Positions 1-64,000 of a stretch of 64,000 nt of DNA are shown piece after piece (position 1 is the stretch's first letter; each line of letters starts with the position of its first letter). Made by a program: the position numbers and the translations under genes. The notes under the pieces were generated by a model, which saw only the letters and a list, made by a program, of their open reading frames with translations, was not told the DNA's origin and did not search any database. The stretch is from positions 1 through 64,000 of the IMG/VR virus record IMGVR_UViG_3300031603_000003. The stretch is one strand, 5' to 3'. Source of the DNA: a virus.

Positions 1-5
1 GTCGC

Positions 6-1880
6 GTGTTAGACCTCATAGCTGTTAGTGGAGTCGGAAATGCTACGGCATACAAGATCCTTGATGGTTGGAATGACTACAGAGTCAATGCACAAACCCT
101 ATCGTTCTTATTAAACGCAGGCTTTAATTTAGCCTTAGCGAAAACTGTCATACGTAAGTTTGGCAGCACCGATGTTGAGTTAATTTTACGTAAGAATCCA
201 TATAACATTGTACTCGTACCCGGAGTAGGATGGAAACGTGCCGACGTTTTCGCCAATAGACTGGGTATTAATACCGATGATCCTCGTAGGATCGAAGCAG
301 CTGTAATGTACAGCCTGTTAAATATTTCCTATGGACATACGTACATGCCGCACGACTTATTACGCGCGGATGTTACAACTCTCACTGGTGTGGACTTAAA
401 TAATGGCACCTTATTCATAGATGCCATAACCAAACTGGTTAAAGAGAAGAAGGTTGTCGATACACCTGAAGGATTGTATCACAACATCATGTTCTTCGAT
501 GAACGCACCATAGCTACCGGCCTAGTCGACTTAGACTTAGGCATTAGTGATAAGCAAAGAGTGGATGATGATGATCTAGTCAAGCTTATAGCTAAGTACG
601 AAGGCAAGACTAAGGTTAAGTTGTCCGATGGACAGCACAAGGCTATTGGTTTAGCCGTGAACCGTGGTGTTAGTATCATAACCGGTGGTCCCGGCGTAGG
701 TAAGACCCTCGCCATAGGTGGAGTGATCGATGTAGCCAAGTCTCTTGGTCTACGCTTCGCACTGGCAGCCCCAACTGGGCGTGCGGCGAAGAGAATCACC
801 GAGTCTACGGGCTATCAAGCTAAAACCTTGCATCGTTTGTTAGAGTTTCAGCCACATAACAGTGCCTTCGTTGGTATGTTCGCGCGCAATGACGATAATC
901 CATTAGATATTGATATCTTAATTGCCGATGAACTATCCATGGCGGACACTACGATCATGGCTGCACTCGTACGTGCACTGAAGCCAGGCACTCGCCTGGT
1001 GATGGTAGGTGACGTTGATCAACTGGAGTCAGTAGGCTCTGGTAAGATACTAACGGATACCATAGCATCTAATATGTTTTACATTACACATTTGAATCAG
1101 ATCTTTCGTCAAGCGGCGAAGAGTAAGATCATCGTTAACGCACAGCAGATCAACTCCGGACAACCATTTATTAATGGGCAGAAGGGTGATGACTTCTTCT
1201 GGATAGAGGACCCCACCATTGGGAGAATCAAACGACTGATCAACCGTATCCGCGTCGTGGATCCAAAAGTGAAGATGGAAGACATCCAAATCATTACACC
1301 ATTCCGTAAGAAGATTACGGATATTAATATCACATCACTTAATGAGGTGATGCAGGACATGATCAATAAGAAGGGTGAACCTATACCTATACCCCACTGT
1401 GAGTTGCGGGTAGGCGACAAAGTGTTGCAGACCAAGAACAACTACGAGAAGGGTGTATTCAATGGTGACATTGGATTCGTTACTGACATAGTACCTGACT
1501 ACTCTGGTATGGAAGGTTACTTCAACGTTAGTGTTGATGGTAAATCGGTACCGTATCATTTCCGCGAGCATGGTCAACTTGAGTTAGCTTATGCTATCAC
1601 CGTACACAAGTCACAAGGTGGAGAGTATCCATATGTGATAGTCGTACTGTCTCCGGACCGTAAGGCCGACATTATGTTACGTCGTAATCTATTGTACACC
1701 GCGGTGACTAGGGCTAGTAAGATGTGTCTCGTGCTGGCACGGGATCGTGAAGTTAAACTGGCAGTCAAAACCGAGCGTACGGTTGTACGTTTCACTGGAT
1801 TGTTAGAGAAGCTTCGTGAACTACGCTTTAAGAAGCGGGATAAAGAATCTAAAACTAAAGCAGAGGACAAACATGAATGA
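6..1880 (+). CDS. recD2: RecD2/TraA-like SF1B helicase (5' end probably cut by window edge)
   Basis: HhH-like 'VSGVG' and 'NPY..VPGVGWKRAD', Walker A GGPGVGKT, 'APTGRAAKR', 'DELSM', 'GDVDQL', 'YAITVHKSQGGEY', 'LYTAVTRA'; frame is open back to the window start. Confidence 0.93.
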   Translation: MLDLIAVSGVGNATAYKILDGWNDYRVNAQTLSFLLNAGFNLALAKTVIRKFGSTDVELILRKNPYNIVLVPGVGWKRADVFANRLGINTDDPRRIEAAVMYSLLNISYGHTYMPHDLLRADVTTLTGVDLNNGTLFIDAITKLVKEKKVVDTPEGLYHNIMFFDERTIATGLVDLDLGISDKQRVDDDDLVKLIAKYEGKTKVKLSDGQHKAIGLAVNRGVSIITGGPGVGKTLAIGGVIDVAKSLGLRFALAAPTGRAAKRITESTGYQAKTLHRLLEFQPHNSAFVGMFARNDDNPLDIDILIADELSMADTTIMAALVRALKPGTRLVMVGDVDQLESVGSGKILTDTIASNMFYITHLNQIFRQAAKSKIIVNAQQINSGQPFINGQKGDDFFWIEDPTIGRIKRLINRIRVVDPKVKMEDIQIITPFRKKITDINITSLNEVMQDMINKKGEPIPIPHCELRVGDKVLQTKNNYEKGVFNGDIGFVTDIVPDYSGMEGYFNVSVDGKSVPYHFREHGQLELAYAITVHKSQGGEYPYVIVVLSPDRKADIMLRRNLLYTAVTRASKMCLVLARDREVKLAVKTERTVVRFTGLLEKLRELRFKKRDKESKTKAEDKHE

Positions 1881-2274
1881 ACTAGAAGTCGTTAACTTAG
1901 GAGAATTGGGATTGAAGTATAGTCGCACGGCCTGGGCTAACGTTTCAAGAGTGTGGTCGGGCAAGGGTAAGAATAATATCATAGTATTGCTTATGATGAA
2001 GAACAGTACAACTACAGTAGTACATGTGTTGAATCTAGATCATAGTCTAAAGCGATCAGTGCAAGACGTACACGCTGTTTCATTTAATGAACTACGTGCT
2101 CAATTAATTGAAGTATCAGGATACATACAGATAGCTTCCGAAGTACCAAGAACCTTAACTCTCTTATCTGATTCGTTACAACATCAGGATTATAGAGAAC
2201 GCACAATCAATCAAGGAGTACTGCCATGGCAGAGCAAAAAGCAATCCCTTACGGCCTCACCTCTACCAAACTAA
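1873..2274 (+). CDS. Hypothetical protein (133 aa)
   Basis: ATG at 1873 with GAGGA upstream, overlapping the recD2 stop; no motif recognised. Confidence 0.6.
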   Translation: MNELEVVNLGELGLKYSRTAWANVSRVWSGKGKNNIIVLLMMKNSTTTVVHVLNLDHSLKRSVQDVHAVSFNELRAQLIEVSGYIQIASEVPRTLTLLSDSLQHQDYRERTINQGVLPWQSKKQSLTASPLPN

Positions 2275-3443
2275 AGTTTAGAGAGAGTCGTACCAACAAC
2301 TCATTGTATAGTAAGTACCGACCATGGACGATAGAGGAATTCTACGGCCCAACACGAGCAGTCATCGAGACGTTCGGACGTACACTACACAATAAACCAG
2401 AAAGATTAATGCATGCGTTCCTAGTACACGGGGCTCCCGGTAGCGGGAAGACATCCATGGTGCTAGCACTCAGCAAGATGCTGAACTGTAAGAGTCCAAT
2501 CCGTAAGGATGGTATGGTACATGCGTGTAATGCCTGTGAAAGTTGTAGATCAATAGAGATGCGGGCGATGAACGATGAACATGGGGCCGTTGTCTATAAG
2601 AACACGAGCGCCATGGGCAAGGACACGACTATAGCCGTGCTCCGGGAGAAGCTCACACGCTCAGCTACTCTAGATGGTAAGAATACAATCTTACTGCTGG
2701 AAGAAGCTCAAGAGATGACGGATAAGTCATTGACTGCGTTGCTAGCGCCGGTGGAGACACTCAAACAAAATCAGTACATTTTCCTGGTCACCTCGAACCC
2801 TGCGCGTATCCTCAAGGAGGATGCACTGGCTAGTAGACTGGAAGATGTTAAGATCAGGGCGTGGAGCTCGGATCAGATCCTTGAACTACTTAAAGACATC
2901 GCTGCTCAAGAGTACATGCGTGGGGAGATCCCACTCATACCTCTGTCAGTCTTGGAGAAGATCGCAATAAATTGTGAAGAGAATCCAAGAGATGCGGTGA
3001 CTATATTAGATACCAAGGTAATAGCCGGTGGTATCATGGATGAAAATGGTAAGTATGATGAAGAGCAACTCAACAAAGTAGCCCTATCTGGAATGCCAGA
3101 TACTAAATTGATTAACAATTTCGGTACACTTATAATGCAGGGTAAAGTAACAGAGACACTTGATGTCTTGTACTTTGATATTCTACGTAAGGTAGATATA
3201 AACCCATTCGTATATCGTGTACAGATGTTCATGCGTGACAAGTTTAATTCTGTACGCAGAACAAAAACAATACCCGATGAGATACTCTTATCATTGATGC
3301 GTGGTGTGGTCATATTTAGTGACCGCTACTACAATCATCGAAGTGTAGATGCTAAGTCGGCGCTAGTGCTATCCACCATGGAAGCATTAGAGTTCACGAA
3401 TAAGTTCCGTAGAGATTTCCAGGAACATTCAAAGAATAAATAG
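2226..3443 (+). CDS. DNA polymerase III gamma/tau (DnaX)-like clamp-loader subunit
   Basis: 'LYSKYRP..EEFYG', 'HAFLVHGAPGSGKTS', Zn module 'LNC...CNACESC', Walker B 'LEEAQEM', 'ASRL' at the SRC position; AAGGAG RBS. Confidence 0.85.
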   Translation: MAEQKAIPYGLTSTKLKFRESRTNNSLYSKYRPWTIEEFYGPTRAVIETFGRTLHNKPERLMHAFLVHGAPGSGKTSMVLALSKMLNCKSPIRKDGMVHACNACESCRSIEMRAMNDEHGAVVYKNTSAMGKDTTIAVLREKLTRSATLDGKNTILLLEEAQEMTDKSLTALLAPVETLKQNQYIFLVTSNPARILKEDALASRLEDVKIRAWSSDQILELLKDIAAQEYMRGEIPLIPLSVLEKIAINCEENPRDAVTILDTKVIAGGIMDENGKYDEEQLNKVALSGMPDTKLINNFGTLIMQGKVTETLDVLYFDILRKVDINPFVYRVQMFMRDKFNSVRRTKTIPDEILLSLMRGVVIFSDRYYNHRSVDAKSALVLSTMEALEFTNKFRRDFQEHSKNK

Positions 3444-3452
3444 GAGTAATAA

Positions 3453-4910
3453 ATGAGTGCTAACATTTTAGCAAAAGAGAAACACGATGCGTTAATCCGT
3501 GCAGTCATGCCAACTCTGTTCTTGGAACAGATTCCATTGGCTGACGGTACAGCTTCCGACTACGAGATCAAGTTTGATATCCAGTGGGAACTGGACTCGA
3601 CACAGCCTAGCGCTCCAGCACCAGCTGTAGGGAGCTATCAGCTGAAGGGTATTATCTATGAGCAGTCTACACAGTTGCAGATAGATACCTATCAACAGCC
3701 GATAGAAGATTCGGACATCGCCAAGTACGCCAATGGTAGTAATACCATTGATGGATTGCTGGCTGATCGTTCCGTGTCCACCGTGTATGATCTGCAGGGT
3801 GCCGTCGGGGAAGCATTGCTACAACAGATACCTAGCGTGGATTTATCCGCGGTGGAAACTGTGTGGCCTAGAAAGCATACACCACAGTTAGCAGCGTACA
3901 CTCCCCAGAGTTTCTTCGATAAGAATGGTAACCTGGCGACGACTAACTTTAGTACTGGTATAAAGCGTGCTAAAGGATTCAAGATTCCAGATGAACTAAG
4001 TGTATTCGCCCCTAAACATATAGTGGTGAACCAGAAAGTCATGCGCCGTGTTGAGAACTATGTTCTCGATGGAAGTGCAGCGACGGCGGTGATCGGGCCA
4101 ACAGGCTCCGGTAAATCATTGCATGCTCGTTGGCTAGCAGACAAGCTCAAGGACTATGGGTACGCGTCTAAGATTATCGATGCCAATGCTCGTATGGATG
4201 GATCAACCTTGTTCTTCCGTGAGGACTTTGATGATAAGGGTACCTTCGTATTAGAAGGTTCACTCGTGAAGTTCGCACGTGAAACTAAAGCAAAAGATCT
4301 CCGCGGTGTGGTGATACTCGAAGAGTACAACGCCTTCGATGATAAGACACGCAGAGAGTTCTATAGATTATTCAGTGATACAGATCGAATGTACGAAATA
4401 CAAAGTACTAAAGGTACTGACACTATAGTTGACTTCAGTCACATACAGTTCCTAATCACTGCTAACCCGTTGACCGAGGCTTATATACAGGACGATTTAC
4501 GTCCGCTATCTCAAGCCGAAGGTCGACGTATAACTACTGTGTTCCTAGGCTATCCAACTGATGGCCGTGTACTGCAGAAGTTATTCAAAACTATCATCGA
4601 GGCGAAGCCTAACTTCAAGACCTTGAAGGTGCCACCTAACTACGGTAACGCAGTTAAGCTATTCAAACTTATCCATGCAACTGATTCTAGTAATCAGAGT
4701 CTTGGGTTCGACGCCGGGTACTCCCCGGTAGCCGCTTGTGCCTTCTGGGCAGCGGTTGATGGCAACACCGCGGAGGCTTGGATAACGGCTATCGATGACA
4801 ACATCATCACGAAGATCACCGACATCACGGTTCGTAACACAATCGTAGCGAGGATCCAAGCGAAGATGGCGATCACGATACCGCCAGAGCTAGTATCACA
4901 AGGAGTTTAA
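3453..4910 (+). CDS. MoxR/CbbQ/NirQ-type AAA+ ATPase with about 190-aa N-terminal extension
   Basis: Walker A 'IGPTGSGKS', Walker B 'VILEEYN', sensor 'FLITANP', 'LSQAEGRR'; directly upstream of a VWA gene; AGGAG RBS. Confidence 0.8.
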   Translation: MSANILAKEKHDALIRAVMPTLFLEQIPLADGTASDYEIKFDIQWELDSTQPSAPAPAVGSYQLKGIIYEQSTQLQIDTYQQPIEDSDIAKYANGSNTIDGLLADRSVSTVYDLQGAVGEALLQQIPSVDLSAVETVWPRKHTPQLAAYTPQSFFDKNGNLATTNFSTGIKRAKGFKIPDELSVFAPKHIVVNQKVMRRVENYVLDGSAATAVIGPTGSGKSLHARWLADKLKDYGYASKIIDANARMDGSTLFFREDFDDKGTFVLEGSLVKFARETKAKDLRGVVILEEYNAFDDKTRREFYRLFSDTDRMYEIQSTKGTDTIVDFSHIQFLITANPLTEAYIQDDLRPLSQAEGRRITTVFLGYPTDGRVLQKLFKTIIEAKPNFKTLKVPPNYGNAVKLFKLIHATDSSNQSLGFDAGYSPVAACAFWAAVDGNTAEAWITAIDDNIITKITDITVRNTIVARIQAKMAITIPPELVSQGV

Positions 4911-4911
4911 T

Positions 4912-6756
4912 ATGGGCCCAATTGATAACATGACGTATTATGTCATGGACTATATGGAGAAAGTATTGTCCGTGGCTAAAGTAAAGATCTACGACTACGC
5001 TGGAGGTGCTGTTATCGTAGATACACGTACCAATAAGCCAGCCATAGATCCACAAGGCTTCATGACCATGCAGCTGCCACTCACCAGGACAACCCTGGCC
5101 GGCATCTTCGGTAAAGAAGTCTCAGACAAGCTCACCGATGAAACTTGGTGGACTATGTTGATCGCGTTACTGTATCATGAGTTGGGACACATTATCTCCG
5201 CTGAGTCTTTCGGTAGGGGTGGTAAGTTATACGACTTCTACGACAACATCGTGAACGATTGTAATGAAACTACGGTCGTTCCTGATGCTTGGTTAGGCTC
5301 GCAGATGTACTTCACTGAGTTCTATGCCCTTAACAAGGCACTGGCTCAGGATATGAAGATCGAGTTGGATCCAGCAACCGCTACACCAGAAGACTACAAG
5401 GAAATGATGAGCGATGTATTACGTAAGTACCGCGCGCTCCTTGAGTTCAAAGTAGGGGGTGAGTGGATAGATGAATTCCCAGCCGGTCACCCGTTGGCTA
5501 AGGTGTTCGATGACGTGAAAGATGTGATCATCGATGCTAGAGGCTATATGTCTCACGATGCGGAAGCATTCCGCAAGAGACGTATAGGTATGACTGACCA
5601 GTTGTACAAGGTGATGAAAGACTGGTGGACGAATGAGATGGGGCAACCAGAAGAAACCTTCGATCCGAAACCGAAGGATGAAGATAAGAAGGACGGTAAG
5701 GAACAGCCGGGAGATGGCCCACCTAAACTGCAAGGTGGTGGAGGAGCCCTCGATGGCTTCGACCTGCCAAAGGATGTTACAGATGCAATGAAGGATGCTC
5801 TTCAGGATATTAATGACAACTCGGAGATCACTGGAACCTCGGACGAACTCGCCAAAGTTGTACGCAAAAGAGAAACTGCGGACAGGAAAAAGGCGGATGA
5901 GGAAAAGGACACCATCAACAAAGAGATGTCAGGAAATGATAAAAGTAAGAAGTTTGATCTAGGTGATCAGGAGGGTAACGGACACGGGGAGGGGTATATT
6001 CCCCCACCTGCACACCGTGCCAGCCATAACATTCGTATAGAAAGTGAAGTCATATCTAGTATGAGACGTGGGATGAAGCAAATGTTACAACAGCGAAAGA
6101 TGGCAGGAAGACATGTCTCTAAGCATGGTGACAAGCTACATCCACCTAACTTCTATCAGATCAAAACTAATATCAAGAAGGCCAAAATCAGAACAGATAT
6201 AACATCTATGTCATCAGAGATTGGCAAGACGGAAATGGTATTGATGTTCGATGCCTCAGGTTCAATGGGCGGGGTTAAGACAGAGATCGCTAGTCACACC
6301 ATGGCACACATGATGATGAGTTCGGAAGGAATCAGAGAGATTACCTTACGCTTATTCGGATTCAGTGGGTCCTGGGGTGCTCAGACCAACGTGGACATGG
6401 CTACTTACTATAGAGGTAAGGACGACATGCTCGCCGAGATCAAGCGAATTCTACAGCCTCGCGGTGGAACTGATTTCCCTAACGCATTCAAGGTAGGCGT
6501 AGATGTCTTGGTTAAGTCCAAGGCTAAGCGCAAGTACCTGGTTATATTAACTGATGGTGACATGGGTAGGGACATGACGTACCTGAAGCGTGTATATAAG
6601 TATGCGCAACAGAATGGTATCAAGACCTTAGGGTTCGGAATACCAAGTGCGCCACGTACGCTACCATCCCCCTTCTTAGATAGTTACCAATACCTACCTA
6701 GCGTTAAGCAAGTGGGTTCTGTATTTACAGCACTGATAAAGAAAGTAGTACGTTGA
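4912..6756 (+). CDS. VWA-domain protein with N-terminal HExxH metallopeptidase-like domain (CobT-like architecture)
   Basis: 'LLYHELGHII' plus 'NIVND', acidic linker, MIDAS 'FDASGSM', 'GGTDF', 'ILTDG'. Confidence 0.85.
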   Translation: MGPIDNMTYYVMDYMEKVLSVAKVKIYDYAGGAVIVDTRTNKPAIDPQGFMTMQLPLTRTTLAGIFGKEVSDKLTDETWWTMLIALLYHELGHIISAESFGRGGKLYDFYDNIVNDCNETTVVPDAWLGSQMYFTEFYALNKALAQDMKIELDPATATPEDYKEMMSDVLRKYRALLEFKVGGEWIDEFPAGHPLAKVFDDVKDVIIDARGYMSHDAEAFRKRRIGMTDQLYKVMKDWWTNEMGQPEETFDPKPKDEDKKDGKEQPGDGPPKLQGGGGALDGFDLPKDVTDAMKDALQDINDNSEITGTSDELAKVVRKRETADRKKADEEKDTINKEMSGNDKSKKFDLGDQEGNGHGEGYIPPPAHRASHNIRIESEVISSMRRGMKQMLQQRKMAGRHVSKHGDKLHPPNFYQIKTNIKKAKIRTDITSMSSEIGKTEMVLMFDASGSMGGVKTEIASHTMAHMMMSSEGIREITLRLFGFSGSWGAQTNVDMATYYRGKDDMLAEIKRILQPRGGTDFPNAFKVGVDVLVKSKAKRKYLVILTDGDMGRDMTYLKRVYKYAQQNGIKTLGFGIPSAPRTLPSPFLDSYQYLPSVKQVGSVFTALIKKVVR

Positions 6757-7487
6757 ACAAGCGTGCTATATCTTTCGATGAAGTGTATTGGTACCTACAC
6801 GACTGTCCGTTACGTAGACTTACAATACCCGTGATGTACAAGCCTGATCATGAAGCTGTGTATGAACGTTATATTACACCAGCTGTAATCAGGTTGTATA
6901 AAGGTGAGAATTCTACCGCCGTACAGTTGGACATCGTTAAGCAACTCAACAAGAGTTCTTTAACCAATAGAGATGCAAAAATCATTGGTCATGCGCTAGC
7001 TATCATGTTAACTTATTCGGTAGTGTACATTTCTAGCATGAGAGAGGCAGACATAATTGCTGAGTCTCTTAAATTCGACCATGATGGACTGAAAGGCTCC
7101 GTAGATTTAGTACGGCGCAAGGAATCCAAGCTATACCAATTGATTTGGGTCGACTATCGTCCGGAATATCCAGACGCTGAGGAACGAATCAAGATGTTTC
7201 AACACGCACAATGGCACGCTCGACTGTATGAGTTGCATTACAAACGCCGTCCGTTCCAGTTGACATATTTCTTACCGGCACTGGGTGAGCATATAACATT
7301 TGCTTACAATCCTGATGCTGGTTTGGAAGTCATTGCGGAGTTGATTCGGCTGGATGTAACTCCAGCTAAACCGGGTCCGCGATGTGACACATGCTCAAGT
7401 TGTGCTATGCGTTATATTAAAACGCCAGTACTTAAAGGAGGTTATGATGTCCGCAAGTATACTTGGAAGCATCAGACAAACCCTTGA
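6753..7487 (+). CDS. Cas4/AddB-like PD-(D/E)XK fold protein, possibly degenerate
   Basis: N-terminal 'CPLR', 'LKGSVDLV', 'WVDYR' (K to R), 'QWHARLY', C-terminal 'CDTCSSC'; TTG start overlaps the upstream stop. Confidence 0.6.
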   Translation: MNKRAISFDEVYWYLHDCPLRRLTIPVMYKPDHEAVYERYITPAVIRLYKGENSTAVQLDIVKQLNKSSLTNRDAKIIGHALAIMLTYSVVYISSMREADIIAESLKFDHDGLKGSVDLVRRKESKLYQLIWVDYRPEYPDAEERIKMFQHAQWHARLYELHYKRRPFQLTYFLPALGEHITFAYNPDAGLEVIAELIRLDVTPAKPGPRCDTCSSCAMRYIKTPVLKGGYDVRKYTWKHQTNP

Positions 7488-7758
7488 GGTGTACAGCCCG
7501 GATGCGATTGTCGCATTCATGGTGGTGCACTACTATGGGCACCCCGTGCAACATGTAGCTACGGGGTTAGATGTACAAGCTGATCTAATATATGATTGGC
7601 TCAGGCAAATACGTTCAGACATTCGCAGAGCTTATATCCGCGATGGTGGGCATATTAACAGAGACGGCTCGACCGTCGCAACTCTGGATAATACCGGAGA
7701 ATATTGTACCGAGAAGAGTACTAATGACTTCGACGAAAGGGAGGTATTAGATGACTAA
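7444..7758 (+). CDS. Stand-alone sigma-70 region-4-like helix-turn-helix protein
   Basis: 'IVAFMVVHYYGHPVQHVATGLDVQADLIYDWLRQIRSDIR' fits the region-4.2 pattern; AAGGAGG RBS before ATG 7444. Confidence 0.6.
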   Translation: MMSASILGSIRQTLEVYSPDAIVAFMVVHYYGHPVQHVATGLDVQADLIYDWLRQIRSDIRRAYIRDGGHINRDGSTVATLDNTGEYCTEKSTNDFDEREVLDD

Positions 7759-8131
7759 ACTCAACACCGGTTCTAAGAGGGAAAGCTTGGCGTCCGCTCG
7801 CAAGCAGAACCCTAGATTTAATAAACGTTCTAAGGTAGCAAGTCCAGGCGCAACAGCCGGGGTGGAAGCTGCACAGAAGGTGGCCGAAATCATCAAGGAA
7901 ACAATCCTTGAGGAACCAGAATCCGTAAAGCCTGATGAACCTATTGTACTGAATGAGAAGATCGAGGAACCCCTCGCCGTGACCAATCAGTTAGTAGGCG
8001 GTGATACTATCATCGAGGATGAGGTTGTGGATGTTAATCCCGCAACCAAACGTCCTAACAAAAGGAATACGCCGACTAGGAAGAAGTCTAATGAATCAAA
8101 GCCAAGCACCGACAGTGACAAAAGCTCTTGA
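7751..8131 (+). CDS. Hypothetical low-complexity protein (basic ends, acidic middle)
   Basis: GGAGG RBS, overlaps the upstream stop; composition suggests disorder. Confidence 0.7.
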   Translation: MTKLNTGSKRESLASARKQNPRFNKRSKVASPGATAGVEAAQKVAEIIKETILEEPESVKPDEPIVLNEKIEEPLAVTNQLVGGDTIIEDEVVDVNPATKRPNKRNTPTRKKSNESKPSTDSDKSS

Positions 8132-8333
8132 TGAGGTAGCACCCTTGCTATTTGGATGGCTGAAGAGGCCAGATCGCAGAGATTTGGCCCTACAGGTCGT
8201 TGACTTACTAGTTAGTGGGCCTGTTACTCGGCCTTCTAGGCAGGTACCCAACGCTGTACGTGATGCGTTGGTTAACAACTTCGAAACTAAGAATACAGGA
8301 CTAGTTCCTGGCATTCCATTGGAGGTAAGTTAA
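8091..8333 (+). CDS. Hypothetical protein (80 aa)
   Basis: ATG 8091 with AGGA upstream; TAATG coupling to the next gene. Confidence 0.55.
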   Translation: MNQSQAPTVTKALDEVAPLLFGWLKRPDRRDLALQVVDLLVSGPVTRPSRQVPNAVRDALVNNFETKNTGLVPGIPLEVS

Positions 8334-8698
8334 TGTCTAAAACAGCTGGACTCCTGTTTATAACAGGAAAAGGACACGGCTCTATGAAGATGCGTCATGC
8401 ATTCTCTAAGAGTATGTCCACAGGTGGGTTAATTAAGTCAGTTGATGAGGTGGTCGATGCAGTTGACAATATCTCAGAGGCTTACCCTAAGTTTATAGAT
8501 GATCAGGAGATTAAAGATGGTCAAGTGTACGCGCTAGTACCGATCAGTCCTGATAAGAACAAAGAGACCGTCACTAAGGTGATGGCCGGTTTGCGTAAAA
8601 TCCGTAAAGGCAGGGAGAATGCAGCTAAGACGAGTGCAGACAAAGACAAACCCAAAAAGAGAACCACTAAGCGGAAGGCAAAGCCTAAAGCTAAGTGA
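8333..8698 (+). CDS. Hypothetical protein with Lys-rich C-tail (possible DNA-binding)
   Basis: GGAGG RBS; C-terminus 'KPKKRTTKRKAKPKAK'. Confidence 0.7.
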   Translation: MSKTAGLLFITGKGHGSMKMRHAFSKSMSTGGLIKSVDEVVDAVDNISEAYPKFIDDQEIKDGQVYALVPISPDKNKETVTKVMAGLRKIRKGRENAAKTSADKDKPKKRTTKRKAKPKAK

Positions 8699-8706
8699 TG
8701 AAGCAT

Positions 8707-8733
8707 TGGCGGCTCGTGATGTACGGGTCGCCA
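8707..8733 (+). terminator. 11-bp intergenic RNA hairpin (weak terminator or processing/stability element)
   Basis: TGGCGGCTCGT-GATGT-ACGGGTCGCCA with G.U pairs valid on the + transcript; only TATT follows. Confidence 0.45.
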
Positions 8734-8749
8734 TATTGAGGAGAGCAAC

Positions 8750-8920
8750 ATGCCTACATTCGAAATAGAAATATCATATTCTGGTACACTAACTGTAACA
8801 CTATATGACCCAGGTAACGACGGGGAACGTGCTTCAGAAATTGCAGTAGAAGATATGCAGGATGAATTACCAGATGAGGCAACTCTAGAAGTCACGGAGG
8901 TAAAACGTGTCCATGGATGA
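8750..8920 (+). CDS. Small acidic hypothetical protein (56 aa, not in ORF track)
   Basis: GAGGAG RBS; MPTFEIEISYSGTLTVTLYDPGNDGERASEIAVEDMQDELPDEATLEVTEVKRVHG*. Confidence 0.75.
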   Translation: MPTFEIEISYSGTLTVTLYDPGNDGERASEIAVEDMQDELPDEATLEVTEVKRVHG

Positions 8921-9260
8921 AGAAAAACATCGTAAATACTTTGATGCAATTGAACATATAGAATGTGTTAGATGTGCTACAGAGGAACGCAGATCATGTT
9001 ATGCATGTACTATGAACAAAAGTTCTATTGTACTTCTGCAAGTTGAAATCAACAGACTACGAGAGCTAGTTGATCATGAAGAATTAGTAGTAGCGGCTAC
9101 TTCGTTACTAAAAATGTTACCGGAGGACTCTAATGCTTGGGAAGACGCAGCGCAAGCGCGACAGATTAGCGATGCCACAACTCGACTACGATGTGAGCTG
9201 GCTAAGAAAGATGTTCCGAAACGCGGAACGAATAATTACCACATATTTATGGGCTCCTAA
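8907..9260 (+). CDS. Hypothetical protein with CxxC-x7-CxxC motif and coiled coil
   Basis: GGAGG RBS before GTG; 'CVRCATEERRSCYAC'. Confidence 0.65.
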   Translation: MSMDEEKHRKYFDAIEHIECVRCATEERRSCYACTMNKSSIVLLQVEINRLRELVDHEELVVAATSLLKMLPEDSNAWEDAAQARQISDATTRLRCELAKKDVPKRGTNNYHIFMGS

Positions 9261-9261
9261 G

Positions 9262-9630
9262 ATGTCTAGTCAATTTGATTGGGCACGGTACGCACTACCT
9301 AGTGAGGTTGGATACGAAGTATCATCCCAAGGGGATAAAAGATTCAGCGCATTCCATGCAATAGTTCGCGGACGTTCCATAGAGGAGCATTACCAGATCA
9401 AGATCAAAGGATATGGTAGTGTGAGTGAAGGCAAAGGTAAGCCACCTAAAGATCTAAGTACGAATCTGTGGGGTGCATACTTAGCGCTGTGGAGAGAGTG
9501 GTCGATAGCAAATACAATGAAGATGCTAGACCTCCGAGAGAAAGCAACTGGTAAGATTCTTACTGATAAGTTCGCTACAACAAATATTAACCAGGCCCGT
9601 GCGCTGGCTACACTTCTTAATGGAGAGTAA
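9262..9630 (+). CDS. NADAR/YbiA-like protein (putative)
   Basis: 'GDKRFSAF...GRSIEEHYQIKIK...LTD...NQARALATLL' resembles NADAR 'LSNF..S.E..YQA.K..N.LG..L'; ATG 1 nt after the upstream stop. Confidence 0.5.
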   Translation: MSSQFDWARYALPSEVGYEVSSQGDKRFSAFHAIVRGRSIEEHYQIKIKGYGSVSEGKGKPPKDLSTNLWGAYLALWREWSIANTMKMLDLREKATGKILTDKFATTNINQARALATLLNGE

Positions 9631-9790
9631 GCTGTACGCTACATGGTTGTAACAGCAAGAGACAGATGCTGACACGTTCAAGCGTTTGAACCGCACAGCG
9701 TGGCTGCCTTGGTGCACAACGGGGCACTTTCGGGAATGACTAATTCCAGTGAGTGTTACCAAGTAGTACTATATAGACAGAGGAATAGAT

Positions 9791-10150
9791 ATGTCACGAA
9801 TAACCTATCTCGAAGATACAAGTGGGTCGAGCTTCAAGTATTATGCAATGGCCCAGAACGATGCGGGTACTATTAAGGCATGGTACGGAGCGATAGGCGC
9901 TTCACCTAATGGTGCGAGTCCTAACTCGTTTGATACACAAAGACGAGCCAAGTTGAAGAAGGGGTACAAAGAAGTTACCGTAGATACTTGTACCGCACAC
10001 TGGGTGACGGGGGTCATAGCACAGCTTAACAACTTTATAGGTACGGCACCGCTGACACCTAAGAAAACTAAACTAACCGCAGGCTTTCTCTTATCAAAGA
10101 TGAAGCAAGATGGAGGAGTATACCGTGAGCCCAAGCGCAAAACCAAATAA
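9791..10150 (+). CDS. WGR-domain protein (stand-alone)
   Basis: 'YLEDTSGSSFKYY..', 'WYGAIG' (WGRIG variant), 'AKLKKGYKE'; GAGGA RBS. Confidence 0.7.
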   Translation: MSRITYLEDTSGSSFKYYAMAQNDAGTIKAWYGAIGASPNGASPNSFDTQRRAKLKKGYKEVTVDTCTAHWVTGVIAQLNNFIGTAPLTPKKTKLTAGFLLSKMKQDGGVYREPKRKTK

Positions 10151-10667
10151 GAAGTCTGCACCACCTGTAGCAGGACCAAACACAGCGGGAGCAGCTGTAC
10201 AAGTATGGGCTAACGAGAACAAAAACGGACTCTTACAGCAGACAGCGCCTGGATACGTGGGCAAGCATGCCTCGATGATCCAGTTGTCCGTCAAGCCAGA
10301 AGGAGCGACCAACACATCGCTACCGCCAGAACTATCAGGGGCTCTTAATGCGCTAGCTGGCGTACTTATTGGTATACCTGTACCACAGATGCTGTTGGAT
10401 AATGGTACTATCGTAATACTTAATCAATCAACGGACTGGATACTGGCAGCATACAAGGATACAGCTGGTGGATTCATACAGGTAACTAAGTTCGAGCATA
10501 AGAAACGGTACGTCTTTATGTACAGTACAGTGACTGCTATTAACGTAGTCAAATCCACTGCGGGGTTCCGTGGAAACTTCCTTAGTGGAATGATGAGTGG
10601 TAACACGGCGGAGAAACAAGCCGGCGTTACTCGTAACCAACCACACATAGGAGATCTATTCGTATGA
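10125..10667 (+). CDS. Hypothetical protein
   Basis: GGAGGAG 6 nt before GTG 10125; ATGA coupling to the next gene. Confidence 0.65.
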   Translation: MSPSAKPNKKSAPPVAGPNTAGAAVQVWANENKNGLLQQTAPGYVGKHASMIQLSVKPEGATNTSLPPELSGALNALAGVLIGIPVPQMLLDNGTIVILNQSTDWILAAYKDTAGGFIQVTKFEHKKRYVFMYSTVTAINVVKSTAGFRGNFLSGMMSGNTAEKQAGVTRNQPHIGDLFV

Positions 10668-10894
10668 ACAGGATTACACTTCTCGACGAAGGAAGTAAAA
10701 TAAGCCTTCGTCGATTTATAGTCTTTAGTTGGTCTATCCTAGTACTAGTGTTATACTCTACTGACTTCTTCACGGACTTTACAGTCCCATCGTCGGTGGA
10801 TAACTTAACGTACATGGTATGGGGCTCGTACTTCCTGAAGAACCTGAAGACCAAGGCAATATCCTTGGGTACACCAAAACCAGAGTCAGAATAA
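10664..10894 (+). CDS. Small membrane protein with two hydrophobic segments (holin-like topology)
   Basis: 'FIVFSWSILVLVLY' and 'LTYMVWGSYFL', basic C-tail; AGGAG RBS. Confidence 0.6.
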   Translation: MNRITLLDEGSKISLRRFIVFSWSILVLVLYSTDFFTDFTVPSSVDNLTYMVWGSYFLKNLKTKAISLGTPKPESE

Positions 10895-10920
10895 CTGACC
10901 AGTAATAGATGGAGGCAACA

Positions 10921-11127
10921 ATGTCAGATATAACAATTCCAAAACGTGCACAGACTGCACTGGAGAAGCTTGAAGCACAAGCAAAGAGCTTCACTAGTCT
11001 ATCCCACACGCCGTATACCAGGGAAGAACTCCTAGTGGAGGCACTCATGGATATGGAAGCTAAGCTAGCGGGCATGGAACATCAATGTACGCTACGTGAT
11101 ACACCAGATGGCGGATTGTTCAGATGA
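10921..11127 (+). CDS. Small hypothetical protein (possible ribbon-helix-helix-like)
   Basis: GGAGG RBS; 'ITIPKRAQTALEKL...TREELLVEAL'. Confidence 0.55.
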   Translation: MSDITIPKRAQTALEKLEAQAKSFTSLSHTPYTREELLVEALMDMEAKLAGMEHQCTLRDTPDGGLFR

Positions 11128-11576
11128 TACTATGGGAACCTTTCAATAAGGAGTTCGGTATCTTACCGGCATCACTCCCGGACGACCCAGCACAGACTCC
11201 ATTTTGGAATCCCGACAAGCAGGCTCACACTATTCTCATGGCATTGGCACAACGTAGGTTGTGGACCATATACGATCATGAGACTGGTCTTGAGATCATG
11301 CGACCCGGGATGCGTGGAGTCGGTAAAGCGTTGGTGATAACAGAACAACCTTACAATGATGTACATATCGTTGTACACACGGATGAATTAGCATTCGGTG
11401 TTCGCACGTGTACAGGTTGTGAACAGGGAGCAATGTTAGCAACGGAAAGTAAAGCAGGAACAGAAGAGGACACATATGATGTTCTCTTCGCATGCTCATG
11501 TGGTCACACTGAGGAATGTGTGTACAATGGGGCACAACTAGAGTGGGTAACACCACCAAAAGGTGAGTTACTATAA
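11124..11576 (+). CDS. Hypothetical protein with C-terminal Zn-ribbon
   Basis: 'CTGC...CSCGHTE'; ATGA coupling. Confidence 0.65.
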   Translation: MILWEPFNKEFGILPASLPDDPAQTPFWNPDKQAHTILMALAQRRLWTIYDHETGLEIMRPGMRGVGKALVITEQPYNDVHIVVHTDELAFGVRTCTGCEQGAMLATESKAGTEEDTYDVLFACSCGHTEECVYNGAQLEWVTPPKGELL

Positions 11577-11583
11577 GGAATTT

Positions 11584-11611
11584 GGGGGCGGGCACAACTG
11601 TGTTCGCCTCC
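11584..11611 (+). promoter_or_regulatory. GC-rich intergenic RNA hairpin
   Basis: GGGGGCGGGCAC-AACT-GTGTTCGCCTCC, 12 bp including G.U pairs, no U-tract. Confidence 0.45.
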
Positions 11612-11652
11612 GCCTGCCAAAGTAATCCATTGATAGTGAAGTAGGAGGTAGT

Positions 11653-11913
11653 ATGGATGGTGTGGAGATCCGCAAAGCGGTAATGACTGTCACAGATATA
11701 ACCGAAGCTCGGAAGATCCTGCAAGTAGCAGAGTTTAAGCTGAAGTCAGTGATCAGGGCAAAGTTCCGGCGTACTATGGCGGTAGAGTTCGATCATTTAG
11801 GTCGTACGATACAAGGTCATGTGGAACGCGTGAACATCAAAACATTAACTATTGATGTACCACATGAACAGTCGTGGCGGGTGCCACCTGAACAGGTTCG
11901 TTTGATACATTGA
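11653..11913 (+). CDS. Small SH3-like beta-barrel hypothetical protein
   Basis: AGGAGG RBS; 'GHVERVNIKTLTI...SWRVPP'. Confidence 0.65.
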   Translation: MDGVEIRKAVMTVTDITEARKILQVAEFKLKSVIRAKFRRTMAVEFDHLGRTIQGHVERVNIKTLTIDVPHEQSWRVPPEQVRLIH

Positions 11914-11930
11914 TATACGGGACAATTACT

Positions 11931-11960
11931 AGGGGAGTCTAGAACTCCCCTTTATTATTT
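11931..11960. terminator. Intrinsic terminator at the convergence of the two transcription blocks
   Basis: AGGGGAGT-CTAGA-ACTCCCCT followed by TTATTATTT; lies between the last + gene and the last - gene. Confidence 0.8.
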
Positions 11961-11968
11961 AACATGTC

Positions 11969-12478
11969 CTACGAGGGGGCGGGGGTACGTTTCATGACTC
12001 TACCGGTGGTAGCAGCAGAACGTCTGGTAGCTATGTCGCTGTAATCATTATGGTTAGCTTGTTTTATATCAGGCTTCGTGATCTTAGCCATGACTAAAAG
12101 TTTACCTATAAGCTCAGGTGTAGGTACTGGGTCGTACGGTATAGATATCAAAGTAATACCATGAGATTGCAACAACGCACGCTTCTCTTCGTCGTTCTCC
12201 TGCTGGTGTTGAAACTCTTCGTACGTCTTATGAAAGTAATTAGGCCACTTGTAATGCTGGATACCGTGTGCTTCTATGGCTAGGTTAAACCTAGGGAAGA
12301 ATATGTCCACGTACAACGCGTTGCCATCGTGGTTCTTCAGCCAACGCCAGTTAACTTCGTAGCGTAGGTAACTATCTCCCAAGGCAATACGGAATAGTCC
12401 AGCTACTCTGCGTTGAAACTTTGAGACAGATGATTTATGTTTGTAACGACGACGTTTGCGACGTGGTTTGGTTACCAT
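11969..12478 (-). CDS. Vsr/DUF559-like PD-(D/E)XK endonuclease
   Basis: 'YVDIFFPRFNLAIEAHGIQHY', 'QENDEEKRALLQSHGITLISIPY'; highly basic N-terminus. Confidence 0.8.
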   Translation of the reverse strand: MVTKPRRKRRRYKHKSSVSKFQRRVAGLFRIALGDSYLRYEVNWRWLKNHDGNALYVDIFFPRFNLAIEAHGIQHYKWPNYFHKTYEEFQHQQENDEEKRALLQSHGITLISIPYDPVPTPELIGKLLVMAKITKPDIKQANHNDYSDIATRRSAATTGRVMKRTPAPS

Positions 12479-12481
12479 AGG

Positions 12482-12556
12482 TTACTCCGCCCAATTAGTT
12501 GCCTCGTCAGCTGTGGCGACTGTAATTAGATCAGTGGTATATGATGCTACGGCCAT
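12482..12556 (-). pseudogene. 24-aa mini-ORF, possible remnant of a deleted structural gene
   Basis: MAVASYTTDLITVATADEATNWAE* fills the intergenic gap, with an AAGGT RBS and virion-protein-like composition. Confidence 0.4.
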
Positions 12557-12568
12557 GAGTAAGTAACC

Positions 12569-13216
12569 TTATTTGATACGATAGTCAATGGCTATGCGTG
12601 CGGTTGCTCCTGCATCGGAGTTTACGTGGAGCGCGAAGGTTCCACGAAATCTATTCCAATCAATATTAGTTTGTCCATAGAGACCTAGAGGGAACTCAAG
12701 TCCAACGTAAGAGCTAGTGGTGTACTTGGGCTTTGCTGCTTCTAGAGGTAAGATACCTTGTAGTACGTACTCTCCGTTGTTAAGCGGTTGGAACTGGAAC
12801 CCAGGTGTAAGCACTGTATACTCGGCAAGTTCATAGGTTGCTTTGATAGTATCCACGCTCGCGGTGTCGGCAGATATAAAGGATACTTGGAGCAATGGAC
12901 TTACGAAACGTATCTTGAAAATGTGCTTTGTGCTGATGTACTGCCTAAGCGACATAAGTTCCGCGAGGGATTCATCAACAAAGATCGTATCGGGATCTTG
13001 GGGTACGAGCTTAGTTTTCCATTTAGTAATAACGATGGTTTCTGCTTCCGAACTATCAGTGGCTTCTGTGAATGTCCATGGGCTTTCCGTGATGACTGGT
13101 ACTTCAATTTCTTCACCTGGTAGATACTCCACTCTTGGTTGTGCAAAGAACAAAGCCCAGATAGTAATACCTAGGCTAAATATAACAGCTAAGGATGTTA
13201 ATATGTTGATGCGCAT
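12569..13216 (-). CDS. Membrane-anchored protein with C-terminal amphipathic beta-strands (candidate spanin-like lysis protein)
   Basis: N-terminal TM 'ILTSLAVIFSLGITIWALFF'; C-terminal alternating strands ending 'ARIAIDYRIK'. Confidence 0.5.
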   Translation of the reverse strand: MRINILTSLAVIFSLGITIWALFFAQPRVEYLPGEEIEVPVITESPWTFTEATDSSEAETIVITKWKTKLVPQDPDTIFVDESLAELMSLRQYISTKHIFKIRFVSPLLQVSFISADTASVDTIKATYELAEYTVLTPGFQFQPLNNGEYVLQGILPLEAAKPKYTTSSYVGLEFPLGLYGQTNIDWNRFRGTFALHVNSDAGATARIAIDYRIK

Positions 13217-13581
13217 TATACTGTCGGCACTGCTCGCTGCAGCATAGTTACCATGTTAGCTTGAGCTGATATGATCTCCGTGTATAGTGTGTCAAATCTT
13301 CGAAGGATGAGACGTAGCTGATCAATATCCGCCTGCGACATGTAGTACTTAGTTTCTGTCGGTGATACGATAGTTGAATAACGTTCTTCTAGAATACCAA
13401 TTCTTGTTTCCAGATCTGTGATCATACCGTTGAGTGTAGTACTGAGTGTACTTACCTCTAGCTTAGATGTCAAGGCTCCGCGGTTGTTATCATTGACCTC
13501 TTCTATACGTGTGGCATTCTTCTTCACTTCTCCACGTAGTAATATTAAGCTGCTATCAATCTCTGCTAATGTTTTAGACAT
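13216..13581 (-). CDS. Coiled-coil virion-associated protein
   Basis: Heptad pattern 'ITDLETRIGILEER'; GGAG RBS; operon position. Confidence 0.65.
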   Translation of the reverse strand: MSKTLAEIDSSLILLRGEVKKNATRIEEVNDNNRGALTSKLEVSTLSTTLNGMITDLETRIGILEERYSTIVSPTETKYYMSQADIDQLRLILRRFDTLYTEIISAQANMVTMLQRAVPTV

Positions 13582-13592
13582 GTGTCACTCCG

Positions 13593-14609
13593 TTAAATAA
13601 AGCCAAGACGTACACCACGTAGTAGCGGACTACTATTGTTGTATTGTTTTAAGGTTATGCTTAGCAATAGGGCTTCGCCGTCTACGATAGTCAACGAAGA
13701 TGCTAAAGGATACGTATCAGACTCTGAATTATATAGTTCGTCAGCTGGGTCGTCGGCGTGATATATAGTTATCGACGCAATGTCCGATAGTAATTGTGCA
13801 TTTAGATTTGATGCAAAATCTAGTTCTACGTAGTTCAAACCTGTTTTGCCTGCGGGCGTAGCGGTAACGATAAAAGTTAATGTACTACTAGTTTTCGTGT
13901 ACACTCTATTACTAACACGTACCATACCTACACTATGTAAATATGTACGATCGCCTAGAGATAGACCTTTAGAAATAAGCTCAACCTCGTAGTCAAAGTA
14001 GCTTTCCGGTTGATACCCGATACTGTTGGTAACCTCCAACCCTCGTACACTAGTACCGGCGGCATGTAACGCGCCGCTGACTGCTACAGTGTTATATTGA
14101 TTAGTGAGTCCTGGAGGAAATGTTCCAGTGATTCTTAATTCAGGTACGCTTACAACCTGTGCCCACATAGCGTCAGGAGAGAATATCAGTTCTGGGTTGA
14201 TGAGCTCAATACCACTGCCTATATTGTCGTCGGCGGTAATAACCGCACCAGCTGCTGGTACACGTTCGCCGAACATACTGTTCATGGACGTAGCTATGAG
14301 TGAGGACTCTGACTCAGCCTCCAACCCGAGTAATCCGTGTGTGAGTTCGAAACCATCTACCACGCTACCTCCATCTAAAACTATGGCTGGTATAAATAAC
14401 CTACCGTCGCTGGTATCGGAGATAGAAGTGTTAAGTGCTCCATTAGGAGCTGGTAATACTAAGTTAGCGATGATGTTATTCATCATGTCGTAACGAGCAC
14501 GCAATGCTTGGTTATACGTAACGGCTTGTGCTATTAACGTTTGCAGTTCACGATGGTTAGCGTTGATAATATTTGGATCAATATTCTCATTCAATTCAAA
14601 GGTATGCAT
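13593..14609 (-). CDS. Baseplate/fibre-associated structural protein (paralog family)
   Basis: N-terminal helix and coiled coil, beta-rich body, C-terminal 'SPLLRGVRL'. Confidence 0.6.
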   Translation of the reverse strand: MHTFELNENIDPNIINANHRELQTLIAQAVTYNQALRARYDMMNNIIANLVLPAPNGALNTSISDTSDGRLFIPAIVLDGGSVVDGFELTHGLLGLEAESESSLIATSMNSMFGERVPAAGAVITADDNIGSGIELINPELIFSPDAMWAQVVSVPELRITGTFPPGLTNQYNTVAVSGALHAAGTSVRGLEVTNSIGYQPESYFDYEVELISKGLSLGDRTYLHSVGMVRVSNRVYTKTSSTLTFIVTATPAGKTGLNYVELDFASNLNAQLLSDIASITIYHADDPADELYNSESDTYPLASSLTIVDGEALLLSITLKQYNNSSPLLRGVRLGFI

Positions 14610-14881
14610 TATACGCGTCTCCAGTCGGTTGTGTAGTCGTACTCTTCAATCTTTGTTATGTCAGTGAGAAATACTAAAACATTATTGTCCGTTATTTCAC
14701 GTTCCATTACAGCACGAGTAAGGGCTATAAGCTCCGTAACCGGGTCAGCGGTGAGGTCTATAGTAATGGGAGATCTTAAGATCGCCAAGCAATCCTGAAC
14801 GATCTCCATGGCTACGACGTTGAGATCGTAAGAACTCATTGGAGTACCTGATGCTATCTGATGGTGTTTGGTATTGATCAT
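14609..14881 (-). CDS. Small structural protein (N-terminal module of the paralog family only)
   Basis: 'PMSSYDLNVVAMEIVQDCLAI'; AGGA RBS; TAATG coupling. Confidence 0.6.
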   Translation of the reverse strand: MINTKHHQIASGTPMSSYDLNVVAMEIVQDCLAILRSPITIDLTADPVTELIALTRAVMEREITDNNVLVFLTDITKIEEYDYTTDWRRV

Positions 14882-14892
14882 CTTCCTGGTCC

Positions 14893-16836
14893 TCAGTCTC
14901 TACGTGGTGGTAAGTCGTTAACAAGTGGCGCACTGAATGTAGAACTTTCTGAAGCTTCCGTGTGTAATCTTTCGGTGTTCAGTATACGTATCCGACGTAG
15001 TAGCGGGGCTGTACGGGGATCAGTAGTGCTGAATTTAACCTTAAGTACTATGGCATCCGGTACTGCATCATCTGTCTTACGGTTACGGTAACTAATGTCG
15101 AACTGGTCTGTAGTTAATCCAGTTGGAATCTTGAACCTGACGGAACCGCCAGCATATTGATATACAGCAGTATTATTTGTACTACTTATATCGTGTACCT
15201 GCGTGAATGGGATAGCAAATCCCCTAAGTGTCACGCCGCTAGATCTTCTAACTAGCCTGTGTGCGTTTACTATTGTACTTTCAGATTTCAAGTGGGAGAA
15301 TATAATCTTATACAAACCCGGTGGTAATGTAATAATATTGTTCTCGCTGGTGGCTCGATACATAGATGCACCTTCACCCGTAATACGTTTTATGATGAAG
15401 TAATTAGCTGCAAGCACAGGGATAGTAACAGTTCGTGCAACACCCTGTACATCTAAATAACTTTTGTATATGTACTTAGCGTTGTCCGTTGTACTTGTTG
15501 ATTGATCTTGCCAGTAATTGTCCCCACCGGTGATGGTTATGTCTGACACATTGTTAGGTACTGCCAGAGTTGCAACCCCAGCTCTAACATTGACGGTATT
15601 AGAGAAGTCGGTTAACTCATCCTCGTACCCGATGTGTATCTTGGCAGTTGTTACGTTGTTAGGTAAATCTTGCCATACAATACTCGTATCTCTTAGATGT
15701 AGATTAGCTCCACCTATATCAGTTGCATAGTGTTCAGTTAACTGAGTCTCGGTCAACTTAGCGTACGAGATCTGTACTGAAGTGCCAGCTGGTTGGTATA
15801 CCTTGGTGTCTAGTAGATAATGTCCCACCAATGGACTACCCATTGTTGAGTTTGCGCCAGGAGTGAGGTACAGGGGTAGGGAATAGAACGTTCCAGAACT
15901 ATTATAGCTACCACTCTGGAACTCGACATTACTTACTTTGAGATTCATGTCGTGCCCTGGGACTAAGAATCTTAACCGTACAGTTTGTGTTTGTATGTTC
16001 ATAAAGTAATTTAGATTGCCGTTGCTGGTTACGGTGTCCAGGTCTACCCACTGTTCAGTATTCGGATCGATGTACGATATAGATATAGTAGCCGGTGTGC
16101 TTGCCACCTTGATGGCCTGCAGTGTTGGCATGAATTTTAGTATATCAAACTCTTCCATTTCTAATATGTCTGGCGGAATATTATCAAGCCCTGGTACTGG
16201 AAACGCAAAGAACAGATCGGTACCTACCCACGTGGAGGAGTTCGATCTAACACTGGCGGTAAAAGTCTTATGTTGTTTGAGACCAGTAGGATTGCTTAAA
16301 GTTTCCCGGGTCAAAGACCCGGACTGACTAACCGGTGCAGCTGTAACAGTCCACGCGGCGTCAGATGAAGTTGGTAGTGGTGGTGGGAACTCCTTTAGGG
16401 AGTTCTTCAACGTAATGGATGCTTGGTCTTGGGCTATGTTAGTGGAGCAGCTAGCCTGCGGAGGAACACCAGAGTATATTACCGCGACGGCAGACTCATT
16501 GTCTGACACTGCTTGCACATAGTCCATGACTTCTGCTGCTTTAAGCTTTATATCTTCGTGCTCCTTCAGGAATGATAGTTCCAGCGCATCTAAATCGTAG
16601 GTGTACGTACGTAGCAGTTCGACGATGTCTCTGGTGTCTACTAGTAATCCGGACAGTACCTGGTGAAGCTTGGCCGCACTCGACGTTGCACCTTGTAAAG
16701 GTAGTAATGGTTTAGTTTGAAACTTAAAAGGAGTGGCAATTGCTTCGTCAATTTCTCTAGCTGTAGGCATACGGCCATTCTTATGTAGATATGCTTCTAT
16801 GTATATTTGAAGTACTTGTTCTTTACGCTTACCCAT
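14893..16836 (-). CDS. Baseplate/fibre-associated structural protein (paralog family)
   Basis: 'TSSAAKLHQVLSGLLVD' plus coiled coil, beta domains, C-terminal 'APLLRRIRI'. Confidence 0.65.
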   Translation of the reverse strand: MGKRKEQVLQIYIEAYLHKNGRMPTAREIDEAIATPFKFQTKPLLPLQGATSSAAKLHQVLSGLLVDTRDIVELLRTYTYDLDALELSFLKEHEDIKLKAAEVMDYVQAVSDNESAVAVIYSGVPPQASCSTNIAQDQASITLKNSLKEFPPPLPTSSDAAWTVTAAPVSQSGSLTRETLSNPTGLKQHKTFTASVRSNSSTWVGTDLFFAFPVPGLDNIPPDILEMEEFDILKFMPTLQAIKVASTPATISISYIDPNTEQWVDLDTVTSNGNLNYFMNIQTQTVRLRFLVPGHDMNLKVSNVEFQSGSYNSSGTFYSLPLYLTPGANSTMGSPLVGHYLLDTKVYQPAGTSVQISYAKLTETQLTEHYATDIGGANLHLRDTSIVWQDLPNNVTTAKIHIGYEDELTDFSNTVNVRAGVATLAVPNNVSDITITGGDNYWQDQSTSTTDNAKYIYKSYLDVQGVARTVTIPVLAANYFIIKRITGEGASMYRATSENNIITLPPGLYKIIFSHLKSESTIVNAHRLVRRSSGVTLRGFAIPFTQVHDISSTNNTAVYQYAGGSVRFKIPTGLTTDQFDISYRNRKTDDAVPDAIVLKVKFSTTDPRTAPLLRRIRILNTERLHTEASESSTFSAPLVNDLPPRRD

Positions 16837-18866
16837 TATAATACTTCCTGATCTGCATAAATAATACGTGCTCTAATACCGGTTACTACTGGTGTGATAT
16901 TGATATCCGCCGCTGGGCGTGTAATACGCACCCGCACAGTACAATGTTGTGTTTCATCTGTGTCTACGAATCCCTGCCCTGACGCTCGTGTGCGATCAAC
17001 CTCGGACAATATACTGTTGTAGTAGTATAGCGAAGGAGCAACACCATCAAGGTTGAGTGGAGAAATCTCATGTTCGATGCCATCCACTACTAAGTAGTAT
17101 GATATAGATGGTACTACGAATGGATTAAATCCTTCTACGGATATACCTACCGCGCTGATATGTTTGTTATCAGCTATATTGAAATCTATGTCATGATCAG
17201 TAGCACTTTCATATACTACCCGGGACGCGGCGAAGGGTCCACTAGTTTCTATAGTTCTAGTGGTATATACATTAGTACTAGGATCTGCTACTAAAGTTGT
17301 GGGTTCGGTGTCCGAGATAGAAGAGAAGACGCCTGAAGCATTAACTTGTAGAGAACCTATCGCATCGGATCCAATCGCGTAAGCAAAGCTAATGGCGTTA
17401 TTAACATACGTACCAGTGATGGTCCAGTTACGTTCTAGTTCAGACTCAGTGAGGTTCGTGAACGCTACAACAATGCTACTAGCGCCACCGCTATTGTCCT
17501 CGGTGTGGGTAGAGGAGCCGGACGAGACAACCAGTTCCGTGATATTAGTAGTACTGTTAATAGTAAAGTCTAAGTTAAACCGATCCGTGTTATCGGTGTT
17601 AATACTTATGGCATAGTTGATATCATCGGCAGTAAGACGTTCGAGTAATTTGAATACTGGTGTATCTAAAGGTACTGTTCCTGGGTCGTCGATAAGGGTT
17701 ACGTACGGTACGGCCGAGGCGCCACTGTATAGGTTCTCGAGTGCAGTAGCAAAACTAACGTCACCGTATCCGGCACCATTGTTATCGATACCTTGGTACA
17801 CGTATGTTTCTCTACCGTCCCCATCGATTAAGGAGGTTTCAGGTACTACCATGATACGGTACTCTGTATTAGGTATTAGTCCGTTGAAAGTTTGAGCTGC
17901 AGCTGCGGCTGGGTTAGTAGTGTTGATGGTTTTAGTAGCGGCGGTGCTCCACGATGCTCCATCCAACTTTTGTAGTGTGAGTGCAGCTTGAATTCGCTGT
18001 GATACTTCCGATGCTGATACCACGGTGGATGGTGTTGAACTGTATGTCTCTGAATTAAAGTACCAACCGTACAACTGATACTGCATCATTGTTCCATCGT
18101 AGTCGGAGGCAGGAAAAATATAGAAGATAGGGTAGGCACCGCTACGGTCAATGCTATCTACATTGAGTGGTTTAGTACGTATCCTGGAATTTAGTGTAGA
18201 CACATCCGCACCGGTTAACGTAGAAGCAATTGCAGTGGCGAAAGCTTCCGGTTGATCATCATTAGCAGATAGGAATGGCGTTAAGCCTGACATGTACGCA
18301 GAAGTCGCGGAGTACACTTGGTACGCGCCGTCATCTGATTTTAACAACTTAATATCTTGTGCGTTACCTGAGTTATCTACAACTTGTGCTAGAACAACGA
18401 ACCTACCTGTAATCATTTCGCCATTAGGTTGTATTAGGGAAACTGGTATATCGGAAAAAGTTTGTAGATCAGTCCGCGCACCGTCATATGTAGTGTCGTT
18501 TAACCAGCCAACAAGTCCTTCTCCGCCTGCGGATAAATAAACAGGAGACGGCCATAGATCATTACTCTTATTTTGTACTTGGTTTACAGGTACTACTGCG
18601 AAGTATACATTACCAGTATACGTATTAATTTGTTGTATTGTACCGTTGTGTAGTACAGTCACAGAATCTGGAGTGCCTAATTCAGATGGAAATAATTGAT
18701 TAAGCGCTGCAGTGCCAAAATCATAGTCGACTATGGATACTAAAATGTTTGGAGTCGTTAATGTTGGTGTGTTCTGTGAACTGTATGATCCATCTACCTT
18801 ACGTGGACGTATCCAGGTAGGATCTATTAAGGTTGGATCACATACACTTACTCTGTTACTAGCCAT
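16836..18866 (-). CDS. Structural protein with FN3-like domain
   Basis: 'TFNGLIPNTEYRIMV' FN3 signature; S/T/N-rich; C-terminal 'TPVVTGIRAR'. Confidence 0.65.
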   Translation of the reverse strand: MASNRVSVCDPTLIDPTWIRPRKVDGSYSSQNTPTLTTPNILVSIVDYDFGTAALNQLFPSELGTPDSVTVLHNGTIQQINTYTGNVYFAVVPVNQVQNKSNDLWPSPVYLSAGGEGLVGWLNDTTYDGARTDLQTFSDIPVSLIQPNGEMITGRFVVLAQVVDNSGNAQDIKLLKSDDGAYQVYSATSAYMSGLTPFLSANDDQPEAFATAIASTLTGADVSTLNSRIRTKPLNVDSIDRSGAYPIFYIFPASDYDGTMMQYQLYGWYFNSETYSSTPSTVVSASEVSQRIQAALTLQKLDGASWSTAATKTINTTNPAAAAAQTFNGLIPNTEYRIMVVPETSLIDGDGRETYVYQGIDNNGAGYGDVSFATALENLYSGASAVPYVTLIDDPGTVPLDTPVFKLLERLTADDINYAISINTDNTDRFNLDFTINSTTNITELVVSSGSSTHTEDNSGGASSIVVAFTNLTESELERNWTITGTYVNNAISFAYAIGSDAIGSLQVNASGVFSSISDTEPTTLVADPSTNVYTTRTIETSGPFAASRVVYESATDHDIDFNIADNKHISAVGISVEGFNPFVVPSISYYLVVDGIEHEISPLNLDGVAPSLYYYNSILSEVDRTRASGQGFVDTDETQHCTVRVRITRPAADINITPVVTGIRARIIYADQEVL

Positions 18867-20602
18867 TATAGTACCGGCATTGGGTAGGGGTTAGTCATGC
18901 TGAAGTTAACAACCATAGCTTGGGCTGAAAGACTTGTATAGGGGTCTGCAACTGCTACGTGTGCTATACTGTTAGCGGTAGTGTAAAAAGGTGAACCGTT
19001 GTTCACATCGGATACATTGAATGGAGCGTTGGGCCACACGAATGATCCAAATGTTTGTTCAGCACCGTCTGTTATATTAAAAGTTTTAGGTATAATGTCC
19101 ATAGTTAATCCATATGTCTCTGGGTTCACCGTAGCTGACGCGGCGCGCGTCACGCTGTACAGGTTACCTTGCTTTCCTAAGAATGATATGGCAGAGGCTT
19201 CTAAGCTCATAGCCGTGGTGCCATCATTGTCTACAAGCTCATAGGTGTCAGTTAAAAGGTAAGCGTAACGTACGAAGATGTATAATTTATAGGAAACATC
19301 AATCAAAGATATACTTGGAATTTGCTTTACGTAGTTCTCTACCGCTGAACCGACAACCTCATAGATTGCAGAGTTTAAGTTAATAGCGGTGAAATATGGT
19401 GTAATCCATTCTCCAACGCCGGCTACGGCGTAGTCCGGTGTAACATCGGTGGGGGAATCATCTACCCGTGTGTACGGCATCAAAGTAGTAGGCCACTCCC
19501 AAGTAGACGCGAATGGTAATGTACCGGTGACGAATAAGAATGGATTATTATCGCCATTGTACTGGAATGCTGGGTTAGGTGTATACACTTTAGACATAGG
19601 TTCTGAAGATATATCCCACCATCTATCGGTGTTCATGTTTACAAAGTTTTGGCTTTGAGCGTACAACGTATGTGTTACTTGTGTTGTCCAGTCAGTATCA
19701 CGCATTGGGTTACGAGTGTAGTGCATACTACTCTTGTCCGTTGCTAGGCGTCTGTACGTGAATACGGACTCTCCGTCTACCAGGGCTGATCCTACTTTAA
19801 TCCACTCTTCTAAACCGGCTGGCAATACCCCACCGTCTGCGGGGTTCCATGGTGTATTAGGTGCTATGTTGCCAACAAATATAGAAGTAGATGTGGCGAA
19901 CGTCTGAGGTATAGTTATAACGTATGGTTTATGTGAAAATGGATCACTTCGTACTAATGATGCGACGTACGTAACAACGTCACTATATACTGTTTCGCCT
20001 GCTGCAGTTATTATCTGTGATCGAAATTGATTACTATGTGTAGGCGATAAGTCTTCGAGTACAAACTCGTGTGTTCCTACCGCAGGTTGCCACCAAAATC
20101 GTTTAAGTTCCCAAGCACCAGCTGATCCGACTCTGTGCCACAGTGTCATGGACAATGCGTCTGTTAGTACAAGGTCAATGCTTATAGCCAGAGTACCATC
20201 TAAGTATGTATCCCATACTGGAAATGTATTTGAAGCGTACGGTACTGGAGCAGAAAATGCACCCAGTGTCCACAGCGTTTGTAAACTTGTTTCCTGTGTC
20301 CATACGTTGGTATACTCGCTACCCTGTCCCGTGTACGGATCTTCGTCCTCGATGGTGGTTGAGAAGTTTGCTCTTAGTGCGTATTGATATCTGGTGAGTA
20401 CAGTAGCAGCGTCGCCTAATATGGTGGCGGATGTGTATGATACCGCGGTGGGGGATATACCACTGACTACAGTGCCACCGGCGGCGTCGAGTATATCGAA
20501 GCTATCCAAATACACAGCGTCAGCGTTAGTAGGTATTTGCCATTGAAGACTAAAGGAAGTAGGTCCAATATTTGTTGCTCTAAAGTTTACACTTAGACTC
20601 AT
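18866..20602 (-). CDS. Structural protein with two N-terminal FN3-like domains
   Basis: 'NFRATNIGPTSFSLQW...YQYALRA' and 'LEDLSPTHSNQFR'. Confidence 0.7.
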   Translation of the reverse strand: MSLSVNFRATNIGPTSFSLQWQIPTNADAVYLDSFDILDAAGGTVVSGISPTAVSYTSATILGDAATVLTRYQYALRANFSTTIEDEDPYTGQGSEYTNVWTQETSLQTLWTLGAFSAPVPYASNTFPVWDTYLDGTLAISIDLVLTDALSMTLWHRVGSAGAWELKRFWWQPAVGTHEFVLEDLSPTHSNQFRSQIITAAGETVYSDVVTYVASLVRSDPFSHKPYVITIPQTFATSTSIFVGNIAPNTPWNPADGGVLPAGLEEWIKVGSALVDGESVFTYRRLATDKSSMHYTRNPMRDTDWTTQVTHTLYAQSQNFVNMNTDRWWDISSEPMSKVYTPNPAFQYNGDNNPFLFVTGTLPFASTWEWPTTLMPYTRVDDSPTDVTPDYAVAGVGEWITPYFTAINLNSAIYEVVGSAVENYVKQIPSISLIDVSYKLYIFVRYAYLLTDTYELVDNDGTTAMSLEASAISFLGKQGNLYSVTRAASATVNPETYGLTMDIIPKTFNITDGAEQTFGSFVWPNAPFNVSDVNNGSPFYTTANSIAHVAVADPYTSLSAQAMVVNFSMTNPYPMPVL

Positions 20603-21633
20603 GTCATACTCCCTAGGGTGTTCAAAATAACATCAGTTAACTGTGCGTACGTAACACGTCCACCTGCTTGTGCGCCAATGGTAAACAACCAGCCTTCATA
20701 TACACCACCGAATGCCTCGGCTGTTATAGAATCTGTAGATATATTCCATACTATAGATTGAATCATTGATGAAGGATTATCTACGAATATTAGTTGTTCG
20801 ACATTCGGGTACACAAGAGTTTGTCCTTCCATCGTATTAAGTTCTACACTGCAATAAATAGATTCAGGTATAGGCGTGGAAATTAGTGATATTAACGAAG
20901 GTGTTTCTAACGTGGCTACTATCCTTAGAATACCATCTACATACGTGTCAGCCATGTATGTTAGTTTAGGTTCGAGCTCCAAGGGTTCCTGGACTACAGG
21001 CTGCGATTCAGTCATCCCAACTTGCAAATCAATTACAGATAAATCTTTGTTCCGTTTAGCAAACTGTAGCTGTAGACCGGCTACGTTAGGTATGGATACG
21101 TTATTCTCAGTGAGCGGTATTACGGATGTTGACTGTATGTTCTGTATTTTACCTAGCATTAATGTTGGAAATGTAAGTACATTAGGTATCTTTACTGTAG
21201 AAAAGGGTAGGATCTCTACGTTAGTAGGGGTCAAGGTAAGTGGTTGTTCCAATATCTTATCGATGAAGCTTACAGCACCATTACCGGTACGCATAAGACG
21301 TTCTTGTACCTTAAGTCGGAGGCTCTCAACGATATAGTCTAATTCATTAGTAGATATACCAGCTTGTAATATTGATACTCTAGTATCCAGGGCACCAAGG
21401 GCGGTAGTGGCTTCAACTAATGAGGAGTGTACTGCTGTGAATATTGCATCTAATGGTTCTGGGCGCGCGATCTCCCCATCCACTGGTATGTGGAAGTATT
21501 CTTCCGCATCGAATAGTTCGTACAATCTGGATAGGATTAACATCAACCGCTGTTCGGTAGACTGTAACTGTTCGGACTCGAACGTGGTTAACGCTGATAA
21601 GTATGCTTCTTTTACTTTATTGAACGTGGTCAT
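20599..21633 (-). CDS. Baseplate/fibre-associated structural protein (paralog family)
   Basis: Helical and coiled-coil N-terminus then beta-rich; overlaps neighbours. Confidence 0.6.
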   Translation of the reverse strand: MTTFNKVKEAYLSALTTFESEQLQSTEQRLMLILSRLYELFDAEEYFHIPVDGEIARPEPLDAIFTAVHSSLVEATTALGALDTRVSILQAGISTNELDYIVESLRLKVQERLMRTGNGAVSFIDKILEQPLTLTPTNVEILPFSTVKIPNVLTFPTLMLGKIQNIQSTSVIPLTENNVSIPNVAGLQLQFAKRNKDLSVIDLQVGMTESQPVVQEPLELEPKLTYMADTYVDGILRIVATLETPSLISLISTPIPESIYCSVELNTMEGQTLVYPNVEQLIFVDNPSSMIQSIVWNISTDSITAEAFGGVYEGWLFTIGAQAGGRVTYAQLTDVILNTLGSMT

Positions 21634-23260
21634 GTAAGTTCACCATATATGCTTGTACCCATGAGTCGTAATCTGTAAACGTAAGCGTATAACTTACCGC
21701 AACAGCTTTAACATAATATGTTATGGCAAGGGTTTGCGTAGGGTCTAGTGCAATTGCATCCTTGAAGACAATTAATGATCCGAGTACAAAACATTCCAAT
21801 GAGTTATCCGGAGAGAACTGTGGAAGCTCCCCGGGAGTAAGCGGCATGACCCTATAAGGTTCTGCGTCAATCTCATCTCCTGTAACGGTAACGATGTTCA
21901 CGCTTAATTCGTTATCATTATCTACATACGGAAAATGCTCTAGTTGTACCGTGGTAGTACTATCTTCGATAGTTTCTACTACTTGTGTCACACTTGATGA
22001 TGAATCAATATCTGTTACGCTACCGTTTGGTTGGTAATATGTGACTACTGGGTCTGGTACACCAGAGCCGTATACAACTATACTGCTAGACTCTAATGCT
22101 CCATTATAACTATAGAACTTAGGAGTTGTAAGCGTACCACTGCTAGTATCAGCTGGCGTCTTCAAGAACTTAACGTTATATAAACCCAATTCGTAATGAT
22201 AATAGTCTGGCTGTTCTGCAGCATTACTGAATCCATTTGGATCCTGCATGGCACCCACATACACATCTTGTTCCAAGTACTGATCGGCTAATATGGAAGC
22301 GTACGGTTTACGATCTGTGAAATGCATTACTTGCAAGTACACTACTATGCGCTGTACCGCACTATCCGGTAAGCTAACCGTGATGTCTTTCTTAGGCAGT
22401 ATAGTTCCAACAAGAACACCTCTGCTATCTTTGTGGATAGCTAGCGTACTACTAAGTGAATTACTGGATAGCACACTCAGTACACGTACAGGTTGCTGGA
22501 ACTTTAGTTCCATTTCCTTAGGTGTTATTGTTGTGTCGCTGTTCTGGAATTCTATTCGCGCTACTGTGCCCGTAACACTGTAGAGATCTGCAGCAGTATC
22601 TGTTATTGATTCTAAGGTACTAACGTATAAAGGATAAGCTGGAATACTTTTCGTATACATATCTATTGACCAGGTAGCAGTACCCGGCCCTGACTTGAGT
22701 ACACTCTGTACATCTCCGTTAGTAGACAACAGTACGCCATTGTTTAAATCAACGGCTGGATAAAAAGTTGTGGTGATGTCCATGTTAGTTAAATCCTGAG
22801 TTGGGATTCGATCCTTAGGAAGCCGTATAATATCACTGGACATGGTTACATTGGTGTACTCGGTATTTGCCAGCAAGTCTGGACCTTGAATAAAACGTAT
22901 GTTGTCCTTATCACTATTGGTTAGTTGGGAAACAATACGTGTTAACCTGTAACTATAGTCGTCTACTATTGCACGCATACTTCCTTCGATGGCGAGGTAT
23001 GAATTGTATATAGATTTCAGATGACCAAAGGACGCTATTAGATCGACGAGTACGTTACGTACGTCACCTCTAAACTTTGAAGAGCTGGCAAGATTGCTGG
23101 AGTTATACTGAGATACTAAGATATTACCATTAGCATACCGTGCTAATAGTTGTGACTCAAGTGCTTGTACATCCAACGGATTAGTTATCTTAAACTGTTG
23201 GGCCATAGACTGCGCTAGCTTGCGCAGCTCTTGTGCTCTTATTTCACTGTGTATTGGCAT
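21617..23260 (-). CDS. Baseplate/fibre-associated structural protein (paralog family)
   Basis: Probable ATG at 23260 (MPIHSE); 'ASSSKFRGDVRNVLVDL' plus coiled coil. Confidence 0.62.
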   Translation of the reverse strand: MPIHSEIRAQELRKLAQSMAQQFKITNPLDVQALESQLLARYANGNILVSQYNSSNLASSSKFRGDVRNVLVDLIASFGHLKSIYNSYLAIEGSMRAIVDDYSYRLTRIVSQLTNSDKDNIRFIQGPDLLANTEYTNVTMSSDIIRLPKDRIPTQDLTNMDITTTFYPAVDLNNGVLLSTNGDVQSVLKSGPGTATWSIDMYTKSIPAYPLYVSTLESITDTAADLYSVTGTVARIEFQNSDTTITPKEMELKFQQPVRVLSVLSSNSLSSTLAIHKDSRGVLVGTILPKKDITVSLPDSAVQRIVVYLQVMHFTDRKPYASILADQYLEQDVYVGAMQDPNGFSNAAEQPDYYHYELGLYNVKFLKTPADTSSGTLTTPKFYSYNGALESSSIVVYGSGVPDPVVTYYQPNGSVTDIDSSSSVTQVVETIEDSTTTVQLEHFPYVDNDNELSVNIVTVTGDEIDAEPYRVMPLTPGELPQFSPDNSLECFVLGSLIVFKDAIALDPTQTLAITYYVKAVAVSYTLTFTDYDSWVQAYMVNLHDHVQ

Positions 23261-24809
23261 TATCGAAGATGTCCTCATGTGTAAATATAATAGACTTAGC
23301 TGGATCTACGATTAGAACATACGAACCAACGGCAAGTACATGTGATAAAATAGTATAGAAGTATTCTTTGTACGCATCCTTGACTAACTTCGCTGGGACT
23401 TCATCGTAAGCAGGTACTAACACCTTAGTAGAGCGTACTGTGTTCGCAATATCAATTGGTAGTTCGATTATCATTACCATAGATGGCACCGCTTCGCCTC
23501 CGTAAAACCCATAGTGGCTGTGTGATCGCCAGTCGATAACTTCTTTGTTTGCTGGGAGCTTAATACCGAGGCTTTGTTTACGTACATCTATCAAGCTTGG
23601 TGTAGTACGCTCTAAGTGTATTCTACCTAATGATAGGTCCGCAGTGGTAGGCCATGCTTCTTCCGCCCAGTCTGCACCTGCGTGTAGTTTGTTAGAGTGA
23701 TGAGCATATCTGTAATATACTTTATTAGGACTACGTACGCTTATATACATATCACCATCAATTAGATTACGTTCTAGTTCTGCGCGATCATATGAACCAC
23801 CGTGTATGTACAGCGGGTTGAGGTTGTCCGCAATTTCTCCCCACTTGGTGGAATCTATACCGTAACTAACGGTGAATGTATCGGTAGTAGTAATGTTCAG
23901 GTTGCGCAGAGATATTAACCCATAACGAGAACTGGCTGATTCAAATTCTATATCCGTTACCGGTACGCCGTTTACTTTGACGACGATGCCAGCACCTGCG
24001 GCGGCTAGAGCGGTAAGTGTGGGTTGCACCTTAAGTACACCATTAACTTTGAATACGCAATCATCCTCGTCTAATTCTAAGATACCGTTACGATGAATGA
24101 TTGGTACCTCTTCAAGCACAACCGAAGGACGTGGGTTTAAATCAACAAGTGCCAGTGTAATAGGAGTGCCGTTAATTATGTGTGATCCTTTACGGATACG
24201 CGCTTTGTGAAATTGAAACTTATCAGGGGTAGACACCTTAATGTTTACACTGTCCATGGGGGATAACGTAACCAACACTTCTGTACCCGGAGTTGGAGAA
24301 AAACCATCAACTGCACTGATGTCTTGCTGCGCAGAAGCTGTAGCAGTGTGTGGAAACTCAGGTAGCGGGTCAAGTAAAGCTTCACTGGTATTCAAAAGCG
24401 TGGTAACACCATCATCTGCCACCGTACTACACTTATATCTAACTCGTATAGGCCCAACATATACCGAGGAGTCTATACTTATAGACGCTCCAGATACTTT
24501 AGCGTTAATGCGTAGTCCATTGACCGGGTGATAAACATCAGCGGATACAGGAAGTGCGGGTAAAGAATACATTATGTTAATTGCCGCAGTTCCTAACATC
24601 AATTCCATACCAGCTGCTGGTGTGAATGGTAACGTTATAGTACCGTCTACGTTCACAGCCACAGAGTACTGCTGCGAAACTGGTAAGTCATGCACTGTAG
24701 GTTCGGAAGAAGTAAGCGTTACCATTGCAGCAACCGGGACATTCAGCTCTGGGGCAAAAACGTCCTGGATACGAAAGCGAAGGTTAGCTGGTATTGCTGG
24801 GTTAGCCAT
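23244..24809 (-). CDS. Baseplate wedge-like structural protein
   Basis: Beta-rich; C-terminal 'IDVRKQSLG..GFYGG..MIIELP..HVLAVG'; operon position. Confidence 0.55.
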   Translation of the reverse strand: MANPAIPANLRFRIQDVFAPELNVPVAAMVTLTSSEPTVHDLPVSQQYSVAVNVDGTITLPFTPAAGMELMLGTAAINIMYSLPALPVSADVYHPVNGLRINAKVSGASISIDSSVYVGPIRVRYKCSTVADDGVTTLLNTSEALLDPLPEFPHTATASAQQDISAVDGFSPTPGTEVLVTLSPMDSVNIKVSTPDKFQFHKARIRKGSHIINGTPITLALVDLNPRPSVVLEEVPIIHRNGILELDEDDCVFKVNGVLKVQPTLTALAAAGAGIVVKVNGVPVTDIEFESASSRYGLISLRNLNITTTDTFTVSYGIDSTKWGEIADNLNPLYIHGGSYDRAELERNLIDGDMYISVRSPNKVYYRYAHHSNKLHAGADWAEEAWPTTADLSLGRIHLERTTPSLIDVRKQSLGIKLPANKEVIDWRSHSHYGFYGGEAVPSMVMIIELPIDIANTVRSTKVLVPAYDEVPAKLVKDAYKEYFYTILSHVLAVGSYVLIVDPAKSIIFTHEDIFDNANTQ

Positions 24810-24814
24810 TTACG

Positions 24815-27721
24815 TTAACGTTCTGTTGGGGCTTCTGGGGGTGCTGCTGATGCAACACTCTCTACTAAGTAAGATGGTTTCTTGTATACTGGTAGATCAT
24901 TCTGTTTCTCGATAGTTACATTACGATCATAACCAAAGGCTACAGAAAACTTAGTGTACTCACCTGCTGAGTTGGCGGGCCAGTATCCTTTACTACTCCA
25001 ATCTGTGTCCCACATAGATATAATAATTTCCTCACCGGCTGGTACATACAAGTCAGTAGGCATTATAATGGAACTAGGTTCATATATTTGAGGCCACAAT
25101 GCTACGCTCTCAGATATACCAGGTACGCTAATGGATAATGGGTAACCTGCTGTTACCTGAGCTTGTTGCCATGTTCCACTACTTTCGTCAGAAACATAAA
25201 CAGCAGCGATGGTAAAGTTATTATCATCTACAACTTCAACTACGTAGTCTTCGCCGTTATAGTTTAATGTACCCCGAATAGTGACGAGATTATCGTCCGA
25301 TAAACCATGATCGGTAGATAGGATATTGATTCTACCTGCATTGGCTGTTATAATACTAGATATGGCAGCACCGCCTATGGTAGCAGCACCACCGGTCATG
25401 TACATAACTTGAATTTGTAAGGATGTGATGTGAATGTTACTATCCAGGGCAACTACACCTAGTTTCATACGATCAGTATCTGGAGTAATCCACTTAGTGA
25501 CATCCTCTTCAATGGTAAATGTACCTACTTGGTGGGTAAACCCGGCATCGTCTATAGTAAGTGATCCACCTGTACCGCTACCTAAGGTAGCGGAAGACAA
25601 GAGATTACCTTCACCTATAGAGAAGACTTCAACATTCATTGTACGTCCATTGTCACAATTGATAGGAAAGAGTACTGTGTTACCTTCTGGTCTGTCGATG
25701 AATAAAGTTTGTACGGCGTTGGTTATAGTTCCCCACTTCTCGTACGCTTTGCACATATAACCTACGGCACCTGTTACTTGTTCAAGAGATACTACTAGTC
25801 CATAGGTAGTTCCGAACATTGTTATGGTGCCTGGGGCTGCTGGCGCTTCGACGGCGGGGGAGAACGCAACGGTATTTACTACCTTAGCTGCGTAATCGAT
25901 ACCAGTTGCCATAGTAACTGAGGCTACTAAGCCAACGTCAGCCGGTACATCGTAGAATCTAGTGTACGTGGAGGCGATTGCTTCCCTAGTACGTGATACA
26001 ACTTTACGACGGAAGTAAGTATTCCCATCCACTGTCCATGTTAGTTCAACGTGTGCGCGCTCTCCTGCTGCACTGATAGTGAATGCTACATTCTGGCTAG
26101 GCCATGGCCCAGACACTCCGAAGTAACTCATAGGAACTTCAATGTAATTAATCAAACTCTGGTAACCTACTACCTTGCAAGGGGTGGCTAGGTTAGGGAA
26201 ATATATGTAATCACCAGTACGATCTTCTGTAAGTATGGATGATACTAATTTATAGAACTTGAAACCAGCACGAGGCTTAAGCTCTTGCTCTTTGTCGTCT
26301 GGATCATCTAAATTACCTGTAATAGTAACATCACCATCGGTGCCTTCGTCTCCCCATTTGACCTGAATATAACGTTTACCGTTCTCAATAGGCACGGGCC
26401 ATTCAGTGTCCGTGACTATTTCAAACCCATCACTGATAGTAACAGAGTTGGGTCTGGTTATTAAACCGCCATTTGGTAAGTGTACATCATCAAATGCTGG
26501 ATCAATTCGTATTGGTATATCGAATGTATTACTCTGTGGTATCCATGTTGGTACAGTAGCAGTCTGCCTTATTATATATGCACCTTCGGTTGCGAAATCT
26601 AACTCTAACTTGTCCGTAGCTTCTTGGTAAGTCCAACGGTAAGACATGCCAGCAAGTTGTATAGCCTGAGCACTCCCAACATCGTTAGTAATTTCAATGC
26701 GAAAATCACCAATCGTAGGGTTAAGTTCAAAGATCATTAATTCAGCATCTAACATATCATTACTTAGTAACGTGGTAGTGTAATTGCCTATTGCTTTAAC
26801 AGTAACTAAATCACTAGGTACTGTGACATCTAGTACTAGTTCAAACGTATCGTAATCTATAGGGGAACTGGGCATTGTAAAGCCAGTAGATGTTCCCTGG
26901 TTGCGCCAGCATGTAGCTGTATCCGCTACTGCGATTTCAATAAATGCACTAGTAATAAGTGTATAAGTACCATTCCAGTGGTCAGTATCACTATCAGTAT
27001 CCCACTGTAAACTATTAATTAGGTTGTCTGGGTAGCCCATGTGAGAGCCCGAGCGTAATGTAAATGCACTTCCAGGTAAAATCTGTGCGTCAGTCTCAGC
27101 GTCGAGTATGTCCCACTGCCAAGTAGTTACTGGGTTGATAGAAGGATAGACGCTAAGGTTAAGAAAAGTCATAGCTGCTACTGGACTAACGGTATTACTG
27201 ATACGCATTGTTTGATCCATAGTCCAGGCCCGTACAACTGGCCCATCTAAAGTCTCAAGGTATGCGAGCTTATCTATTACTGGGAGTACTATGTACACCC
27301 ATTTAGTCTTAGCTGTACCATCATTCCAACTTAAGTTCGCACCGACGGTAACGAATGTGATAGGATTATTTGGAAAGGTCGGAACACCGCTTGGTGTGAA
27401 CATACGTTCAAAGTCTGCCGGTACTCCGCCAAGTGCACCGGTTATACCGGACACACTCCACTCGGTTATTGCTCCACCAACTGTGGCCTCTTGCCATATA
27501 GTAGCATTGAATATATTAATAGTGCTGGGTTCAAATGTTTGGGAGTCAGAATCCCACCATATAATATCTGTGTCGCTACGCAACATCGGAACTACATCGA
27601 AATCATCAGCTCCTGCGTTGATGTAATCAAAATATTGGTTCCACATTTGTGCGGTAATAGTTGTTGGTTTATCTGTAGCTAAGTACACCGCTTGTGGTAT
27701 TACTGGATAAGTTATTGGCAT
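24815..27721 (-). CDS. Large tail fibre/baseplate protein with an inserted 'HGL..V.I.G..YNG' (E1-FCCH-like) domain
   Basis: 968 aa, beta-rich; 'DHGLSDDNLVTIRGTLNYNGEDYVVEVVDDNNFTI'; AAGGA RBS. Confidence 0.62.
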   Translation of the reverse strand: MPITYPVIPQAVYLATDKPTTITAQMWNQYFDYINAGADDFDVVPMLRSDTDIIWWDSDSQTFEPSTINIFNATIWQEATVGGAITEWSVSGITGALGGVPADFERMFTPSGVPTFPNNPITFVTVGANLSWNDGTAKTKWVYIVLPVIDKLAYLETLDGPVVRAWTMDQTMRISNTVSPVAAMTFLNLSVYPSINPVTTWQWDILDAETDAQILPGSAFTLRSGSHMGYPDNLINSLQWDTDSDTDHWNGTYTLITSAFIEIAVADTATCWRNQGTSTGFTMPSSPIDYDTFELVLDVTVPSDLVTVKAIGNYTTTLLSNDMLDAELMIFELNPTIGDFRIEITNDVGSAQAIQLAGMSYRWTYQEATDKLELDFATEGAYIIRQTATVPTWIPQSNTFDIPIRIDPAFDDVHLPNGGLITRPNSVTISDGFEIVTDTEWPVPIENGKRYIQVKWGDEGTDGDVTITGNLDDPDDKEQELKPRAGFKFYKLVSSILTEDRTGDYIYFPNLATPCKVVGYQSLINYIEVPMSYFGVSGPWPSQNVAFTISAAGERAHVELTWTVDGNTYFRRKVVSRTREAIASTYTRFYDVPADVGLVASVTMATGIDYAAKVVNTVAFSPAVEAPAAPGTITMFGTTYGLVVSLEQVTGAVGYMCKAYEKWGTITNAVQTLFIDRPEGNTVLFPINCDNGRTMNVEVFSIGEGNLLSSATLGSGTGGSLTIDDAGFTHQVGTFTIEEDVTKWITPDTDRMKLGVVALDSNIHITSLQIQVMYMTGGAATIGGAAISSIITANAGRINILSTDHGLSDDNLVTIRGTLNYNGEDYVVEVVDDNNFTIAAVYVSDESSGTWQQAQVTAGYPLSISVPGISESVALWPQIYEPSSIIMPTDLYVPAGEEIIISMWDTDWSSKGYWPANSAGEYTKFSVAFGYDRNVTIEKQNDLPVYKKPSYLVESVASAAPPEAPTER

Positions 27722-27738
27722 GACTGGGTCCTTTCACC

Positions 27739-30108
27739 CTAGGTGGTCTTGTAAAGATCTACTGTCAATGTTATGGCATCACTATCTGGGTTGAGAACGA
27801 TAGTGATCTGTTGCATTGTAGTTCCGTATGGGAAGTTAACAGTATATGGAATAAATAGTAAACCGTCGAGGCGGCTCTTGATTATGGTATCAGGTTCTTG
27901 TATAGCTACTAATGCATCGGTGTAGTCCAAGGCATTAACATTAGCTATGTCATCGGCGTACATTGGGCCGTGTCCGTTACGTCCTGTAACTATATGTTCA
28001 CCGTTTATATTACTAGCAATACCTCCACCGTTAGCTACACCGGTGACTACCATGATATCTCCATTAACAAAGATGTCTTTATCTACAGAATATGCCAACG
28101 CAAGTGCGACGTTAACAGATTCATCTTCAACTCCAGAGAAGACTATAGTATCACTGGTAGACCGTACTATAAAATCCGTGCCGGCTACTCTGTTTGAATC
28201 TGCATCAAATGGTTTAACAACGATCAGAATCTCAGTGCCGCTTGGAACTACGGGGGTGGTAGCGTGAACCTCAGCACTAGTAAGGACAGAAGGGTCGGCT
28301 AGTGATATAATAGCACGTTCGAGATCATACTTCTGTGTGTCCTTGGGTATACCGGTACTTACTAATCCATCTAGTGCACGCTCATAAAACCAAGTAGGTT
28401 TAGCTACGGTGAACGTACCAGTCTGTGTATGATCCATGGTTATAGTTATCTCACCGTCGGAATCAATATCTTCGTAAAAGATCAGTGCACCTTCTGTGCC
28501 ATTAACGGTCCAGTCGTCTAGGGATTCATTTAGATGTTGCATGTACGTAGACATAGTAGCTGCTTCCTCTGCGGAGTATACAGCCTTAGTATGTTTGGCA
28601 AATATCTGACGTGGATAACTAAGCAAATCCACTATGTTTGGGTCGTACGCGCCGGCTTCGTCCACTGCGCCATTGATTGCGTTTGCATAATTAATTTGAT
28701 GTTGGTGCTGGAATAGAGGGTAGTACCCTCCATCTTCTAGAGCGGTAGTACTGTCTGCGGGAACCGTCATGGTGTGCCGTTTGTACACAGCTACTTCATC
28801 GTAAAGGGCCCAGTTCGTGGATTCAACACTTAGATCTAATACAAGTACACCAGTACTGTAGTTAAAACTAAACACATCATGTACTTCTTCGTCCGACAAA
28901 CCACCTATAGTATCTACTAGGAAGAATCCATAAAACCCCGCGGCAGTCACTGGATGAGTACTTGGACTCAAGGTTACAGTTAACCTATTATTAACCACAT
29001 CTTCGGCGATATCTCCATCGGTAAATGATACATAAGGCATAAACTCTACGTAACCATTTGTACCGAACGCTGGTAAAGGGAACGCAAGAACAGAAGTAGG
29101 AGCCTGAGTGTGTATAGTAGCAGGTGTAACCTGAAGAGGGTTATCCACTTGGCTATCCTGTGTGTATACATCTTCTTCATTGTCTTTAATACCTAGTGCG
29201 CCGGCGATGAATAGTTTAAGTCCGTCCCACATTACTTGCCCATGTGTGAGCATAATGTTGCCATCCGCTGATAGTTCTACTTGCGGGACTAGATCTGTAT
29301 GTTTACGGAGCACGCCGTTGTAGTGATTACCTTGGCCGGCTTCTAGTGACAAGCTGTCGAACCGCGTTGGGTATAGACCAGCCGGTTGTGGGTTATCCCA
29401 ACGATGTGTGTCCCATTTAAAACGACCCCAGGTAAAACCATAACCGCCGGCGTTCATGATTAATTCATATATTTCACTAGTAAGCTCTGTCCGTATGACT
29501 TCGGGATCGTCGAACGCGTATACTTTAATCTGATCGTCAAGTGGTGTTTGTTTGCCAGCTACACTTGGGTAATTATATTCTAACTGTAATGTTTCAGTAT
29601 CTAACAGTTCAATTGTGAATGTCACATCATCGCCGTCATCAATCTGCACGTCGGGTTGTCCATATATTAAACCAGAGTCAGCGTACGTTCCAGCTGTAAC
29701 CCAAGGTGCTGCTGGGGCAATGAACTTTCCATTAGCGTCAAACTCCATTTGTTCAACGCCTACATAGTTTACTGTATTTGTATTCCATCCTGCAGCAATT
29801 AAGTCATCCCTCGATGGTAACCTGAAATCTTGGTTATCTGGTATGTCAATATAGACACCACGTCTGGGGTACGGGTCGTAAGGTACAGTATCAAAATGTG
29901 CTGCTAGGGTATTGATTATACCCTGGTGCGTGGAATCTGACGGTGATAGAGTTAATCTCTTGAATAAATCTTGGAGGTTCATAACTGTGTATGTACTACC
30001 AGGTTTCTCTGGTATTCCGAAGATGAATTGATCACGGTTGATCTCCATTTGAGTATCAACGAAACGTTTAAAGCTACTACCCTTATCTACTATTGGTGCA
30101 TAACTCAT
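27739..30108 (-). CDS. Baseplate wedge/structural protein
   Basis: 789 aa, acidic; 'FTWGRFKWD' aromatic motif; ATGA coupling. Confidence 0.6.
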   Translation of the reverse strand: MSYAPIVDKGSSFKRFVDTQMEINRDQFIFGIPEKPGSTYTVMNLQDLFKRLTLSPSDSTHQGIINTLAAHFDTVPYDPYPRRGVYIDIPDNQDFRLPSRDDLIAAGWNTNTVNYVGVEQMEFDANGKFIAPAAPWVTAGTYADSGLIYGQPDVQIDDGDDVTFTIELLDTETLQLEYNYPSVAGKQTPLDDQIKVYAFDDPEVIRTELTSEIYELIMNAGGYGFTWGRFKWDTHRWDNPQPAGLYPTRFDSLSLEAGQGNHYNGVLRKHTDLVPQVELSADGNIMLTHGQVMWDGLKLFIAGALGIKDNEEDVYTQDSQVDNPLQVTPATIHTQAPTSVLAFPLPAFGTNGYVEFMPYVSFTDGDIAEDVVNNRLTVTLSPSTHPVTAAGFYGFFLVDTIGGLSDEEVHDVFSFNYSTGVLVLDLSVESTNWALYDEVAVYKRHTMTVPADSTTALEDGGYYPLFQHQHQINYANAINGAVDEAGAYDPNIVDLLSYPRQIFAKHTKAVYSAEEAATMSTYMQHLNESLDDWTVNGTEGALIFYEDIDSDGEITITMDHTQTGTFTVAKPTWFYERALDGLVSTGIPKDTQKYDLERAIISLADPSVLTSAEVHATTPVVPSGTEILIVVKPFDADSNRVAGTDFIVRSTSDTIVFSGVEDESVNVALALAYSVDKDIFVNGDIMVVTGVANGGGIASNINGEHIVTGRNGHGPMYADDIANVNALDYTDALVAIQEPDTIIKSRLDGLLFIPYTVNFPYGTTMQQITIVLNPDSDAITLTVDLYKTT

Positions 30109-33100
30109 ACTAATCCTTCCTCGAATAATCTGTATCCCGCATACTGCTCAATAGCAAAATCAGTATTTAATTGTAAGTCTTCGTACTCGTACTTAGTATA
30201 CATAGTATAAATACGATGGGTGGATTGGTCGACATCTAGTTCCCAGGAACTAAGGTAATAGTCATAGCTAGGATCATATTTAAGAACTTGGAAGTCTGAC
30301 GAACCATCCAGCCCTAGAACATATAAAGTATTATCAGCGCCAAATGTAAAGCCCTGTATTGTATAACCTTCTGGCGGTGTTACGGCGTACGCCCACTTAA
30401 TAGAGCCATCTACTGGAGATATGCAATATAGATTACCTAAATCTGTTAGTACTGCCCAGTGGTCGTAGAATTCACGTATCCATAATAGTGTTTCGTTGGC
30501 TATAGCTGGCGAAATAGGTATGAATTCAGCATCAGAGTCTTGGTGCTGATCGATCTTGATAAAGCTTCTAGCGGATGTATTGATTACTTGTGCCCTAACT
30601 TTGCCCATAGTACCATCTATCTCGTACTGCAGCTCACCATTTGTCAAAGGTGAGTATGTAATATCGGTGGTTAGTCTAAGGTTATCAATTACTAACCGGT
30701 CTCGGCGTACAAAGTTTATTATGTCTGAAGCCGACAAGGCTACACTAGCAGGTGCTGGACCTGTTCTAGAAAAGACTTTAGTAACTGTACGCTTGGCCTT
30801 GTACCGTACATCCACAGTTAATGGGCCGGCTGTGATTACTGGTTCAACTGTAACGAACCCAGAGTAAGCTTGTACCTCTACGCTAACACCTACACCAGAA
30901 GCATCAGTAACTTTAACATTCTCCGGTACTACATCGAATAACTCTGCATCACTGGTTAGATCCTTAGTGAACTGTACAGTAGGATCAGCCCAAGTAGAAG
31001 AGCTGAGCTTAGCTCCAGTTATATCGAGGTCAACAGACTCACCTTGTTGTACTCTGATGTCTGCTATAAGTAATTTGTTACCAACACGCTGAGTTAATTC
31101 GAGTGGTACTTCAGCAGTTAAGGAGTCTGGGAATAACGCAGGGCTACTTTCAAAGTTTAGACCAGCACGTTGCTTATTGCCATGGAAATATGGAGTAATA
31201 TTAAAGCCACCGGCTGTTGCCTTTGCTTTAGTATACTCTAATGCTAATCCATTAGGTGAAAGCACTTGTGTTAGCTCACCGTCCTGCATGTACGGGTAGT
31301 GGTGTATTCTTCCGGGTATTCCGGTAGCGGACTGGTAAGTATGGTCAGCCTGCTGGAAAATATGAATGTATTGGTAAGACGCTACGTTACTAACAGCTAG
31401 GTGATATGGGCTGTCAGTTAGGTTAAAAAGAACGTCCTGATATACGTCGTTTACCCATTGTTGTGTGAAGCGGTCAACTGGTCTTGCGGTTGGTGCTTCT
31501 ACTAAGGCTGCAGTAGCTACGTGCCCTGGTGCAATAGCGAGCAGCGTTAGATAACCAGTGAAAGTTTGGGCCAAGGCTTGGTCTGATCCCCAGGCGATAC
31601 TTAAGTCGAAGGGTCCAGCAACTGGAGCGCCAGCTTGTGTTACCGCAGCGCCGTCGTCCACTTGTAAGCTGATTTCATCAGACTTAATTATAATACGAAA
31701 ATGGTGATCAGTGTTGACATCAAATGTTAGTGATGATACAACGACAGATGTTAAGCCAGTGTACGACAGGGTAGCAGTATCGGCACCTAGTGCCAGCTTT
31801 ACGCTTAGACTTTCAGTGGTGTTATACAGTTCGACAACTGTATCACCGTTATCTCCACCTGTCCATCCGCCTTCTATAGTCATACTATTAGTAATGGTAT
31901 CTGCTAACACTGAGGATGTGTACGCACGAAGACCGTAGGCAGAGCGGACAAAGTTGTTTACGGTTACGGCTGGTATTTCGGTGGACGCTTCCCATGTGTA
32001 CCCTGTAAATAAGCTTAAGTCTATATCATTAACCTGTGTACTATCATGTACTATATCACCAGCACCCTCTTGTAATGTATATCTAGCTAATAAGTTAGAA
32101 GCTTCTACTAATAATGAACCAGGGGCATACGCCACTGACGTACCTGCATGTGCAGTGTCGAACGCAATTTCATTACCTGTCCAAGGTAGTGTCCAATATT
32201 CGGTAGGACCAACAGCGCCGTTATCTCCTCCCCATTTCTTAACCGGTACGACGGAAATAGCAGCAAGTACGGCATCTTCACTAGCTCGTAGTACGCCATT
32301 GACGTATAGCTTAACTGTTACATTATCGTAAGTTACTACAACACGATAGAATTCCAAGCTAGCTGGTAATGCGGTAGTTAGAGTAACGGTATCGAACACT
32401 GTGTTTAAGTAACCAGAGGTATCCACATAGCAATGTCCAGACGCATCCCTACCAGAACCGGGTCTTAATGTTGTAGCAAATGTAAAGCCGTCCATGGATG
32501 TATCGTATAATGATATTGGAATTTCTACAGTATCGGTCAACTCGACTTTAATGTCATCCATGAATGCTTTTTGTGTATTAGCAACAGAGCTGTAACCATC
32601 TATTGCCACGTAGTATGTGGCCGTAACTGGTGGCGTAATCTCCATAGAATAAGAGGCGTAGGTAGTACTTAAATTAAAACTCGTGTTACTATCCCACGAA
32701 GCGTACGTAGGGGTCTCCTGCAGACCTACGCGAAATCTATTGGCGGTTTCGCCTTTACCTTTGAAGCTAAACGTGTACGTCATTCCTCCTATTAATTCAA
32801 TACCAGGAGAGTAACAGGGATTAGCAAATACATTACAATGAAATTTCATATGCATTAGACCGGTAGGTGGGTTCACGTAAGGTGCGGCACCAGCTGCACC
32901 GTCATCCCAGTAATCTTGGAAACCATTCTTGGTCCAGCCAGATGTAGCATTAGGGTAAGTGCCAATAACATGATCTTCGGATGTCTCTTCATACACTATG
33001 TCCATCGGTGTAAATGCACCCGTAATGACAAAGGTTTCGTAGGTATCTGCAGTCTCGATGTTCGCAACACGTTGTTGTATCAAGATGTCGGTAGTACTGT

Positions 33101-33767
33101 TCATTAAATCTATAAGGAATATATCCTGATACACATTAGGAGATCCATTGACAGTGTACGAGAATGTATCCTCGCCTGTGGTGATACGCTCATCTCTACC
33201 GGTTGTGCGGTAAGACTGTATGCTCTCAGTAATAGGCACATTAGCAGTTGTATAATCAACAAAGTATATCTGGAAAGACGCATCGAGATCGGCTGTTTCT
33301 TTCAGTAGTAATACCAAGGCGTCCTGTGCTACTGCATCTTCGCTACGTTTTAGTTCGTGTACGTACCTTATGTCCAGTACTACTCTGCCTGCAATCTCAG
33401 CGAAGTCCCAACTACTGAATGTACTATCTGTATCATAGTATGTAGGTGGTGCTAACCTGAAATCTAATAGGGTCGACACGGGTGTAATATATCGTGATTT
33501 ATTTGCATCCATCAGAGTGGGCTCTGTGTTAATAACTTCAGATATTGGTACTGAAAATCTAGATCTATACCACCCTCGCATAGCGTACGGTGGGGTTTTA
33601 CGTAATGAGGCAAGGTTAACCTCAGCGTTTATAACTCTGTCTAGTCTGTCTAGTTCTGCACCTAGTATATCAAAGGGTTTAATAATGGCTGATGTTTCAT
33701 ATAGATTAGTCCAGACCGGCATACGCCCAAGTACTCTGTTTACTACATGTTTACCTCTGGACGGCAT
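30105..33767 (-). CDS. Baseplate wedge protein with CBM-like and LamG/ConA-like domains and a C-terminal propeller-like region
   Basis: Follows baseplate J; 'MPVW' N-terminus; CBM-like 'GGMTYTFSFKGK..FMDDIKV'; LamG 'VVVTYDNVTVKLYVNG' and 'ARYTLQEGAGDIVHDS'; 'GNLYCISPVDGSIKW'. Confidence 0.68.
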   Translation of the reverse strand: MPSRGKHVVNRVLGRMPVWTNLYETSAIIKPFDILGAELDRLDRVINAEVNLASLRKTPPYAMRGWYRSRFSVPISEVINTEPTLMDANKSRYITPVSTLLDFRLAPPTYYDTDSTFSSWDFAEIAGRVVLDIRYVHELKRSEDAVAQDALVLLLKETADLDASFQIYFVDYTTANVPITESIQSYRTTGRDERITTGEDTFSYTVNGSPNVYQDIFLIDLMNSTTDILIQQRVANIETADTYETFVITGAFTPMDIVYEETSEDHVIGTYPNATSGWTKNGFQDYWDDGAAGAAPYVNPPTGLMHMKFHCNVFANPCYSPGIELIGGMTYTFSFKGKGETANRFRVGLQETPTYASWDSNTSFNLSTTYASYSMEITPPVTATYYVAIDGYSSVANTQKAFMDDIKVELTDTVEIPISLYDTSMDGFTFATTLRPGSGRDASGHCYVDTSGYLNTVFDTVTLTTALPASLEFYRVVVTYDNVTVKLYVNGVLRASEDAVLAAISVVPVKKWGGDNGAVGPTEYWTLPWTGNEIAFDTAHAGTSVAYAPGSLLVEASNLLARYTLQEGAGDIVHDSTQVNDIDLSLFTGYTWEASTEIPAVTVNNFVRSAYGLRAYTSSVLADTITNSMTIEGGWTGGDNGDTVVELYNTTESLSVKLALGADTATLSYTGLTSVVVSSLTFDVNTDHHFRIIIKSDEISLQVDDGAAVTQAGAPVAGPFDLSIAWGSDQALAQTFTGYLTLLAIAPGHVATAALVEAPTARPVDRFTQQWVNDVYQDVLFNLTDSPYHLAVSNVASYQYIHIFQQADHTYQSATGIPGRIHHYPYMQDGELTQVLSPNGLALEYTKAKATAGGFNITPYFHGNKQRAGLNFESSPALFPDSLTAEVPLELTQRVGNKLLIADIRVQQGESVDLDITGAKLSSSTWADPTVQFTKDLTSDAELFDVVPENVKVTDASGVGVSVEVQAYSGFVTVEPVITAGPLTVDVRYKAKRTVTKVFSRTGPAPASVALSASDIINFVRRDRLVIDNLRLTTDITYSPLTNGELQYEIDGTMGKVRAQVINTSARSFIKIDQHQDSDAEFIPISPAIANETLLWIREFYDHWAVLTDLGNLYCISPVDGSIKWAYAVTPPEGYTIQGFTFGADNTLYVLGLDGSSDFQVLKYDPSYDYYLSSWELDVDQSTHRIYTMYTKYEYEDLQLNTDFAIEQYAGYRLFEEGLV

Positions 33768-34897
33768 TATCCACCTGCCTCACATACTTCAATGTACTCA
33801 TCTGCTGTTACCCATTTCTGGTTTAAGGATGCTGGCTGGTTAGTATTTCCGATAGTTTGTTTGAATTGCACTGTTTGATTTTGTACATCATATACCCCGC
33901 GTTCTACTAAGGTAAATTGTGCGTCAATGACTCCTGGTACTGAGATTACTTCTGCTTTAAGTTGAGAGAATATTAGAATCTCACCAAGTGCTAGTTTGTT
34001 TACATACTCACGTACGGCAGCACGTACTAACGGTTTAACACTAACCAAGTCTTTAGTAATAACTTCAACTGTACAAATGTAAAATAGATGATCTGGGTAT
34101 TCAACGAACACGCGTACGCCACCGGCAGTACCACGTTGAGCTTCAGCCTGTACTTGTGCTATAAGTGCGGGACCAGTAATAGGATTGGTAGATTGTATGA
34201 ACGCCGACACAGAACCAACACCATACGTATGAGGTTTAAGCGACAGTACAGCTACATTTGGGATAGCTCGGAGTCTAGCCTCCAATGCGATTAGGTTAGT
34301 ATTACGGAGAATACTCCAATATCTCAACAGTCTAGGTCTATAGTCATCGTCTACTTCAACACTGGACCCTGTTTCTATTGGCAATACATTACCTACAATT
34401 AATTCTTTATTCGTTGAGTCGTGAAACTGAAGGGAATTGGCTTCTATATTGTACCCATCACCTATACCTGTAGCTTTAACTTTAACATACATTCGTCCGT
34501 CTGGTCCTGCTGTGTCAATGGTAATGGATTCAGTAGTAGTGTACTCTATGTTAGCGGCGGTACGTACACGAGTATTAACCGGTACCGTGTAGCTAACATC
34601 ACCACCTGCGGATATCTCGAAGTAAACATTCTGTCGTGTAGCGTCAGTTGCCACTTGTGCTACTGCTCTGGGCATACCTCTAAGTTCACCATATGCATCC
34701 AAATCAGCCCCGTGGCTTAACGAGGGGTCAAGGGAATTAATTAGATTATAAGCTTGATTGTAAGCATTGAACTGCTCAACCGCTATGTTCTCGATGAGAA
34801 TATATTCCGGCGAAGCTGGGTCCGGTGCTGCAGTAAACCCTGCATCCATGAATTGTTGTGTGATACGTTCTCGTAGAATGTCTAGTGTAGGATACAT
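33767..34897 (-). CDS. Baseplate J/gp47-like protein
   Basis: 'GADLDAYGELRGMPR', 'ATGIGDGYNIEANS', 'GSSVEVDDDYRPRL', 'YVNKLALGE..VPGVID'. Confidence 0.9.
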   Translation of the reverse strand: MYPTLDILRERITQQFMDAGFTAAPDPASPEYILIENIAVEQFNAYNQAYNLINSLDPSLSHGADLDAYGELRGMPRAVAQVATDATRQNVYFEISAGGDVSYTVPVNTRVRTAANIEYTTTESITIDTAGPDGRMYVKVKATGIGDGYNIEANSLQFHDSTNKELIVGNVLPIETGSSVEVDDDYRPRLLRYWSILRNTNLIALEARLRAIPNVAVLSLKPHTYGVGSVSAFIQSTNPITGPALIAQVQAEAQRGTAGGVRVFVEYPDHLFYICTVEVITKDLVSVKPLVRAAVREYVNKLALGEILIFSQLKAEVISVPGVIDAQFTLVERGVYDVQNQTVQFKQTIGNTNQPASLNQKWVTADEYIEVCEAGG

Positions 34898-34898
34898 A

Positions 34899-35327
34899 TT
34901 AGCGACCCATTAAGTTGTTTGGTGGAGGAACTGAAAGTTCTACCGTGGTTGTAGTGTTGCCGGCCATGTGCCAAGATCCACTCTTGTACGCGAATCCAAA
35001 TGTTTCATCGATCTCGGTTGTGCCGAATATAACTATGGCTACATCAAAAGTGTTTGGTTTTGTGGTGCTCACTGTTACTTCAACCGGGTAATCTAAAAAT
35101 AGATTATAGTCTAGGTAACGAGCTAATTGTTGTTCAAGCATTCTTGCTTTTGCTGGTGTTTGTACGCTACCTATGTAGTCGCTTATACGGAATTGATTAT
35201 CAAGGGCGGTGGACTGTCTTAAGAATACATATATTCTATTGTTCAGAGCTTCGTGTCCAGCGGCAGCGCGTATACGTGTGCCAGTCATCTCAATATCCCC
35301 GTCAACTGTCCAAAGCAATGTGCGCAT
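34899..35327 (-). CDS. Baseplate W/gp25-like wedge protein
   Basis: 142 aa directly upstream of J; 'LLWTVDGDIEM...GHEALNNRI'. Confidence 0.6.
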   Translation of the reverse strand: MRTLLWTVDGDIEMTGTRIRAAAGHEALNNRIYVFLRQSTALDNQFRISDYIGSVQTPAKARMLEQQLARYLDYNLFLDYPVEVTVSTTKPNTFDVAIVIFGTTEIDETFGFAYKSGSWHMAGNTTTTVELSVPPPNNLMGR

Positions 35328-36121
35328 TATTGATTCCTATTATTCAACTTATCAAGAGCCACGGTTATAGTTCCGAATATGGTTGCAGCGATGATGCCCA
35401 TGTTAATAAACTTAATCAAATCTGGCATCTTAGCTTTACTCGCGGGCCATGTAACAATTGTCTCGGGTAGCATATGGTTCATACTGTTCTCAAACACAAT
35501 TGATTCTTTTCGAATGCTGTCTCCGGTATCGAATATATCAACTCCGAGCATGCTAATGTCACCACCATCTACAATAAGCCCACTGGCATCAGTACCTAGG
35601 TACAAGCTGTCTTTAGCAAAACTAATTCCAACATCAGGAGTACCTACCCTGTCTCTTATTGTTATGTCATTGGAGCTGGTGTCCATATCGGTTGTAGGAC
35701 GATCCTTTATGAGCCTGGATGGACGTGCTTTGTGATCGAAACTCGCCATGGCTTCGTTCACATAACCATTGTCAATATGGAAACGTATGAAATCTTTATC
35801 CACATATGACTCTTTCTCTTCGCCGTCAGTAGGCACGGCTACTTCTTTACGTCCGCCATCGGTGAGGTACTCTTCTAAGCGTACACGACGATCTACTGGT
35901 GCATCAACATCTACTAAAATCTCCGGTACACCTAACACTACATATTCACGAAACTTATCTACCATGTACCCTGGAGCTTTGATTATATACAGGTCACCGT
36001 CGGATGTCTTGTCCGATTCCCCACGCATCCGTACGCATAACCACAAGATATCTGTGTCTTTACTTACTTGTACGGTACTAGCATTTATAACCCTGGCATT
36101 CTTGTATATGTACTTGCTCAT
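35327..36121 (-). CDS. Putative baseplate spike/central protein
   Basis: ATG 36121 overlaps the hub stop (ATGA); between hub and W-like genes; beta-strand run then hydrophobic C-terminus. Confidence 0.45.
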   Translation of the reverse strand: MSKYIYKNARVINASTVQVSKDTDILWLCVRMRGESDKTSDGDLYIIKAPGYMVDKFREYVVLGVPEILVDVDAPVDRRVRLEEYLTDGGRKEVAVPTDGEEKESYVDKDFIRFHIDNGYVNEAMASFDHKARPSRLIKDRPTTDMDTSSNDITIRDRVGTPDVGISFAKDSLYLGTDASGLIVDGGDISMLGVDIFDTGDSIRKESIVFENSMNHMLPETIVTWPASKAKMPDLIKFINMGIIAATIFGTITVALDKLNNRNQ

Positions 36122-39100
36122 AGTCCTATTTCTCCGTTCATAAGGCCCCATTGTGTAACAATACCATCCCAATAATTAGCATCAATGATATCACTTATAG
36201 CTATGGTGGATGCATTCCTATTGTATTGTATGCCTTCTAACCCTGCACTGTATGCTTTACCATTGTACTGCAGTAACGACATGATGATCGGTGCATTACC
36301 TAGTTGCATGTTAGCGGCATTAATAAACTGTTTCATTTCCATCGTCTTATATTTAATACCACCTGCTGCTATCGTAGTACCTACTATGACGAACATACTG
36401 GTAAATGCTGTTAGGAAAGACACTGCTCGTTTACCTAACTCTGATGCAATACCCTTTTCAACTAACCACTTGAAGCTAGTCTTAACGGCGTACTTAGCAC
36501 CTGCTAATTCTCCACCAACTTTAAGCACAGTCCATGCGGTGCCTACTTTTCTAGTAAGACCGTTGAGTGTTGCGTTCAAGCCCATCAGCTCTGTATCAAT
36601 GGCTGCTGCGGTGTTGCGCATAGAAGTAACTAAGTTGGGCTTGATAGTTGTTATGAATCCACCTGATGAACTCATGGAGTGGATAACTTCTTCCACTTCT
36701 ATTACACCGCTCATTTGTGATACGGCATCCGAGATGTGAATGTAATGCCAAGGGCGTATGGTAGCATCGCCTCTAAGTACCAGACTGCCCTGGTACATAG
36801 GTTTGATTTGATTCATCAATATCTGATCAGCTAGCATTTTAGCCTGAGGTTGCGCGTGTTTCCACCCGGCCGTGGCGTCTACGAAGTCCTCGCCTAATGT
36901 GTTAAGTCCTGTAAAATCATAGAAGATACTTGTATCACAGTTCTTCTGAAAGGATACGTACTCCCGGATATAATTAGCATCCAACTCGTTGGAGATAGAT
37001 GATATTACCTTGTTCTCCTTATCCCATTCGTGTGGAGCTGAAACACCTGAGTCTTTTACGCTAGTTGGGTAATACACTGATACTTTATTTGACAGTAGAT
37101 CCTCTGTGACTGTTATCTCATTAGATATGATGTGCGAGTCACTACTGGCGAAGTGATGTTCCACGATTGGTTGGTAACTTTCGGATCCAGTTTGTCCATC
37201 ATCATCCAGGAGTTGGATCAAATCTTCAAGATGTTGAGATTTAGTACCAGTTACTTGATAATTATTTGATTTAATATTAGCTAGGAACTGTGGCATATCT
37301 GCACGAAGGGCTATTGCCCATTCAGCTTTGACGGCGGTGAATATAACTAGACGGCGTGCGCGGTTACCAGCAAGAAATCTATCTGTAAGTGTAACTGGGC
37401 CGCTAAGTGTTTCATCCAATGCAGAGTAGAACTGAGGTATTATATTACCCTTGATATCTCCCATGTTCCAACATAACAACTGCGTAAATACTGACACTGG
37501 GTGTGTCTTAGAAGTGAATGATTCCTCTTCCATTATCTTGCTTGCGTACTTCAGGGCGAACTGTGCTAAGTGCGGTAACCCTGCATTACTTAATCGTTCA
37601 GCGGCTTGCTTTAATGGTGGACTATAATAATCATTGAAGAGGTTATCGAAGCGGCTCTTTACTGGGTTAAATTTAGAAGCCCACAGTGCGGCGTTACCTA
37701 ACTTACGCGCGGCATCTTGCATATCCTGTTCTAAGTTATTTAAGCCAGTCAATGGGTCAAGCTCCCAATCTTCTTGGTTACTATTAGTTAATTCTTCTTC
37801 CGTTTGTAGTATGCGCTGTCTGATAGCGGTGGCGAACTCATCACCCTTACCTGTAATGTGGTAGGGATCATCACTAGCTTTGTATTGTCCATCACGTGGG
37901 CCAAAGTATAGCGTAGCTCGTGGCGCTGTGCCTCCAAATAAGTAAGCACCTTCATTGTAAGGTAATGGTCTAACGATGTAGTCACCAAGATACAGTGCTT
38001 GTTCCCACAATGCATCCCATGTTGTTTGATTATTAATATGCCAGTAGAACGAGTCTTTATCGTCGAAACGATTAAAGAAGGGAACCATGTTTACAAACCC
38101 ATAGTATTGTGGTCTCTTGTTGTTAACATAAATGTTATCGTACAAGGAGTTGCCAAAGTTTAGCAGCATAGCATATTGGTTCGTACCATCTATGAGTGAA
38201 TCCACGAAGTCTTTCGTACCTGCACCTACATCCCCATCGTATAGTCCTAGTACATCTTGGGAGGCAGCAGAACCACCTACTACTTTCTTCTTCACTTTAT
38301 CTAATAATCCCGAATCAACATCACTTACACCTGTACCAGAGAGCCCTGCTATACGGCCGAGCGTGTACAAGTGTTTAGTTAAATCATTTGAAGCTGCGAT
38401 AAACTCTTCCGACTTTCCGTGGTGAATAGACCAACGTCCAAAGTGTTTTAAGCCAGATGTCTCACTTAAGGTAGTAAGTACGGCTTCACCTATATGTGAC
38501 TCCATACTGCCGGAGGTTATACTACGGCTCATTTCTGATAATAGTTCTACGCCGAAGCTTTGAATCTTTATCTCCAATATAGGACCTGGTATAACTTCAG
38601 TAACGGCACCGTACATTACAACCGGCAGGTTACGGTAGTCAGGCCCATAACCAAGGCGTACCATCACGGTGGTACCGGGTTGGATACGGAAACGTTCAAG
38701 GTTCTTAGGATCATCGGTGTCACGAAATAACTGAGAGATACCTGGTGAAGTTAACTTACCAGTGACATTCGACAGGCGTATTATAGCTGTGGAGCTAGCA
38801 GAGTGCTTAGAGTCGATAACATCGATACTTTGTATACCATCGTACGTGTAGAAGTCATCGAATAAACCCCAGTCCGTGGAGTCTTCTTCGATCAAGAACA
38901 TCTTAAACGCAGGGAATGCTTGAATAAAGTGATTATCCCAGTTATTATGTACCTGACTAGCGAGCTTCTTATCCAAACTTACATTCAGGAGTTCGGCGTC
39001 AATATCTGTGTACCCAAAACCTGCTAGTGCGGTATCTATGCTACGTGTATCACCTGCACGAACTATAACCTCGCCAATATCATTGATCATCTTGCCAAGT

Positions 39101-42100
39101 ACCGTAGTTACGTGGGTTTTATCTTTAAAGCTACGGTTATTCAATATCTTATCTACCGCTGAGCGTACACCCTCGGAGTTTGGATTTCCCATGTTATTTA
39201 TTGCTGGGAATAATACTTTTAGTCCGGGCATATCGTTCCCTAGGGTAACACCTTCTACTAACACCTTACCTCTGTTGAGTACGGTGACATCGTTTTCGAC
39301 TTCACCTTCTACTTGTGTGGCTTGGTTGAGTAATGCTGCTAAGAAGAAATACTGCAATAGATGTACAGCTAGAAAGTATCTTAACATTTGTTCCTTCTGG
39401 AACTGTAGGTATTCACCTGACCTATCGGCTAATAGTTTAGCCATGTTCTCGTCTTCTTTCATTTCCTTGAACATATCTAACGTAGATATGTTGACTAACA
39501 TAGCAGGATTACCAGTGCTGACTCCTTTACGATCAACAGCACCATTGCGTAATGCTTCATAAAATGCACTATCTTCATACTTAGCAAGTCCGGAGGTGGC
39601 TTTACCTAATTCCGCACGATACATATCTTTAACTACTTCAGCAGCACCGGCTAAGCTGTCTAAGTCTTCGTTGTTGATTAGGTTACTCATGTTTAATGCG
39701 AGTTCTAACCGACTGTGATCATTAAATATCTTGGCATCCAGCAATGCAGGGGGTATCCTAGTAGCTGCGAAATACCACGCTGGGTGTAATATCTTATGAA
39801 AGTCCTGCGGCTGTGGGTCTACTTCTTTGCCATCATCCTCGTGTACACTAGCCATTAGGTCTTCTGGGAAGCTGAAGTCTGTGTAATTATTACGTACGAG
39901 CTTACTATTATTCTCTATCCATTTAGCATAGTAATTAGGTAAGTACCCGCGCCACCCGGTGAAGCCTTTCTTAGCTAAGTTCTTCATAGCTCTGTTGAAG
40001 TCAGCGCGTACGAACAATATACGCATGAACTCTCGACTATGTTCTTGCAGAGAGTACGCTGCTGCTATGGAAATACCATGTACATTGGAGTCCGTCAAGG
40101 AGATGGATGTTGGGATATCACTCTTCTGGAACACATTTGGTAGCAGTGTACCGAGGAACAGAGACGCTGCTTGATAGACGTACTGCATGTACTGATACGT
40201 ACTACGTTCTATAAGTTGTGTAAGATTAGTAGCATTAAGCGTATCACTATCTCCTAGGTCACTAACTACAGCTTTACGCCAGGCATATATTTGGTCTCTG
40301 GTGGGGGTAACTATATCATTTAACAACCCGGATGCAAATATAGCATTAGCACTTAAGTCTGGGGATACAGCTAGGAGTGTATCAAAGTCTACTGAGTACG
40401 CGAGGTCTTCCCTGAAGTACTTATTTATCATAAGTTGGAAGTCACTCTTCAGGTAATCGCGATCAACAAATATACCCGGTTTAGCTTTAGGCGCTAGGGT
40501 ACGATTTGGATCTATCTTTAGCTTAGCCATTATGAGCTTCGCGGTATACTTATCGAATACGAGATTCGTTGGGAAGAAGTCCGGAGCTACCTTCTTCACA
40601 TATTTAATCGAGGCACCGCCCACTGTACGTAGCTTCTCTTGCTGGTCGATGGTATTAGGATTGTGAATCATATCCAGTTCTACTGCGTACCATCCAGTTG
40701 TTCCTGGTAGGGTCTTAATCACTACGTTACGTACGGTAAACTCTGTAGCACCGATAGCCTGTAACATTGGGTCATTGAACTCAACACGATCAGTGCCTAG
40801 GCTAATCATCGTAGCGTACGCGGCCTGCATAGCGACACCTGTTTGTGTTAATCTGATATCATTTAATCTTTCGATGAAATTGAAATCATTAGTATGGAGT
40901 GCCATGCTAACATTGAATTGCCCCATACCCATGTGTTGGTATGTTGGGGTGTTGTACTGCGTTATATCTATAGGTACTAACTTGTTAGTGTACGAGACAC
41001 TAACAGATTGAATAACTGTCTTATCTGTAGTTGGAGCCATGTCCGATGTGGAGCTAGCGAATACATAAGTCTTGGATTTAAGTTCGAGTTTCCCTACTTC
41101 ACTATCGGCGGTCTTAGTGAACCTGGTTTCTAGTGAGTTTATAAGGTTACTTAGTATACCTAGGCTACCGTCGCTGGTATCTGTTGGTAATTCAGCACCT
41201 AGCATGATAGACAAATCTTTCATAGTACTTGTCTGCGGGGCGATAGTATGCGCTAGTGGGTTGTTAATCCAAACTGTTTGAAGGTTATCGAACATGTCGG
41301 TGGCTCCCTGTAATTCTCCACGTATGGATGAATCGGGGAACACTTCTTTGGCAGTAGCCTTGTACAGGTTATTAGCTTCGGTTACGAGACGACGAAGCCC
41401 TGTGATAGTGCTAGCGGCGGCTTCGAATATGTCCAGTGGGATATACTGGATGCCGGGCTTGGCCTCTAACCCTTTACGTAAGTCACTGCTGGGAGAGAAT
41501 TGCTGAAGGAGTTTTAAGTTATCCAACATAGCGTCAAGGTCTAAACGTGCGCTCTTGATAAAGTTCAAAACACGCGTGGCTGGGGTATCCAGATTAGTAA
41601 TCTGGTTGTATATCATTGTAACACCGCCAGCGCCGTCTGGATTGTACGTGTCCCACCTTGAGTTCTTGCTGACCATGATAGGGTCTTCAAACTCTAAGAG
41701 TTGTGAACGATAGAATCGTATGAACTCCGGAGATTGACCTAGATCATCAGTAGTGTACAGCTGTACGCCTGCAGGTTCTTTGAGAGTTATAAGTTCTCCA
41801 GTCTGTGTAGCGAAGATGCCAGACTTAGCACTTACAGGACTATACGCACGAGATCTGTGCAACACATCATAAATCTTATTGTTACTGATCATCTCCTGAC
41901 GTCGCGGATTGGAGGTAGCCTCGTACCCTCGCATTTCTCCATAGGGAAAGAAGTTGAAGAAACGGATCGTAAGGTACAGTTGTATTGAGTCCGGGTAACC
42001 GGGCACGGTATGAAACGATATACTATCAATAACTATAGGGATTGGGAAGATAGCAGGTACTACCTCATCTTTGTTAAACTCGGCAGATATAGCTCTATCG

Positions 42101-43371
42101 ATAAGTAGCTTACTGATTATCTTACTCTTGACCTGGGTAAAGGGTGCACGTTTAGCCATGGCTACTAAAGGACGTAGTTGTTCGTTGATAGCAGTCTTGC
42201 CGTTGATGTATAACGTAATGTTTATAGAAGGGCGTTGCGTGCTAACCGGTACAATAGGGTTACCATCCGTACGCATGCTATCAAACCCATAAGTTTGTCC
42301 AGTAGCATTATACCTTATAGCAGTAGGTGGTACGACGAATTCAAGATCACCTATACGGAATACATCTTCATCGTCTGCTATTTGGCTCTTAACTAAGCCG
42401 GGAGACGCGGCGTGCATACGATCTAATTTCTTATTGTACTTGAAGACGGTAGTTTGACCACGTGATACTTGTGGGGATGGCGAATCAGTAAGATCAGTAC
42501 CTTCAGGTTCACGCATTATACGGTTTATCGCTTCTGGGTCGTTAATCTGGTTAAGCGCATTCTTCATGAATGTTCTGCCAGGATTAGGTGAGTCGAAGAA
42601 ACCAACAGATGCGTTTAGAGCGTCGATGCGCTTTATTACATACCGATAAAATTCATTAACATCAATTACCCAGTCTGACTTATCTTCTGGTTGTATGTCG
42701 GTGTACACTGCTTTAGTACCGTCTACGACTTTACCTAAATGCCCATCAATACCGCGTTGTAATGTGTACCCCATGCCGTGATTGTAAGTAGCAACTTCGT
42801 TCAGGTACCACTGTACACCATTACGTCCATCTATAGTAATATTCTTCCACTTATTATATATGTCGGTATGCGCATTGTTAAAGTCTTCGACTTCATATTT
42901 ATGTGGTGTACCTTTTAACTCTTTAAACGTACACAGGACATCGAACAGTTCATCGTCCATTCTGGCTGCTAACTCGTGCAGGATATTTCCCAGTATTATA
43001 CGTCTACTGTCGTACTCACCGTCAATATTCATATTACCGATGACACGGTATTCCTTAGCCCATATAGCAGCCACTGACCACAGGAGCCACATTAGCTCGT
43101 CCATGTCGGCCGGGAGTGCTGTGTTTGGATTCACGGCAATACGCTCATAGGTATCAACTACTAGAGGACCTACTGTTAGGTTAATACCTAAACCTTTTAA
43201 TGCTGTTTGGAAGTTCTCTGTCTCTCTTTGTGCCATAAGTATAGCGTACTGGGGGTTCATCTGGTATCGACCTACTTGTCCGGCTCTATTCTCGTTACTA
43301 GTAAGTCTTTTACCGGTCTCAATAAAGGCCGCGGTCTTAATTACGTCTTCTGGTCTTATGTATATAGGCAT
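36118..43371 (-). CDS. Giant baseplate-hub protein (gp27/VgrG-like core) with N-terminal lysozyme-like motif and tube-like domains
   Basis: 'AAFIETG..GQVGRYQMNP'; hub motifs 'STAIIRLSN..IQPGTTVMVRLGYG..MYGAVTEV' and 'YQGSLVLRGDATIRP..GVIEVEEVIHSMS..GFITTI'; C-terminal hydrophobic helix. Confidence 0.72.
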   Translation of the reverse strand: MPIYIRPEDVIKTAAFIETGKRLTSNENRAGQVGRYQMNPQYAILMAQRETENFQTALKGLGINLTVGPLVVDTYERIAVNPNTALPADMDELMWLLWSVAAIWAKEYRVIGNMNIDGEYDSRRIILGNILHELAARMDDELFDVLCTFKELKGTPHKYEVEDFNNAHTDIYNKWKNITIDGRNGVQWYLNEVATYNHGMGYTLQRGIDGHLGKVVDGTKAVYTDIQPEDKSDWVIDVNEFYRYVIKRIDALNASVGFFDSPNPGRTFMKNALNQINDPEAINRIMREPEGTDLTDSPSPQVSRGQTTVFKYNKKLDRMHAASPGLVKSQIADDEDVFRIGDLEFVVPPTAIRYNATGQTYGFDSMRTDGNPIVPVSTQRPSINITLYINGKTAINEQLRPLVAMAKRAPFTQVKSKIISKLLIDRAISAEFNKDEVVPAIFPIPIVIDSISFHTVPGYPDSIQLYLTIRFFNFFPYGEMRGYEATSNPRRQEMISNNKIYDVLHRSRAYSPVSAKSGIFATQTGELITLKEPAGVQLYTTDDLGQSPEFIRFYRSQLLEFEDPIMVSKNSRWDTYNPDGAGGVTMIYNQITNLDTPATRVLNFIKSARLDLDAMLDNLKLLQQFSPSSDLRKGLEAKPGIQYIPLDIFEAAASTITGLRRLVTEANNLYKATAKEVFPDSSIRGELQGATDMFDNLQTVWINNPLAHTIAPQTSTMKDLSIMLGAELPTDTSDGSLGILSNLINSLETRFTKTADSEVGKLELKSKTYVFASSTSDMAPTTDKTVIQSVSVSYTNKLVPIDITQYNTPTYQHMGMGQFNVSMALHTNDFNFIERLNDIRLTQTGVAMQAAYATMISLGTDRVEFNDPMLQAIGATEFTVRNVVIKTLPGTTGWYAVELDMIHNPNTIDQQEKLRTVGGASIKYVKKVAPDFFPTNLVFDKYTAKLIMAKLKIDPNRTLAPKAKPGIFVDRDYLKSDFQLMINKYFREDLAYSVDFDTLLAVSPDLSANAIFASGLLNDIVTPTRDQIYAWRKAVVSDLGDSDTLNATNLTQLIERSTYQYMQYVYQAASLFLGTLLPNVFQKSDIPTSISLTDSNVHGISIAAAYSLQEHSREFMRILFVRADFNRAMKNLAKKGFTGWRGYLPNYYAKWIENNSKLVRNNYTDFSFPEDLMASVHEDDGKEVDPQPQDFHKILHPAWYFAATRIPPALLDAKIFNDHSRLELALNMSNLINNEDLDSLAGAAEVVKDMYRAELGKATSGLAKYEDSAFYEALRNGAVDRKGVSTGNPAMLVNISTLDMFKEMKEDENMAKLLADRSGEYLQFQKEQMLRYFLAVHLLQYFFLAALLNQATQVEGEVENDVTVLNRGKVLVEGVTLGNDMPGLKVLFPAINNMGNPNSEGVRSAVDKILNNRSFKDKTHVTTVLGKMINDIGEVIVRAGDTRSIDTALAGFGYTDIDAELLNVSLDKKLASQVHNNWDNHFIQAFPAFKMFLIEEDSTDWGLFDDFYTYDGIQSIDVIDSKHSASSTAIIRLSNVTGKLTSPGISQLFRDTDDPKNLERFRIQPGTTVMVRLGYGPDYRNLPVVMYGAVTEVIPGPILEIKIQSFGVELLSEMSRSITSGSMESHIGEAVLTTLSETSGLKHFGRWSIHHGKSEEFIAASNDLTKHLYTLGRIAGLSGTGVSDVDSGLLDKVKKKVVGGSAASQDVLGLYDGDVGAGTKDFVDSLIDGTNQYAMLLNFGNSLYDNIYVNNKRPQYYGFVNMVPFFNRFDDKDSFYWHINNQTTWDALWEQALYLGDYIVRPLPYNEGAYLFGGTAPRATLYFGPRDGQYKASDDPYHITGKGDEFATAIRQRILQTEEELTNSNQEDWELDPLTGLNNLEQDMQDAARKLGNAALWASKFNPVKSRFDNLFNDYYSPPLKQAAERLSNAGLPHLAQFALKYASKIMEEESFTSKTHPVSVFTQLLCWNMGDIKGNIIPQFYSALDETLSGPVTLTDRFLAGNRARRLVIFTAVKAEWAIALRADMPQFLANIKSNNYQVTGTKSQHLEDLIQLLDDDGQTGSESYQPIVEHHFASSDSHIISNEITVTEDLLSNKVSVYYPTSVKDSGVSAPHEWDKENKVISSISNELDANYIREYVSFQKNCDTSIFYDFTGLNTLGEDFVDATAGWKHAQPQAKMLADQILMNQIKPMYQGSLVLRGDATIRPWHYIHISDAVSQMSGVIEVEEVIHSMSSSGGFITTIKPNLVTSMRNTAAAIDTELMGLNATLNGLTRKVGTAWTVLKVGGELAGAKYAVKTSFKWLVEKGIASELGKRAVSFLTAFTSMFVIVGTTIAAGGIKYKTMEMKQFINAANMQLGNAPIIMSLLQYNGKAYSAGLEGIQYNRNASTIAISDIIDANYWDGIVTQWGLMNGEIGL

Positions 43372-43538
43372 TAGCTCATCTGTGCTAGTTTAATTATGTT
43401 AAGTAAATCAACATCGTTGATATATATGTCTGCGTTTACGCCATAACGCTCAAATAACATTAAACGAATACTGTCAATCTGTTCTTGTACGTCAAGCTCA
43501 TATGGCACATCAGTTAACTTTATCATTATCGTAATCAT
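43371..43538 (-). CDS. Small hypothetical protein (55 aa, not in ORF track)
   Basis: MITIMIKLTDVPYELDVQEQIDSIRLMLFERYGVNADIYINDVDLLNIIKLAQMS*; ATGA overlap upstream and TAATG overlap downstream. Confidence 0.75.
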   Translation of the reverse strand: MITIMIKLTDVPYELDVQEQIDSIRLMLFERYGVNADIYINDVDLLNIIKLAQMS

Positions 43539-46500
43539 CTTACTAAAGAGCCAGCTCTTCGGAGGTAATCTGATGAGCTAATAGCTGTGTGTCTGCGCTT
43601 CTTATTATTATATTCGTAATGTGGACGTTCAGGTACACGCATACCTTTAACCAATTGTGGTGCATTGTCTGGTGAGTTCTTCAGTTTGTCCATCAACTTA
43701 TCCTTCAATGTGGCACTCTGCTCTTTTAGGTGCACGCTCTTGCGATTACGGTACCCTTTGGTAACCTCCGACATATTTGGTGTGTCATACTGTTCGCCGC
43801 CTTTTCCGATTGTCTCCCCTACGATCTGGTTCCCAGTGTTGGGATCGAAGAATAAAGCCAGTCCGGCAACAGTTAATACTTTGCGTCCATGGTTACGTAG
43901 GAATGAGTTCTGATCTAAGGCAAAAACTGATTTAGTATATTGCTTAATCTTCTCTGTAAAGATACGTCTAGAGTTGAATTCCTCTGCCAGGGCACCACCA
44001 ACGTGCCCTTCCAATTCTAATAGTGTCTGGAATACGCTAGCACTACTACGTGCAAGACCCATACGCTTGAGCTCTGGCGCTATCATCTGGGACATCTCAG
44101 TACGTAGTACCTGATCTCTGGAGATTTGACTTTCAAGGGAACTTACGGTGATACCTTTAGTTTTATTAGCTAGATCATCCGCCGCCCCTACTGCTTGCAT
44201 TAAATCTCCTAGTTTAGCGGCATATGTATCGTCTCCTCTGCTGTTAGCATCTGTTTGTAATTGGACAAGTGTACTTCCAAGCTTATGTACAGCTATACTA
44301 GCAGTATGCCAGGACTCTAATAGTTTACCGGCTCGTAGTTGTGCTTTCTCCAGGGTAGCATCATTCATGGATGCTAGATCTTGCCTATTAGCGTGGTACG
44401 TTAATGTTAGTTTACGATCTTCACCCATACGTTTAGTAAAGTAATCTATGGATGCGTCTAGAGATGTTCTATCTTCTCCCCAGGTAACTGTATTAAGATG
44501 TCCCATCATCTTGATTAGAGATGTAACAGGGTTGCTACTAGTCTTTTCTATACCCGTACGTTGCCCTAGTTCAGCTACAAATAGGTTCATTACGTGCATG
44601 TTGCTATAACCACCCATCAAATCACTAGGAGAATGCAAGTAATCGAGAGCTTCAAGTACTGAGTTAGATGTTATACCTTTGGCGTGTAATCCTACCTCTT
44701 CCATCATTCTATTAAACATACCGCTAGCAGCTTCACGCTGTGGGCCTTCATTTAATAAGCTACCAAGTTGACGCATGACGGAGTTCGGGCCGTACGCGGC
44801 GGCATATAGTTTCTTGTGGAACCCACCAATAACTTGCGTGAATGACTTCTGTGTCATGTACGCCAGCTGCGTGTCAACCCTGCTATCCATCTCTAGTTGT
44901 TTCTTGAAGAAACTAGCAGACAGCGCTTCGGATGGATCGACAAACAAGTGTGGATTAGTACCCATAGCGGCTTTATCGAGCTTGTAGAGCTGTCTGGTTC
45001 CTCCGGGAGAACTTTCAGTGGCGAAGTTTGCTTCATCGAATATATCGGCTAGGTATGGTGTACCGCCATCTCGTTCAATCTGTATCTTCTGCCAGTCGAT
45101 CAACATATTGGTATGGTTTTCGTGACTCTGTTGGTACATTGTACGCTTGATGCCAATCTTACCTTCGCGGTCTCTCCATCCACCTATGTTGATGATAGCG
45201 GCAGTATCACCATCCTGATCAGCTCGTAGGAACTTCATCGCTAGTGGGTCTAGGAACACAGATGAGCGGGTGGAGAATCCTGCACCACCGTCATACACGG
45301 CACCGACTTGTTCTGGAAATATGTAAGTACCTCCGGCCAGCACCATTCCTTGGATGTGGGATGGGTTACGATCACGTAATTGTTTACCACTGATCTCAGC
45401 AGTAAAGAATTGGTAAGCTTCCTGATAACTAAGATCTCCAGTCTTAACTGCTTCTTTTAGCTGTCTTGCGCCTGCTTTTCCGAATACAAAACTCTCGTTT
45501 ACACCAAGTCCACGTGCACGTACTACGCCAGTTACTGGGTCTATCGGGCTACCGCCTCCAGTTATTCTGTTTAGTATAGTAGATAACTGAAGCTCGCTTT
45601 GTTTGCTAGCGACAAACTCTTGACCGAGACCCTTCTTTAACCAACCGGGAAGCTTAATCTTGGAGTCTTCTAGTACGCCTAGTGATAACTGTTCTTGCAT
45701 AGATATGAGTGTTGGGAGGATACCCATGCTATTCATGATCTTACCGTGTGACATGCTTACGGTACTAGCTGTAGATCTGAATTTAGATTGCTCGAATAAG
45801 TGACCTAGTATGCCTAAAGATGCACGATCTACTATCTCGGAGGTGAGTTCACGGCGTCTGTTGTACTCACGCATGAAGTCTTCTTCAGCTGTTTCTTTAA
45901 TACCAACATGGAAGGCAGTCTGAAAGGCACTAATAGCTTCTGCACCTTCGAGGAACTTAGAACTAGCACCTGCCATAATAGCTAACCCATCTTTGTCGTG
46001 TGGCCTGAGTATACCTGTTAAGGCTGGGAAGATGACTTCATCTATAATGTTGGGCCCGCGCTTGTCGGCGTTGCTTTCTATAAATTCACGGAATGCTTTG
46101 AATTTAGCCTTGTCCATACTACCTGCGGACTGTAACTCTCCATGTATAGCGAGATCTTTGACTGCACCCATGTGTTTTATGGAGAGTGTCATGTTCTCAG
46201 TGCCGATACGCTTCTTGATAGCCTTACGGAACGCATCACGCTCTTCATCGTTGAACTTAGACATGTCGATCTTATCCAACATTTCATCTACACTGTCTAG
46301 TTTGAAACCTCTGTACGCTGGATCATTCTTCTCTAGTGCTCCGAACAGATTATCGCTGTCGAAGAACGCGGCACGTACTTGACTGATACGTGATTCAGCC
46401 ATACCAGCAAGTTGTATATATTCTCCGGTTTGTGTATCCTGAAACTCTTGCCCAAACTGTGCCAGCATGCCGGCTGCTTTCATCTCCGGCGTAGCCCCGG

Positions 46501-49500
46501 CCCATTCCTGGGTAGTGAAATCAATATCAAATATAGATGCTTTACGTAGCTTTTCGAGTGACTCCTCTAGAGCCTTGGATCCAACTTTAGTAATCTTCTT
46601 CTTTAGTACCCTGTTACTCTCACCCTGCATGTACGCGGAGATGAGTTGTACGGTCTTGGCTGCGTCGCGGACTGGTTGTTTACCTTCCCTGTTGACATAA
46701 TTAAAGCCTAACTTAGGAGCATAGAACCCTGCCAAGTACCCGAAGTCTTCCATTGATCTTATATCATTGTGGCGGTTGCCGATACTGTCCATTACGATGG
46801 TGTTGAACATAGCCAGAGCTTTAGGTTTAAGACTAGGTAAGCCGTTGGCTTGTTCTGGGCGCATGTACATCATCCAGAAATCAGTGGCATCACTTGTTAC
46901 GGACATCGACGTTAGAATACGTAGTGCTTGTGAGGTCATGCTCAGATGACCGTACTGTACGGGAACTATATCAAATAGTGCAGCTGATGTATCATCACCT
47001 ACCTGGCTTTTCCAACGCTTGAAGTGTCTAGCTTTTAGCTTATCGCCGCTGTTAGTAGCTTGCTCTAGTAATGTACCTAATGCTTGTTTCTGTTTAGTAA
47101 GACCAGCCGCCCATTGCGATACTACCTTGGCATCATTATTCCACAGCTTTTTGGCGGACTTGTTAAACTTATCCTTTACGTAACCCCAGGTTACACCGGC
47201 TTCCTCGAGCATGTTCTCAAGGACATGTAGGTCCACCCGCTCAAGTACAGTTGTCTCAATCTTAGCTGGGATCTCTGGTACATATATTATATGATCAACC
47301 AGGTTACCGGCAGCATTAGTGGTTTTAATCTTGCGTTTTACATACTTTACCTGTGATGCTACATCAGGTCCTAGTAAGGTGGAGAATGCTTTCTCAAGTG
47401 TACGTTTAGTGTGGTCTGGTTCAGAACCGTCAAGTACTAACTTGAGTTGTATACGATTAATCTGGTGTATGATATTGGAAGCTATCTCATTACGATTACC
47501 ACCAAGCTTAATGCCAGATGCAGCTTGGGTGTACAGTGGATCTATATTTAGTCCACGACCAAAGCCCATGAGTGCGTTAATAGAAAACTTAGCTGTCTTA
47601 TCACCGTAGAATGCCTTGGTACCTACACCTCCGGGGACGTACTGCGCTAGGTTAACCGTCAGGTACCCAGTATCTGCATCATAATGAAGGGACTGTGGTA
47701 TACCTGGAATTTGACCATGATACCTAGTGTCCGCGGCTATGCTTCCTATAACAGCACCATCAGCCTTAGCGCCGAGACTGGAGCGCGTCATTCCGCCGAA
47801 TACTCTATCCTTATTGCGTACTGCTATGTCACCTCCTGGAGCCTTACCAGTTTTGATCCAGTTATTAACTAAATCCCAACCCTCTTGTTGACTATTTAGT
47901 CCAAGAGTAAAACTTCCATCAAGATGTAAGTGTAATCGTTCTTGTAGTAAGCCATCAGCTATGACCCTGTTAATGGCATTACCTATTGCTTTGTGCTTAC
48001 CGATGCCTGACAGTACTTTAACTAACTCTGCTTCAGGTAAAGCACCTGCAGAGACTGCTAGGCCGGCAGGGGATGCGGAAGATAAGTTAAGTTTAAACTG
48101 AGCCTTAACTTGCTTGATACCTTTGTACGAACTAAGGTTTTGACGTAATTCGTCCGTCACTACGAGCCCTGATTCAAATACAGGTGCGAAGCTCTCAGGC
48201 ATGAGCGTCATGACTACCATTTGGTGTGTGTGAGCGAGCTTGTTATCACTATTAATGTTATCAAGTACTCCGTACAGTGAAGAGGCTACACCTTTAGCCA
48301 TTAAATTGTAGTTAAGCTTTTCACTAGTACCGAGGCGGTCACTAATGAACTTATTAAACTTATCAGTATCATCAAATGATCCACTATACTGCGCAGATAC
48401 ATATTGTCTGATAGTAGCACTAGCCTCTGTCTCTAGTACACCACCATGTCCATAGATACCAGTCATTGGTCCATTGGGGTTCAAGACACGGGCGGAGAGT
48501 ACCTGGTACTTTTCACGAGAGAAGTTGTTCAGCAGACCGAAGGGCATTACACCCTCCAGTGAAAGTAATGTACCGCGAAGGTCGGAGGCTGAATGTCTAG
48601 GTTGGGACATCAACGATAGACCTAGGCTATGTGCCGGCGCGCCGTTGACTCCCCACTTGTCATAGATACCGAAAAGTTCTTGATTCTGTGCAGCAATATC
48701 TAGACTACGATGCCACTCGGCGCTTTGTCCACCCTTCTGCAGGTAGTTGGCTGCTACTTCAGTGTACTCCCGTATTCTACGTTTCTCCCTGGAGCCCATA
48801 TCATTGTACAGTCTTTTAATACCGAAGTAATTCAGTACAGATACCATGGAGTCAAATTGTGCTAAGTGACCAGTAGCCGTACCATCAAATTTGAGATGTA
48901 AGTCGTTGGCTTGAATAAGTCCTAGTATACGATTAGCATCCTTTATACGTCCCTGGTCAAACCCGCGCAATACACCTGCTTTATTCTGGTGTGTTGATGG
49001 GTTAGCTATATTCTGCGCGTACTGCAGTATATCTGAGAACTCATCCGTGGACACATTGTAGATATCTTTGAAGATGTCAGTCTGTGACTCAGCTTTATTC
49101 TGTCCCATCTTTAGTACATGATAGGCACTCTGTATATTAAAATGAGAAAAGGTTTCACTTCGTGGATCAGTATTAAATAACTTACTAAGTATATTCTTGA
49201 ACTTGGTCTTAAGCTTTCTAGTTAACCCTAACTCCGAGTTCAAGGCTCTTTCCATCAACGGGATATCAGCTTGTGTATGTGCTTGTCCTATGAAGATTAC
49301 AGGGAATAGGTCATCCCCTCTATCAGCAGACATGGCGTTTATACCGGTAGACATGTTATCCAACATCTGTATTAACATCTTCGCCGGTGTACTGGTGGTC
49401 TCTTCAAGTGCTTTAATTATCTTATTAGCTTCGCCGCGGTCGCCTACTTGTTGTAACACCCAGTCCTTGACACGTTGGGTTAACACTTCATCCATACCAA

Positions 49501-51793
49501 AAGCGTTAGGTTTAGCTAATAGGGCCGTCTTGCCCTTTGGCATGAACGTGACTCTGTCCTCAAAGAGGTTGATAGTTGTTTGCCCACCCTGCCATATCTC
49601 AGAACTAGGATGTCGAGCTACCTGCTGCAGTCCAGCGGACTGAGAGGCCATGGAGTGAGAGAACTCCATATCAAATGCAATTCCTATTCCACCTGTATCT
49701 AGTAATTCTAAACCACGTTTACCTTCTAACACTTTTACATAGTCGTTGTATGAGGCTGCGTTTCTACGAAAGTCCATCTCTTGCGACTGTACGGTCAAAG
49801 CTGTACGGAAATCAGCTCCAGTAAGTTCAGCCGGTGACAGCTTAGTTGAGTCCTTACGTGCTAATCTGTTCCATAGTCCCTCCGTACGGTCAGGGTTAGT
49901 AAACGTTTCAATGAAATCATTTAATGCTTTTTCCGCTGTACGCTCGATAGAATCCATACGGCCGGCTGTATAATCCACGAGACCATCTAGATCTGGATTG
50001 AACCCGCTAGCTCTATTCAATACTGTGCGCTGGTACAGTGTTGAAACCTGTGCTTGTCCGCCAAGAGTAGGAGTCACGACGCCACGTACGTTTATAGGTA
50101 CTAGTACACTAGCGTTTAACCCACCACTAATGTAGCTTAGTTTTAAGTGTTGTTGTGTTATTCCTGCGTTATCAAACGTATAACCTTCTACTTTGAATTG
50201 CAGTTTCTCTAGCAAATCAGTTAATACTTTTAGCTTCTTCTGATCTGCGCCGGCACCAAGTACGGCTCTATTCTTGGCGTCAGCCTTAGCTCTTAGTACA
50301 ACCTGCTTTATATTATCTAGTTGTTTACCAAGACGTTCAGCTACGACACCTGGATTATGAAACTTATCATATACAGCACCTTGCCCTAAGACCCTGTACA
50401 TATCTTTGTGCAGTCTCGTGCGCAAACGTTCTAGATGATTGGGGTTTCCATTAGCTAAGTCTAACCAGTTACGTATATCTCCAGATGATCCTAGAGTGAA
50501 CGCCTGCGGTTTACCGAACTTTACCTGTGGATTCACTACCTTGGTGAAGGTATCGACTAGCCTTTCTTTGTTAGCTTGGTTAAGTTTCTGCGCTGTCTTC
50601 TTGAGAACCTTCACAACCTGTGAAGACGGAGCCTGCGATGCTTGCATCTCGGAGAATCTAGTCTCCAGTGCGACCGCGTTTTGCCGGATATCATCCATCG
50701 TAACGAACCCAGCTTCTAATGTAGCGATAGGTTGTCGACCATACACTTCGGAGTACGCGTTAGCGAAAGCGATTAGCTTACTATACTGTGCCATTTCTCC
50801 GGGAGTTTCGGCAGCCTTGTATAGATCTACAGCTAGTAGTTCAGCTACGCCACGTACGGATGATTGTGTAGTTTTGTTAGTGGACATGCCATCTACGAGT
50901 ATCTTCCGTGTTTGCATGTACTGTTCTTTACGAAATGCACTAAGCTTATCGGCTGCCTCAGACTCTACGGTCTCAATTACCTGTCCAGGTAATTTACCAG
51001 CATCGATATGTTTCTTAAGTTCCATGACCATGATGGCATTTTGTAATGCCTCATCACTGGCGGTTCTGAAATTGTATACTACGTTACCGTAGCTCTTATC
51101 CTTTAGTACTAAAGCTAAGCCTGCCTTTAACCTAGCGTTATATCTCTTATTTTGTGCAGTATTTGGGGTAAACAACTCATCTTGTATAGCCAAGGTGGTA
51201 TGTTCGTCCATGACGTGCTCGCCGCCTAGAACTTGTGTTGCTAGATTATTGGGTAAATCACCAATAATACCCTGTAATTTCATCAACTTAGCAGAGCTTT
51301 TAAACAGTATTTCATTAGCATCATTATTAACTAACGGATGCGCGCTGTTCACTCCGTAAACATTAGCCCAATAGCTGGAGATTGGATTAGCTAGTGTGTG
51401 TGCATCGCGTTTACTGATCTGTTCTACGAACTCACCAGCTGCGTTGCGTTTCTTACCGAACTTTCGTATATTCTTTTCTTGTTCTCGTGCTCGTTTATAC
51501 CCAGCAATCATCATTGCCGTGTTGGATCCATCTGCCTTAACATACGCGGCGTTAGTCTGGATACCAGCGTTTGCGAAGATTTGATCGGCGGGACGATCTC
51601 CTGCTTTTAATACTTCCGGTACATCTATGATACGACTTAATATATCGTGTACGGCTGACTTAAATGATCCAGGTTCCTGGGCCGCCCACGCTTGGTGAAT
51701 AGCTCTAGAGCCTTTGACTATACCAAGAATAGCTGGGAGCGCTAACGCCGCCGACAGTAGTACATCTTTAGTCTCTTTTTGCTTATTAGCCAC
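43535..51793 (-). CDS. Giant virion protein: DEDDh exonuclease domain plus putative single-chain two-barrel RNA polymerase
   Basis: Exo motifs 'IAFDMEF' (D708), 'AHTQADIP' (D843), 'HLAQFD' (H976/D981); RNAP-like 'FESGLVVTDEL' (aa 1206), 'GTKAFYGDKTAK' (aa 1393), 'RNP' (R2142), 'RADQDGD' (D2192); AAGGAG RBS; hydrophobic helices at both termini. Confidence 0.72.
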   Translation of the reverse strand: MANKQKETKDVLLSAALALPAILGIVKGSRAIHQAWAAQEPGSFKSAVHDILSRIIDVPEVLKAGDRPADQIFANAGIQTNAAYVKADGSNTAMMIAGYKRAREQEKNIRKFGKKRNAAGEFVEQISKRDAHTLANPISSYWANVYGVNSAHPLVNNDANEILFKSSAKLMKLQGIIGDLPNNLATQVLGGEHVMDEHTTLAIQDELFTPNTAQNKRYNARLKAGLALVLKDKSYGNVVYNFRTASDEALQNAIMVMELKKHIDAGKLPGQVIETVESEAADKLSAFRKEQYMQTRKILVDGMSTNKTTQSSVRGVAELLAVDLYKAAETPGEMAQYSKLIAFANAYSEVYGRQPIATLEAGFVTMDDIRQNAVALETRFSEMQASQAPSSQVVKVLKKTAQKLNQANKERLVDTFTKVVNPQVKFGKPQAFTLGSSGDIRNWLDLANGNPNHLERLRTRLHKDMYRVLGQGAVYDKFHNPGVVAERLGKQLDNIKQVVLRAKADAKNRAVLGAGADQKKLKVLTDLLEKLQFKVEGYTFDNAGITQQHLKLSYISGGLNASVLVPINVRGVVTPTLGGQAQVSTLYQRTVLNRASGFNPDLDGLVDYTAGRMDSIERTAEKALNDFIETFTNPDRTEGLWNRLARKDSTKLSPAELTGADFRTALTVQSQEMDFRRNAASYNDYVKVLEGKRGLELLDTGGIGIAFDMEFSHSMASQSAGLQQVARHPSSEIWQGGQTTINLFEDRVTFMPKGKTALLAKPNAFGMDEVLTQRVKDWVLQQVGDRGEANKIIKALEETTSTPAKMLIQMLDNMSTGINAMSADRGDDLFPVIFIGQAHTQADIPLMERALNSELGLTRKLKTKFKNILSKLFNTDPRSETFSHFNIQSAYHVLKMGQNKAESQTDIFKDIYNVSTDEFSDILQYAQNIANPSTHQNKAGVLRGFDQGRIKDANRILGLIQANDLHLKFDGTATGHLAQFDSMVSVLNYFGIKRLYNDMGSREKRRIREYTEVAANYLQKGGQSAEWHRSLDIAAQNQELFGIYDKWGVNGAPAHSLGLSLMSQPRHSASDLRGTLLSLEGVMPFGLLNNFSREKYQVLSARVLNPNGPMTGIYGHGGVLETEASATIRQYVSAQYSGSFDDTDKFNKFISDRLGTSEKLNYNLMAKGVASSLYGVLDNINSDNKLAHTHQMVVMTLMPESFAPVFESGLVVTDELRQNLSSYKGIKQVKAQFKLNLSSASPAGLAVSAGALPEAELVKVLSGIGKHKAIGNAINRVIADGLLQERLHLHLDGSFTLGLNSQQEGWDLVNNWIKTGKAPGGDIAVRNKDRVFGGMTRSSLGAKADGAVIGSIAADTRYHGQIPGIPQSLHYDADTGYLTVNLAQYVPGGVGTKAFYGDKTAKFSINALMGFGRGLNIDPLYTQAASGIKLGGNRNEIASNIIHQINRIQLKLVLDGSEPDHTKRTLEKAFSTLLGPDVASQVKYVKRKIKTTNAAGNLVDHIIYVPEIPAKIETTVLERVDLHVLENMLEEAGVTWGYVKDKFNKSAKKLWNNDAKVVSQWAAGLTKQKQALGTLLEQATNSGDKLKARHFKRWKSQVGDDTSAALFDIVPVQYGHLSMTSQALRILTSMSVTSDATDFWMMYMRPEQANGLPSLKPKALAMFNTIVMDSIGNRHNDIRSMEDFGYLAGFYAPKLGFNYVNREGKQPVRDAAKTVQLISAYMQGESNRVLKKKITKVGSKALEESLEKLRKASIFDIDFTTQEWAGATPEMKAAGMLAQFGQEFQDTQTGEYIQLAGMAESRISQVRAAFFDSDNLFGALEKNDPAYRGFKLDSVDEMLDKIDMSKFNDEERDAFRKAIKKRIGTENMTLSIKHMGAVKDLAIHGELQSAGSMDKAKFKAFREFIESNADKRGPNIIDEVIFPALTGILRPHDKDGLAIMAGASSKFLEGAEAISAFQTAFHVGIKETAEEDFMREYNRRRELTSEIVDRASLGILGHLFEQSKFRSTASTVSMSHGKIMNSMGILPTLISMQEQLSLGVLEDSKIKLPGWLKKGLGQEFVASKQSELQLSTILNRITGGGSPIDPVTGVVRARGLGVNESFVFGKAGARQLKEAVKTGDLSYQEAYQFFTAEISGKQLRDRNPSHIQGMVLAGGTYIFPEQVGAVYDGGAGFSTRSSVFLDPLAMKFLRADQDGDTAAIINIGGWRDREGKIGIKRTMYQQSHENHTNMLIDWQKIQIERDGGTPYLADIFDEANFATESSPGGTRQLYKLDKAAMGTNPHLFVDPSEALSASFFKKQLEMDSRVDTQLAYMTQKSFTQVIGGFHKKLYAAAYGPNSVMRQLGSLLNEGPQREAASGMFNRMMEEVGLHAKGITSNSVLEALDYLHSPSDLMGGYSNMHVMNLFVAELGQRTGIEKTSSNPVTSLIKMMGHLNTVTWGEDRTSLDASIDYFTKRMGEDRKLTLTYHANRQDLASMNDATLEKAQLRAGKLLESWHTASIAVHKLGSTLVQLQTDANSRGDDTYAAKLGDLMQAVGAADDLANKTKGITVSSLESQISRDQVLRTEMSQMIAPELKRMGLARSSASVFQTLLELEGHVGGALAEEFNSRRIFTEKIKQYTKSVFALDQNSFLRNHGRKVLTVAGLALFFDPNTGNQIVGETIGKGGEQYDTPNMSEVTKGYRNRKSVHLKEQSATLKDKLMDKLKNSPDNAPQLVKGMRVPERPHYEYNNKKRRHTAISSSDYLRRAGSLVR

Positions 51794-54700
51794 GTGTTCT
51801 CCTTGATATCTCGCGAGCAGAGTCTCTCTGGATTTCTACTTCTAGCTTGATACCTTCAGCCCCTGCTGATGGTGTGTCCGTAACTTCGACGGTAAATGTC
51901 ATGCCAGACATAGTTAATTGCTGAGTGATATATCCTTGTATCTCTGGTATATCTATATCTACTGAGCTTTGCCCTGAAGAAGGTGCATGTATATCTAATG
52001 CCCTGGACTTTAACAGACTTTGTTCAGCGGCTTTAACCTGGTCACGCCAACCTAACCCAAAGTCATGAGAATCAAGGCCGGCTGATTCCACCGTCTTCAT
52101 TTCAAAGAAGTCCATGTTAGCGGACGGTTGCATTATTGGATCAGTAGCTAATGGGCGTTGATGTGTTTCGAAGTATTGAGTAGCATCGAAGGCACTGTCT
52201 CTGCTCTCGTTCCAGGTCTTGGATAGTACGCGCGCCATGCTGGCATCAACCTTGCGTAAGATCTGTTGTCGTCTTTCCGGATCACGTTCGTTCATGAACG
52301 CTGTAAAGAATGGTCTATCCCAGTACGGGATGGCGGAGAAGGTAACTCCTAGATCTAATTGTGCACGATATGATGTGTCACCGGCGGTATCCTGACCACC
52401 CCACGGTGAGTGGTGCCCGTAGTTAGGTGTGCCCTGCATATTGTACGCTTGATACGCGTAGCGGTTAGTTTGATTCATCTCTTCCGGGTTCTGGGCGAAC
52501 GCACCAAAGCCAACAGCAGTCTGGCTCATTTGTCTCAAGTACCTACTATCTTTCGTGAGGTCATACATCCGTGAAGCTTTGTCGTACTTAACGACATCGA
52601 AGTATTCAGAGTATTCACTGAGTTCTTCGAAGTGGTCAGGTTTGTATTCTGTACCGGTGATAGTTCTAGCGAGTCCGTGCGCTGTACCGTATGCAGCACC
52701 TACGGCTGCTCCAACAGTGGCACCGAATGGTCCACCGACTAGTGCTCCACCAGCTCCCCAACTCAGAGCTCCCTGTACGGGCCCGGTAGCTGATAGCGCT
52801 CCGCGTGTCCATGGCTTGATGAATGATTCAACTGGGTTTCCCCATCCTTGAAAGCCTTTACCTAATACCACTTCGTTATCGTACATTTCCTCTGGTGAAT
52901 ACACACCGAAAAACTTCGTATGTAACGGAGTACGATAACTCATGAGCTTTTCCCAAACAGCACCAACGGCCCGTTCGGTTAATGAATATTCAGCTGCAGC
53001 TCTGATGTTCTCATTCAAGTTGTACGAGGTGTATTCAGCACTGGGTGCAATCCAATCTGTACCTTGGAATCGTTTGTCATACATTTCATACTTGTTAACT
53101 ACACCTTTAGCATGTCTCTTTAACATGTCTAATCTATTGACCTGGCTATCAGTGAGCATACCGCGTTCTGCTTGTTCTTCGACGATTTGTCCTATTTCAC
53201 GAAACTCTTTACTGAATGGGGATGTATTAAGTAATACTTCGAAGCGATCAGTGTAACTATAACCACCGGCAGCTTGACCGTATCCTTCTTCTAGATAACC
53301 GGCCGCCATACCGCGCGCTTGGTTAAGCGTGTTGATAGAGTCGTCCCACATGTCCGCGTTGTATCGGGTGAAAAACGACTTAACCTGTGAAGGATCATCT
53401 CGATTGACGTAGATTATCTTACCTGACTGTGCACCCATGATGTGCATATAAGCATTCAACTGCACAACATTTGCTCGTTTTGGTGCACGGAGTTTACTAA
53501 AACCTGCGGCGCTGATAGATTTGATTTCACCAGGTGAGCCGACTTTGTCCACTGTAGGAAAAACTAAATCAACATAGGATGATAATCTGTTCTCTGGGTC
53601 AGTGATTAATGCTTCTGTCTTGATTGCGCGGTTCTCTGCTTTCAATGCGGTCTGCACCATACGATGAATAGCAGTACCACCCTCCATAATCTCAATGGCA
53701 TCCTCATCGAATTGGTTTAATCCTAAGAACCCCATAGCCTGATCAAATGCGCTGGAACCTAATCTCGAGATACCGGACGGGAAATCAATGGTTGTTTCGT
53801 GTGTAGCTTCGTAGCCAGATCCTGGAAGAATATATTCCCCTAAAGGACGTTTGGTATTGTGTGTACAAACACAGCCCACACAGAAACTATCATCGGTATC
53901 TACTTCGAATCCGTATACGAGACCATCGTAACGTTCTCTCTTGATCCATTCGATACCTAGACTCATATATTGTTTGTTACCGATTACGCGCAATATAGTG
54001 GAAGGTAATTCATTACCTGTAATCTGTCCTCTATCGTATACACGTTCGCCTGTTAATATATGGTGTAACGTAACTGCTGATTTACCATATACTTGCACAG
54101 TGTTGCCTTCGAGAACTCCATGAATATGAAGTTGTGCTAAGTGACTCCAGATCTGATATGCTAAGTTTCGTGTAGGCATTTCAAACGTAAGTTCCATGCC
54201 TCTCATGTTAGTAGTCAGAAACTGTCTAGTGAACTGCAGTAATGCAGGAGTACCCACAGCGTACAATTCATCTGGTATACCGTACGTCTGCATCTGTTCT
54301 AGTAACTCAGCTACAGCGCCGGAGCGGAAGCTATTATCTCTGTTTACTGATACTCCAAAGTATGTATCTACTAGGTGTACAATCTCTCCATGATCTATCG
54401 GGCAGTTGATTAACTTTATATGTTCATCTTCATACTTACCGTACGCCAGTATGATACCTAGTGTAAACGCATACCCACCTGTGACTACACCAGAACGTCT
54501 AGTAGACATTTCTGTGTGCACAGCTGGCGCTGTTGTACGTAAGTCACGCAGTGGGTATCTTACTCTATGTTTCTTGGTAAGATTCTCCGCTTTAACATAA
54601 TGTCCATTGTCACTTACTAGGAATGGATGTTCACTAGTAACACGGATTAATGTATCAGTATGTTTTAACTTAATAACATATACGCGTTCCTTGACTGGTC

Positions 54701-57700
54701 TAGGTAGAATAGCGGATACCGGAACGTAACGACCACGTGTGGTACGTACTAGATCTCCCTCCTCTATTTCGTCCGCGCGCTTGAGGCCGCCGAGTACTTC
54801 AATTTCAGTGTCATCGGTAACACAATAAGGGTCACCAGTACGGAATTCCTCAGGTAACCATGTTGGCATCTGATTAGGTATAGGGTTAGCCTGGTTGAAA
54901 GATGTACGTGGTCTAGGATAGAGTCTACGAATACCTTCATTAAGAAATAGTAAATCTCCAAGGTTAGCGTCCCATAATTTACGGGCCGTGGAGTCTATGG
55001 CGCTAGAGCTGGTTAAATATGTTTCATCTACAAATGGCTCGTCACCGCCCCAGAATGCTTGAGAGCTTAGGAACCCAGTTAACCCTGGTGCCTCGATTAA
55101 ACCACGGTACACTGATTCAGATATAATAGCACGTGGGCTAGTAGCTCTGGCAATATATTCATCAGCTACTACTCCCATACCTGGTATAATTCGCGGGGCA
55201 TCAGTGTCGAATCCCCCAAGTACACCTTTGTACTGTGAGAACCCTGCTAACGCTTTACCCTCATGTGCACCTTTGCCTTTACCTGTGACGCCGGCGCCAA
55301 GTTCGGAGCGGGCATCCTCTAGGTGCATTAATGAGTTTGTGCCCATTGGATGTAGGAAGTTATACAATCTACCTGCAGTGGCTCCTAATATAGGACCAAC
55401 CAGTGGTACTTCACTGAACGGTACATCAGGTTCCATATACGGTCTATCGAAATAATGTTTACGTGTTAGGTACTGTGGATCAATCAGATCGCCAATTGAG
55501 AAATCAATTATACTTCTGTCTTTGAATATGAACTCTTCCCATGGTGAACCGTACTGTACCGGTGATGATGATACTTGTGCTTTCATACGGGCATACCAGT
55601 TTGGAAGAACGGCCATGGTGCGTCCACCTTCTATGGGCGTACTTCCCAAAGTCCAACCGGCACCCTTACGTACGGGAACTAATTCTTTACCTGAATAGAT
55701 ATCACGTAATTCATCGTATGACTTAGTCATATCCGTGACGAATGGAGCTGCTAGCGGAATGATAGATAGAAATCCGAGAGGACCTTCAGCCATTGTGGGT
55801 TGCAACCACCGGTTAATTACAGCTCCTGCTAACGCACCGGGTGCGCCTCCAATGGCGAATCCTATAGCTGCGCCTGGTAAGGTGGATGTAGACTTAGGCA
55901 TCAACCCTTCTAAGTACTTGGCACCCGCTGTTACACCTGTAATGTCATAAACTTTTGCAGCTAACAATCTCAAGCGTACGGCTTGATCGGCGACGCCTAC
56001 GGTAATACCCTCATCCAGGGCAGTACCTTCGAACACTGGTAATGTATCAGTAACAGTGTCAGCAAAGTCGTACGTGAGTTCTATTCCAGCCATTAACGCA
56101 GCACGGCGACCCATCAAACCAAGCCAAGAGCTGTGACCTTTGTCGCCTCTTTGTGGTAATATATCTTTATATTTACCACGGTCCCACCCAAGTCCAACCC
56201 AGTCCAGGACTGTACCGAATGTTTCATAAGTGTATGTGGATCCAAACTTAAACCAACCACCTATGGAGTTGTCCACTGCTACGAACTGTGTCTCGGATGT
56301 GAGTTTCTTAATCTCCGATAGCTGGGCTGCACGACCCACGTGCTGATCATTGAACTGTTTAAGTGGATGGATTTGTTTTAGATAGGCAGTCGCTTCGTCG
56401 CTGTGTTGTGCTTCTTGGACTATTTCGATTAGCTTGTTTACTGTAGGACGGTACTCAGACTGTGCCTCGGTATTGGTCTTCATACCCATTAACGGTCCAA
56501 GGTCCTCTGCCTGCAGAAGTTTCTTGTACGTTTTGGAATGTTTAACCATTTGAACTAGGCTTAGTTCTTTATCACTAAAGCGTGAACCGGTTCTGGCTTT
56601 AACTGCAGCTATAGCTCTATCTACAGCTGTAGACCCATCAGGAGTAGAGAAAGAGAGCTCGAAGTTAGTACTTACATCTGCTATGTACCTCAACATCTTT
56701 TGATGTGGACTCTCGCCTCTACCAGACCCTTGAAGGAAACTTTCAGGACTATCTAATAAATGTTCTTTGATGTATGCACTATTGGATACACTAATACTAG
56801 CCTTGCTGACGGGGCTATCACCAGTCTGGGCCATTAAATACTTTACTACCTTACGAGACTTTACTACATCATCTTGTATCTCAGCGAGGAAATCTTCCGT
56901 AGAGAGTTTAGTACGGTTACCGCGTATAGCGCTGCGTATGTCTACGTTTGGTATGTTATCTAATAGTAATGATCCATGTCCGGTAGTTAACAGTGTTGAA
57001 TATATAGAATCACTACCAAGGAATACCTTGTCGTACGCTTCTTTCTCAATACCAGCGAACATAGTACCAGCACCTGCTAACTCAACCATTAGTTGCTTGC
57101 CCATGAGCGGTGATATCTTAGCCTTACTATCGAATTTTGCTATGTTACTCTTTATCTTATCTAGCATGTAGTGGGGCTTAGTAGGATCATTTGGCATTAG
57201 TGCGGAAGATACCATCTCGAAGATAGAAGCGTTAGCACCTTGGCTAGCTCCGAGGTCGAACTTCTGATGCAACCATTGTCGGAAAGGACTTGTTTTGTCC
57301 ATTCTGTCTGGATCTCTTGGTGGAAGGAACCCTGCAGATTGGTAAACTATCTTTCCACCCTTCTTTGACAGTGCAGATGCGAAAGGCCGTATGTTGTTAG
57401 CGAGCTCAACGGTATTCTGCATAGCTAGATCTGGACCAAACAGTGTGTAAGAACGCTTACCTGGAGTTCGAATTAGTACGCCAGGTAGGTTACCTTTACC
57501 TCCAGCTTGTCCACTAAACTTAAATGCTTGGCGTGGGCTGTCCGCGTTCATCAAGTACGCACCAGACTTTAAGCCCTCGTCCGTTACGTTTGCACCAGTC
57601 ATACCAGATATGGGTAATGTATTATGTATAGGTATGAACATTGGTAGATCTTGACCTAGCAATCCGCGTATTGGGTATAATGTATCAAGAGCAGGACCTA

Positions 57701-59201
57701 GGCGTGTCGTCTTACCTAGACTACTTATAGCTTTATCTGCTATAGCTCCTGGGCTGTAGTTACGAATATCAACTATTTTACCCTTACCGCCGAACCTACC
57801 TGGTAGGTTCTTGGCATAATAGATATGTCTATCCGCTAATAACTCTTTAAGTTTATGACCATCCTTGGCGGCCGTGTTAAGGTGTGGAAAGATTCGTGAT
57901 AACTTCGCCTGCTGTTCTAGTCCTACTGTAGGCTGTTGCCTTATATCGTGGAAAAAGCTAGCTGTCGTCATTTGTACACGTTGTTGTGTACTGTAATCAT
58001 AGTGTTTTAATCTTGCACGTTCGAAGCCTAAGTACTTACTAACTAATCGTTCTGTAAATGTTGATGTCTTCTTAGCATCGAACAGGTTAGTCTCAATGTG
58101 ATTAAGATAATCATCGGACATTCCAGGAGTCGCGAATGACTTAATTAGTTGTTGTTGATCGTCCTCGCGGCGTGACGCTATAGGTCCCATCCACCGTTTG
58201 AAATGACTAACACTGAAGTCGTCCATGGCGGACTTACGAGATCGGATGACCTTAGCTTGTGTCCTTACCTGCTCTTTGTACAGAGCACTTATGTCCTTCG
58301 CACCCTCCTTCTTACCAACAAACTTTAGGTGGGAAGTTTTAGTCCTATCCATGTGTACGCGGTAAGACTCACGTTCCTTAAGTGTTGTTTTGAGCGCGGC
58401 TTTGTGGACCATCGCTTTGTCAACGTACGGACGAATCTTGTTCTTATCTGATTTCCACCACTCTAATGCTTTGTTTACAGTAGCGACTACGGATTTCGTC
58501 ATACCATCTGGGTTAAGTTTGTTGTTTAAAAGCTTTGTTCCTATTATCTGGGCTCCGCCCATCATACCACGAGACATTGCATCATACCCGATGAACTCAG
58601 GAACGTACGTAGCTATGTCCCAGGCTCGTCCTGGTAGATTATACCATGCGATATCTCTCTTTTGTCGCTGAGCCGCAGTGTCGGTTGGGTGTCCGATGAT
58701 ACGGTCTACTCCATAGAAGAACGGGAATGCTACAACTGAATCCTTGGCGTACTTACCGGCCATACCCAATGCAATATCTGGGCGTCCCATGCCTGCTGTT
58801 TTGAATGTATCCCAACGTTCAACTATGTTCTTACCGTCTGTACGTCTTAAGTATTCTTTGTAGTGTGTATTAGTAACAGCTTTGTGTAATGCCCCGGCGG
58901 CTTTACCTCCAGGTAGCTTACCTCTGCTGAGGAAAACAGATAAACTATCATCGGCTTGGTGTGCCGCGTTGGCGGCTGCACGTACAGTCTTGGATACATT
59001 ACGACTTACGGCCGCTGATGCTATTAGTTTCTTCTTACCAACATTGAATGCGCCTTGAGCGCCCATGAATAGTACACCCCAAGTCGCGAACGACTTGACC
59101 ATACCAGTTAGCCCACTAGTTATAGCGGACGATACACCGGAGTCTTCGTAACCCTCCAGGGCTAGGGCAATATCTCTTGGATCAGCGGCCATTACGTCCA
59201 T
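51786..59201 (-). CDS. Tape-measure-like giant protein with intein and Cas4-like PD-(D/E)XK nuclease domain
   Basis: Directly after the tail chaperones; helical, Gly-zipper segments 'GAAIGFAIGGAPGALAG' and 'GAGGALVGGPFGATVGAAVG'; nuclease motifs 'GTAIH..E..YVDLV..EIKS..QLNAYM..IIYVNRD'; start could be 59192. Confidence 0.75.
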   Translation of the reverse strand: MDVMAADPRDIALALEGYEDSGVSSAITSGLTGMVKSFATWGVLFMGAQGAFNVGKKKLIASAAVSRNVSKTVRAAANAAHQADDSLSVFLSRGKLPGGKAAGALHKAVTNTHYKEYLRRTDGKNIVERWDTFKTAGMGRPDIALGMAGKYAKDSVVAFPFFYGVDRIIGHPTDTAAQRQKRDIAWYNLPGRAWDIATYVPEFIGYDAMSRGMMGGAQIIGTKLLNNKLNPDGMTKSVVATVNKALEWWKSDKNKIRPYVDKAMVHKAALKTTLKERESYRVHMDRTKTSHLKFVGKKEGAKDISALYKEQVRTQAKVIRSRKSAMDDFSVSHFKRWMGPIASRREDDQQQLIKSFATPGMSDDYLNHIETNLFDAKKTSTFTERLVSKYLGFERARLKHYDYSTQQRVQMTTASFFHDIRQQPTVGLEQQAKLSRIFPHLNTAAKDGHKLKELLADRHIYYAKNLPGRFGGKGKIVDIRNYSPGAIADKAISSLGKTTRLGPALDTLYPIRGLLGQDLPMFIPIHNTLPISGMTGANVTDEGLKSGAYLMNADSPRQAFKFSGQAGGKGNLPGVLIRTPGKRSYTLFGPDLAMQNTVELANNIRPFASALSKKGGKIVYQSAGFLPPRDPDRMDKTSPFRQWLHQKFDLGASQGANASIFEMVSSALMPNDPTKPHYMLDKIKSNIAKFDSKAKISPLMGKQLMVELAGAGTMFAGIEKEAYDKVFLGSDSIYSTLLTTGHGSLLLDNIPNVDIRSAIRGNRTKLSTEDFLAEIQDDVVKSRKVVKYLMAQTGDSPVSKASISVSNSAYIKEHLLDSPESFLQGSGRGESPHQKMLRYIADVSTNFELSFSTPDGSTAVDRAIAAVKARTGSRFSDKELSLVQMVKHSKTYKKLLQAEDLGPLMGMKTNTEAQSEYRPTVNKLIEIVQEAQHSDEATAYLKQIHPLKQFNDQHVGRAAQLSEIKKLTSETQFVAVDNSIGGWFKFGSTYTYETFGTVLDWVGLGWDRGKYKDILPQRGDKGHSSWLGLMGRRAALMAGIELTYDFADTVTDTLPVFEGTALDEGITVGVADQAVRLRLLAAKVYDITGVTAGAKYLEGLMPKSTSTLPGAAIGFAIGGAPGALAGAVINRWLQPTMAEGPLGFLSIIPLAAPFVTDMTKSYDELRDIYSGKELVPVRKGAGWTLGSTPIEGGRTMAVLPNWYARMKAQVSSSPVQYGSPWEEFIFKDRSIIDFSIGDLIDPQYLTRKHYFDRPYMEPDVPFSEVPLVGPILGATAGRLYNFLHPMGTNSLMHLEDARSELGAGVTGKGKGAHEGKALAGFSQYKGVLGGFDTDAPRIIPGMGVVADEYIARATSPRAIISESVYRGLIEAPGLTGFLSSQAFWGGDEPFVDETYLTSSSAIDSTARKLWDANLGDLLFLNEGIRRLYPRPRTSFNQANPIPNQMPTWLPEEFRTGDPYCVTDDTEIEVLGGLKRADEIEEGDLVRTTRGRYVPVSAILPRPVKERVYVIKLKHTDTLIRVTSEHPFLVSDNGHYVKAENLTKKHRVRYPLRDLRTTAPAVHTEMSTRRSGVVTGGYAFTLGIILAYGKYEDEHIKLINCPIDHGEIVHLVDTYFGVSVNRDNSFRSGAVAELLEQMQTYGIPDELYAVGTPALLQFTRQFLTTNMRGMELTFEMPTRNLAYQIWSHLAQLHIHGVLEGNTVQVYGKSAVTLHHILTGERVYDRGQITGNELPSTILRVIGNKQYMSLGIEWIKRERYDGLVYGFEVDTDDSFCVGCVCTHNTKRPLGEYILPGSGYEATHETTIDFPSGISRLGSSAFDQAMGFLGLNQFDEDAIEIMEGGTAIHRMVQTALKAENRAIKTEALITDPENRLSSYVDLVFPTVDKVGSPGEIKSISAAGFSKLRAPKRANVVQLNAYMHIMGAQSGKIIYVNRDDPSQVKSFFTRYNADMWDDSINTLNQARGMAAGYLEEGYGQAAGGYSYTDRFEVLLNTSPFSKEFREIGQIVEEQAERGMLTDSQVNRLDMLKRHAKGVVNKYEMYDKRFQGTDWIAPSAEYTSYNLNENIRAAAEYSLTERAVGAVWEKLMSYRTPLHTKFFGVYSPEEMYDNEVVLGKGFQGWGNPVESFIKPWTRGALSATGPVQGALSWGAGGALVGGPFGATVGAAVGAAYGTAHGLARTITGTEYKPDHFEELSEYSEYFDVVKYDKASRMYDLTKDSRYLRQMSQTAVGFGAFAQNPEEMNQTNRYAYQAYNMQGTPNYGHHSPWGGQDTAGDTSYRAQLDLGVTFSAIPYWDRPFFTAFMNERDPERRQQILRKVDASMARVLSKTWNESRDSAFDATQYFETHQRPLATDPIMQPSANMDFFEMKTVESAGLDSHDFGLGWRDQVKAAEQSLLKSRALDIHAPSSGQSSVDIDIPEIQGYITQQLTMSGMTFTVEVTDTPSAGAEGIKLEVEIQRDSAREISRRTRG
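53856..54824 (-). mobile_element. Intein (323 aa) with degenerate LAGLIDADG region
   Basis: Block A 'CVTDDTEI', block B 'VTSEHPF', block F 'VYGFEV', block G 'CTHN' followed by +1 Thr; 'LGIILAYG' is a decayed block C. Confidence 0.92.
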
Positions 59202-59796
59202 GCTTTATAGCTTCTGCGAGTACATTGGTAGTTTCCGCGAGCTTCTCGGGTGTGATACCACGTTTAGCCATAGACTCTGCGTCCATGGTGACAGGTTTAG
59301 AAGTAAGCTCTTGTGTCTCGGTCAAGATAGATTGCTTCGTAGCTAGTTCAAGTACAGCCACGGTACGGAATAGATGTTCAGGTGTCATTTTAAGTAACTG
59401 AAGTAGATCTATACCGGGGTACACAGCGGCTGCCTTGACCGCTATGGCGTACGTGACGGCTTTCTCTGAATGTTCTGATGCCCACGTACGGGAAACCTCC
59501 ACGAGAGCATCATATGCTTCCTCTGAGAGTCCAATATTAGAGGTTGCGGATTCAGCTATGGTCGAGTATGAACCGGCGAGAGTTAACGGAGCGTCGGGGC
59601 CATGTAACACTACGGTCTTAAAGATCGCTTCTGCCCAATCTGATGTTGGTAGAGATGTAGATAAATCCATAAACGCCAAGTACTCCATGGTGTTAAGGGA
59701 TCTATAATAAATACGTTGTGATTCTATAGTCACCGCGTGTACGGCACCGTATTCAAACTTCCACTTTAATAATTGTGTTTCGTCTACTTTAGCCAT
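59182..59796 (-). CDS. Tail assembly chaperone paralog 2
   Basis: 'KWKFEYGAV..RIYYRSLNTMEY' aligns with the upstream paralog; immediately precedes the tape measure gene. Confidence 0.7.
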   Translation of the reverse strand: MAKVDETQLLKWKFEYGAVHAVTIESQRIYYRSLNTMEYLAFMDLSTSLPTSDWAEAIFKTVVLHGPDAPLTLAGSYSTIAESATSNIGLSEEAYDALVEVSRTWASEHSEKAVTYAIAVKAAAVYPGIDLLQLLKMTPEHLFRTVAVLELATKQSILTETQELTSKPVTMDAESMAKRGITPEKLAETTNVLAEAIKHGRNGR

Positions 59797-59800
59797 GATA

Positions 59801-59840
59801 TAAAAAGAGGCGAGAATCGACGTATGCCGAGCCTCGCCTC
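59801..59840 (-). terminator. Intrinsic terminator-like hairpin between the two chaperone genes
   Basis: - strand GAGGCGAG-GC-TCGGC-ATAC-GTCGA-TT-CTCGCCTC-TTTTT. Confidence 0.75.
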
Positions 59841-59864
59841 AATACTCCTACTTGGACGTTTGGT

Positions 59865-60248
59865 TTAAAGCGTGACTGGTTCCGCCGCATTTCCAAAACC
59901 TGCTAAGATCAGCATGTTCTGTGATAGGGTGGACGCTAGTCCTGCTGCACGTTCGAAGTCGATGTCCTTATAGACTGGGAACAGAATTAGTTGCTGTACA
60001 ACATTCTCTTCCGCATCTGCGCCTGTAAGTAATCCGTCGGTTAGCATTTGTGTATGCTCACTCTTAGATAGTTGTCGGTAGATATAAGCTTTAGTTCCTA
60101 CTACTGACATCTGTAGAATACCAAACTTCTCCTTCCAGCCGGCGATCACCTCTTTAGAGGGTGTGTCCATTGCTGGTTCCACTGCTGCTGCTGTTACTTC
60201 CTCGGTAGGAGCTGCGGTGTTGTCTTTCTTTGCTACTTTGTCACTCAT
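59865..60248 (-). CDS. Tail assembly chaperone paralog 1
   Basis: 'GWKEKFG..YIYRQLSKSEH..ILFP..AGLASTLSQNMLILAGF'; AAGGAG RBS. Confidence 0.75.
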   Translation of the reverse strand: MSDKVAKKDNTAAPTEEVTAAAVEPAMDTPSKEVIAGWKEKFGILQMSVVGTKAYIYRQLSKSEHTQMLTDGLLTGADAEENVVQQLILFPVYKDIDFERAAGLASTLSQNMLILAGFGNAAEPVTL

Positions 60249-60289
60249 ATGAGATCTCCTTGTTATGTTCGATTAATGGTATGGCAGGG

Positions 60290-61108
60290 TCAAAGTGTGA
60301 GTTTGTTCGCGAGAGCATTAAACGCAGCCCCGCCAAATGGTGTTGGTATTATCTTATATAATACCCCTTGAGAATTGGCTTCATATACATACCATATAGT
60401 ATGCTGTCCAATCTCTTGGATTATAAGTTGTTGTGGGGCTGTCTCTCCGTCGTCATTTGCAAACTGCGATGTGGATGACAGATGTTGTAATAGTGCTGTA
60501 AGATCGGTCCAGCTATCTGACGGTAACTGTACTTGTACTGAGGTATTATCTACATTGGTAATTGTATATATAGGGTCACCAGCTGTGAGTATTGGAGGTG
60601 TCCATACTATGTTCCAGACTTTATATACATTACTTGGTATTTGTGATACTACTAATTGTTCGTTTTGGTCAACAGGTACTGCTTCTGAGAACGGTGTAGT
60701 GATAGCTTCGTAATTGGTTAGCATACTCCATGCTATGAATTGGTATGCCGTTTGTATTGGTTGTCCGTCGGAGTTCGTCACCATCTGCGTACCGGTGACA
60801 CGAATTGATAGTAAATCAACGATGCGCGATAGTCCGCCAGTAAACCTAGGAGTAAACAATAACTTAAGATCTGCACCTTCGAAGTTCACGGGTTGTGTGG
60901 AATTCAACGCAAAAGACCCACTAACCAAGGCTTTACCTTGTGCGTACCCTACTGTGTTACCTTTAAAGTACGTGTACTGTGGTATAACTTCGGTATTTAC
61001 TTGAAAAGTTAGGGAAGCACAATCCAGAGTGGAGAGTACCCCATCGACTGTGGTTGCTTTGACTATCAGGTCGGCACCAGTAGCATGTATATTAATCATT
61101 AGGTGCAT
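60290..61108 (-). CDS. Tail-tube-fold protein 4 with C-terminal extra domain
   Basis: 'TGADLIV..GKALVSGSFALN..SDGQPIQTAYQFIA'. Confidence 0.68.
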   Translation of the reverse strand: MHLMINIHATGADLIVKATTVDGVLSTLDCASLTFQVNTEVIPQYTYFKGNTVGYAQGKALVSGSFALNSTQPVNFEGADLKLLFTPRFTGGLSRIVDLLSIRVTGTQMVTNSDGQPIQTAYQFIAWSMLTNYEAITTPFSEAVPVDQNEQLVVSQIPSNVYKVWNIVWTPPILTAGDPIYTITNVDNTSVQVQLPSDSWTDLTALLQHLSSTSQFANDDGETAPQQLIIQEIGQHTIWYVYEANSQGVLYKIIPTPFGGAAFNALANKLTL

Positions 61109-62114
61109 GTCCGTATAATATAGCTCTAAAATGATGGAGCAATTCTGTTAGGTCTGCGGGTGCACCTATATTTATGTAGTCAACGAATCCAATTAAATCG
61201 TAATATACTCCGCCAGCGGCTTCTATGAACATCAGCCAACATACTCCTGGTTGATCGATGTCAGCTAGTGGTGTAGTATATTGTTCCATGAACATACTTA
61301 TAGCCTCAGCCCGTAGATGACCAAGGTTTGGAGGCCCAATAACATTCTCTAACATCGGAAGATTAACGACTATCTCTTTGTGCTTTGTTGCGGTATATCT
61401 ATTGTCTTCTTGCCGATACCAGTTACCCGTACCTGAGTCATTACGGAAATCAACACCTGCTTCGGCGAAGTCAGTTGCGAGTGTTTTGAGTTGTAAATAA
61501 CTAACTGTGACTGGGTGAGGGTCTTCTGTATCGTTGTCTAGTATTTGCCATAAAGATATATGTGTATTCATACCTACAGGCACGGGGTCGGGTACAATTT
61601 CTATGATCGCAGGTACTACGGCTTCGGGTTCTACTTCTACTTCTACTTCTGGTTCTACTGGTGTGCGTACAACCTCTGGTACAGGTATGGCTATGAACGA
61701 GTCATCCACCACGGAGTTTCCTATTACGCCTATGAAGTTGTAGATAGTACTGGTTGGACCGCCGTCGGCGGTGACCTGAACCTGCTGACTCTGTATATGC
61801 ACGTGGTTAATAATTAGAATCTTCGCTTTACCGTATATTGGTAGCGGTTGTACATATAAATTAAATAATACTGTATAAGGATAATCATTGAACCATTCAG
61901 GTTCTTCACCAAGGACAATGGCTATGGTACCTTGAGTCAGGCTCTCACCGTCGGCGAATGCTCCAGGTACGACGGTATTATGTCCGAAGATAGCTTCTTT
62001 AGATGTTACTTGTGATACGTTAAAGTATGGTGCAGAAAGGGGGATAGGGGCATCTTTATTTAATTGAATCCCTACCTGTATATCGGCCCCGCAGTAATAT
62101 TCCGGCTCGTACAT
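61092..62114 (-). CDS. Tail-tube-fold protein 3 with P/E/V linker and C-terminal extra domain
   Basis: 'YYCGADIQV..GESLTQGTIAI..ADGGPTSTIYNFIG', then 'VEPEVEVEVEPE'. Confidence 0.68.
   Translation of the reverse strand: MYEPEYYCGADIQVGIQLNKDAPIPLSAPYFNVSQVTSKEAIFGHNTVVPGAFADGESLTQGTIAIVLGEEPEWFNDYPYTVLFNLYVQPLPIYGKAKILIINHVHIQSQQVQVTADGGPTSTIYNFIGVIGNSVVDDSFIAIPVPEVVRTPVEPEVEVEVEPEAVVPAIIEIVPDPVPVGMNTHISLWQILDNDTEDPHPVTVSYLQLKTLATDFAEAGVDFRNDSGTGNWYRQEDNRYTATKHKEIVVNLPMLENVIGPPNLGHLRAEAISMFMEQYTTPLADIDQPGVCWLMFIEAAGGVYYDLIGFVDYINIGAPADLTELLHHFRAILYGHAPND
61629..61658. repeat. Short hexamer tandem repeat (TTCTAC)n encoding an (EV)n linker
   Basis: TTCTAC x3, TTCTGG, TTCTAC. Confidence 0.7.
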
Positions 62115-62119
62115 GGGAC

Positions 62120-62674
62120 TTATTCTTCGTCTGGTTCTTCATTATTGTAGGGAGCCAACAAATCTTCAATATAGTCGGTAGTTGCTTTTCTAATATCTTT
62201 CATATCTCTTGCTAGATATTGTACTACCGTCTCTGTGAATCCTTCATCGATTCCTAAGGTAACTCCTGGATCTATGAATGTTACATCCGTTAACTCGAAG
62301 TGTAGTAGATTACCAGTTGGTCCTACTATGATACCAATTACGTTGCATGGAGGTAATTGATCAAGTTTTGTATAGTTATGAGCCTTACCGGTAGTTGCAT
62401 CTATATCACTGAAAAGATCGTGTATTAAACCTTGATCTACGCTATTAATGAATATCATACTGCCCGCTATAGTACGAGGGCCGTACGTAAAGCCAGTGGC
62501 ATTAACTTGTCCAAGTGATCGTACTGGAAACTTCTCCCTGTGTACTGAAATTGAAAGTGTTGCGAGATTCTCTTGCCGTACACCTATGTCTGACCACTCG
62601 AACATAACTTGAACATCAACGCCAGAGTATGCCATTAATGTGTTTTCACCTGTGGTGTATTCGAAGTCAGCCAT
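62120..62674 (-). CDS. Tail-tube-fold protein 2
   Basis: 'YSGVDV..LSISVHREKFPVRSLG..GPRTIAGSMIF..DQLPP'. Confidence 0.8.
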   Translation of the reverse strand: MADFEYTTGENTLMAYSGVDVQVMFEWSDIGVRQENLATLSISVHREKFPVRSLGQVNATGFTYGPRTIAGSMIFINSVDQGLIHDLFSDIDATTGKAHNYTKLDQLPPCNVIGIIVGPTGNLLHFELTDVTFIDPGVTLGIDEGFTETVVQYLARDMKDIRKATTDYIEDLLAPYNNEEPDEE

Positions 62675-62693
62675 GGTAGTCCTAAGCGGACGT

Positions 62694-62716
62694 TCCCCTC
62701 ACAGTGTGTGAGGGGA
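62694..62716 (-). promoter_or_regulatory. Perfect 10-bp hairpin after the major tube gene
   Basis: TCCCCTCACA-GTG-TGTGAGGGGA, extendable by flanking GGAC/GTCC; no U-tract. Confidence 0.55.
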
Positions 62717-62742
62717 TTAGTCCTTTATCGAGGGAGCAGCGA

Positions 62743-63372
62743 TTATGTAGTTAAAGCCTTCCACCAGGTTACACCTGTTGCCACGAATGTCAACTGTGAT
62801 TCCTGGGTTGCATCGTCTACAGATACTCCAGTACCTTCAGAAATGAGGATGACATTATGAATCGTCATGTACATTCCATGTCCAAAGGAGTTGCGAGCCA
62901 CTAATGTGATCTCGAATGGAGGTAATTCATCTGCGTATTCTGGACGTTTCGTAGACTGGTTACCTAACTGTTCGAACTGTATAGCTAGATCCGAGGTGGC
63001 AGTAGCATTTTCTAACTGCTCATCTGTTAGGTTAGATGCATTTAGTACAGCTGACCTGTCGGTGCCTAGATCATTGTGCTTTTTATCATGAATCCAGGCT
63101 TCTTCAGTCAAGATATGCCCAAGAGCGTGTCTATCGAAAGTGTTAAGGATGATTGAACCAGCAATACCACGTTTACCGCGGCTGAAAGATACAGCATCTT
63201 CATTACCCATCACGAAGATGGGACGAACCTCACGGTTCACTGAGACGCTTAATCCCTGCAGGTTACCAACTTCAACATTACCGAAAGCAGCTTTAATATC
63301 AGAACCGGCAAAAGTTGTGTAGGATGCTACGGCACCTTTTGCTGGGTCACTTGTGATGTCAAAATTACTCAT
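62743..63372 (-). CDS. Major tail tube protein
   Basis: Directly after sheath; 'FAGSDI..LQGLSVSVNREVRPIFVMG..SRGKRGIAGS..YADELPPFEI..TFVA'. Confidence 0.85.
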   Translation of the reverse strand: MSNFDITSDPAKGAVASYTTFAGSDIKAAFGNVEVGNLQGLSVSVNREVRPIFVMGNEDAVSFSRGKRGIAGSIILNTFDRHALGHILTEEAWIHDKKHNDLGTDRSAVLNASNLTDEQLENATATSDLAIQFEQLGNQSTKRPEYADELPPFEITLVARNSFGHGMYMTIHNVILISEGTGVSVDDATQESQLTFVATGVTWWKALTT

Positions 63373-63394
63373 TGTTGTTCAACCTTATTATAAG

Positions 63395-63423
63395 GGACAT
63401 TGCCCGGTTTCCCGGGCTTGTCC
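63395..63423 (-). promoter_or_regulatory. GAAA-tetraloop hairpin between sheath and tube genes
   Basis: - strand GGACA-A-GCCCGG-GAAA-CCGGGC-AA-TGTCC. Confidence 0.6.
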
Positions 63424-63481
63424 ATATCTAATAGCTCAGGGGCTGTATTCAATTTGTCAATCCTTACCATTATGGTATGTC

Positions 63482-64000
63482 TTAGACAAAGTCGGCTTCA
63501 GCGGCGCGCAATGTTGTAGTAACATTAAACGCACGTACTTCGCCGGCAGGTGCAACCTGCAGCTGAACATCAATTGCTTTCATTGCTTTGGCTAGAGGAT
63601 CCACATTGATAGCTAGGCGGAAAGCCGTTACTTCGTTAGGGACCATTAAGTCATAGGCACTTCTTAGCGCATTGTCTAGTGCGGTGATTGCTAAGCGATC
63701 TGGGGATTTACCCAGGTAACTACGCCCAATAGCTGCAGCACTGTGGAGCATCTTCTCGACCATCCAGAATGTACTGATTAACTGGTAATCAGACGACTCT
63801 GCGGCGAGTAAGAGTCCGTCGGATAGACGGATTCCACCGGCTTCAGCGATACCAACATTGATGCGAGCATCAGATAAGGCATCTACTTGGCTGGTACCTG
63901 CAGATGTACGTTCCGTGAAGGCCCCGCGTAATCTACGAGCATTGCTCAAGTACTTGGTGTATACAGCTTCTGAAGAGTCAGAGGCTGCTAGCAAACCAGC
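63482..64000 (-). CDS. Tail sheath protein, C-terminal part (5' end outside the window)
   Basis: 'QVDALSDARIN', 'SDYQLIST..V', 'YLGK', 'IDVQLQVAPAGEVRAFNVT' typical of the sheath C-terminal domain; upstream of tube. Confidence 0.85.
   Translation of the reverse strand, partial: AGLLAASDSSEAVYTKYLSNARRLRGAFTERTSAGTSQVDALSDARINVGIAEAGGIRLSDGLLLAAESSDYQLISTFWMVEKMLHSAAAIGRSYLGKSPDRLAITALDNALRSAYDLMVPNEVTAFRLAINVDPLAKAMKAIDVQLQVAPAGEVRAFNVTTTLRAAEADFV

Follow-up and report, generated by a model that had tools for sequence, protein, structure and literature searches.

A tail module of three giant proteins in a jumbo myovirus and the exonuclease and RNA polymerase-like motifs of its middle member

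The three-giant module and its described relatives

A module of three consecutive giant tail genes, gp145-gp146-gp147, was already described in 2007 for 0305phi8-36, a jumbo myovirus of Bacillus thuringiensis (Thomas et al., 2007; Hardies et al., 2007; PMC2147016). According to their annotation, all three are virion proteins detected by mass spectrometry; gp146 is annotated as the tape measure, and gp147 has been placed in the T4 gp27/P2 gpD family (PMC2147016). Modules of the same type are present in the Bacillus phages WH1, Edson, and KLEB27-3 and in the Acinetobacter phage ME3. A virion two-barrel RNA polymerase fused to a tape measure is known as well, namely gp96 of the Thermus phage P23-45 (Chaban et al., 2024; PMC10770324).

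The window analyzed here, a stretch of 64,000 nucleotides from the IMG/VR virus record IMGVR_UViG_3300031603_000003, carries on its minus strand three giant open reading frames, which we named g1, g2, and g3, and a 55-aa ORF between g2 and g3 (Table 1). Together they encode 7,695 aa in 23.1 kb. g2 starts with GTG, and neighboring ORFs overlap by 8 nt (g1/g2), 4 nt (g2/55-aa ORF), and 1 nt (55-aa ORF/g3), which indicates that all four are translationally coupled. They are real genes, since g1 and g3 have homologs with E-values from 1e-27 to 1e-54, g2 has nine relatives and the 55-aa ORF is conserved. This agrees with an earlier note on this DNA, which had described three coupled giants with a 55-aa spacer gene. 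The membrane-like helices it ascribed to the giants are also found: g2 has a hydrophobic helix close to its N-terminus, and g1 and g3 have hydrophobic segments rich in glycine. The contractile-tail setting is borne out by the sheath and tube-like genes upstream and the Baseplate_J gene downstream.

Table 1. Features of the tail region, with positions in the window
Feature	Positions	Strand	Basis
Tail sheath gene, C-terminal part	63482-64000	-	phrog_16991 tail sheath, E 1.2e-8; gene continues beyond the window
Two tail-tube-like paralogs (62743-63372, 62120-62674)	62120-63372	-	phrog_9206, E 1e-39 and 2e-17
127-aa and 204-aa ORFs, candidate tail assembly chaperones	59182-60248	-	position only
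g1, 2471 aa, homolog of 0305phi8-36 gp145	51786-59201	-	phmmer E 2.7e-54
Intein, g1 residues 1460-1782 (323 aa)	53856-54824	-	Cys1, TSEH (block B), terminal HN then Thr
Cas4/RecB-like PD-(D/E)XK nuclease domain, g1 residues ~1822-1962	53316-53738	-	phrog_1706, E 3.8e-15
g2, 2752 aa, very rare family	43535-51793	-	place matches gp146, WH1 gp095, KLEB27-3 gp034, ME3_36
DEDDh (DnaQ-like) exonuclease motif set, g2 residues ~700-990	48824-49696	-	motif conservation
Two most conserved internal g2 blocks, residues 1062-1108 and 1421-1455	47429-48610	-	conservation scan; candidate second, beta-like barrel
RNA polymerase-like catalytic segment, g2 residues 2139-2200	45194-45379	-	RNP, 47 residues, then LDPL..ADQDGD
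55-aa acidic protein	43371-43538	-	translationally coupled to g2 and g3
g3, 2417 aa, baseplate hub protein	36118-43371	-	phrog_20474, E 8.9e-50; phrog_52 tail protein
Baseplate genes (281 aa, 142 aa, 376-aa Baseplate_J protein)	33767-36172	-	downstream of g3

Sheath, tube and chaperone genes flank the module on one side and baseplate genes on the other. This order (sheath, tube, chaperones, three giants, baseplate) is common to all four cultured phages of the comparison set, 0305phi8-36, WH1, KLEB27-3, and ME3, and to two uncultured relatives (L004 and L006). The architecture is thus conserved in relatives, a point on which the earlier note had made its reading depend. The tube-like pair, which also gives a weak Phage_tube_2 match, takes the position of the tube and tube-paralog genes of 0305phi8-36. 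The 127-aa and 204-aa ORFs found no family match in Pfam or PHROG profile searches and correspond by place to the "tail chaperonin" genes gp143/gp144 of 0305phi8-36 and to gp098/gp097 of WH1. Downstream of g3, the Baseplate_J gene is recognized by Pfam (E 9e-21), and the baseplate genes also match phrog_6 baseplate wedge (E 2e-34) and, weakly, phrog_2669. The best explanation for the region is a module of the tail interior and the hub, belonging to a jumbo myovirus of about 190 kb that has 0305phi8-36 and Metrivirus among its relatives. To call it an undescribed system, as had been suggested, overstates the case, since both the module (PMC2147016) and a tape-measure-fused two-barrel virion polymerase (PMC10770324) are known; the novelty seems to lie in the enzymatic content of the middle giant.

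The outer giants and the 55-aa protein

g1 and g3 are sequence homologs of gp145 and gp147 of 0305phi8-36. g1, for which 21 relatives were found in a large protein database, also matches WH1 gp096 (phmmer E 1.9e-38) and, weakly, a tape-measure profile (phrog_8462, E 0.0027). Its position and its glycine-rich hydrophobic segments make it the best tape-measure candidate of the module. g1 is interrupted by an intein (Pfam Intein_splicing E 4.5e-5, under the cut-off) within its conserved GDPY|xK..GE..LPGxGYE motif. The intein occurs at the identical site in both uncultured relatives, whereas gp145 and gp096 lack it and have a continuous motif, which shows that the insertion is precise. The PD-(D/E)XK nuclease predicted from the letters of g1 is confirmed by profile; the domain additionally matches phrog_2506 exonuclease (8.5e-7) and RecE-like and Cas4-domain families. 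Its motifs GTAIH, YVDLV, EIK, and QLNAY are kept in both uncultured relatives and in gp145 but are deleted from WH1 gp096.

From its similarity to WH1 gp094 (phmmer E 1e-31) and gp147 (E 6e-27), and with a tblastn search reaching the ME3 hub as well, g3 can be assigned as a gp27-like hub. The muramidase once read into it found no profile support. Hub heads differ between lineages: the N-terminus is SLT-like in 0305phi8-36, a staphylococcal nuclease in WH1 (E 1.3e-6), and unrecognized in g3. Unlike 0305phi8-36, the lineage of the window has the 55-aa gene between g2 and g3. Its homologs in L004 (17446-17616) and L006 (17009-17191) have the same overlapping start and stop codons and share 47 and 31% identity, respectively; no Pfam or PHROG profile matches the protein.

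Exonuclease and RNA polymerase-like motifs of the middle giant

g2 belongs to a very small family with nine relatives among 1.84 billion representative proteins and three loci in IMG/VR, and has no Pfam, PHROG or PDB sequence match. No RNA polymerase or exonuclease profile matches any member of the family. Nevertheless, both motif sets that the earlier note had read in g2, DEDDh and DxDGD, are present and invariant within the family despite an overall identity of only 18-30%. Seven of seven family members share all five DEDDh residues: D708 and E710 (FDMEF), D843 (QADIPLM), and H976 and D981 (HLAQFD, a fit to HxAxxD). They follow the canonical order of the DnaQ/RNase T 3'-5' exonucleases (ExoI DxE, ExoII D, ExoIII HxAxxD), but with longer spacings of 135 and 133 residues. 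In hhalign comparisons the exonuclease block of the g2 family matches that of the Bacillus-type giants (P 1.8e-4), which in turn matches E. coli DnaQ (P 6.5e-4); the link from g2 to DnaQ is therefore transitive, via the Bacillus-type family, and not a direct profile match.

The second motif set, with DQDGD at residue 2192, passes the published filter [RK]xPx{20,100}DxDxD. R2142, D2192, D2194, and D2196 are invariant in all 15 sequences of the g2 and Bacillus-type families, and ME3_36 has REP, 39 residues and then GDHDQDQAAV at the same relative position. Aligned by hhalign with the 1407-aa E. coli beta', the combined core block gave residues 422-468 (NRAPT…NADFDGD) as its only top match (P 0.016), compared with P 0.44 for the control with beta. 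Among Pfam families, only PF00623 (the active-site domain of beta'/Rpb1) is matched by more than one of the 15 members, with hits that stay under Pfam's cut-off. In the giants of WH1 and KLEB27-3 these coincide exactly with the NRYPT…DxDGD segment, at E 0.0048 and 0.014, and six-frame searches of both whole genomes placed PF00623 only within the middle giant, at E 5.4e-4 and 7e-5. The two conserved internal blocks contain the invariant residues R1093, K1095, N1105, P1106, K1429, G1431, R1434, and E1436 and look, by eye only, like the motifs VLNPLG and GGQRFGEME of E. coli beta; their hhalign comparison with rpoB was not significant. Two AlphaFold2 models have a pLDDT below 50 at the motifs of g2 and were too poor for a test of the fold, so that a structural validation of the motifs failed; fold searches with these low-confidence models found nothing.

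Homology between g2 and the Bacillus-type giants is tentatively suggested by synteny and by weak collinear hhalign matches (P 0.077 for the DxDGD block), while cross-family HMM searches were not significant. gp146 of 0305phi8-36, which has neither DEDDh nor, as the sole relative without it, any DxDxD, stands apart from g2 with its two motif sets. Among the four cultured genomes, to which this comparison is confined, only 0305phi8-36 has a YonO-like PF05183 polymerase, encoded separately as gp99 (E 1e-20). This phyletic complementarity and the PF00623 matches of WH1 and KLEB27-3 give indirect support to a polymerase in g2. PF05183 gave no signal in the lineage of the window, and the complete genome of one relative (G001) holds no other recognizable RNA polymerase.

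Possible functions of the module and comparison with virion polymerases

The conserved exonuclease and RNA polymerase-like motifs suggest that the phage may bring in a transcription enzyme of its own through the tail, and on balance we favor the reading of g2 as a virion-delivered two-barrel RNA polymerase of the tail module fused to an exonuclease. In this picture g1 is a tape-measure-like virion protein that would mature by intein splicing and carries a Cas4-like nuclease. g2 would be a second giant virion protein, in which a DEDDh 3'-5' exonuclease at the N-terminus is joined to a highly diverged single-chain two-barrel RNA polymerase-like core (RxP…DxDGD), and the 55-aa protein may act as a conserved accessory protein. 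Upon sheath contraction, g1 and g2 would be expelled from the tail lumen via the hub into the cell envelope, and g2 could then transcribe the first phage genes during DNA entry, as proposed for the tape-measure-fused polymerase of P23-45. Delivery has a point against it, as a polymerase core exceeding 1000 aa would have to unfold to cross the tail tube. That the module might process DNA ends or couple DNA entry to transcription is purely inferred, as is any role of the two nucleases.

Alternatively, g2 could be essentially structural, a true tape measure or a scaffold of the tail lumen or of ejection whose acidic motifs bind metal or aid assembly and polymerize nothing. Hardies and colleagues assigned gp146 as tape measure from tail-length correlation (PMC2147016), and gp146 manages without the motifs. 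g2 itself is largely predicted helical, is conserved both in a hydrophobic helix at its N-terminus and in a C-terminal block adjoining the hub gene, and lacks an enzyme profile match. Against this, the five DEDDh and the RxP…DxDGD residues are invariant, in canonical order and spacing, across lineages sharing less than 20% identity, and PF00623 falls exactly on the motif in the Bacillus-type giants. Moreover, it is g1, not g2, that directly follows the chaperones, has glycine-rich hydrophobic segments and gives the weak match to a tape-measure profile, and structural and enzymatic roles are compatible, as in P23-45 gp96. We regard an essentially structural g2 as rather unlikely.

DEDDh domains typically occur together with DNA polymerases, and such a proofreading-type exonuclease is fused to the giants of two lineages. 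PolD and the dual-activity QDE-1 are two-barrel enzymes too, and g2 might be a two-barrel polymerase that is no early-gene transcriptase and instead performs PolD-like synthesis or repair of DNA at the genome end as it enters, priming, or QDE-1-like RNA-templated synthesis. This seems improbable, because ME3_36 retains DxDxD but shows no HxAxxD, which makes the exonuclease dispensable, the complementarity involves a YonO-like RNA polymerase and not a DNA polymerase, and the best weak similarity is to the catalytic loop of RNA polymerase beta'. We give equally little weight to the idea that the Cas4-like nuclease of g1, the exonuclease of g2 and the variable hub head are ejected effectors against host nucleic acids or defenses, with no part in processing or transcribing phage DNA. 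The lineage-specific hub heads and the loss of the g1 nuclease from WH1 gp096 would suggest exchangeable accessory effectors, yet the invariant DxDGD is left unexplained and there is no direct evidence for any target; this idea is also compatible with the polymerase reading rather than exclusive of it.

Single-chain two-barrel polymerases comparable to the proposed g2 enzyme include gp66 of phi14:2, a crAss-like phage (Drobysheva et al., 2021; PDB 6VR4), YonO and QDE-1. Like g2, these are single polypeptides longer than 2000 aa whose genes lie among those of giant virion proteins, and they have a DxDxD triad (DFDID in gp66). In contrast to g2, gp66 comes from a podovirus and is stored as cargo in the head or muzzle, and hhalign of the g2 family against it found nothing. 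The likeness to P23-45 gp96 is drawn from motif and description: both are giant tail-module proteins with a DxDGD that sequence similarity did not reveal at first, both fit the same motif filter, and early transcription by a tail-delivered enzyme is the proposed role of both. However, the tail of the window is contractile, and g2, known from sequence alone, is a separate giant beside the tape-measure-like g1, with its motif at 80% of the protein length and a fused DEDDh exonuclease. If the polymerase reading is correct, g2 would represent a variant of the tape-measure-fused RNA polymerase type of the Thermus phage P23-45.

Gene order of the three giants and their conservation

The three giant tail ORFs g1, g2 and g3 follow each other on the minus strand with only a small ORF between g2 and g3, and consecutive ORFs overlap by 8, 4, and 1 nt, respectively. 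The giants are preceded by a fragment of the tail sheath gene, a pair of tube-like paralogues and two ORFs at the chaperone position, and they are followed by a Baseplate_J gene (Pfam E 9e-21) as well as further baseplate genes. The ORF listing together with the sheath, tube and Baseplate_J genes shows that the earlier note had described the giant ORFs and their contractile-tail setting correctly. A crAss-like origin of the window was also considered and is ruled out, since the same genes denote a contractile tail. The whole IMG/VR record, which begins with the 64 kb of the window, has 79.5 kb with a CheckV completeness estimate of 42%, and therefore the genome can be assumed to comprise ~190 kb. 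Located 3' of the baseplate genes are nine consecutive large minus-strand ORFs with zero PHROG matches, which presumably encode proteins of the fibres or the baseplate periphery in a lineage that has been poorly sampled. Replication and recombination genes are found on the strand opposite to the giants. The positions of all features are summarized in the table.

Features of the window and of the loci of related phages (L002 and L015, 0305phi8-36; L003, WH1; L004, complete 198-kb uncultured relative; L014, Acinetobacter phage ME3)
Feature	Sequence	Positions	Strand	Details
g1	window	51786-59201	-	2471 aa
g2	window	43535-51793	-	2752 aa
Small ORF	window	43371-43538	-	55 aa
g3	window	36118-43371	-	2417 aa
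Intein in g1	window	53856-54824	-	g1 residues 1460-1782, 323 aa; C1460, TSEH, HN then T1783
Alpha/beta unit modelled in g2	window	45383-45724	-	g2 residues 2024-2137
Nine consecutive large ORFs	window	13593-33767	-	338 to 1220 aa
Replication and recombination genes	window	3-7487	+	
RecD2-like helicase	window	within 3-7487	+	AAA_19, E 3e-37
Clamp-loader-like ATPase	window	within 3-7487	+	DNA_pol3_delta2
AAA_5 ATPase, then VWA-domain protein	window	within 3-7487	+	
PD-(D/E)XK protein	window	within 3-7487	+	weak match
Staphylococcal-nuclease domain, WH1 gp094 N-terminus	L003	18828-19727		Pfam E 1.3e-6
SLT-like domain, 0305phi8-36 gp147 N-terminus	L002	16383-17282		E 0.0015, sub-threshold
Hub encoded by two ORFs	L004	17612-25037		1105 + 1365 aa
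ME3_36	L014	9495-14306		1603 aa, annotated hypothetical
YonO-like polymerase of 0305phi8-36	L015	209484-211547		PF05183, E 1e-20

A tblastn search with g3 led to the genes for the hub in Bacillus jumbo phages, and the annotated relatives share the gene order sheath, tube, tube paralogue, two "tail chaperonins", three giants and baseplate. The giants of 0305phi8-36, gp145 (1930 aa), gp146 (2537 aa) and gp147 (1903 aa), are all annotated as having been identified in the virion by mass spectrometry; their WH1 counterparts are gp096, gp095 and gp094, and KLEB27-3 as well as Acinetobacter phage ME3 (ME3_35, 36, 37) have the same arrangement. In phmmer searches, g1 matches gp145 (E 2.7e-54) and gp096 (1.9e-38), and g3 matches gp094 (1.1e-31) and gp147 (6.1e-27); similarity of g2 to the middle giants is undetectable. 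Two uncultured relatives (loci L004 and L006) retain g1, g2, the small ORF and g3. As the small ORF is kept in both of them including its overlapping start and stop, the acidic protein of 55 aa is the product of a genuine conserved gene. One of the two, the complete 198-kb contig IMGVR_UViG_3300031603_000001, has two ORFs for the hub where the window has the single g3.

Hub heads, intein and nuclease

The gene g3 is located before the baseplate genes and matches phrog_20474 in a profile search (E 8.9e-50), and its homolog gp147 has been placed in the T4 gp27/P2 gpD hub family (Hardies et al., PMC2147016). By homology, g3 is the baseplate hub. The muramidase that the earlier note had proposed for this hub was not confirmed. 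No Pfam profile, SLT and lysozyme included, matches g3 residues 1-300 at E up to 10, the equivalent region of the L004 and L006 hubs has no Pfam match at E up to 1, and hhalign of the N-terminal part of g3 against the SLT-like head of gp147 gave a null result; by eye alone, an E-[ST] that is conserved and part of a GxYQ motif can be discerned. The hub heads vary among the relatives, with a staphylococcal-nuclease domain at the N-terminus of WH1 gp094 and a sub-threshold SLT-like domain in 0305phi8-36 gp147. Judged from these domain matches, N-terminal enzyme heads of the hub are exchangeable within this phage group, and none is recognisable in g3.

The first giant g1 is interrupted by an intein with the typical signatures Cys1, block B and terminal HN, for which Pfam Intein_splicing gave E 4.5e-5, short of the cut-off. 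According to the alignment, the insertion is exact and lies inside the conserved motif GDPY|xK…GE..LPGxGYE, which is uninterrupted in gp145 and gp096, and the site is filled in L004 and L006, too. Many of the database relatives of g1 carry the intein Pfam domains PF14890 and PF14528, and several have LAGLIDADG and Hint domains. Inteins usually mark catalytic motifs in their host protein. About 40 residues downstream of the intein lies a domain with a phrog_1706 match at E 3.8e-15, and phrog_2506 and phrog_1990 are among three further nuclease families of related type that match it. Its motifs YVDLV, EIK and QLNAY (D…ExK core, QxxxY) are conserved; gp145 retains them, and in WH1 gp096 they are deleted. 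The domain is thus classed as a Cas4/RecB-like PD-(D/E)XK nuclease, and the nuclease that the earlier note had proposed for g1 is corroborated. With g1, an intein is documented in a tape-measure-like virion protein, and a predicted Cas4-like nuclease as a virion-carried enzyme.

Exonuclease and polymerase-like motifs of the middle giant

The family of g2 is very rare. Among 1.84 billion representative proteins 9 relatives were found at E up to 1e-3, and IMG/VR contains three loci; scans of metagenome and genome contigs added none, and neither tblastn against 50,697 phage records nor a word-indexed search of 5.8 billion proteins returned a match. Conservation within the family is highest in four blocks, namely both termini and residues 1062-1108 and 1421-1455. 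In an alignment of seven family sequences with 18-30% identity, a complete canonical DEDDh set is invariant, consisting of D708 and E710 (ExoI), D843 (ExoII), and H976 and D981 (ExoIII, HxAxxD). Also invariant are R2142, D2192, D2194, and D2196 of a polymerase-like segment, in which RNP is followed after 47 residues by LDPL..ADQDGD, with DQDGD at residue 2192.

Both motif sets recur in the middle giants of WH1 (gp095) and KLEB27-3 (gp034) as DxE, GxNxxxxDxPxM and HxALxD for the exonuclease, and as NRYPT, 35 residues and AD(H/Y)DGD for the polymerase-like part, and they are invariant in this Bacillus-type family of six members. In a joint MAFFT alignment of 15 sequences the R and the three aspartates are invariant and the P nearly so; three members have ADFDGD. 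ME3_36 contains REP, 39 residues and GDHDQDQAAV at residue 1217 of 1603 and has no HxAxxD exonuclease motif; it is a shorter, possibly exonuclease-less version of the middle giant. In all three lineages the RxP…DxDxD motif is positioned at 0.76-0.80 of the protein length. In gp146 of 0305phi8-36, encoded at L002 8738-16351, the DxDxD is absent altogether.

The exonuclease region of g2 has no match in Pfam or PHROG, and hhalign of this block against E. coli DnaQ is null. The block aligns collinearly with that of the Bacillus-type family (P 1.8e-4 at ExoII, 0.016 at ExoI), which in turn matches E. coli DnaQ (P 6.5e-4). The evidence for a candidate DEDDh exonuclease in g2 is transitive via the Bacillus-type family.

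Searches of Pfam and PHROGs with g2 (whole protein and fragments, E up to 10) were negative, and g2 and its 8 relatives gave no match to an RNA polymerase active-site domain. Searches of PDB sequences with g2 as single protein and as profile, hhalign against the crAss-like polymerase phi14:2 gp66, and cross-family HMM searches between the g2 and Bacillus-type families were not successful either. The ESM Atlas yielded no more than a weak lead to a viral RdRP cluster (rank 28, score 0.83). When the 15 members were scanned singly with Pfam, only PF00623 (RNA_pol_Rpb1_2, the beta' active-site domain) was matched by more than one member; these matches, which come without exception from Bacillus-type members, fall exactly over NRYPT…DxDGD, although sub-threshold (E 0.0048 and 0.014). 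When the complete genomes of WH1 and KLEB27-3 were searched in six frames, PF00623 matched nowhere but inside the middle giant, with E 5.4e-4 and 7e-5, short of the curated cut-off. Furthermore, when the combined core block was compared by hhalign with the full E. coli beta' subunit, a single top match was obtained at residues 422-468 (LLNRAPTLH…NADFDGDQMAV) with 28% identity and P 0.016, compared to P 0.44 for beta as control. With RNP, 47 residues and DQDGD, g2 passes the filter [RK]xPx{20,100}DxDxD of Chaban et al. (2024). A candidate second barrel is located N-terminal to DxDxD in conserved blocks with the invariant residues R1093, K1095, K1429, and R1434; it was likened to beta motifs by eye only, and hhalign against rpoB was not significant.

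The distribution of other polymerases fits this picture. Of the four cultured relatives, 0305phi8-36 alone has a YonO-like PF05183 polymerase, and it is the very phage whose middle giant has no DxDxD. In the complete 198-kb uncultured relative PF05183, PF00940 and PF00623 are missing, and no T7-like, YonO-like or beta'-like gene is detectable. Taken together, the PF00623 matches, the beta' alignment, the filter and the PF05183 distribution are consistent with a putative polymerase in g2.

Interpretation and relation to known tail polymerases

From these indirect lines we infer that g2 may be a virion-located polymerase in fold and activity, a reading to which we give slightly better than even chances. 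According to the main rival reading, g2 has a structural or tape-measure role and its motifs are there for some other purpose; this reading partly overlaps the others, and we consider it rather unlikely. It is in line with the assignment of gp146, the middle gene of 0305phi8-36, as tape measure (Hardies et al., PMC2147016), and the result for g2 bears on this annotation from 2007. On the other side, g1 directly follows the chaperone-position ORFs, contains glycine-rich hydrophobic segments and weakly matches a tape-measure profile (E 0.0027), and thus its claim to be the tape measure is no weaker than that of g2. Structure prediction does not refute a polymerase fold: the AlphaFold2 models of g2 residues 1330-2480 (9 sequences) and 2010-2350 (15 sequences) have a mean pLDDT of 43 and 54.6, respectively, with values <50 at the DxDGD motif in both. 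Confidence is reached solely in a small alpha/beta unit (pLDDT 60-88) that immediately precedes the RxP…DxDGD segment, and neither Foldseek nor VIA-align found a meaningful match for the low-confidence models including this unit. Other enzymatic readings, which also overlap in part, are each improbable.

Following the polymerase reading, g1 would be a tape-measure-like protein carrying a nuclease and g2 a separate giant with exonuclease and polymerase, and both would be expelled through the g3 hub. In its widest form, the proposal is that the middle giant represents a family of two-barrel RNA polymerases, each a single chain, that has so far gone unrecognised. It would be encoded in the tail module and delivered by the contractile tails of jumbo phages of the 0305phi8-36 and Metrivirus types, its fusion to a DEDDh exonuclease would be unique, and in 0305phi8-36 a YonO-like enzyme would have taken over its function. 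This we put forward tentatively, with chances a little below even. The interpretation in the earlier note is supported in part. The note had regarded the whole as the best candidate for an undescribed system. This does not apply to the three-giant module and to the principle of a tail-borne RNA polymerase, which are both already known; what appears to be undescribed in the literature searched is the set of exonuclease plus DxDGD that the middle giant contains and that three lineages conserve.

A polymerase in a tail giant would answer how transcription starts in this jumbo lineage, in which no RNA polymerase is recognisable, and it would be the first of the two-barrel polymerases to have a proofreading-type nuclease of its own. 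Since the cultured phages WH1, KLEB27-3 and ME3 carry the motif, the idea is directly testable, and ME3_36, as a gene of a cultured Gram-negative jumbo phage, is well suited to experiments. If true, delivery of a transcription machine through the tail lumen would be a recurrent strategy and not a peculiarity of one Thermus siphovirus. The tape-measure-associated RNA polymerase, proven so far only in P23-45, would be extended to contractile tails, and the same principle to Gram-positive, Acinetobacter and uncultured hosts. In P23-45, gp96 is the tape measure, and in its N-terminal part it forms a flat two-barrel virion RNA polymerase that lacks a clamp and transcribes the pre-early genes, probably at the tape-measure pore (PMC10770324). 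P23-45 gp96 is the closest functional precedent, of which g2, read as a polymerase, would be a variant in a contractile-tailed jumbo phage.

Follow-up and report, generated by a model that had tools for sequence, protein, structure and literature searches.

Is the giant protein of 2752 aa encoded among the tail genes of this phage an RNA polymerase (RNAP) that travels with the virion and is ejected into the host? Phage-delivered RNAPs start the viral programme without the host enzyme and are central to ideas on RNAP evolution. Three kinds described in the literature are the multisubunit enzyme of jumbo phages, gp66 of crAss-like phages, and the tape-measure fusion of Thermus phage P23-45, and both ejected and tape-measure-fused two-barrel RNAPs have been described (10.1101/2020.03.07.982082, 10.1101/2022.12.01.518664). 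An earlier note on the window, i.e., the whole analysed stretch of 64,000 nucleotides, had proposed a divergent enzyme of this type on the basis of four short motifs. The current analysis suggests that the protein is probably a very divergent single-chain double-psi-barrel (DPBB) polymerase, most likely a DNA-dependent RNAP, which would leave through the tail for early transcription.

The giant gene and its place in the tail module

The following features describe the ORF, its two ends, and its neighbours.

43535..51793 (-): ORF of 2752 aa with a GTG start; 8-nt overlap with the upstream giant gene and 163-nt gap to the downstream giant gene
51786..59201 (-): upstream tape-measure-like giant gene, 2471 aa, carrying an intein and a nuclease domain of the Cas4/exonuclease-like type; 43% identity to the equivalent in the 198-kb relative
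36118..43371 (-): downstream giant gene, 2417 aa, whose C-terminal part is muralytic or tail-protein-like (phrog_20474 at 8.9e-50); two genes in the 198-kb relative
51707..51772 (-): N-terminal hydrophobic helix, aa 8-29, LLSAALALPAILGIV; the sole transmembrane-length hydrophobic segment of the protein in Kyte-Doolittle scans
43538..43876 (-): strongly conserved C-terminal segment (FFDPNTG...GETxGxGGExYDxP...) of the family alignment

The 2752-aa ORF and all four motifs, in the order given by the earlier note, are present. Its GTG start is credible because the N-terminus aligns with the MADKxKD start of the homologues in the family alignment. Seven relatives with 19-31% identity were found among about 1.8 billion representative proteins, and scans of viral, metagenome, and genome contigs yielded one further locus only, the CheckV-complete 198-kb relative, in which no T7-type polymerase or beta subunit was recognisable. 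The family is invisible to standard annotation with Pfam, PHROGs, PDB, and BLAST. Neither the protein nor any family member had a match in Pfam or PHROGs, the Pfam model RNA_pol_Rpb1_2 did not match the protein, neither the protein nor the family profile found a match among PDB sequences at E = 10, and tblastn, queried with the entire protein or its catalytic region, had none in GenBank phages even at that threshold. The profile of the family's catalytic region, when run against the E. coli chromosome, returned no candidates.

The order of the module is sheath, tube-like genes, tape-measure-like giant, 2752-aa gene, muralytic giant, and baseplate wedge. It is the same in the 198-kb relative, where the remaining genes of the module show 32-46% identity, and supports the earlier placement of a separate gene between the tape-measure-like and the muralytic, hub-like giant. 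Polymerase and tape measure are not united in one polypeptide; the candidate has a separate ORF with a conserved N-terminus of its own, and the same holds for the relative. A scan for promoters and terminators found none above chance.

Hydrophobic helices had been postulated for both termini. The N-terminal one is present, and S14, P20, G24, and K27 within it are invariant in the family alignment, whereas the C-terminus has merely an 11-residue hydrophobic patch outside the four most hydrophobic segments of the protein (Kyte-Doolittle). The conserved C-terminal segment might serve as an assembly or tail-association signal; it is absent from both neighbouring giant proteins, and no terminal signals common to all three were found.

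A separate, presumably translationally coupled cistron in the tail module, whose order is kept in the relative, together with a hydrophobic helix led us to infer a tail-built, ejected early transcriptase, and delivery through the tail is suggested by this gene order and the N-terminal helix only. The protein would sit in the tail or the tail lumen and exit with the tape-measure protein at infection. Gene position alone is no proof of location in the particle, and an active RNAP might instead be packaged in the head, like the virion RNAPs (vRNAPs) of jumbo phages, or be made after infection; the closest barrels by hhalign (see below) indeed belong to beta-prime homologues of phages, many of which are jumbo phages. 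Given the 8-nt overlap with the tape-measure-like gene and a place that is kept in a relative with so diverged a module, we consider such a non-tail enzyme very improbable.

Profile-level homology to the beta-prime catalytic barrel

Four features of the C-terminal half are relevant to catalysis.

45080..45580 (-): beta-prime-like catalytic barrel (DPBB-A) region, aa about 2072-2238, located by hhalign
45362..45370 (-): R2142-N-P of the motif RDRNP (aa 2140-2144); R2142 invariant, aligned with beta-prime N-R-A-P-T-L
45206..45220 (-): DQDGD, aa 2192-2196, putative Mg-binding Asp triad, aligned with NADFDGD; the protein's only DxDxD
44789..44869 (-): helix-like segment YLTQKSFTGxIGGYQK, aa 2309-2335; Q2315 and G2323 invariant, ~120 aa after the Asp triad

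The bare motifs are weak evidence, since a protein of such length and composition is expected by chance to contain 0.043 DxDGD and 0.53 DxDxD motifs. Their conservation, proposed beforehand as a check on DxDGD and RxP, adds weight to the motif reading. The three aspartates D2192, D2194, and D2196 are invariant in 7/7 relatives, and R2142, P2160, D2182, K1393, and K1402 are likewise invariant across relatives that are only 19-31% identical. The site matching N458 of beta-prime, which bears on sugar selectivity, is R, H, or G instead of N in the family.

The reading of 'RxP' and 'NADFDGD' as beta-prime motifs was supported by an in-register match of DPBB profiles that exceeds shuffled and real-sequence controls. 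With a beta-prime double-psi-barrel profile built for this analysis, the family profile of aa 2070-2260 reached an hhalign score of 38.2 (P = 4.7e-5, 145 columns), and, with a profile restricted to phage beta-prime homologues, a score of 42.6 (P = 9.4e-6, probability 83%). GG.V..AKG is aligned with SGRSVIT, NR.P with NRAPTL, and LDPL-x6-ADQDGD with LHPL-x6-ADFDGD. For comparison, 40 column shuffles had a mean of 12.9 (sd 2.0, max 18.3) and the reversed profile scored 16.9; once the Asp motif was cut off, the alignment stayed in register with a score of 22.4. In a sliding-window scan of the family (190-aa windows every 95 aa), the three windows covering the region scored 25-30 and the 26 outside it 9-17, except for one with 22.7, and the whole 2672-column family profile picked the same barrel region. 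The hhalign probability of the catalytic barrel was 68-83%, i.e., below 95%, in an analysis that comprised about a dozen comparisons; as a calibration, the profile of the proven crAss vRNAP scored worse against the same beta-prime profile (29.3, P = 0.0033). At the level of sequence profiles, aa about 2072-2238 are homologous to the catalytic barrel of RNAP beta-prime.

Other comparisons did not reach significance. HMMER searches of all ORFs of the record with our own beta-prime profiles ranked the target's catalytic motif first, albeit at E = 0.15. The hhalign comparison with a single rpoC sequence was not significant, yet its best match was the catalytic motif, and those with single sequences of rpoB and gp66 were not significant either. 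The same applies to the low-diversity profiles of full-length proteobacterial beta and beta-prime, with which no further beta-prime regions were detectable; the contig scan for beta-prime sequences gave only proteobacteria with at least 85% identity.

In the mechanism that we propose, the Asp triad would bind the catalytic Mg ions, with R2142 (the Arg of RxP) and the LDPL strand in the same barrel, and the conserved helix about 120 residues past the triad may represent the bridge helix, for which the YLTQKSFTGxIGGYQK segment is a possible candidate.

The same data bear on the idea that the protein lacks polymerase activity and has a structural or ejection function in the tail (as an internal tail, pore-forming, or tape-measure-accessory protein), in which case DxDGD would be a relic or another metal site. 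Such a role would suit the position among tail genes, the N-terminal hydrophobic helix, the long helical content of the AlphaFold models, the lack of a recognised family match, a second barrel that profiles do not detect (see below), and the chance occurrence of DxDGD in about 4% of proteins of this length. In a relic, however, one would expect the loss of the triad, of R2142, and of both Lys, all of which are invariant throughout the family, and the beta-prime similarity extends over the whole 145 columns and persists without the Asp motif. We therefore rate a purely structural protein as decidedly unlikely.

The candidate second barrel and an upstream DEDDh-like region

Further conserved elements lie upstream of the catalytic barrel.

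48146..48178 (-): FESGLVVTDEL, aa 1206-1216, candidate for the beta motif 'FEDSILVSE'; E-[SG]-G kept in 4/5 homologues
47588..47623 (-): GTKAFYGDKTAK, aa 1391-1402, candidate for the beta motif GDK...K; K1393 and K1402 invariant
47444..47716 (-): candidate second barrel (DPBB-B), aa 1360-1450; K1393, K1402, G1427, K1429, G1431, R1434, and E1436 invariant
48839..49696 (-): DEDDh-like motif region, aa 700-985; D708, E710, D843, H976, and D981 invariant

The start of FESGLVVTDEL had been placed at 48149, i.e., 3 nt off from 48146.

The proposal of a divergent RNAP is supported for its beta-prime-like half, with a profile match and an invariant Asp triad, but lacks statistical support for the beta-like half. 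The candidate DPBB-B region scored 12.2 against beta in hhalign, which equals the shuffles, and no window of the family resembled beta in a profile comparison along the whole protein. The FESG... and GDK...K motifs, formerly assigned to beta, accordingly show no profile similarity to it, and only K1393 and K1402 are invariant. AlphaFold with a 7-sequence alignment gave models with a pLDDT of 49 (aa 1151-2349) and 39 (aa 2060-2460), in which both candidate barrel cores were below 40; no double-psi barrel was seen in either of these low-confidence models, and a Foldseek search of the PDB with the first one returned noise only. Judging from its conserved residues, aa 1360-1450 might form the second barrel, which would lie about 790 residues upstream of the first and supply K1393 and K1402.

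The DEDDh-like region raises the question of a proofreading exonuclease. The Pfam RNase_T model (PF00929) matched neither the gene of the record nor that of the relative, the ESM Atlas offered no exonuclease family for the region, and its hhalign comparison with DnaQ lacked significance and correct register, GHxAxFD being paired with Exo II and not with Exo III.

A true two-barrel polymerase could also have another job, as a primase-like enzyme, an RNA-dependent RNAP, or a PolD-like DNA polymerase with a DEDDh-like proofreader, and would then be neither ejected nor engaged in early transcription. The catalytic-barrel match is silent on template and product, R, H, or G occupies the position of beta-prime N458, the invariant D-E-D-H-D set is located upstream in the same protein, and the nearest named ESM Atlas cluster is the RdRP family PF05183, a weak lead with a score of 0.87 that is below the level that counts. 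The gene is, however, part of the conserved tail module on the strand of the structural genes, while the replication genes occupy the opposite strand (1-7500); the exonuclease reading was not confirmed by the PF00929 and DnaQ comparisons; and the known giant single-chain two-barrel enzymes of phages are transcriptases. A polymerase with such a different function is in our view unlikely. The ejected transcriptase that we favour would transcribe the first genes of the phage independently of the host polymerase, by analogy with crAss-like gp66 and gp96 of P23-45.

Comparison with known polymerases

With moderate confidence, the protein probably represents a new family of single-chain virion RNAPs in a contractile-tail phage. 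A more specific picture is tentative and rather doubtful as a whole: the new family would be built into the contractile tail from a separate cistron beside the tape measure, be injected with the nuclease-bearing tape measure and the muralytic hub, surpass every known single-chain RNAP of phages in the closeness of its catalytic barrel to phage and cellular beta-prime, and maybe be joined to a 3'-5' exonuclease. If true, this picture would mean a third, independent route of transcriptase delivery through a phage tail and possibly a link between the multisubunit enzymes of jumbo phages and the single-chain ones. Any phage-delivered RNAP encoded beside the tape measure of a contractile-tail phage would already be a fourth kind, and transcriptase injection would then be known from a wider range of phages. 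The new family would have a catalytic barrel of unusual closeness to beta-prime, and it would be tractable as an example of how a 300-kDa enzyme has to pass the tail tube.

By hhalign, the closest catalytic barrel is that of beta-prime of multisubunit RNAPs, especially of the divergent homologues from jumbo and other large phages (AR9 and phages of Erwinia, Staphylococcus, Yersinia, and Rhizobium). The likeness comprises the G..V..G strand, NR.P, and L[HD]PL-x6-AD.DGD with their spacing in register. Unlike the multisubunit enzymes, the candidate is a single chain of 2752 aa encoded in a tail module, and no beta-like region is detectable. QDE-1 and the eukaryotic RdRPs (PF05183) as well as YonO of SPbeta are single-chain two-barrel enzymes with DxDGD-type motifs; the likeness is one of description, the Atlas score of 0.87 for PF05183 being too low to count.

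In its overall organisation the protein resembles gp66 of the crAss-like phage phi14:2 (PDB 6VR4; 2180 aa), which is likewise a giant single chain, has its gene among structural ones, contains RxP ahead of DxDxD, and has one barrel alone that is visible by sequence; gp66 is ejected to transcribe the early genes, as is proposed for the protein here. The comparison with gp66 that had been suggested as a check, however, revealed no sequence or profile similarity (hhalign P = 0.38-0.58). The catalytic motif is DFDID in gp66 and DQDGD here, the barrels are about 140 residues apart in gp66 compared with about 790 inferred here, and the crAss phage is a podovirus, whereas the present phage has a contractile tail.

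Comparable in placement is gp96 of Thermus phage P23-45, a two-barrel RNAP that is physically coupled to the tape-measure gene and is presumed to exit through the tail. The two are set apart by gene architecture: gp96 is the tape measure's N-terminal domain, while the candidate described here is a separate cistron downstream of it, in a module with a sheath gene.

Genomic setting of the giant gene

The window comprises the initial 64 kb of an IMG/VR virus record that spans 79.5 kb and is ~42% complete according to CheckV. Its minus strand carries three consecutive giant ORFs, the middle one of which encodes the candidate single-chain RNA polymerase (the target; all residue numbers refer to it).

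Structural genes surrounding the target
63482-64000 and beyond: tail-sheath gene, upstream of the giant ORFs
62120-63372, minus strand: pair of neighbouring small ORFs (184 and 209 aa) beside the sheath gene, both matching phrog_9206 ("major head protein")
51786-59201, minus strand: upstream giant ORF, 2471 aa, tape-measure-like (weak match), containing an intein and a Cas4/exonuclease-like nuclease
43535-51793, minus strand: target ORF, 2752 aa
36118-43371, minus strand: downstream giant ORF, 2417 aa, whose C-terminal part strongly matches muralytic or tail proteins
33767-34897: baseplate-wedge gene, downstream of the giant ORFs

The location of the target between tape measure and hub, as proposed in the earlier note, is a reasonable reading because of the weak tape-measure match of the upstream protein and the muralytic or tail-like C-terminal part of the downstream one, though neither neighbour is firmly assigned. 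In the upstream protein, the intein (PF14890, E = 4.5e-5, aa 1495-1782) is directly followed by the nuclease domain (phrog_1706, 1.8e-13, aa 1822-1962). Judged by its position, the phrog_9206 ORF pair looks more like a duplicated gene for a tube-like or decoration protein than like one for a capsid protein. The target starts with a GTG codon 8 nt within the upstream giant gene, and its N-terminus aligns with those of its relatives, which begin with MADKxKD.

The same module order, i.e., small ORFs, tape-measure-like giant, target homologue, muralytic giant, and baseplate genes, is kept in a 198-kb relative rated complete by CheckV, in which the muralytic giant corresponds to two adjacent genes of 1105 and 1365 aa (L007:18170-25595). 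The target is the most divergent gene of the module (25% identity, compared with 32-46% for the others). A recognisable T7-type RNAP or beta subunit was not found in this relative, which fits, without proving it, the idea of a phage equipped with an unrecognised polymerase of its own.

Elsewhere in the window, a replication/recombination block (6-7487, plus strand) encodes a RecD2-like helicase, a clamp-loader-like AAA+ protein, AAA_5 and VWA proteins, and a weak PD-(D/E)XK nuclease, and an HNH homing-endonuclease gene (11969-12478, minus strand) is located where the plus-strand replication genes give way to the minus-strand structural genes. Sigma-70-like promoter matches between 43000 and 52500 were fewer than expected (6 observed versus 17.5 +/- 3.8 in shuffles); this shortage inside the giant gene may reflect avoidance of host-type promoters.

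Conserved motifs and the probable beta-prime-like barrel

Searches of Pfam, PHROGs, PDB sequences, and GenBank phages with the target yielded no match. HMMER, run exhaustively over 1.84 billion representative proteins, retrieved five relatives (P0003-P0007, four of 2612-2793 aa and one 647-aa fragment), and contig scans added a further one, P0008, from the 198-kb contig. The family is rare, since every relative forms a singleton cluster. The four motifs on which the earlier note had based a polymerase (FESGLVVTDEL, a GDK-like motif, RDRNP, and DQDGD) are all present in the claimed order and, apart from one that was 3 nt off, at the correct places. Three of them are too loose to carry meaning alone, while DxDGD is expected by chance, from composition alone, only 0.043 times per protein of this length. 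Conservation of the latter, whose failure had been named beforehand as a possible refutation, was borne out: six of the seven proteins have DQDGD, and the most distant has DFDRD. Invariant residues in relatives that are 19-31% identical to the target include R2142, P2160, D2182, D2192, D2194, and D2196.

For aa 1151-2349, AlphaFold, supplied with seven sequences only, reached a mean pLDDT of 49, and for aa 2060-2460 one of 39; both candidate barrels stayed unmodelled, and Foldseek on the first model returned noise. Because structure prediction gave no answer, a profile of the beta-prime barrel was built as a reference. It combines E. coli and 16 proteobacteria with 13 sequences of a phage collection, of which two are near-cellular (71-73% identity to E. 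coli) and 11 are divergent beta-prime homologues of phages. Against this reference, the family profile covering aa 2070-2260 scored 38.2 (P = 4.7e-5, probability 68%, 145 columns); with the 11 divergent sequences alone, the score was 42.6 (P = 9.4e-6, probability 83%). The register pairs GG.V..AKG with SGRSVIT, NR.P with NRAPTL, and LDPL-x6-ADQDGD with LHPL-x6-ADFDGD. As about a dozen comparisons were made, the corrected P is ~1e-4 to 6e-4.

Control scores for the beta-prime comparison
40 column shuffles: mean 12.9, sd 2.0, maximum 18.3
Reversed profile: 16.9
Profile ending before the Asp motif: 22.4, register kept
Whole family profile (2672 columns): 41.1, same region chosen
26 other family windows (190 aa, every 95 aa): 9-17, except one at 22.7
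Three windows over the catalytic region: 25-30
Beta profile (negative control): 12.3

For calibration, this beta-prime profile was also compared with the family of the crAss virion RNAP, whose barrels have been resolved by crystallography; the score was only 29.3 (P = 0.0033). An HMMER profile-to-sequence search ranked the motif of the target first, but with E = 0.15, and is insufficiently sensitive for this match. Overall, a beta-prime-like catalytic barrel in the target is supported, though not proven, by profile comparison. A tail or ejection protein without catalysis would suit the genomic setting but, beside the aligned and invariant Asp triad, appears unlikely.

The candidate second barrel and other regions

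With respect to the proposed beta-like half, K1393 and K1402 proved invariant in the six full-length proteins (the target and five relatives), as did G1427, K1429, G1431, R1434, and E1436, whereas FESG is conserved only in part and does not resemble beta profiles. The two lysines lie at a distance of nine residues, with a conserved DPL...KLGG.RNE after them, an arrangement reminiscent of GDK...K...NPL...SRMN in beta. No family window resembled the beta profiles built here (scores of 11-18, equal to shuffles). This lack does not refute a second barrel, since in gp66, the virion RNAP of the crAss-like phage phi14:2, just one barrel is visible by sequence, too; we infer its presence in the target.

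The terminal hydrophobic helices of the earlier note are reduced to a single N-terminal one (aa 8-29) without a comparable C-terminal counterpart. The C-terminal segment is strongly conserved and absent from the neighbouring giant proteins. Another invariant set, D708/E710/D843/H976/D981 (aa 700-985; 48839-49696, minus strand), resembles that of DEDDh exonucleases. The RNase_T model did not match the target gene, hhalign of aa 700-985 against DnaQ was not significant and paired GHxAxFD with Exo II instead of Exo III, and the nearest named Atlas clusters carried, at low scores only, LPD39 and LPD1, domains of the "large polyvalent protein" kind. In the 198-kb relative, RNase_T weakly matched a separate ORF of 213 aa (L115, G001:105018-105428, minus strand), where E = 0.004 misses the cut-off of the family.

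Proposed role and known polymerases

By analogy with gp66 and with gp96 of Thermus phage P23-45 (10.1101/2020.03.07.982082; 10.1101/2022.12.01.518664), the target protein would most likely be assembled into the tail, be released along with the tape measure upon contraction, and transcribe early genes off the entering DNA. A two-barrel polymerase with another role, or with another template or product, would share the catalytic barrel and has a small but appreciable probability; an RNAP not delivered through the tail, set against the 8-nt overlap of its gene with the tape-measure-like gene and the place kept in the relative, is improbable.

At its catalytic barrel, the target would resemble in function, and distantly belong to, the two-barrel RNAP superfamily. 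It is placed outside the crAss gp66 family, since homology was tested and not found, and, having a cistron of its own, it does not fall into the type of P23-45 gp96, in which the RNAP is fused to the tape measure. If K1393/K1402 mark the second barrel, ~790 residues would separate the two barrels, nearer to a fused beta/beta-prime layout than to gp66 and QDE-1, where the connector has 140 residues. The target represents a new and rare family, belonging to contractile-tail phages, of giant single-chain proteins that are candidate virion RNAPs.
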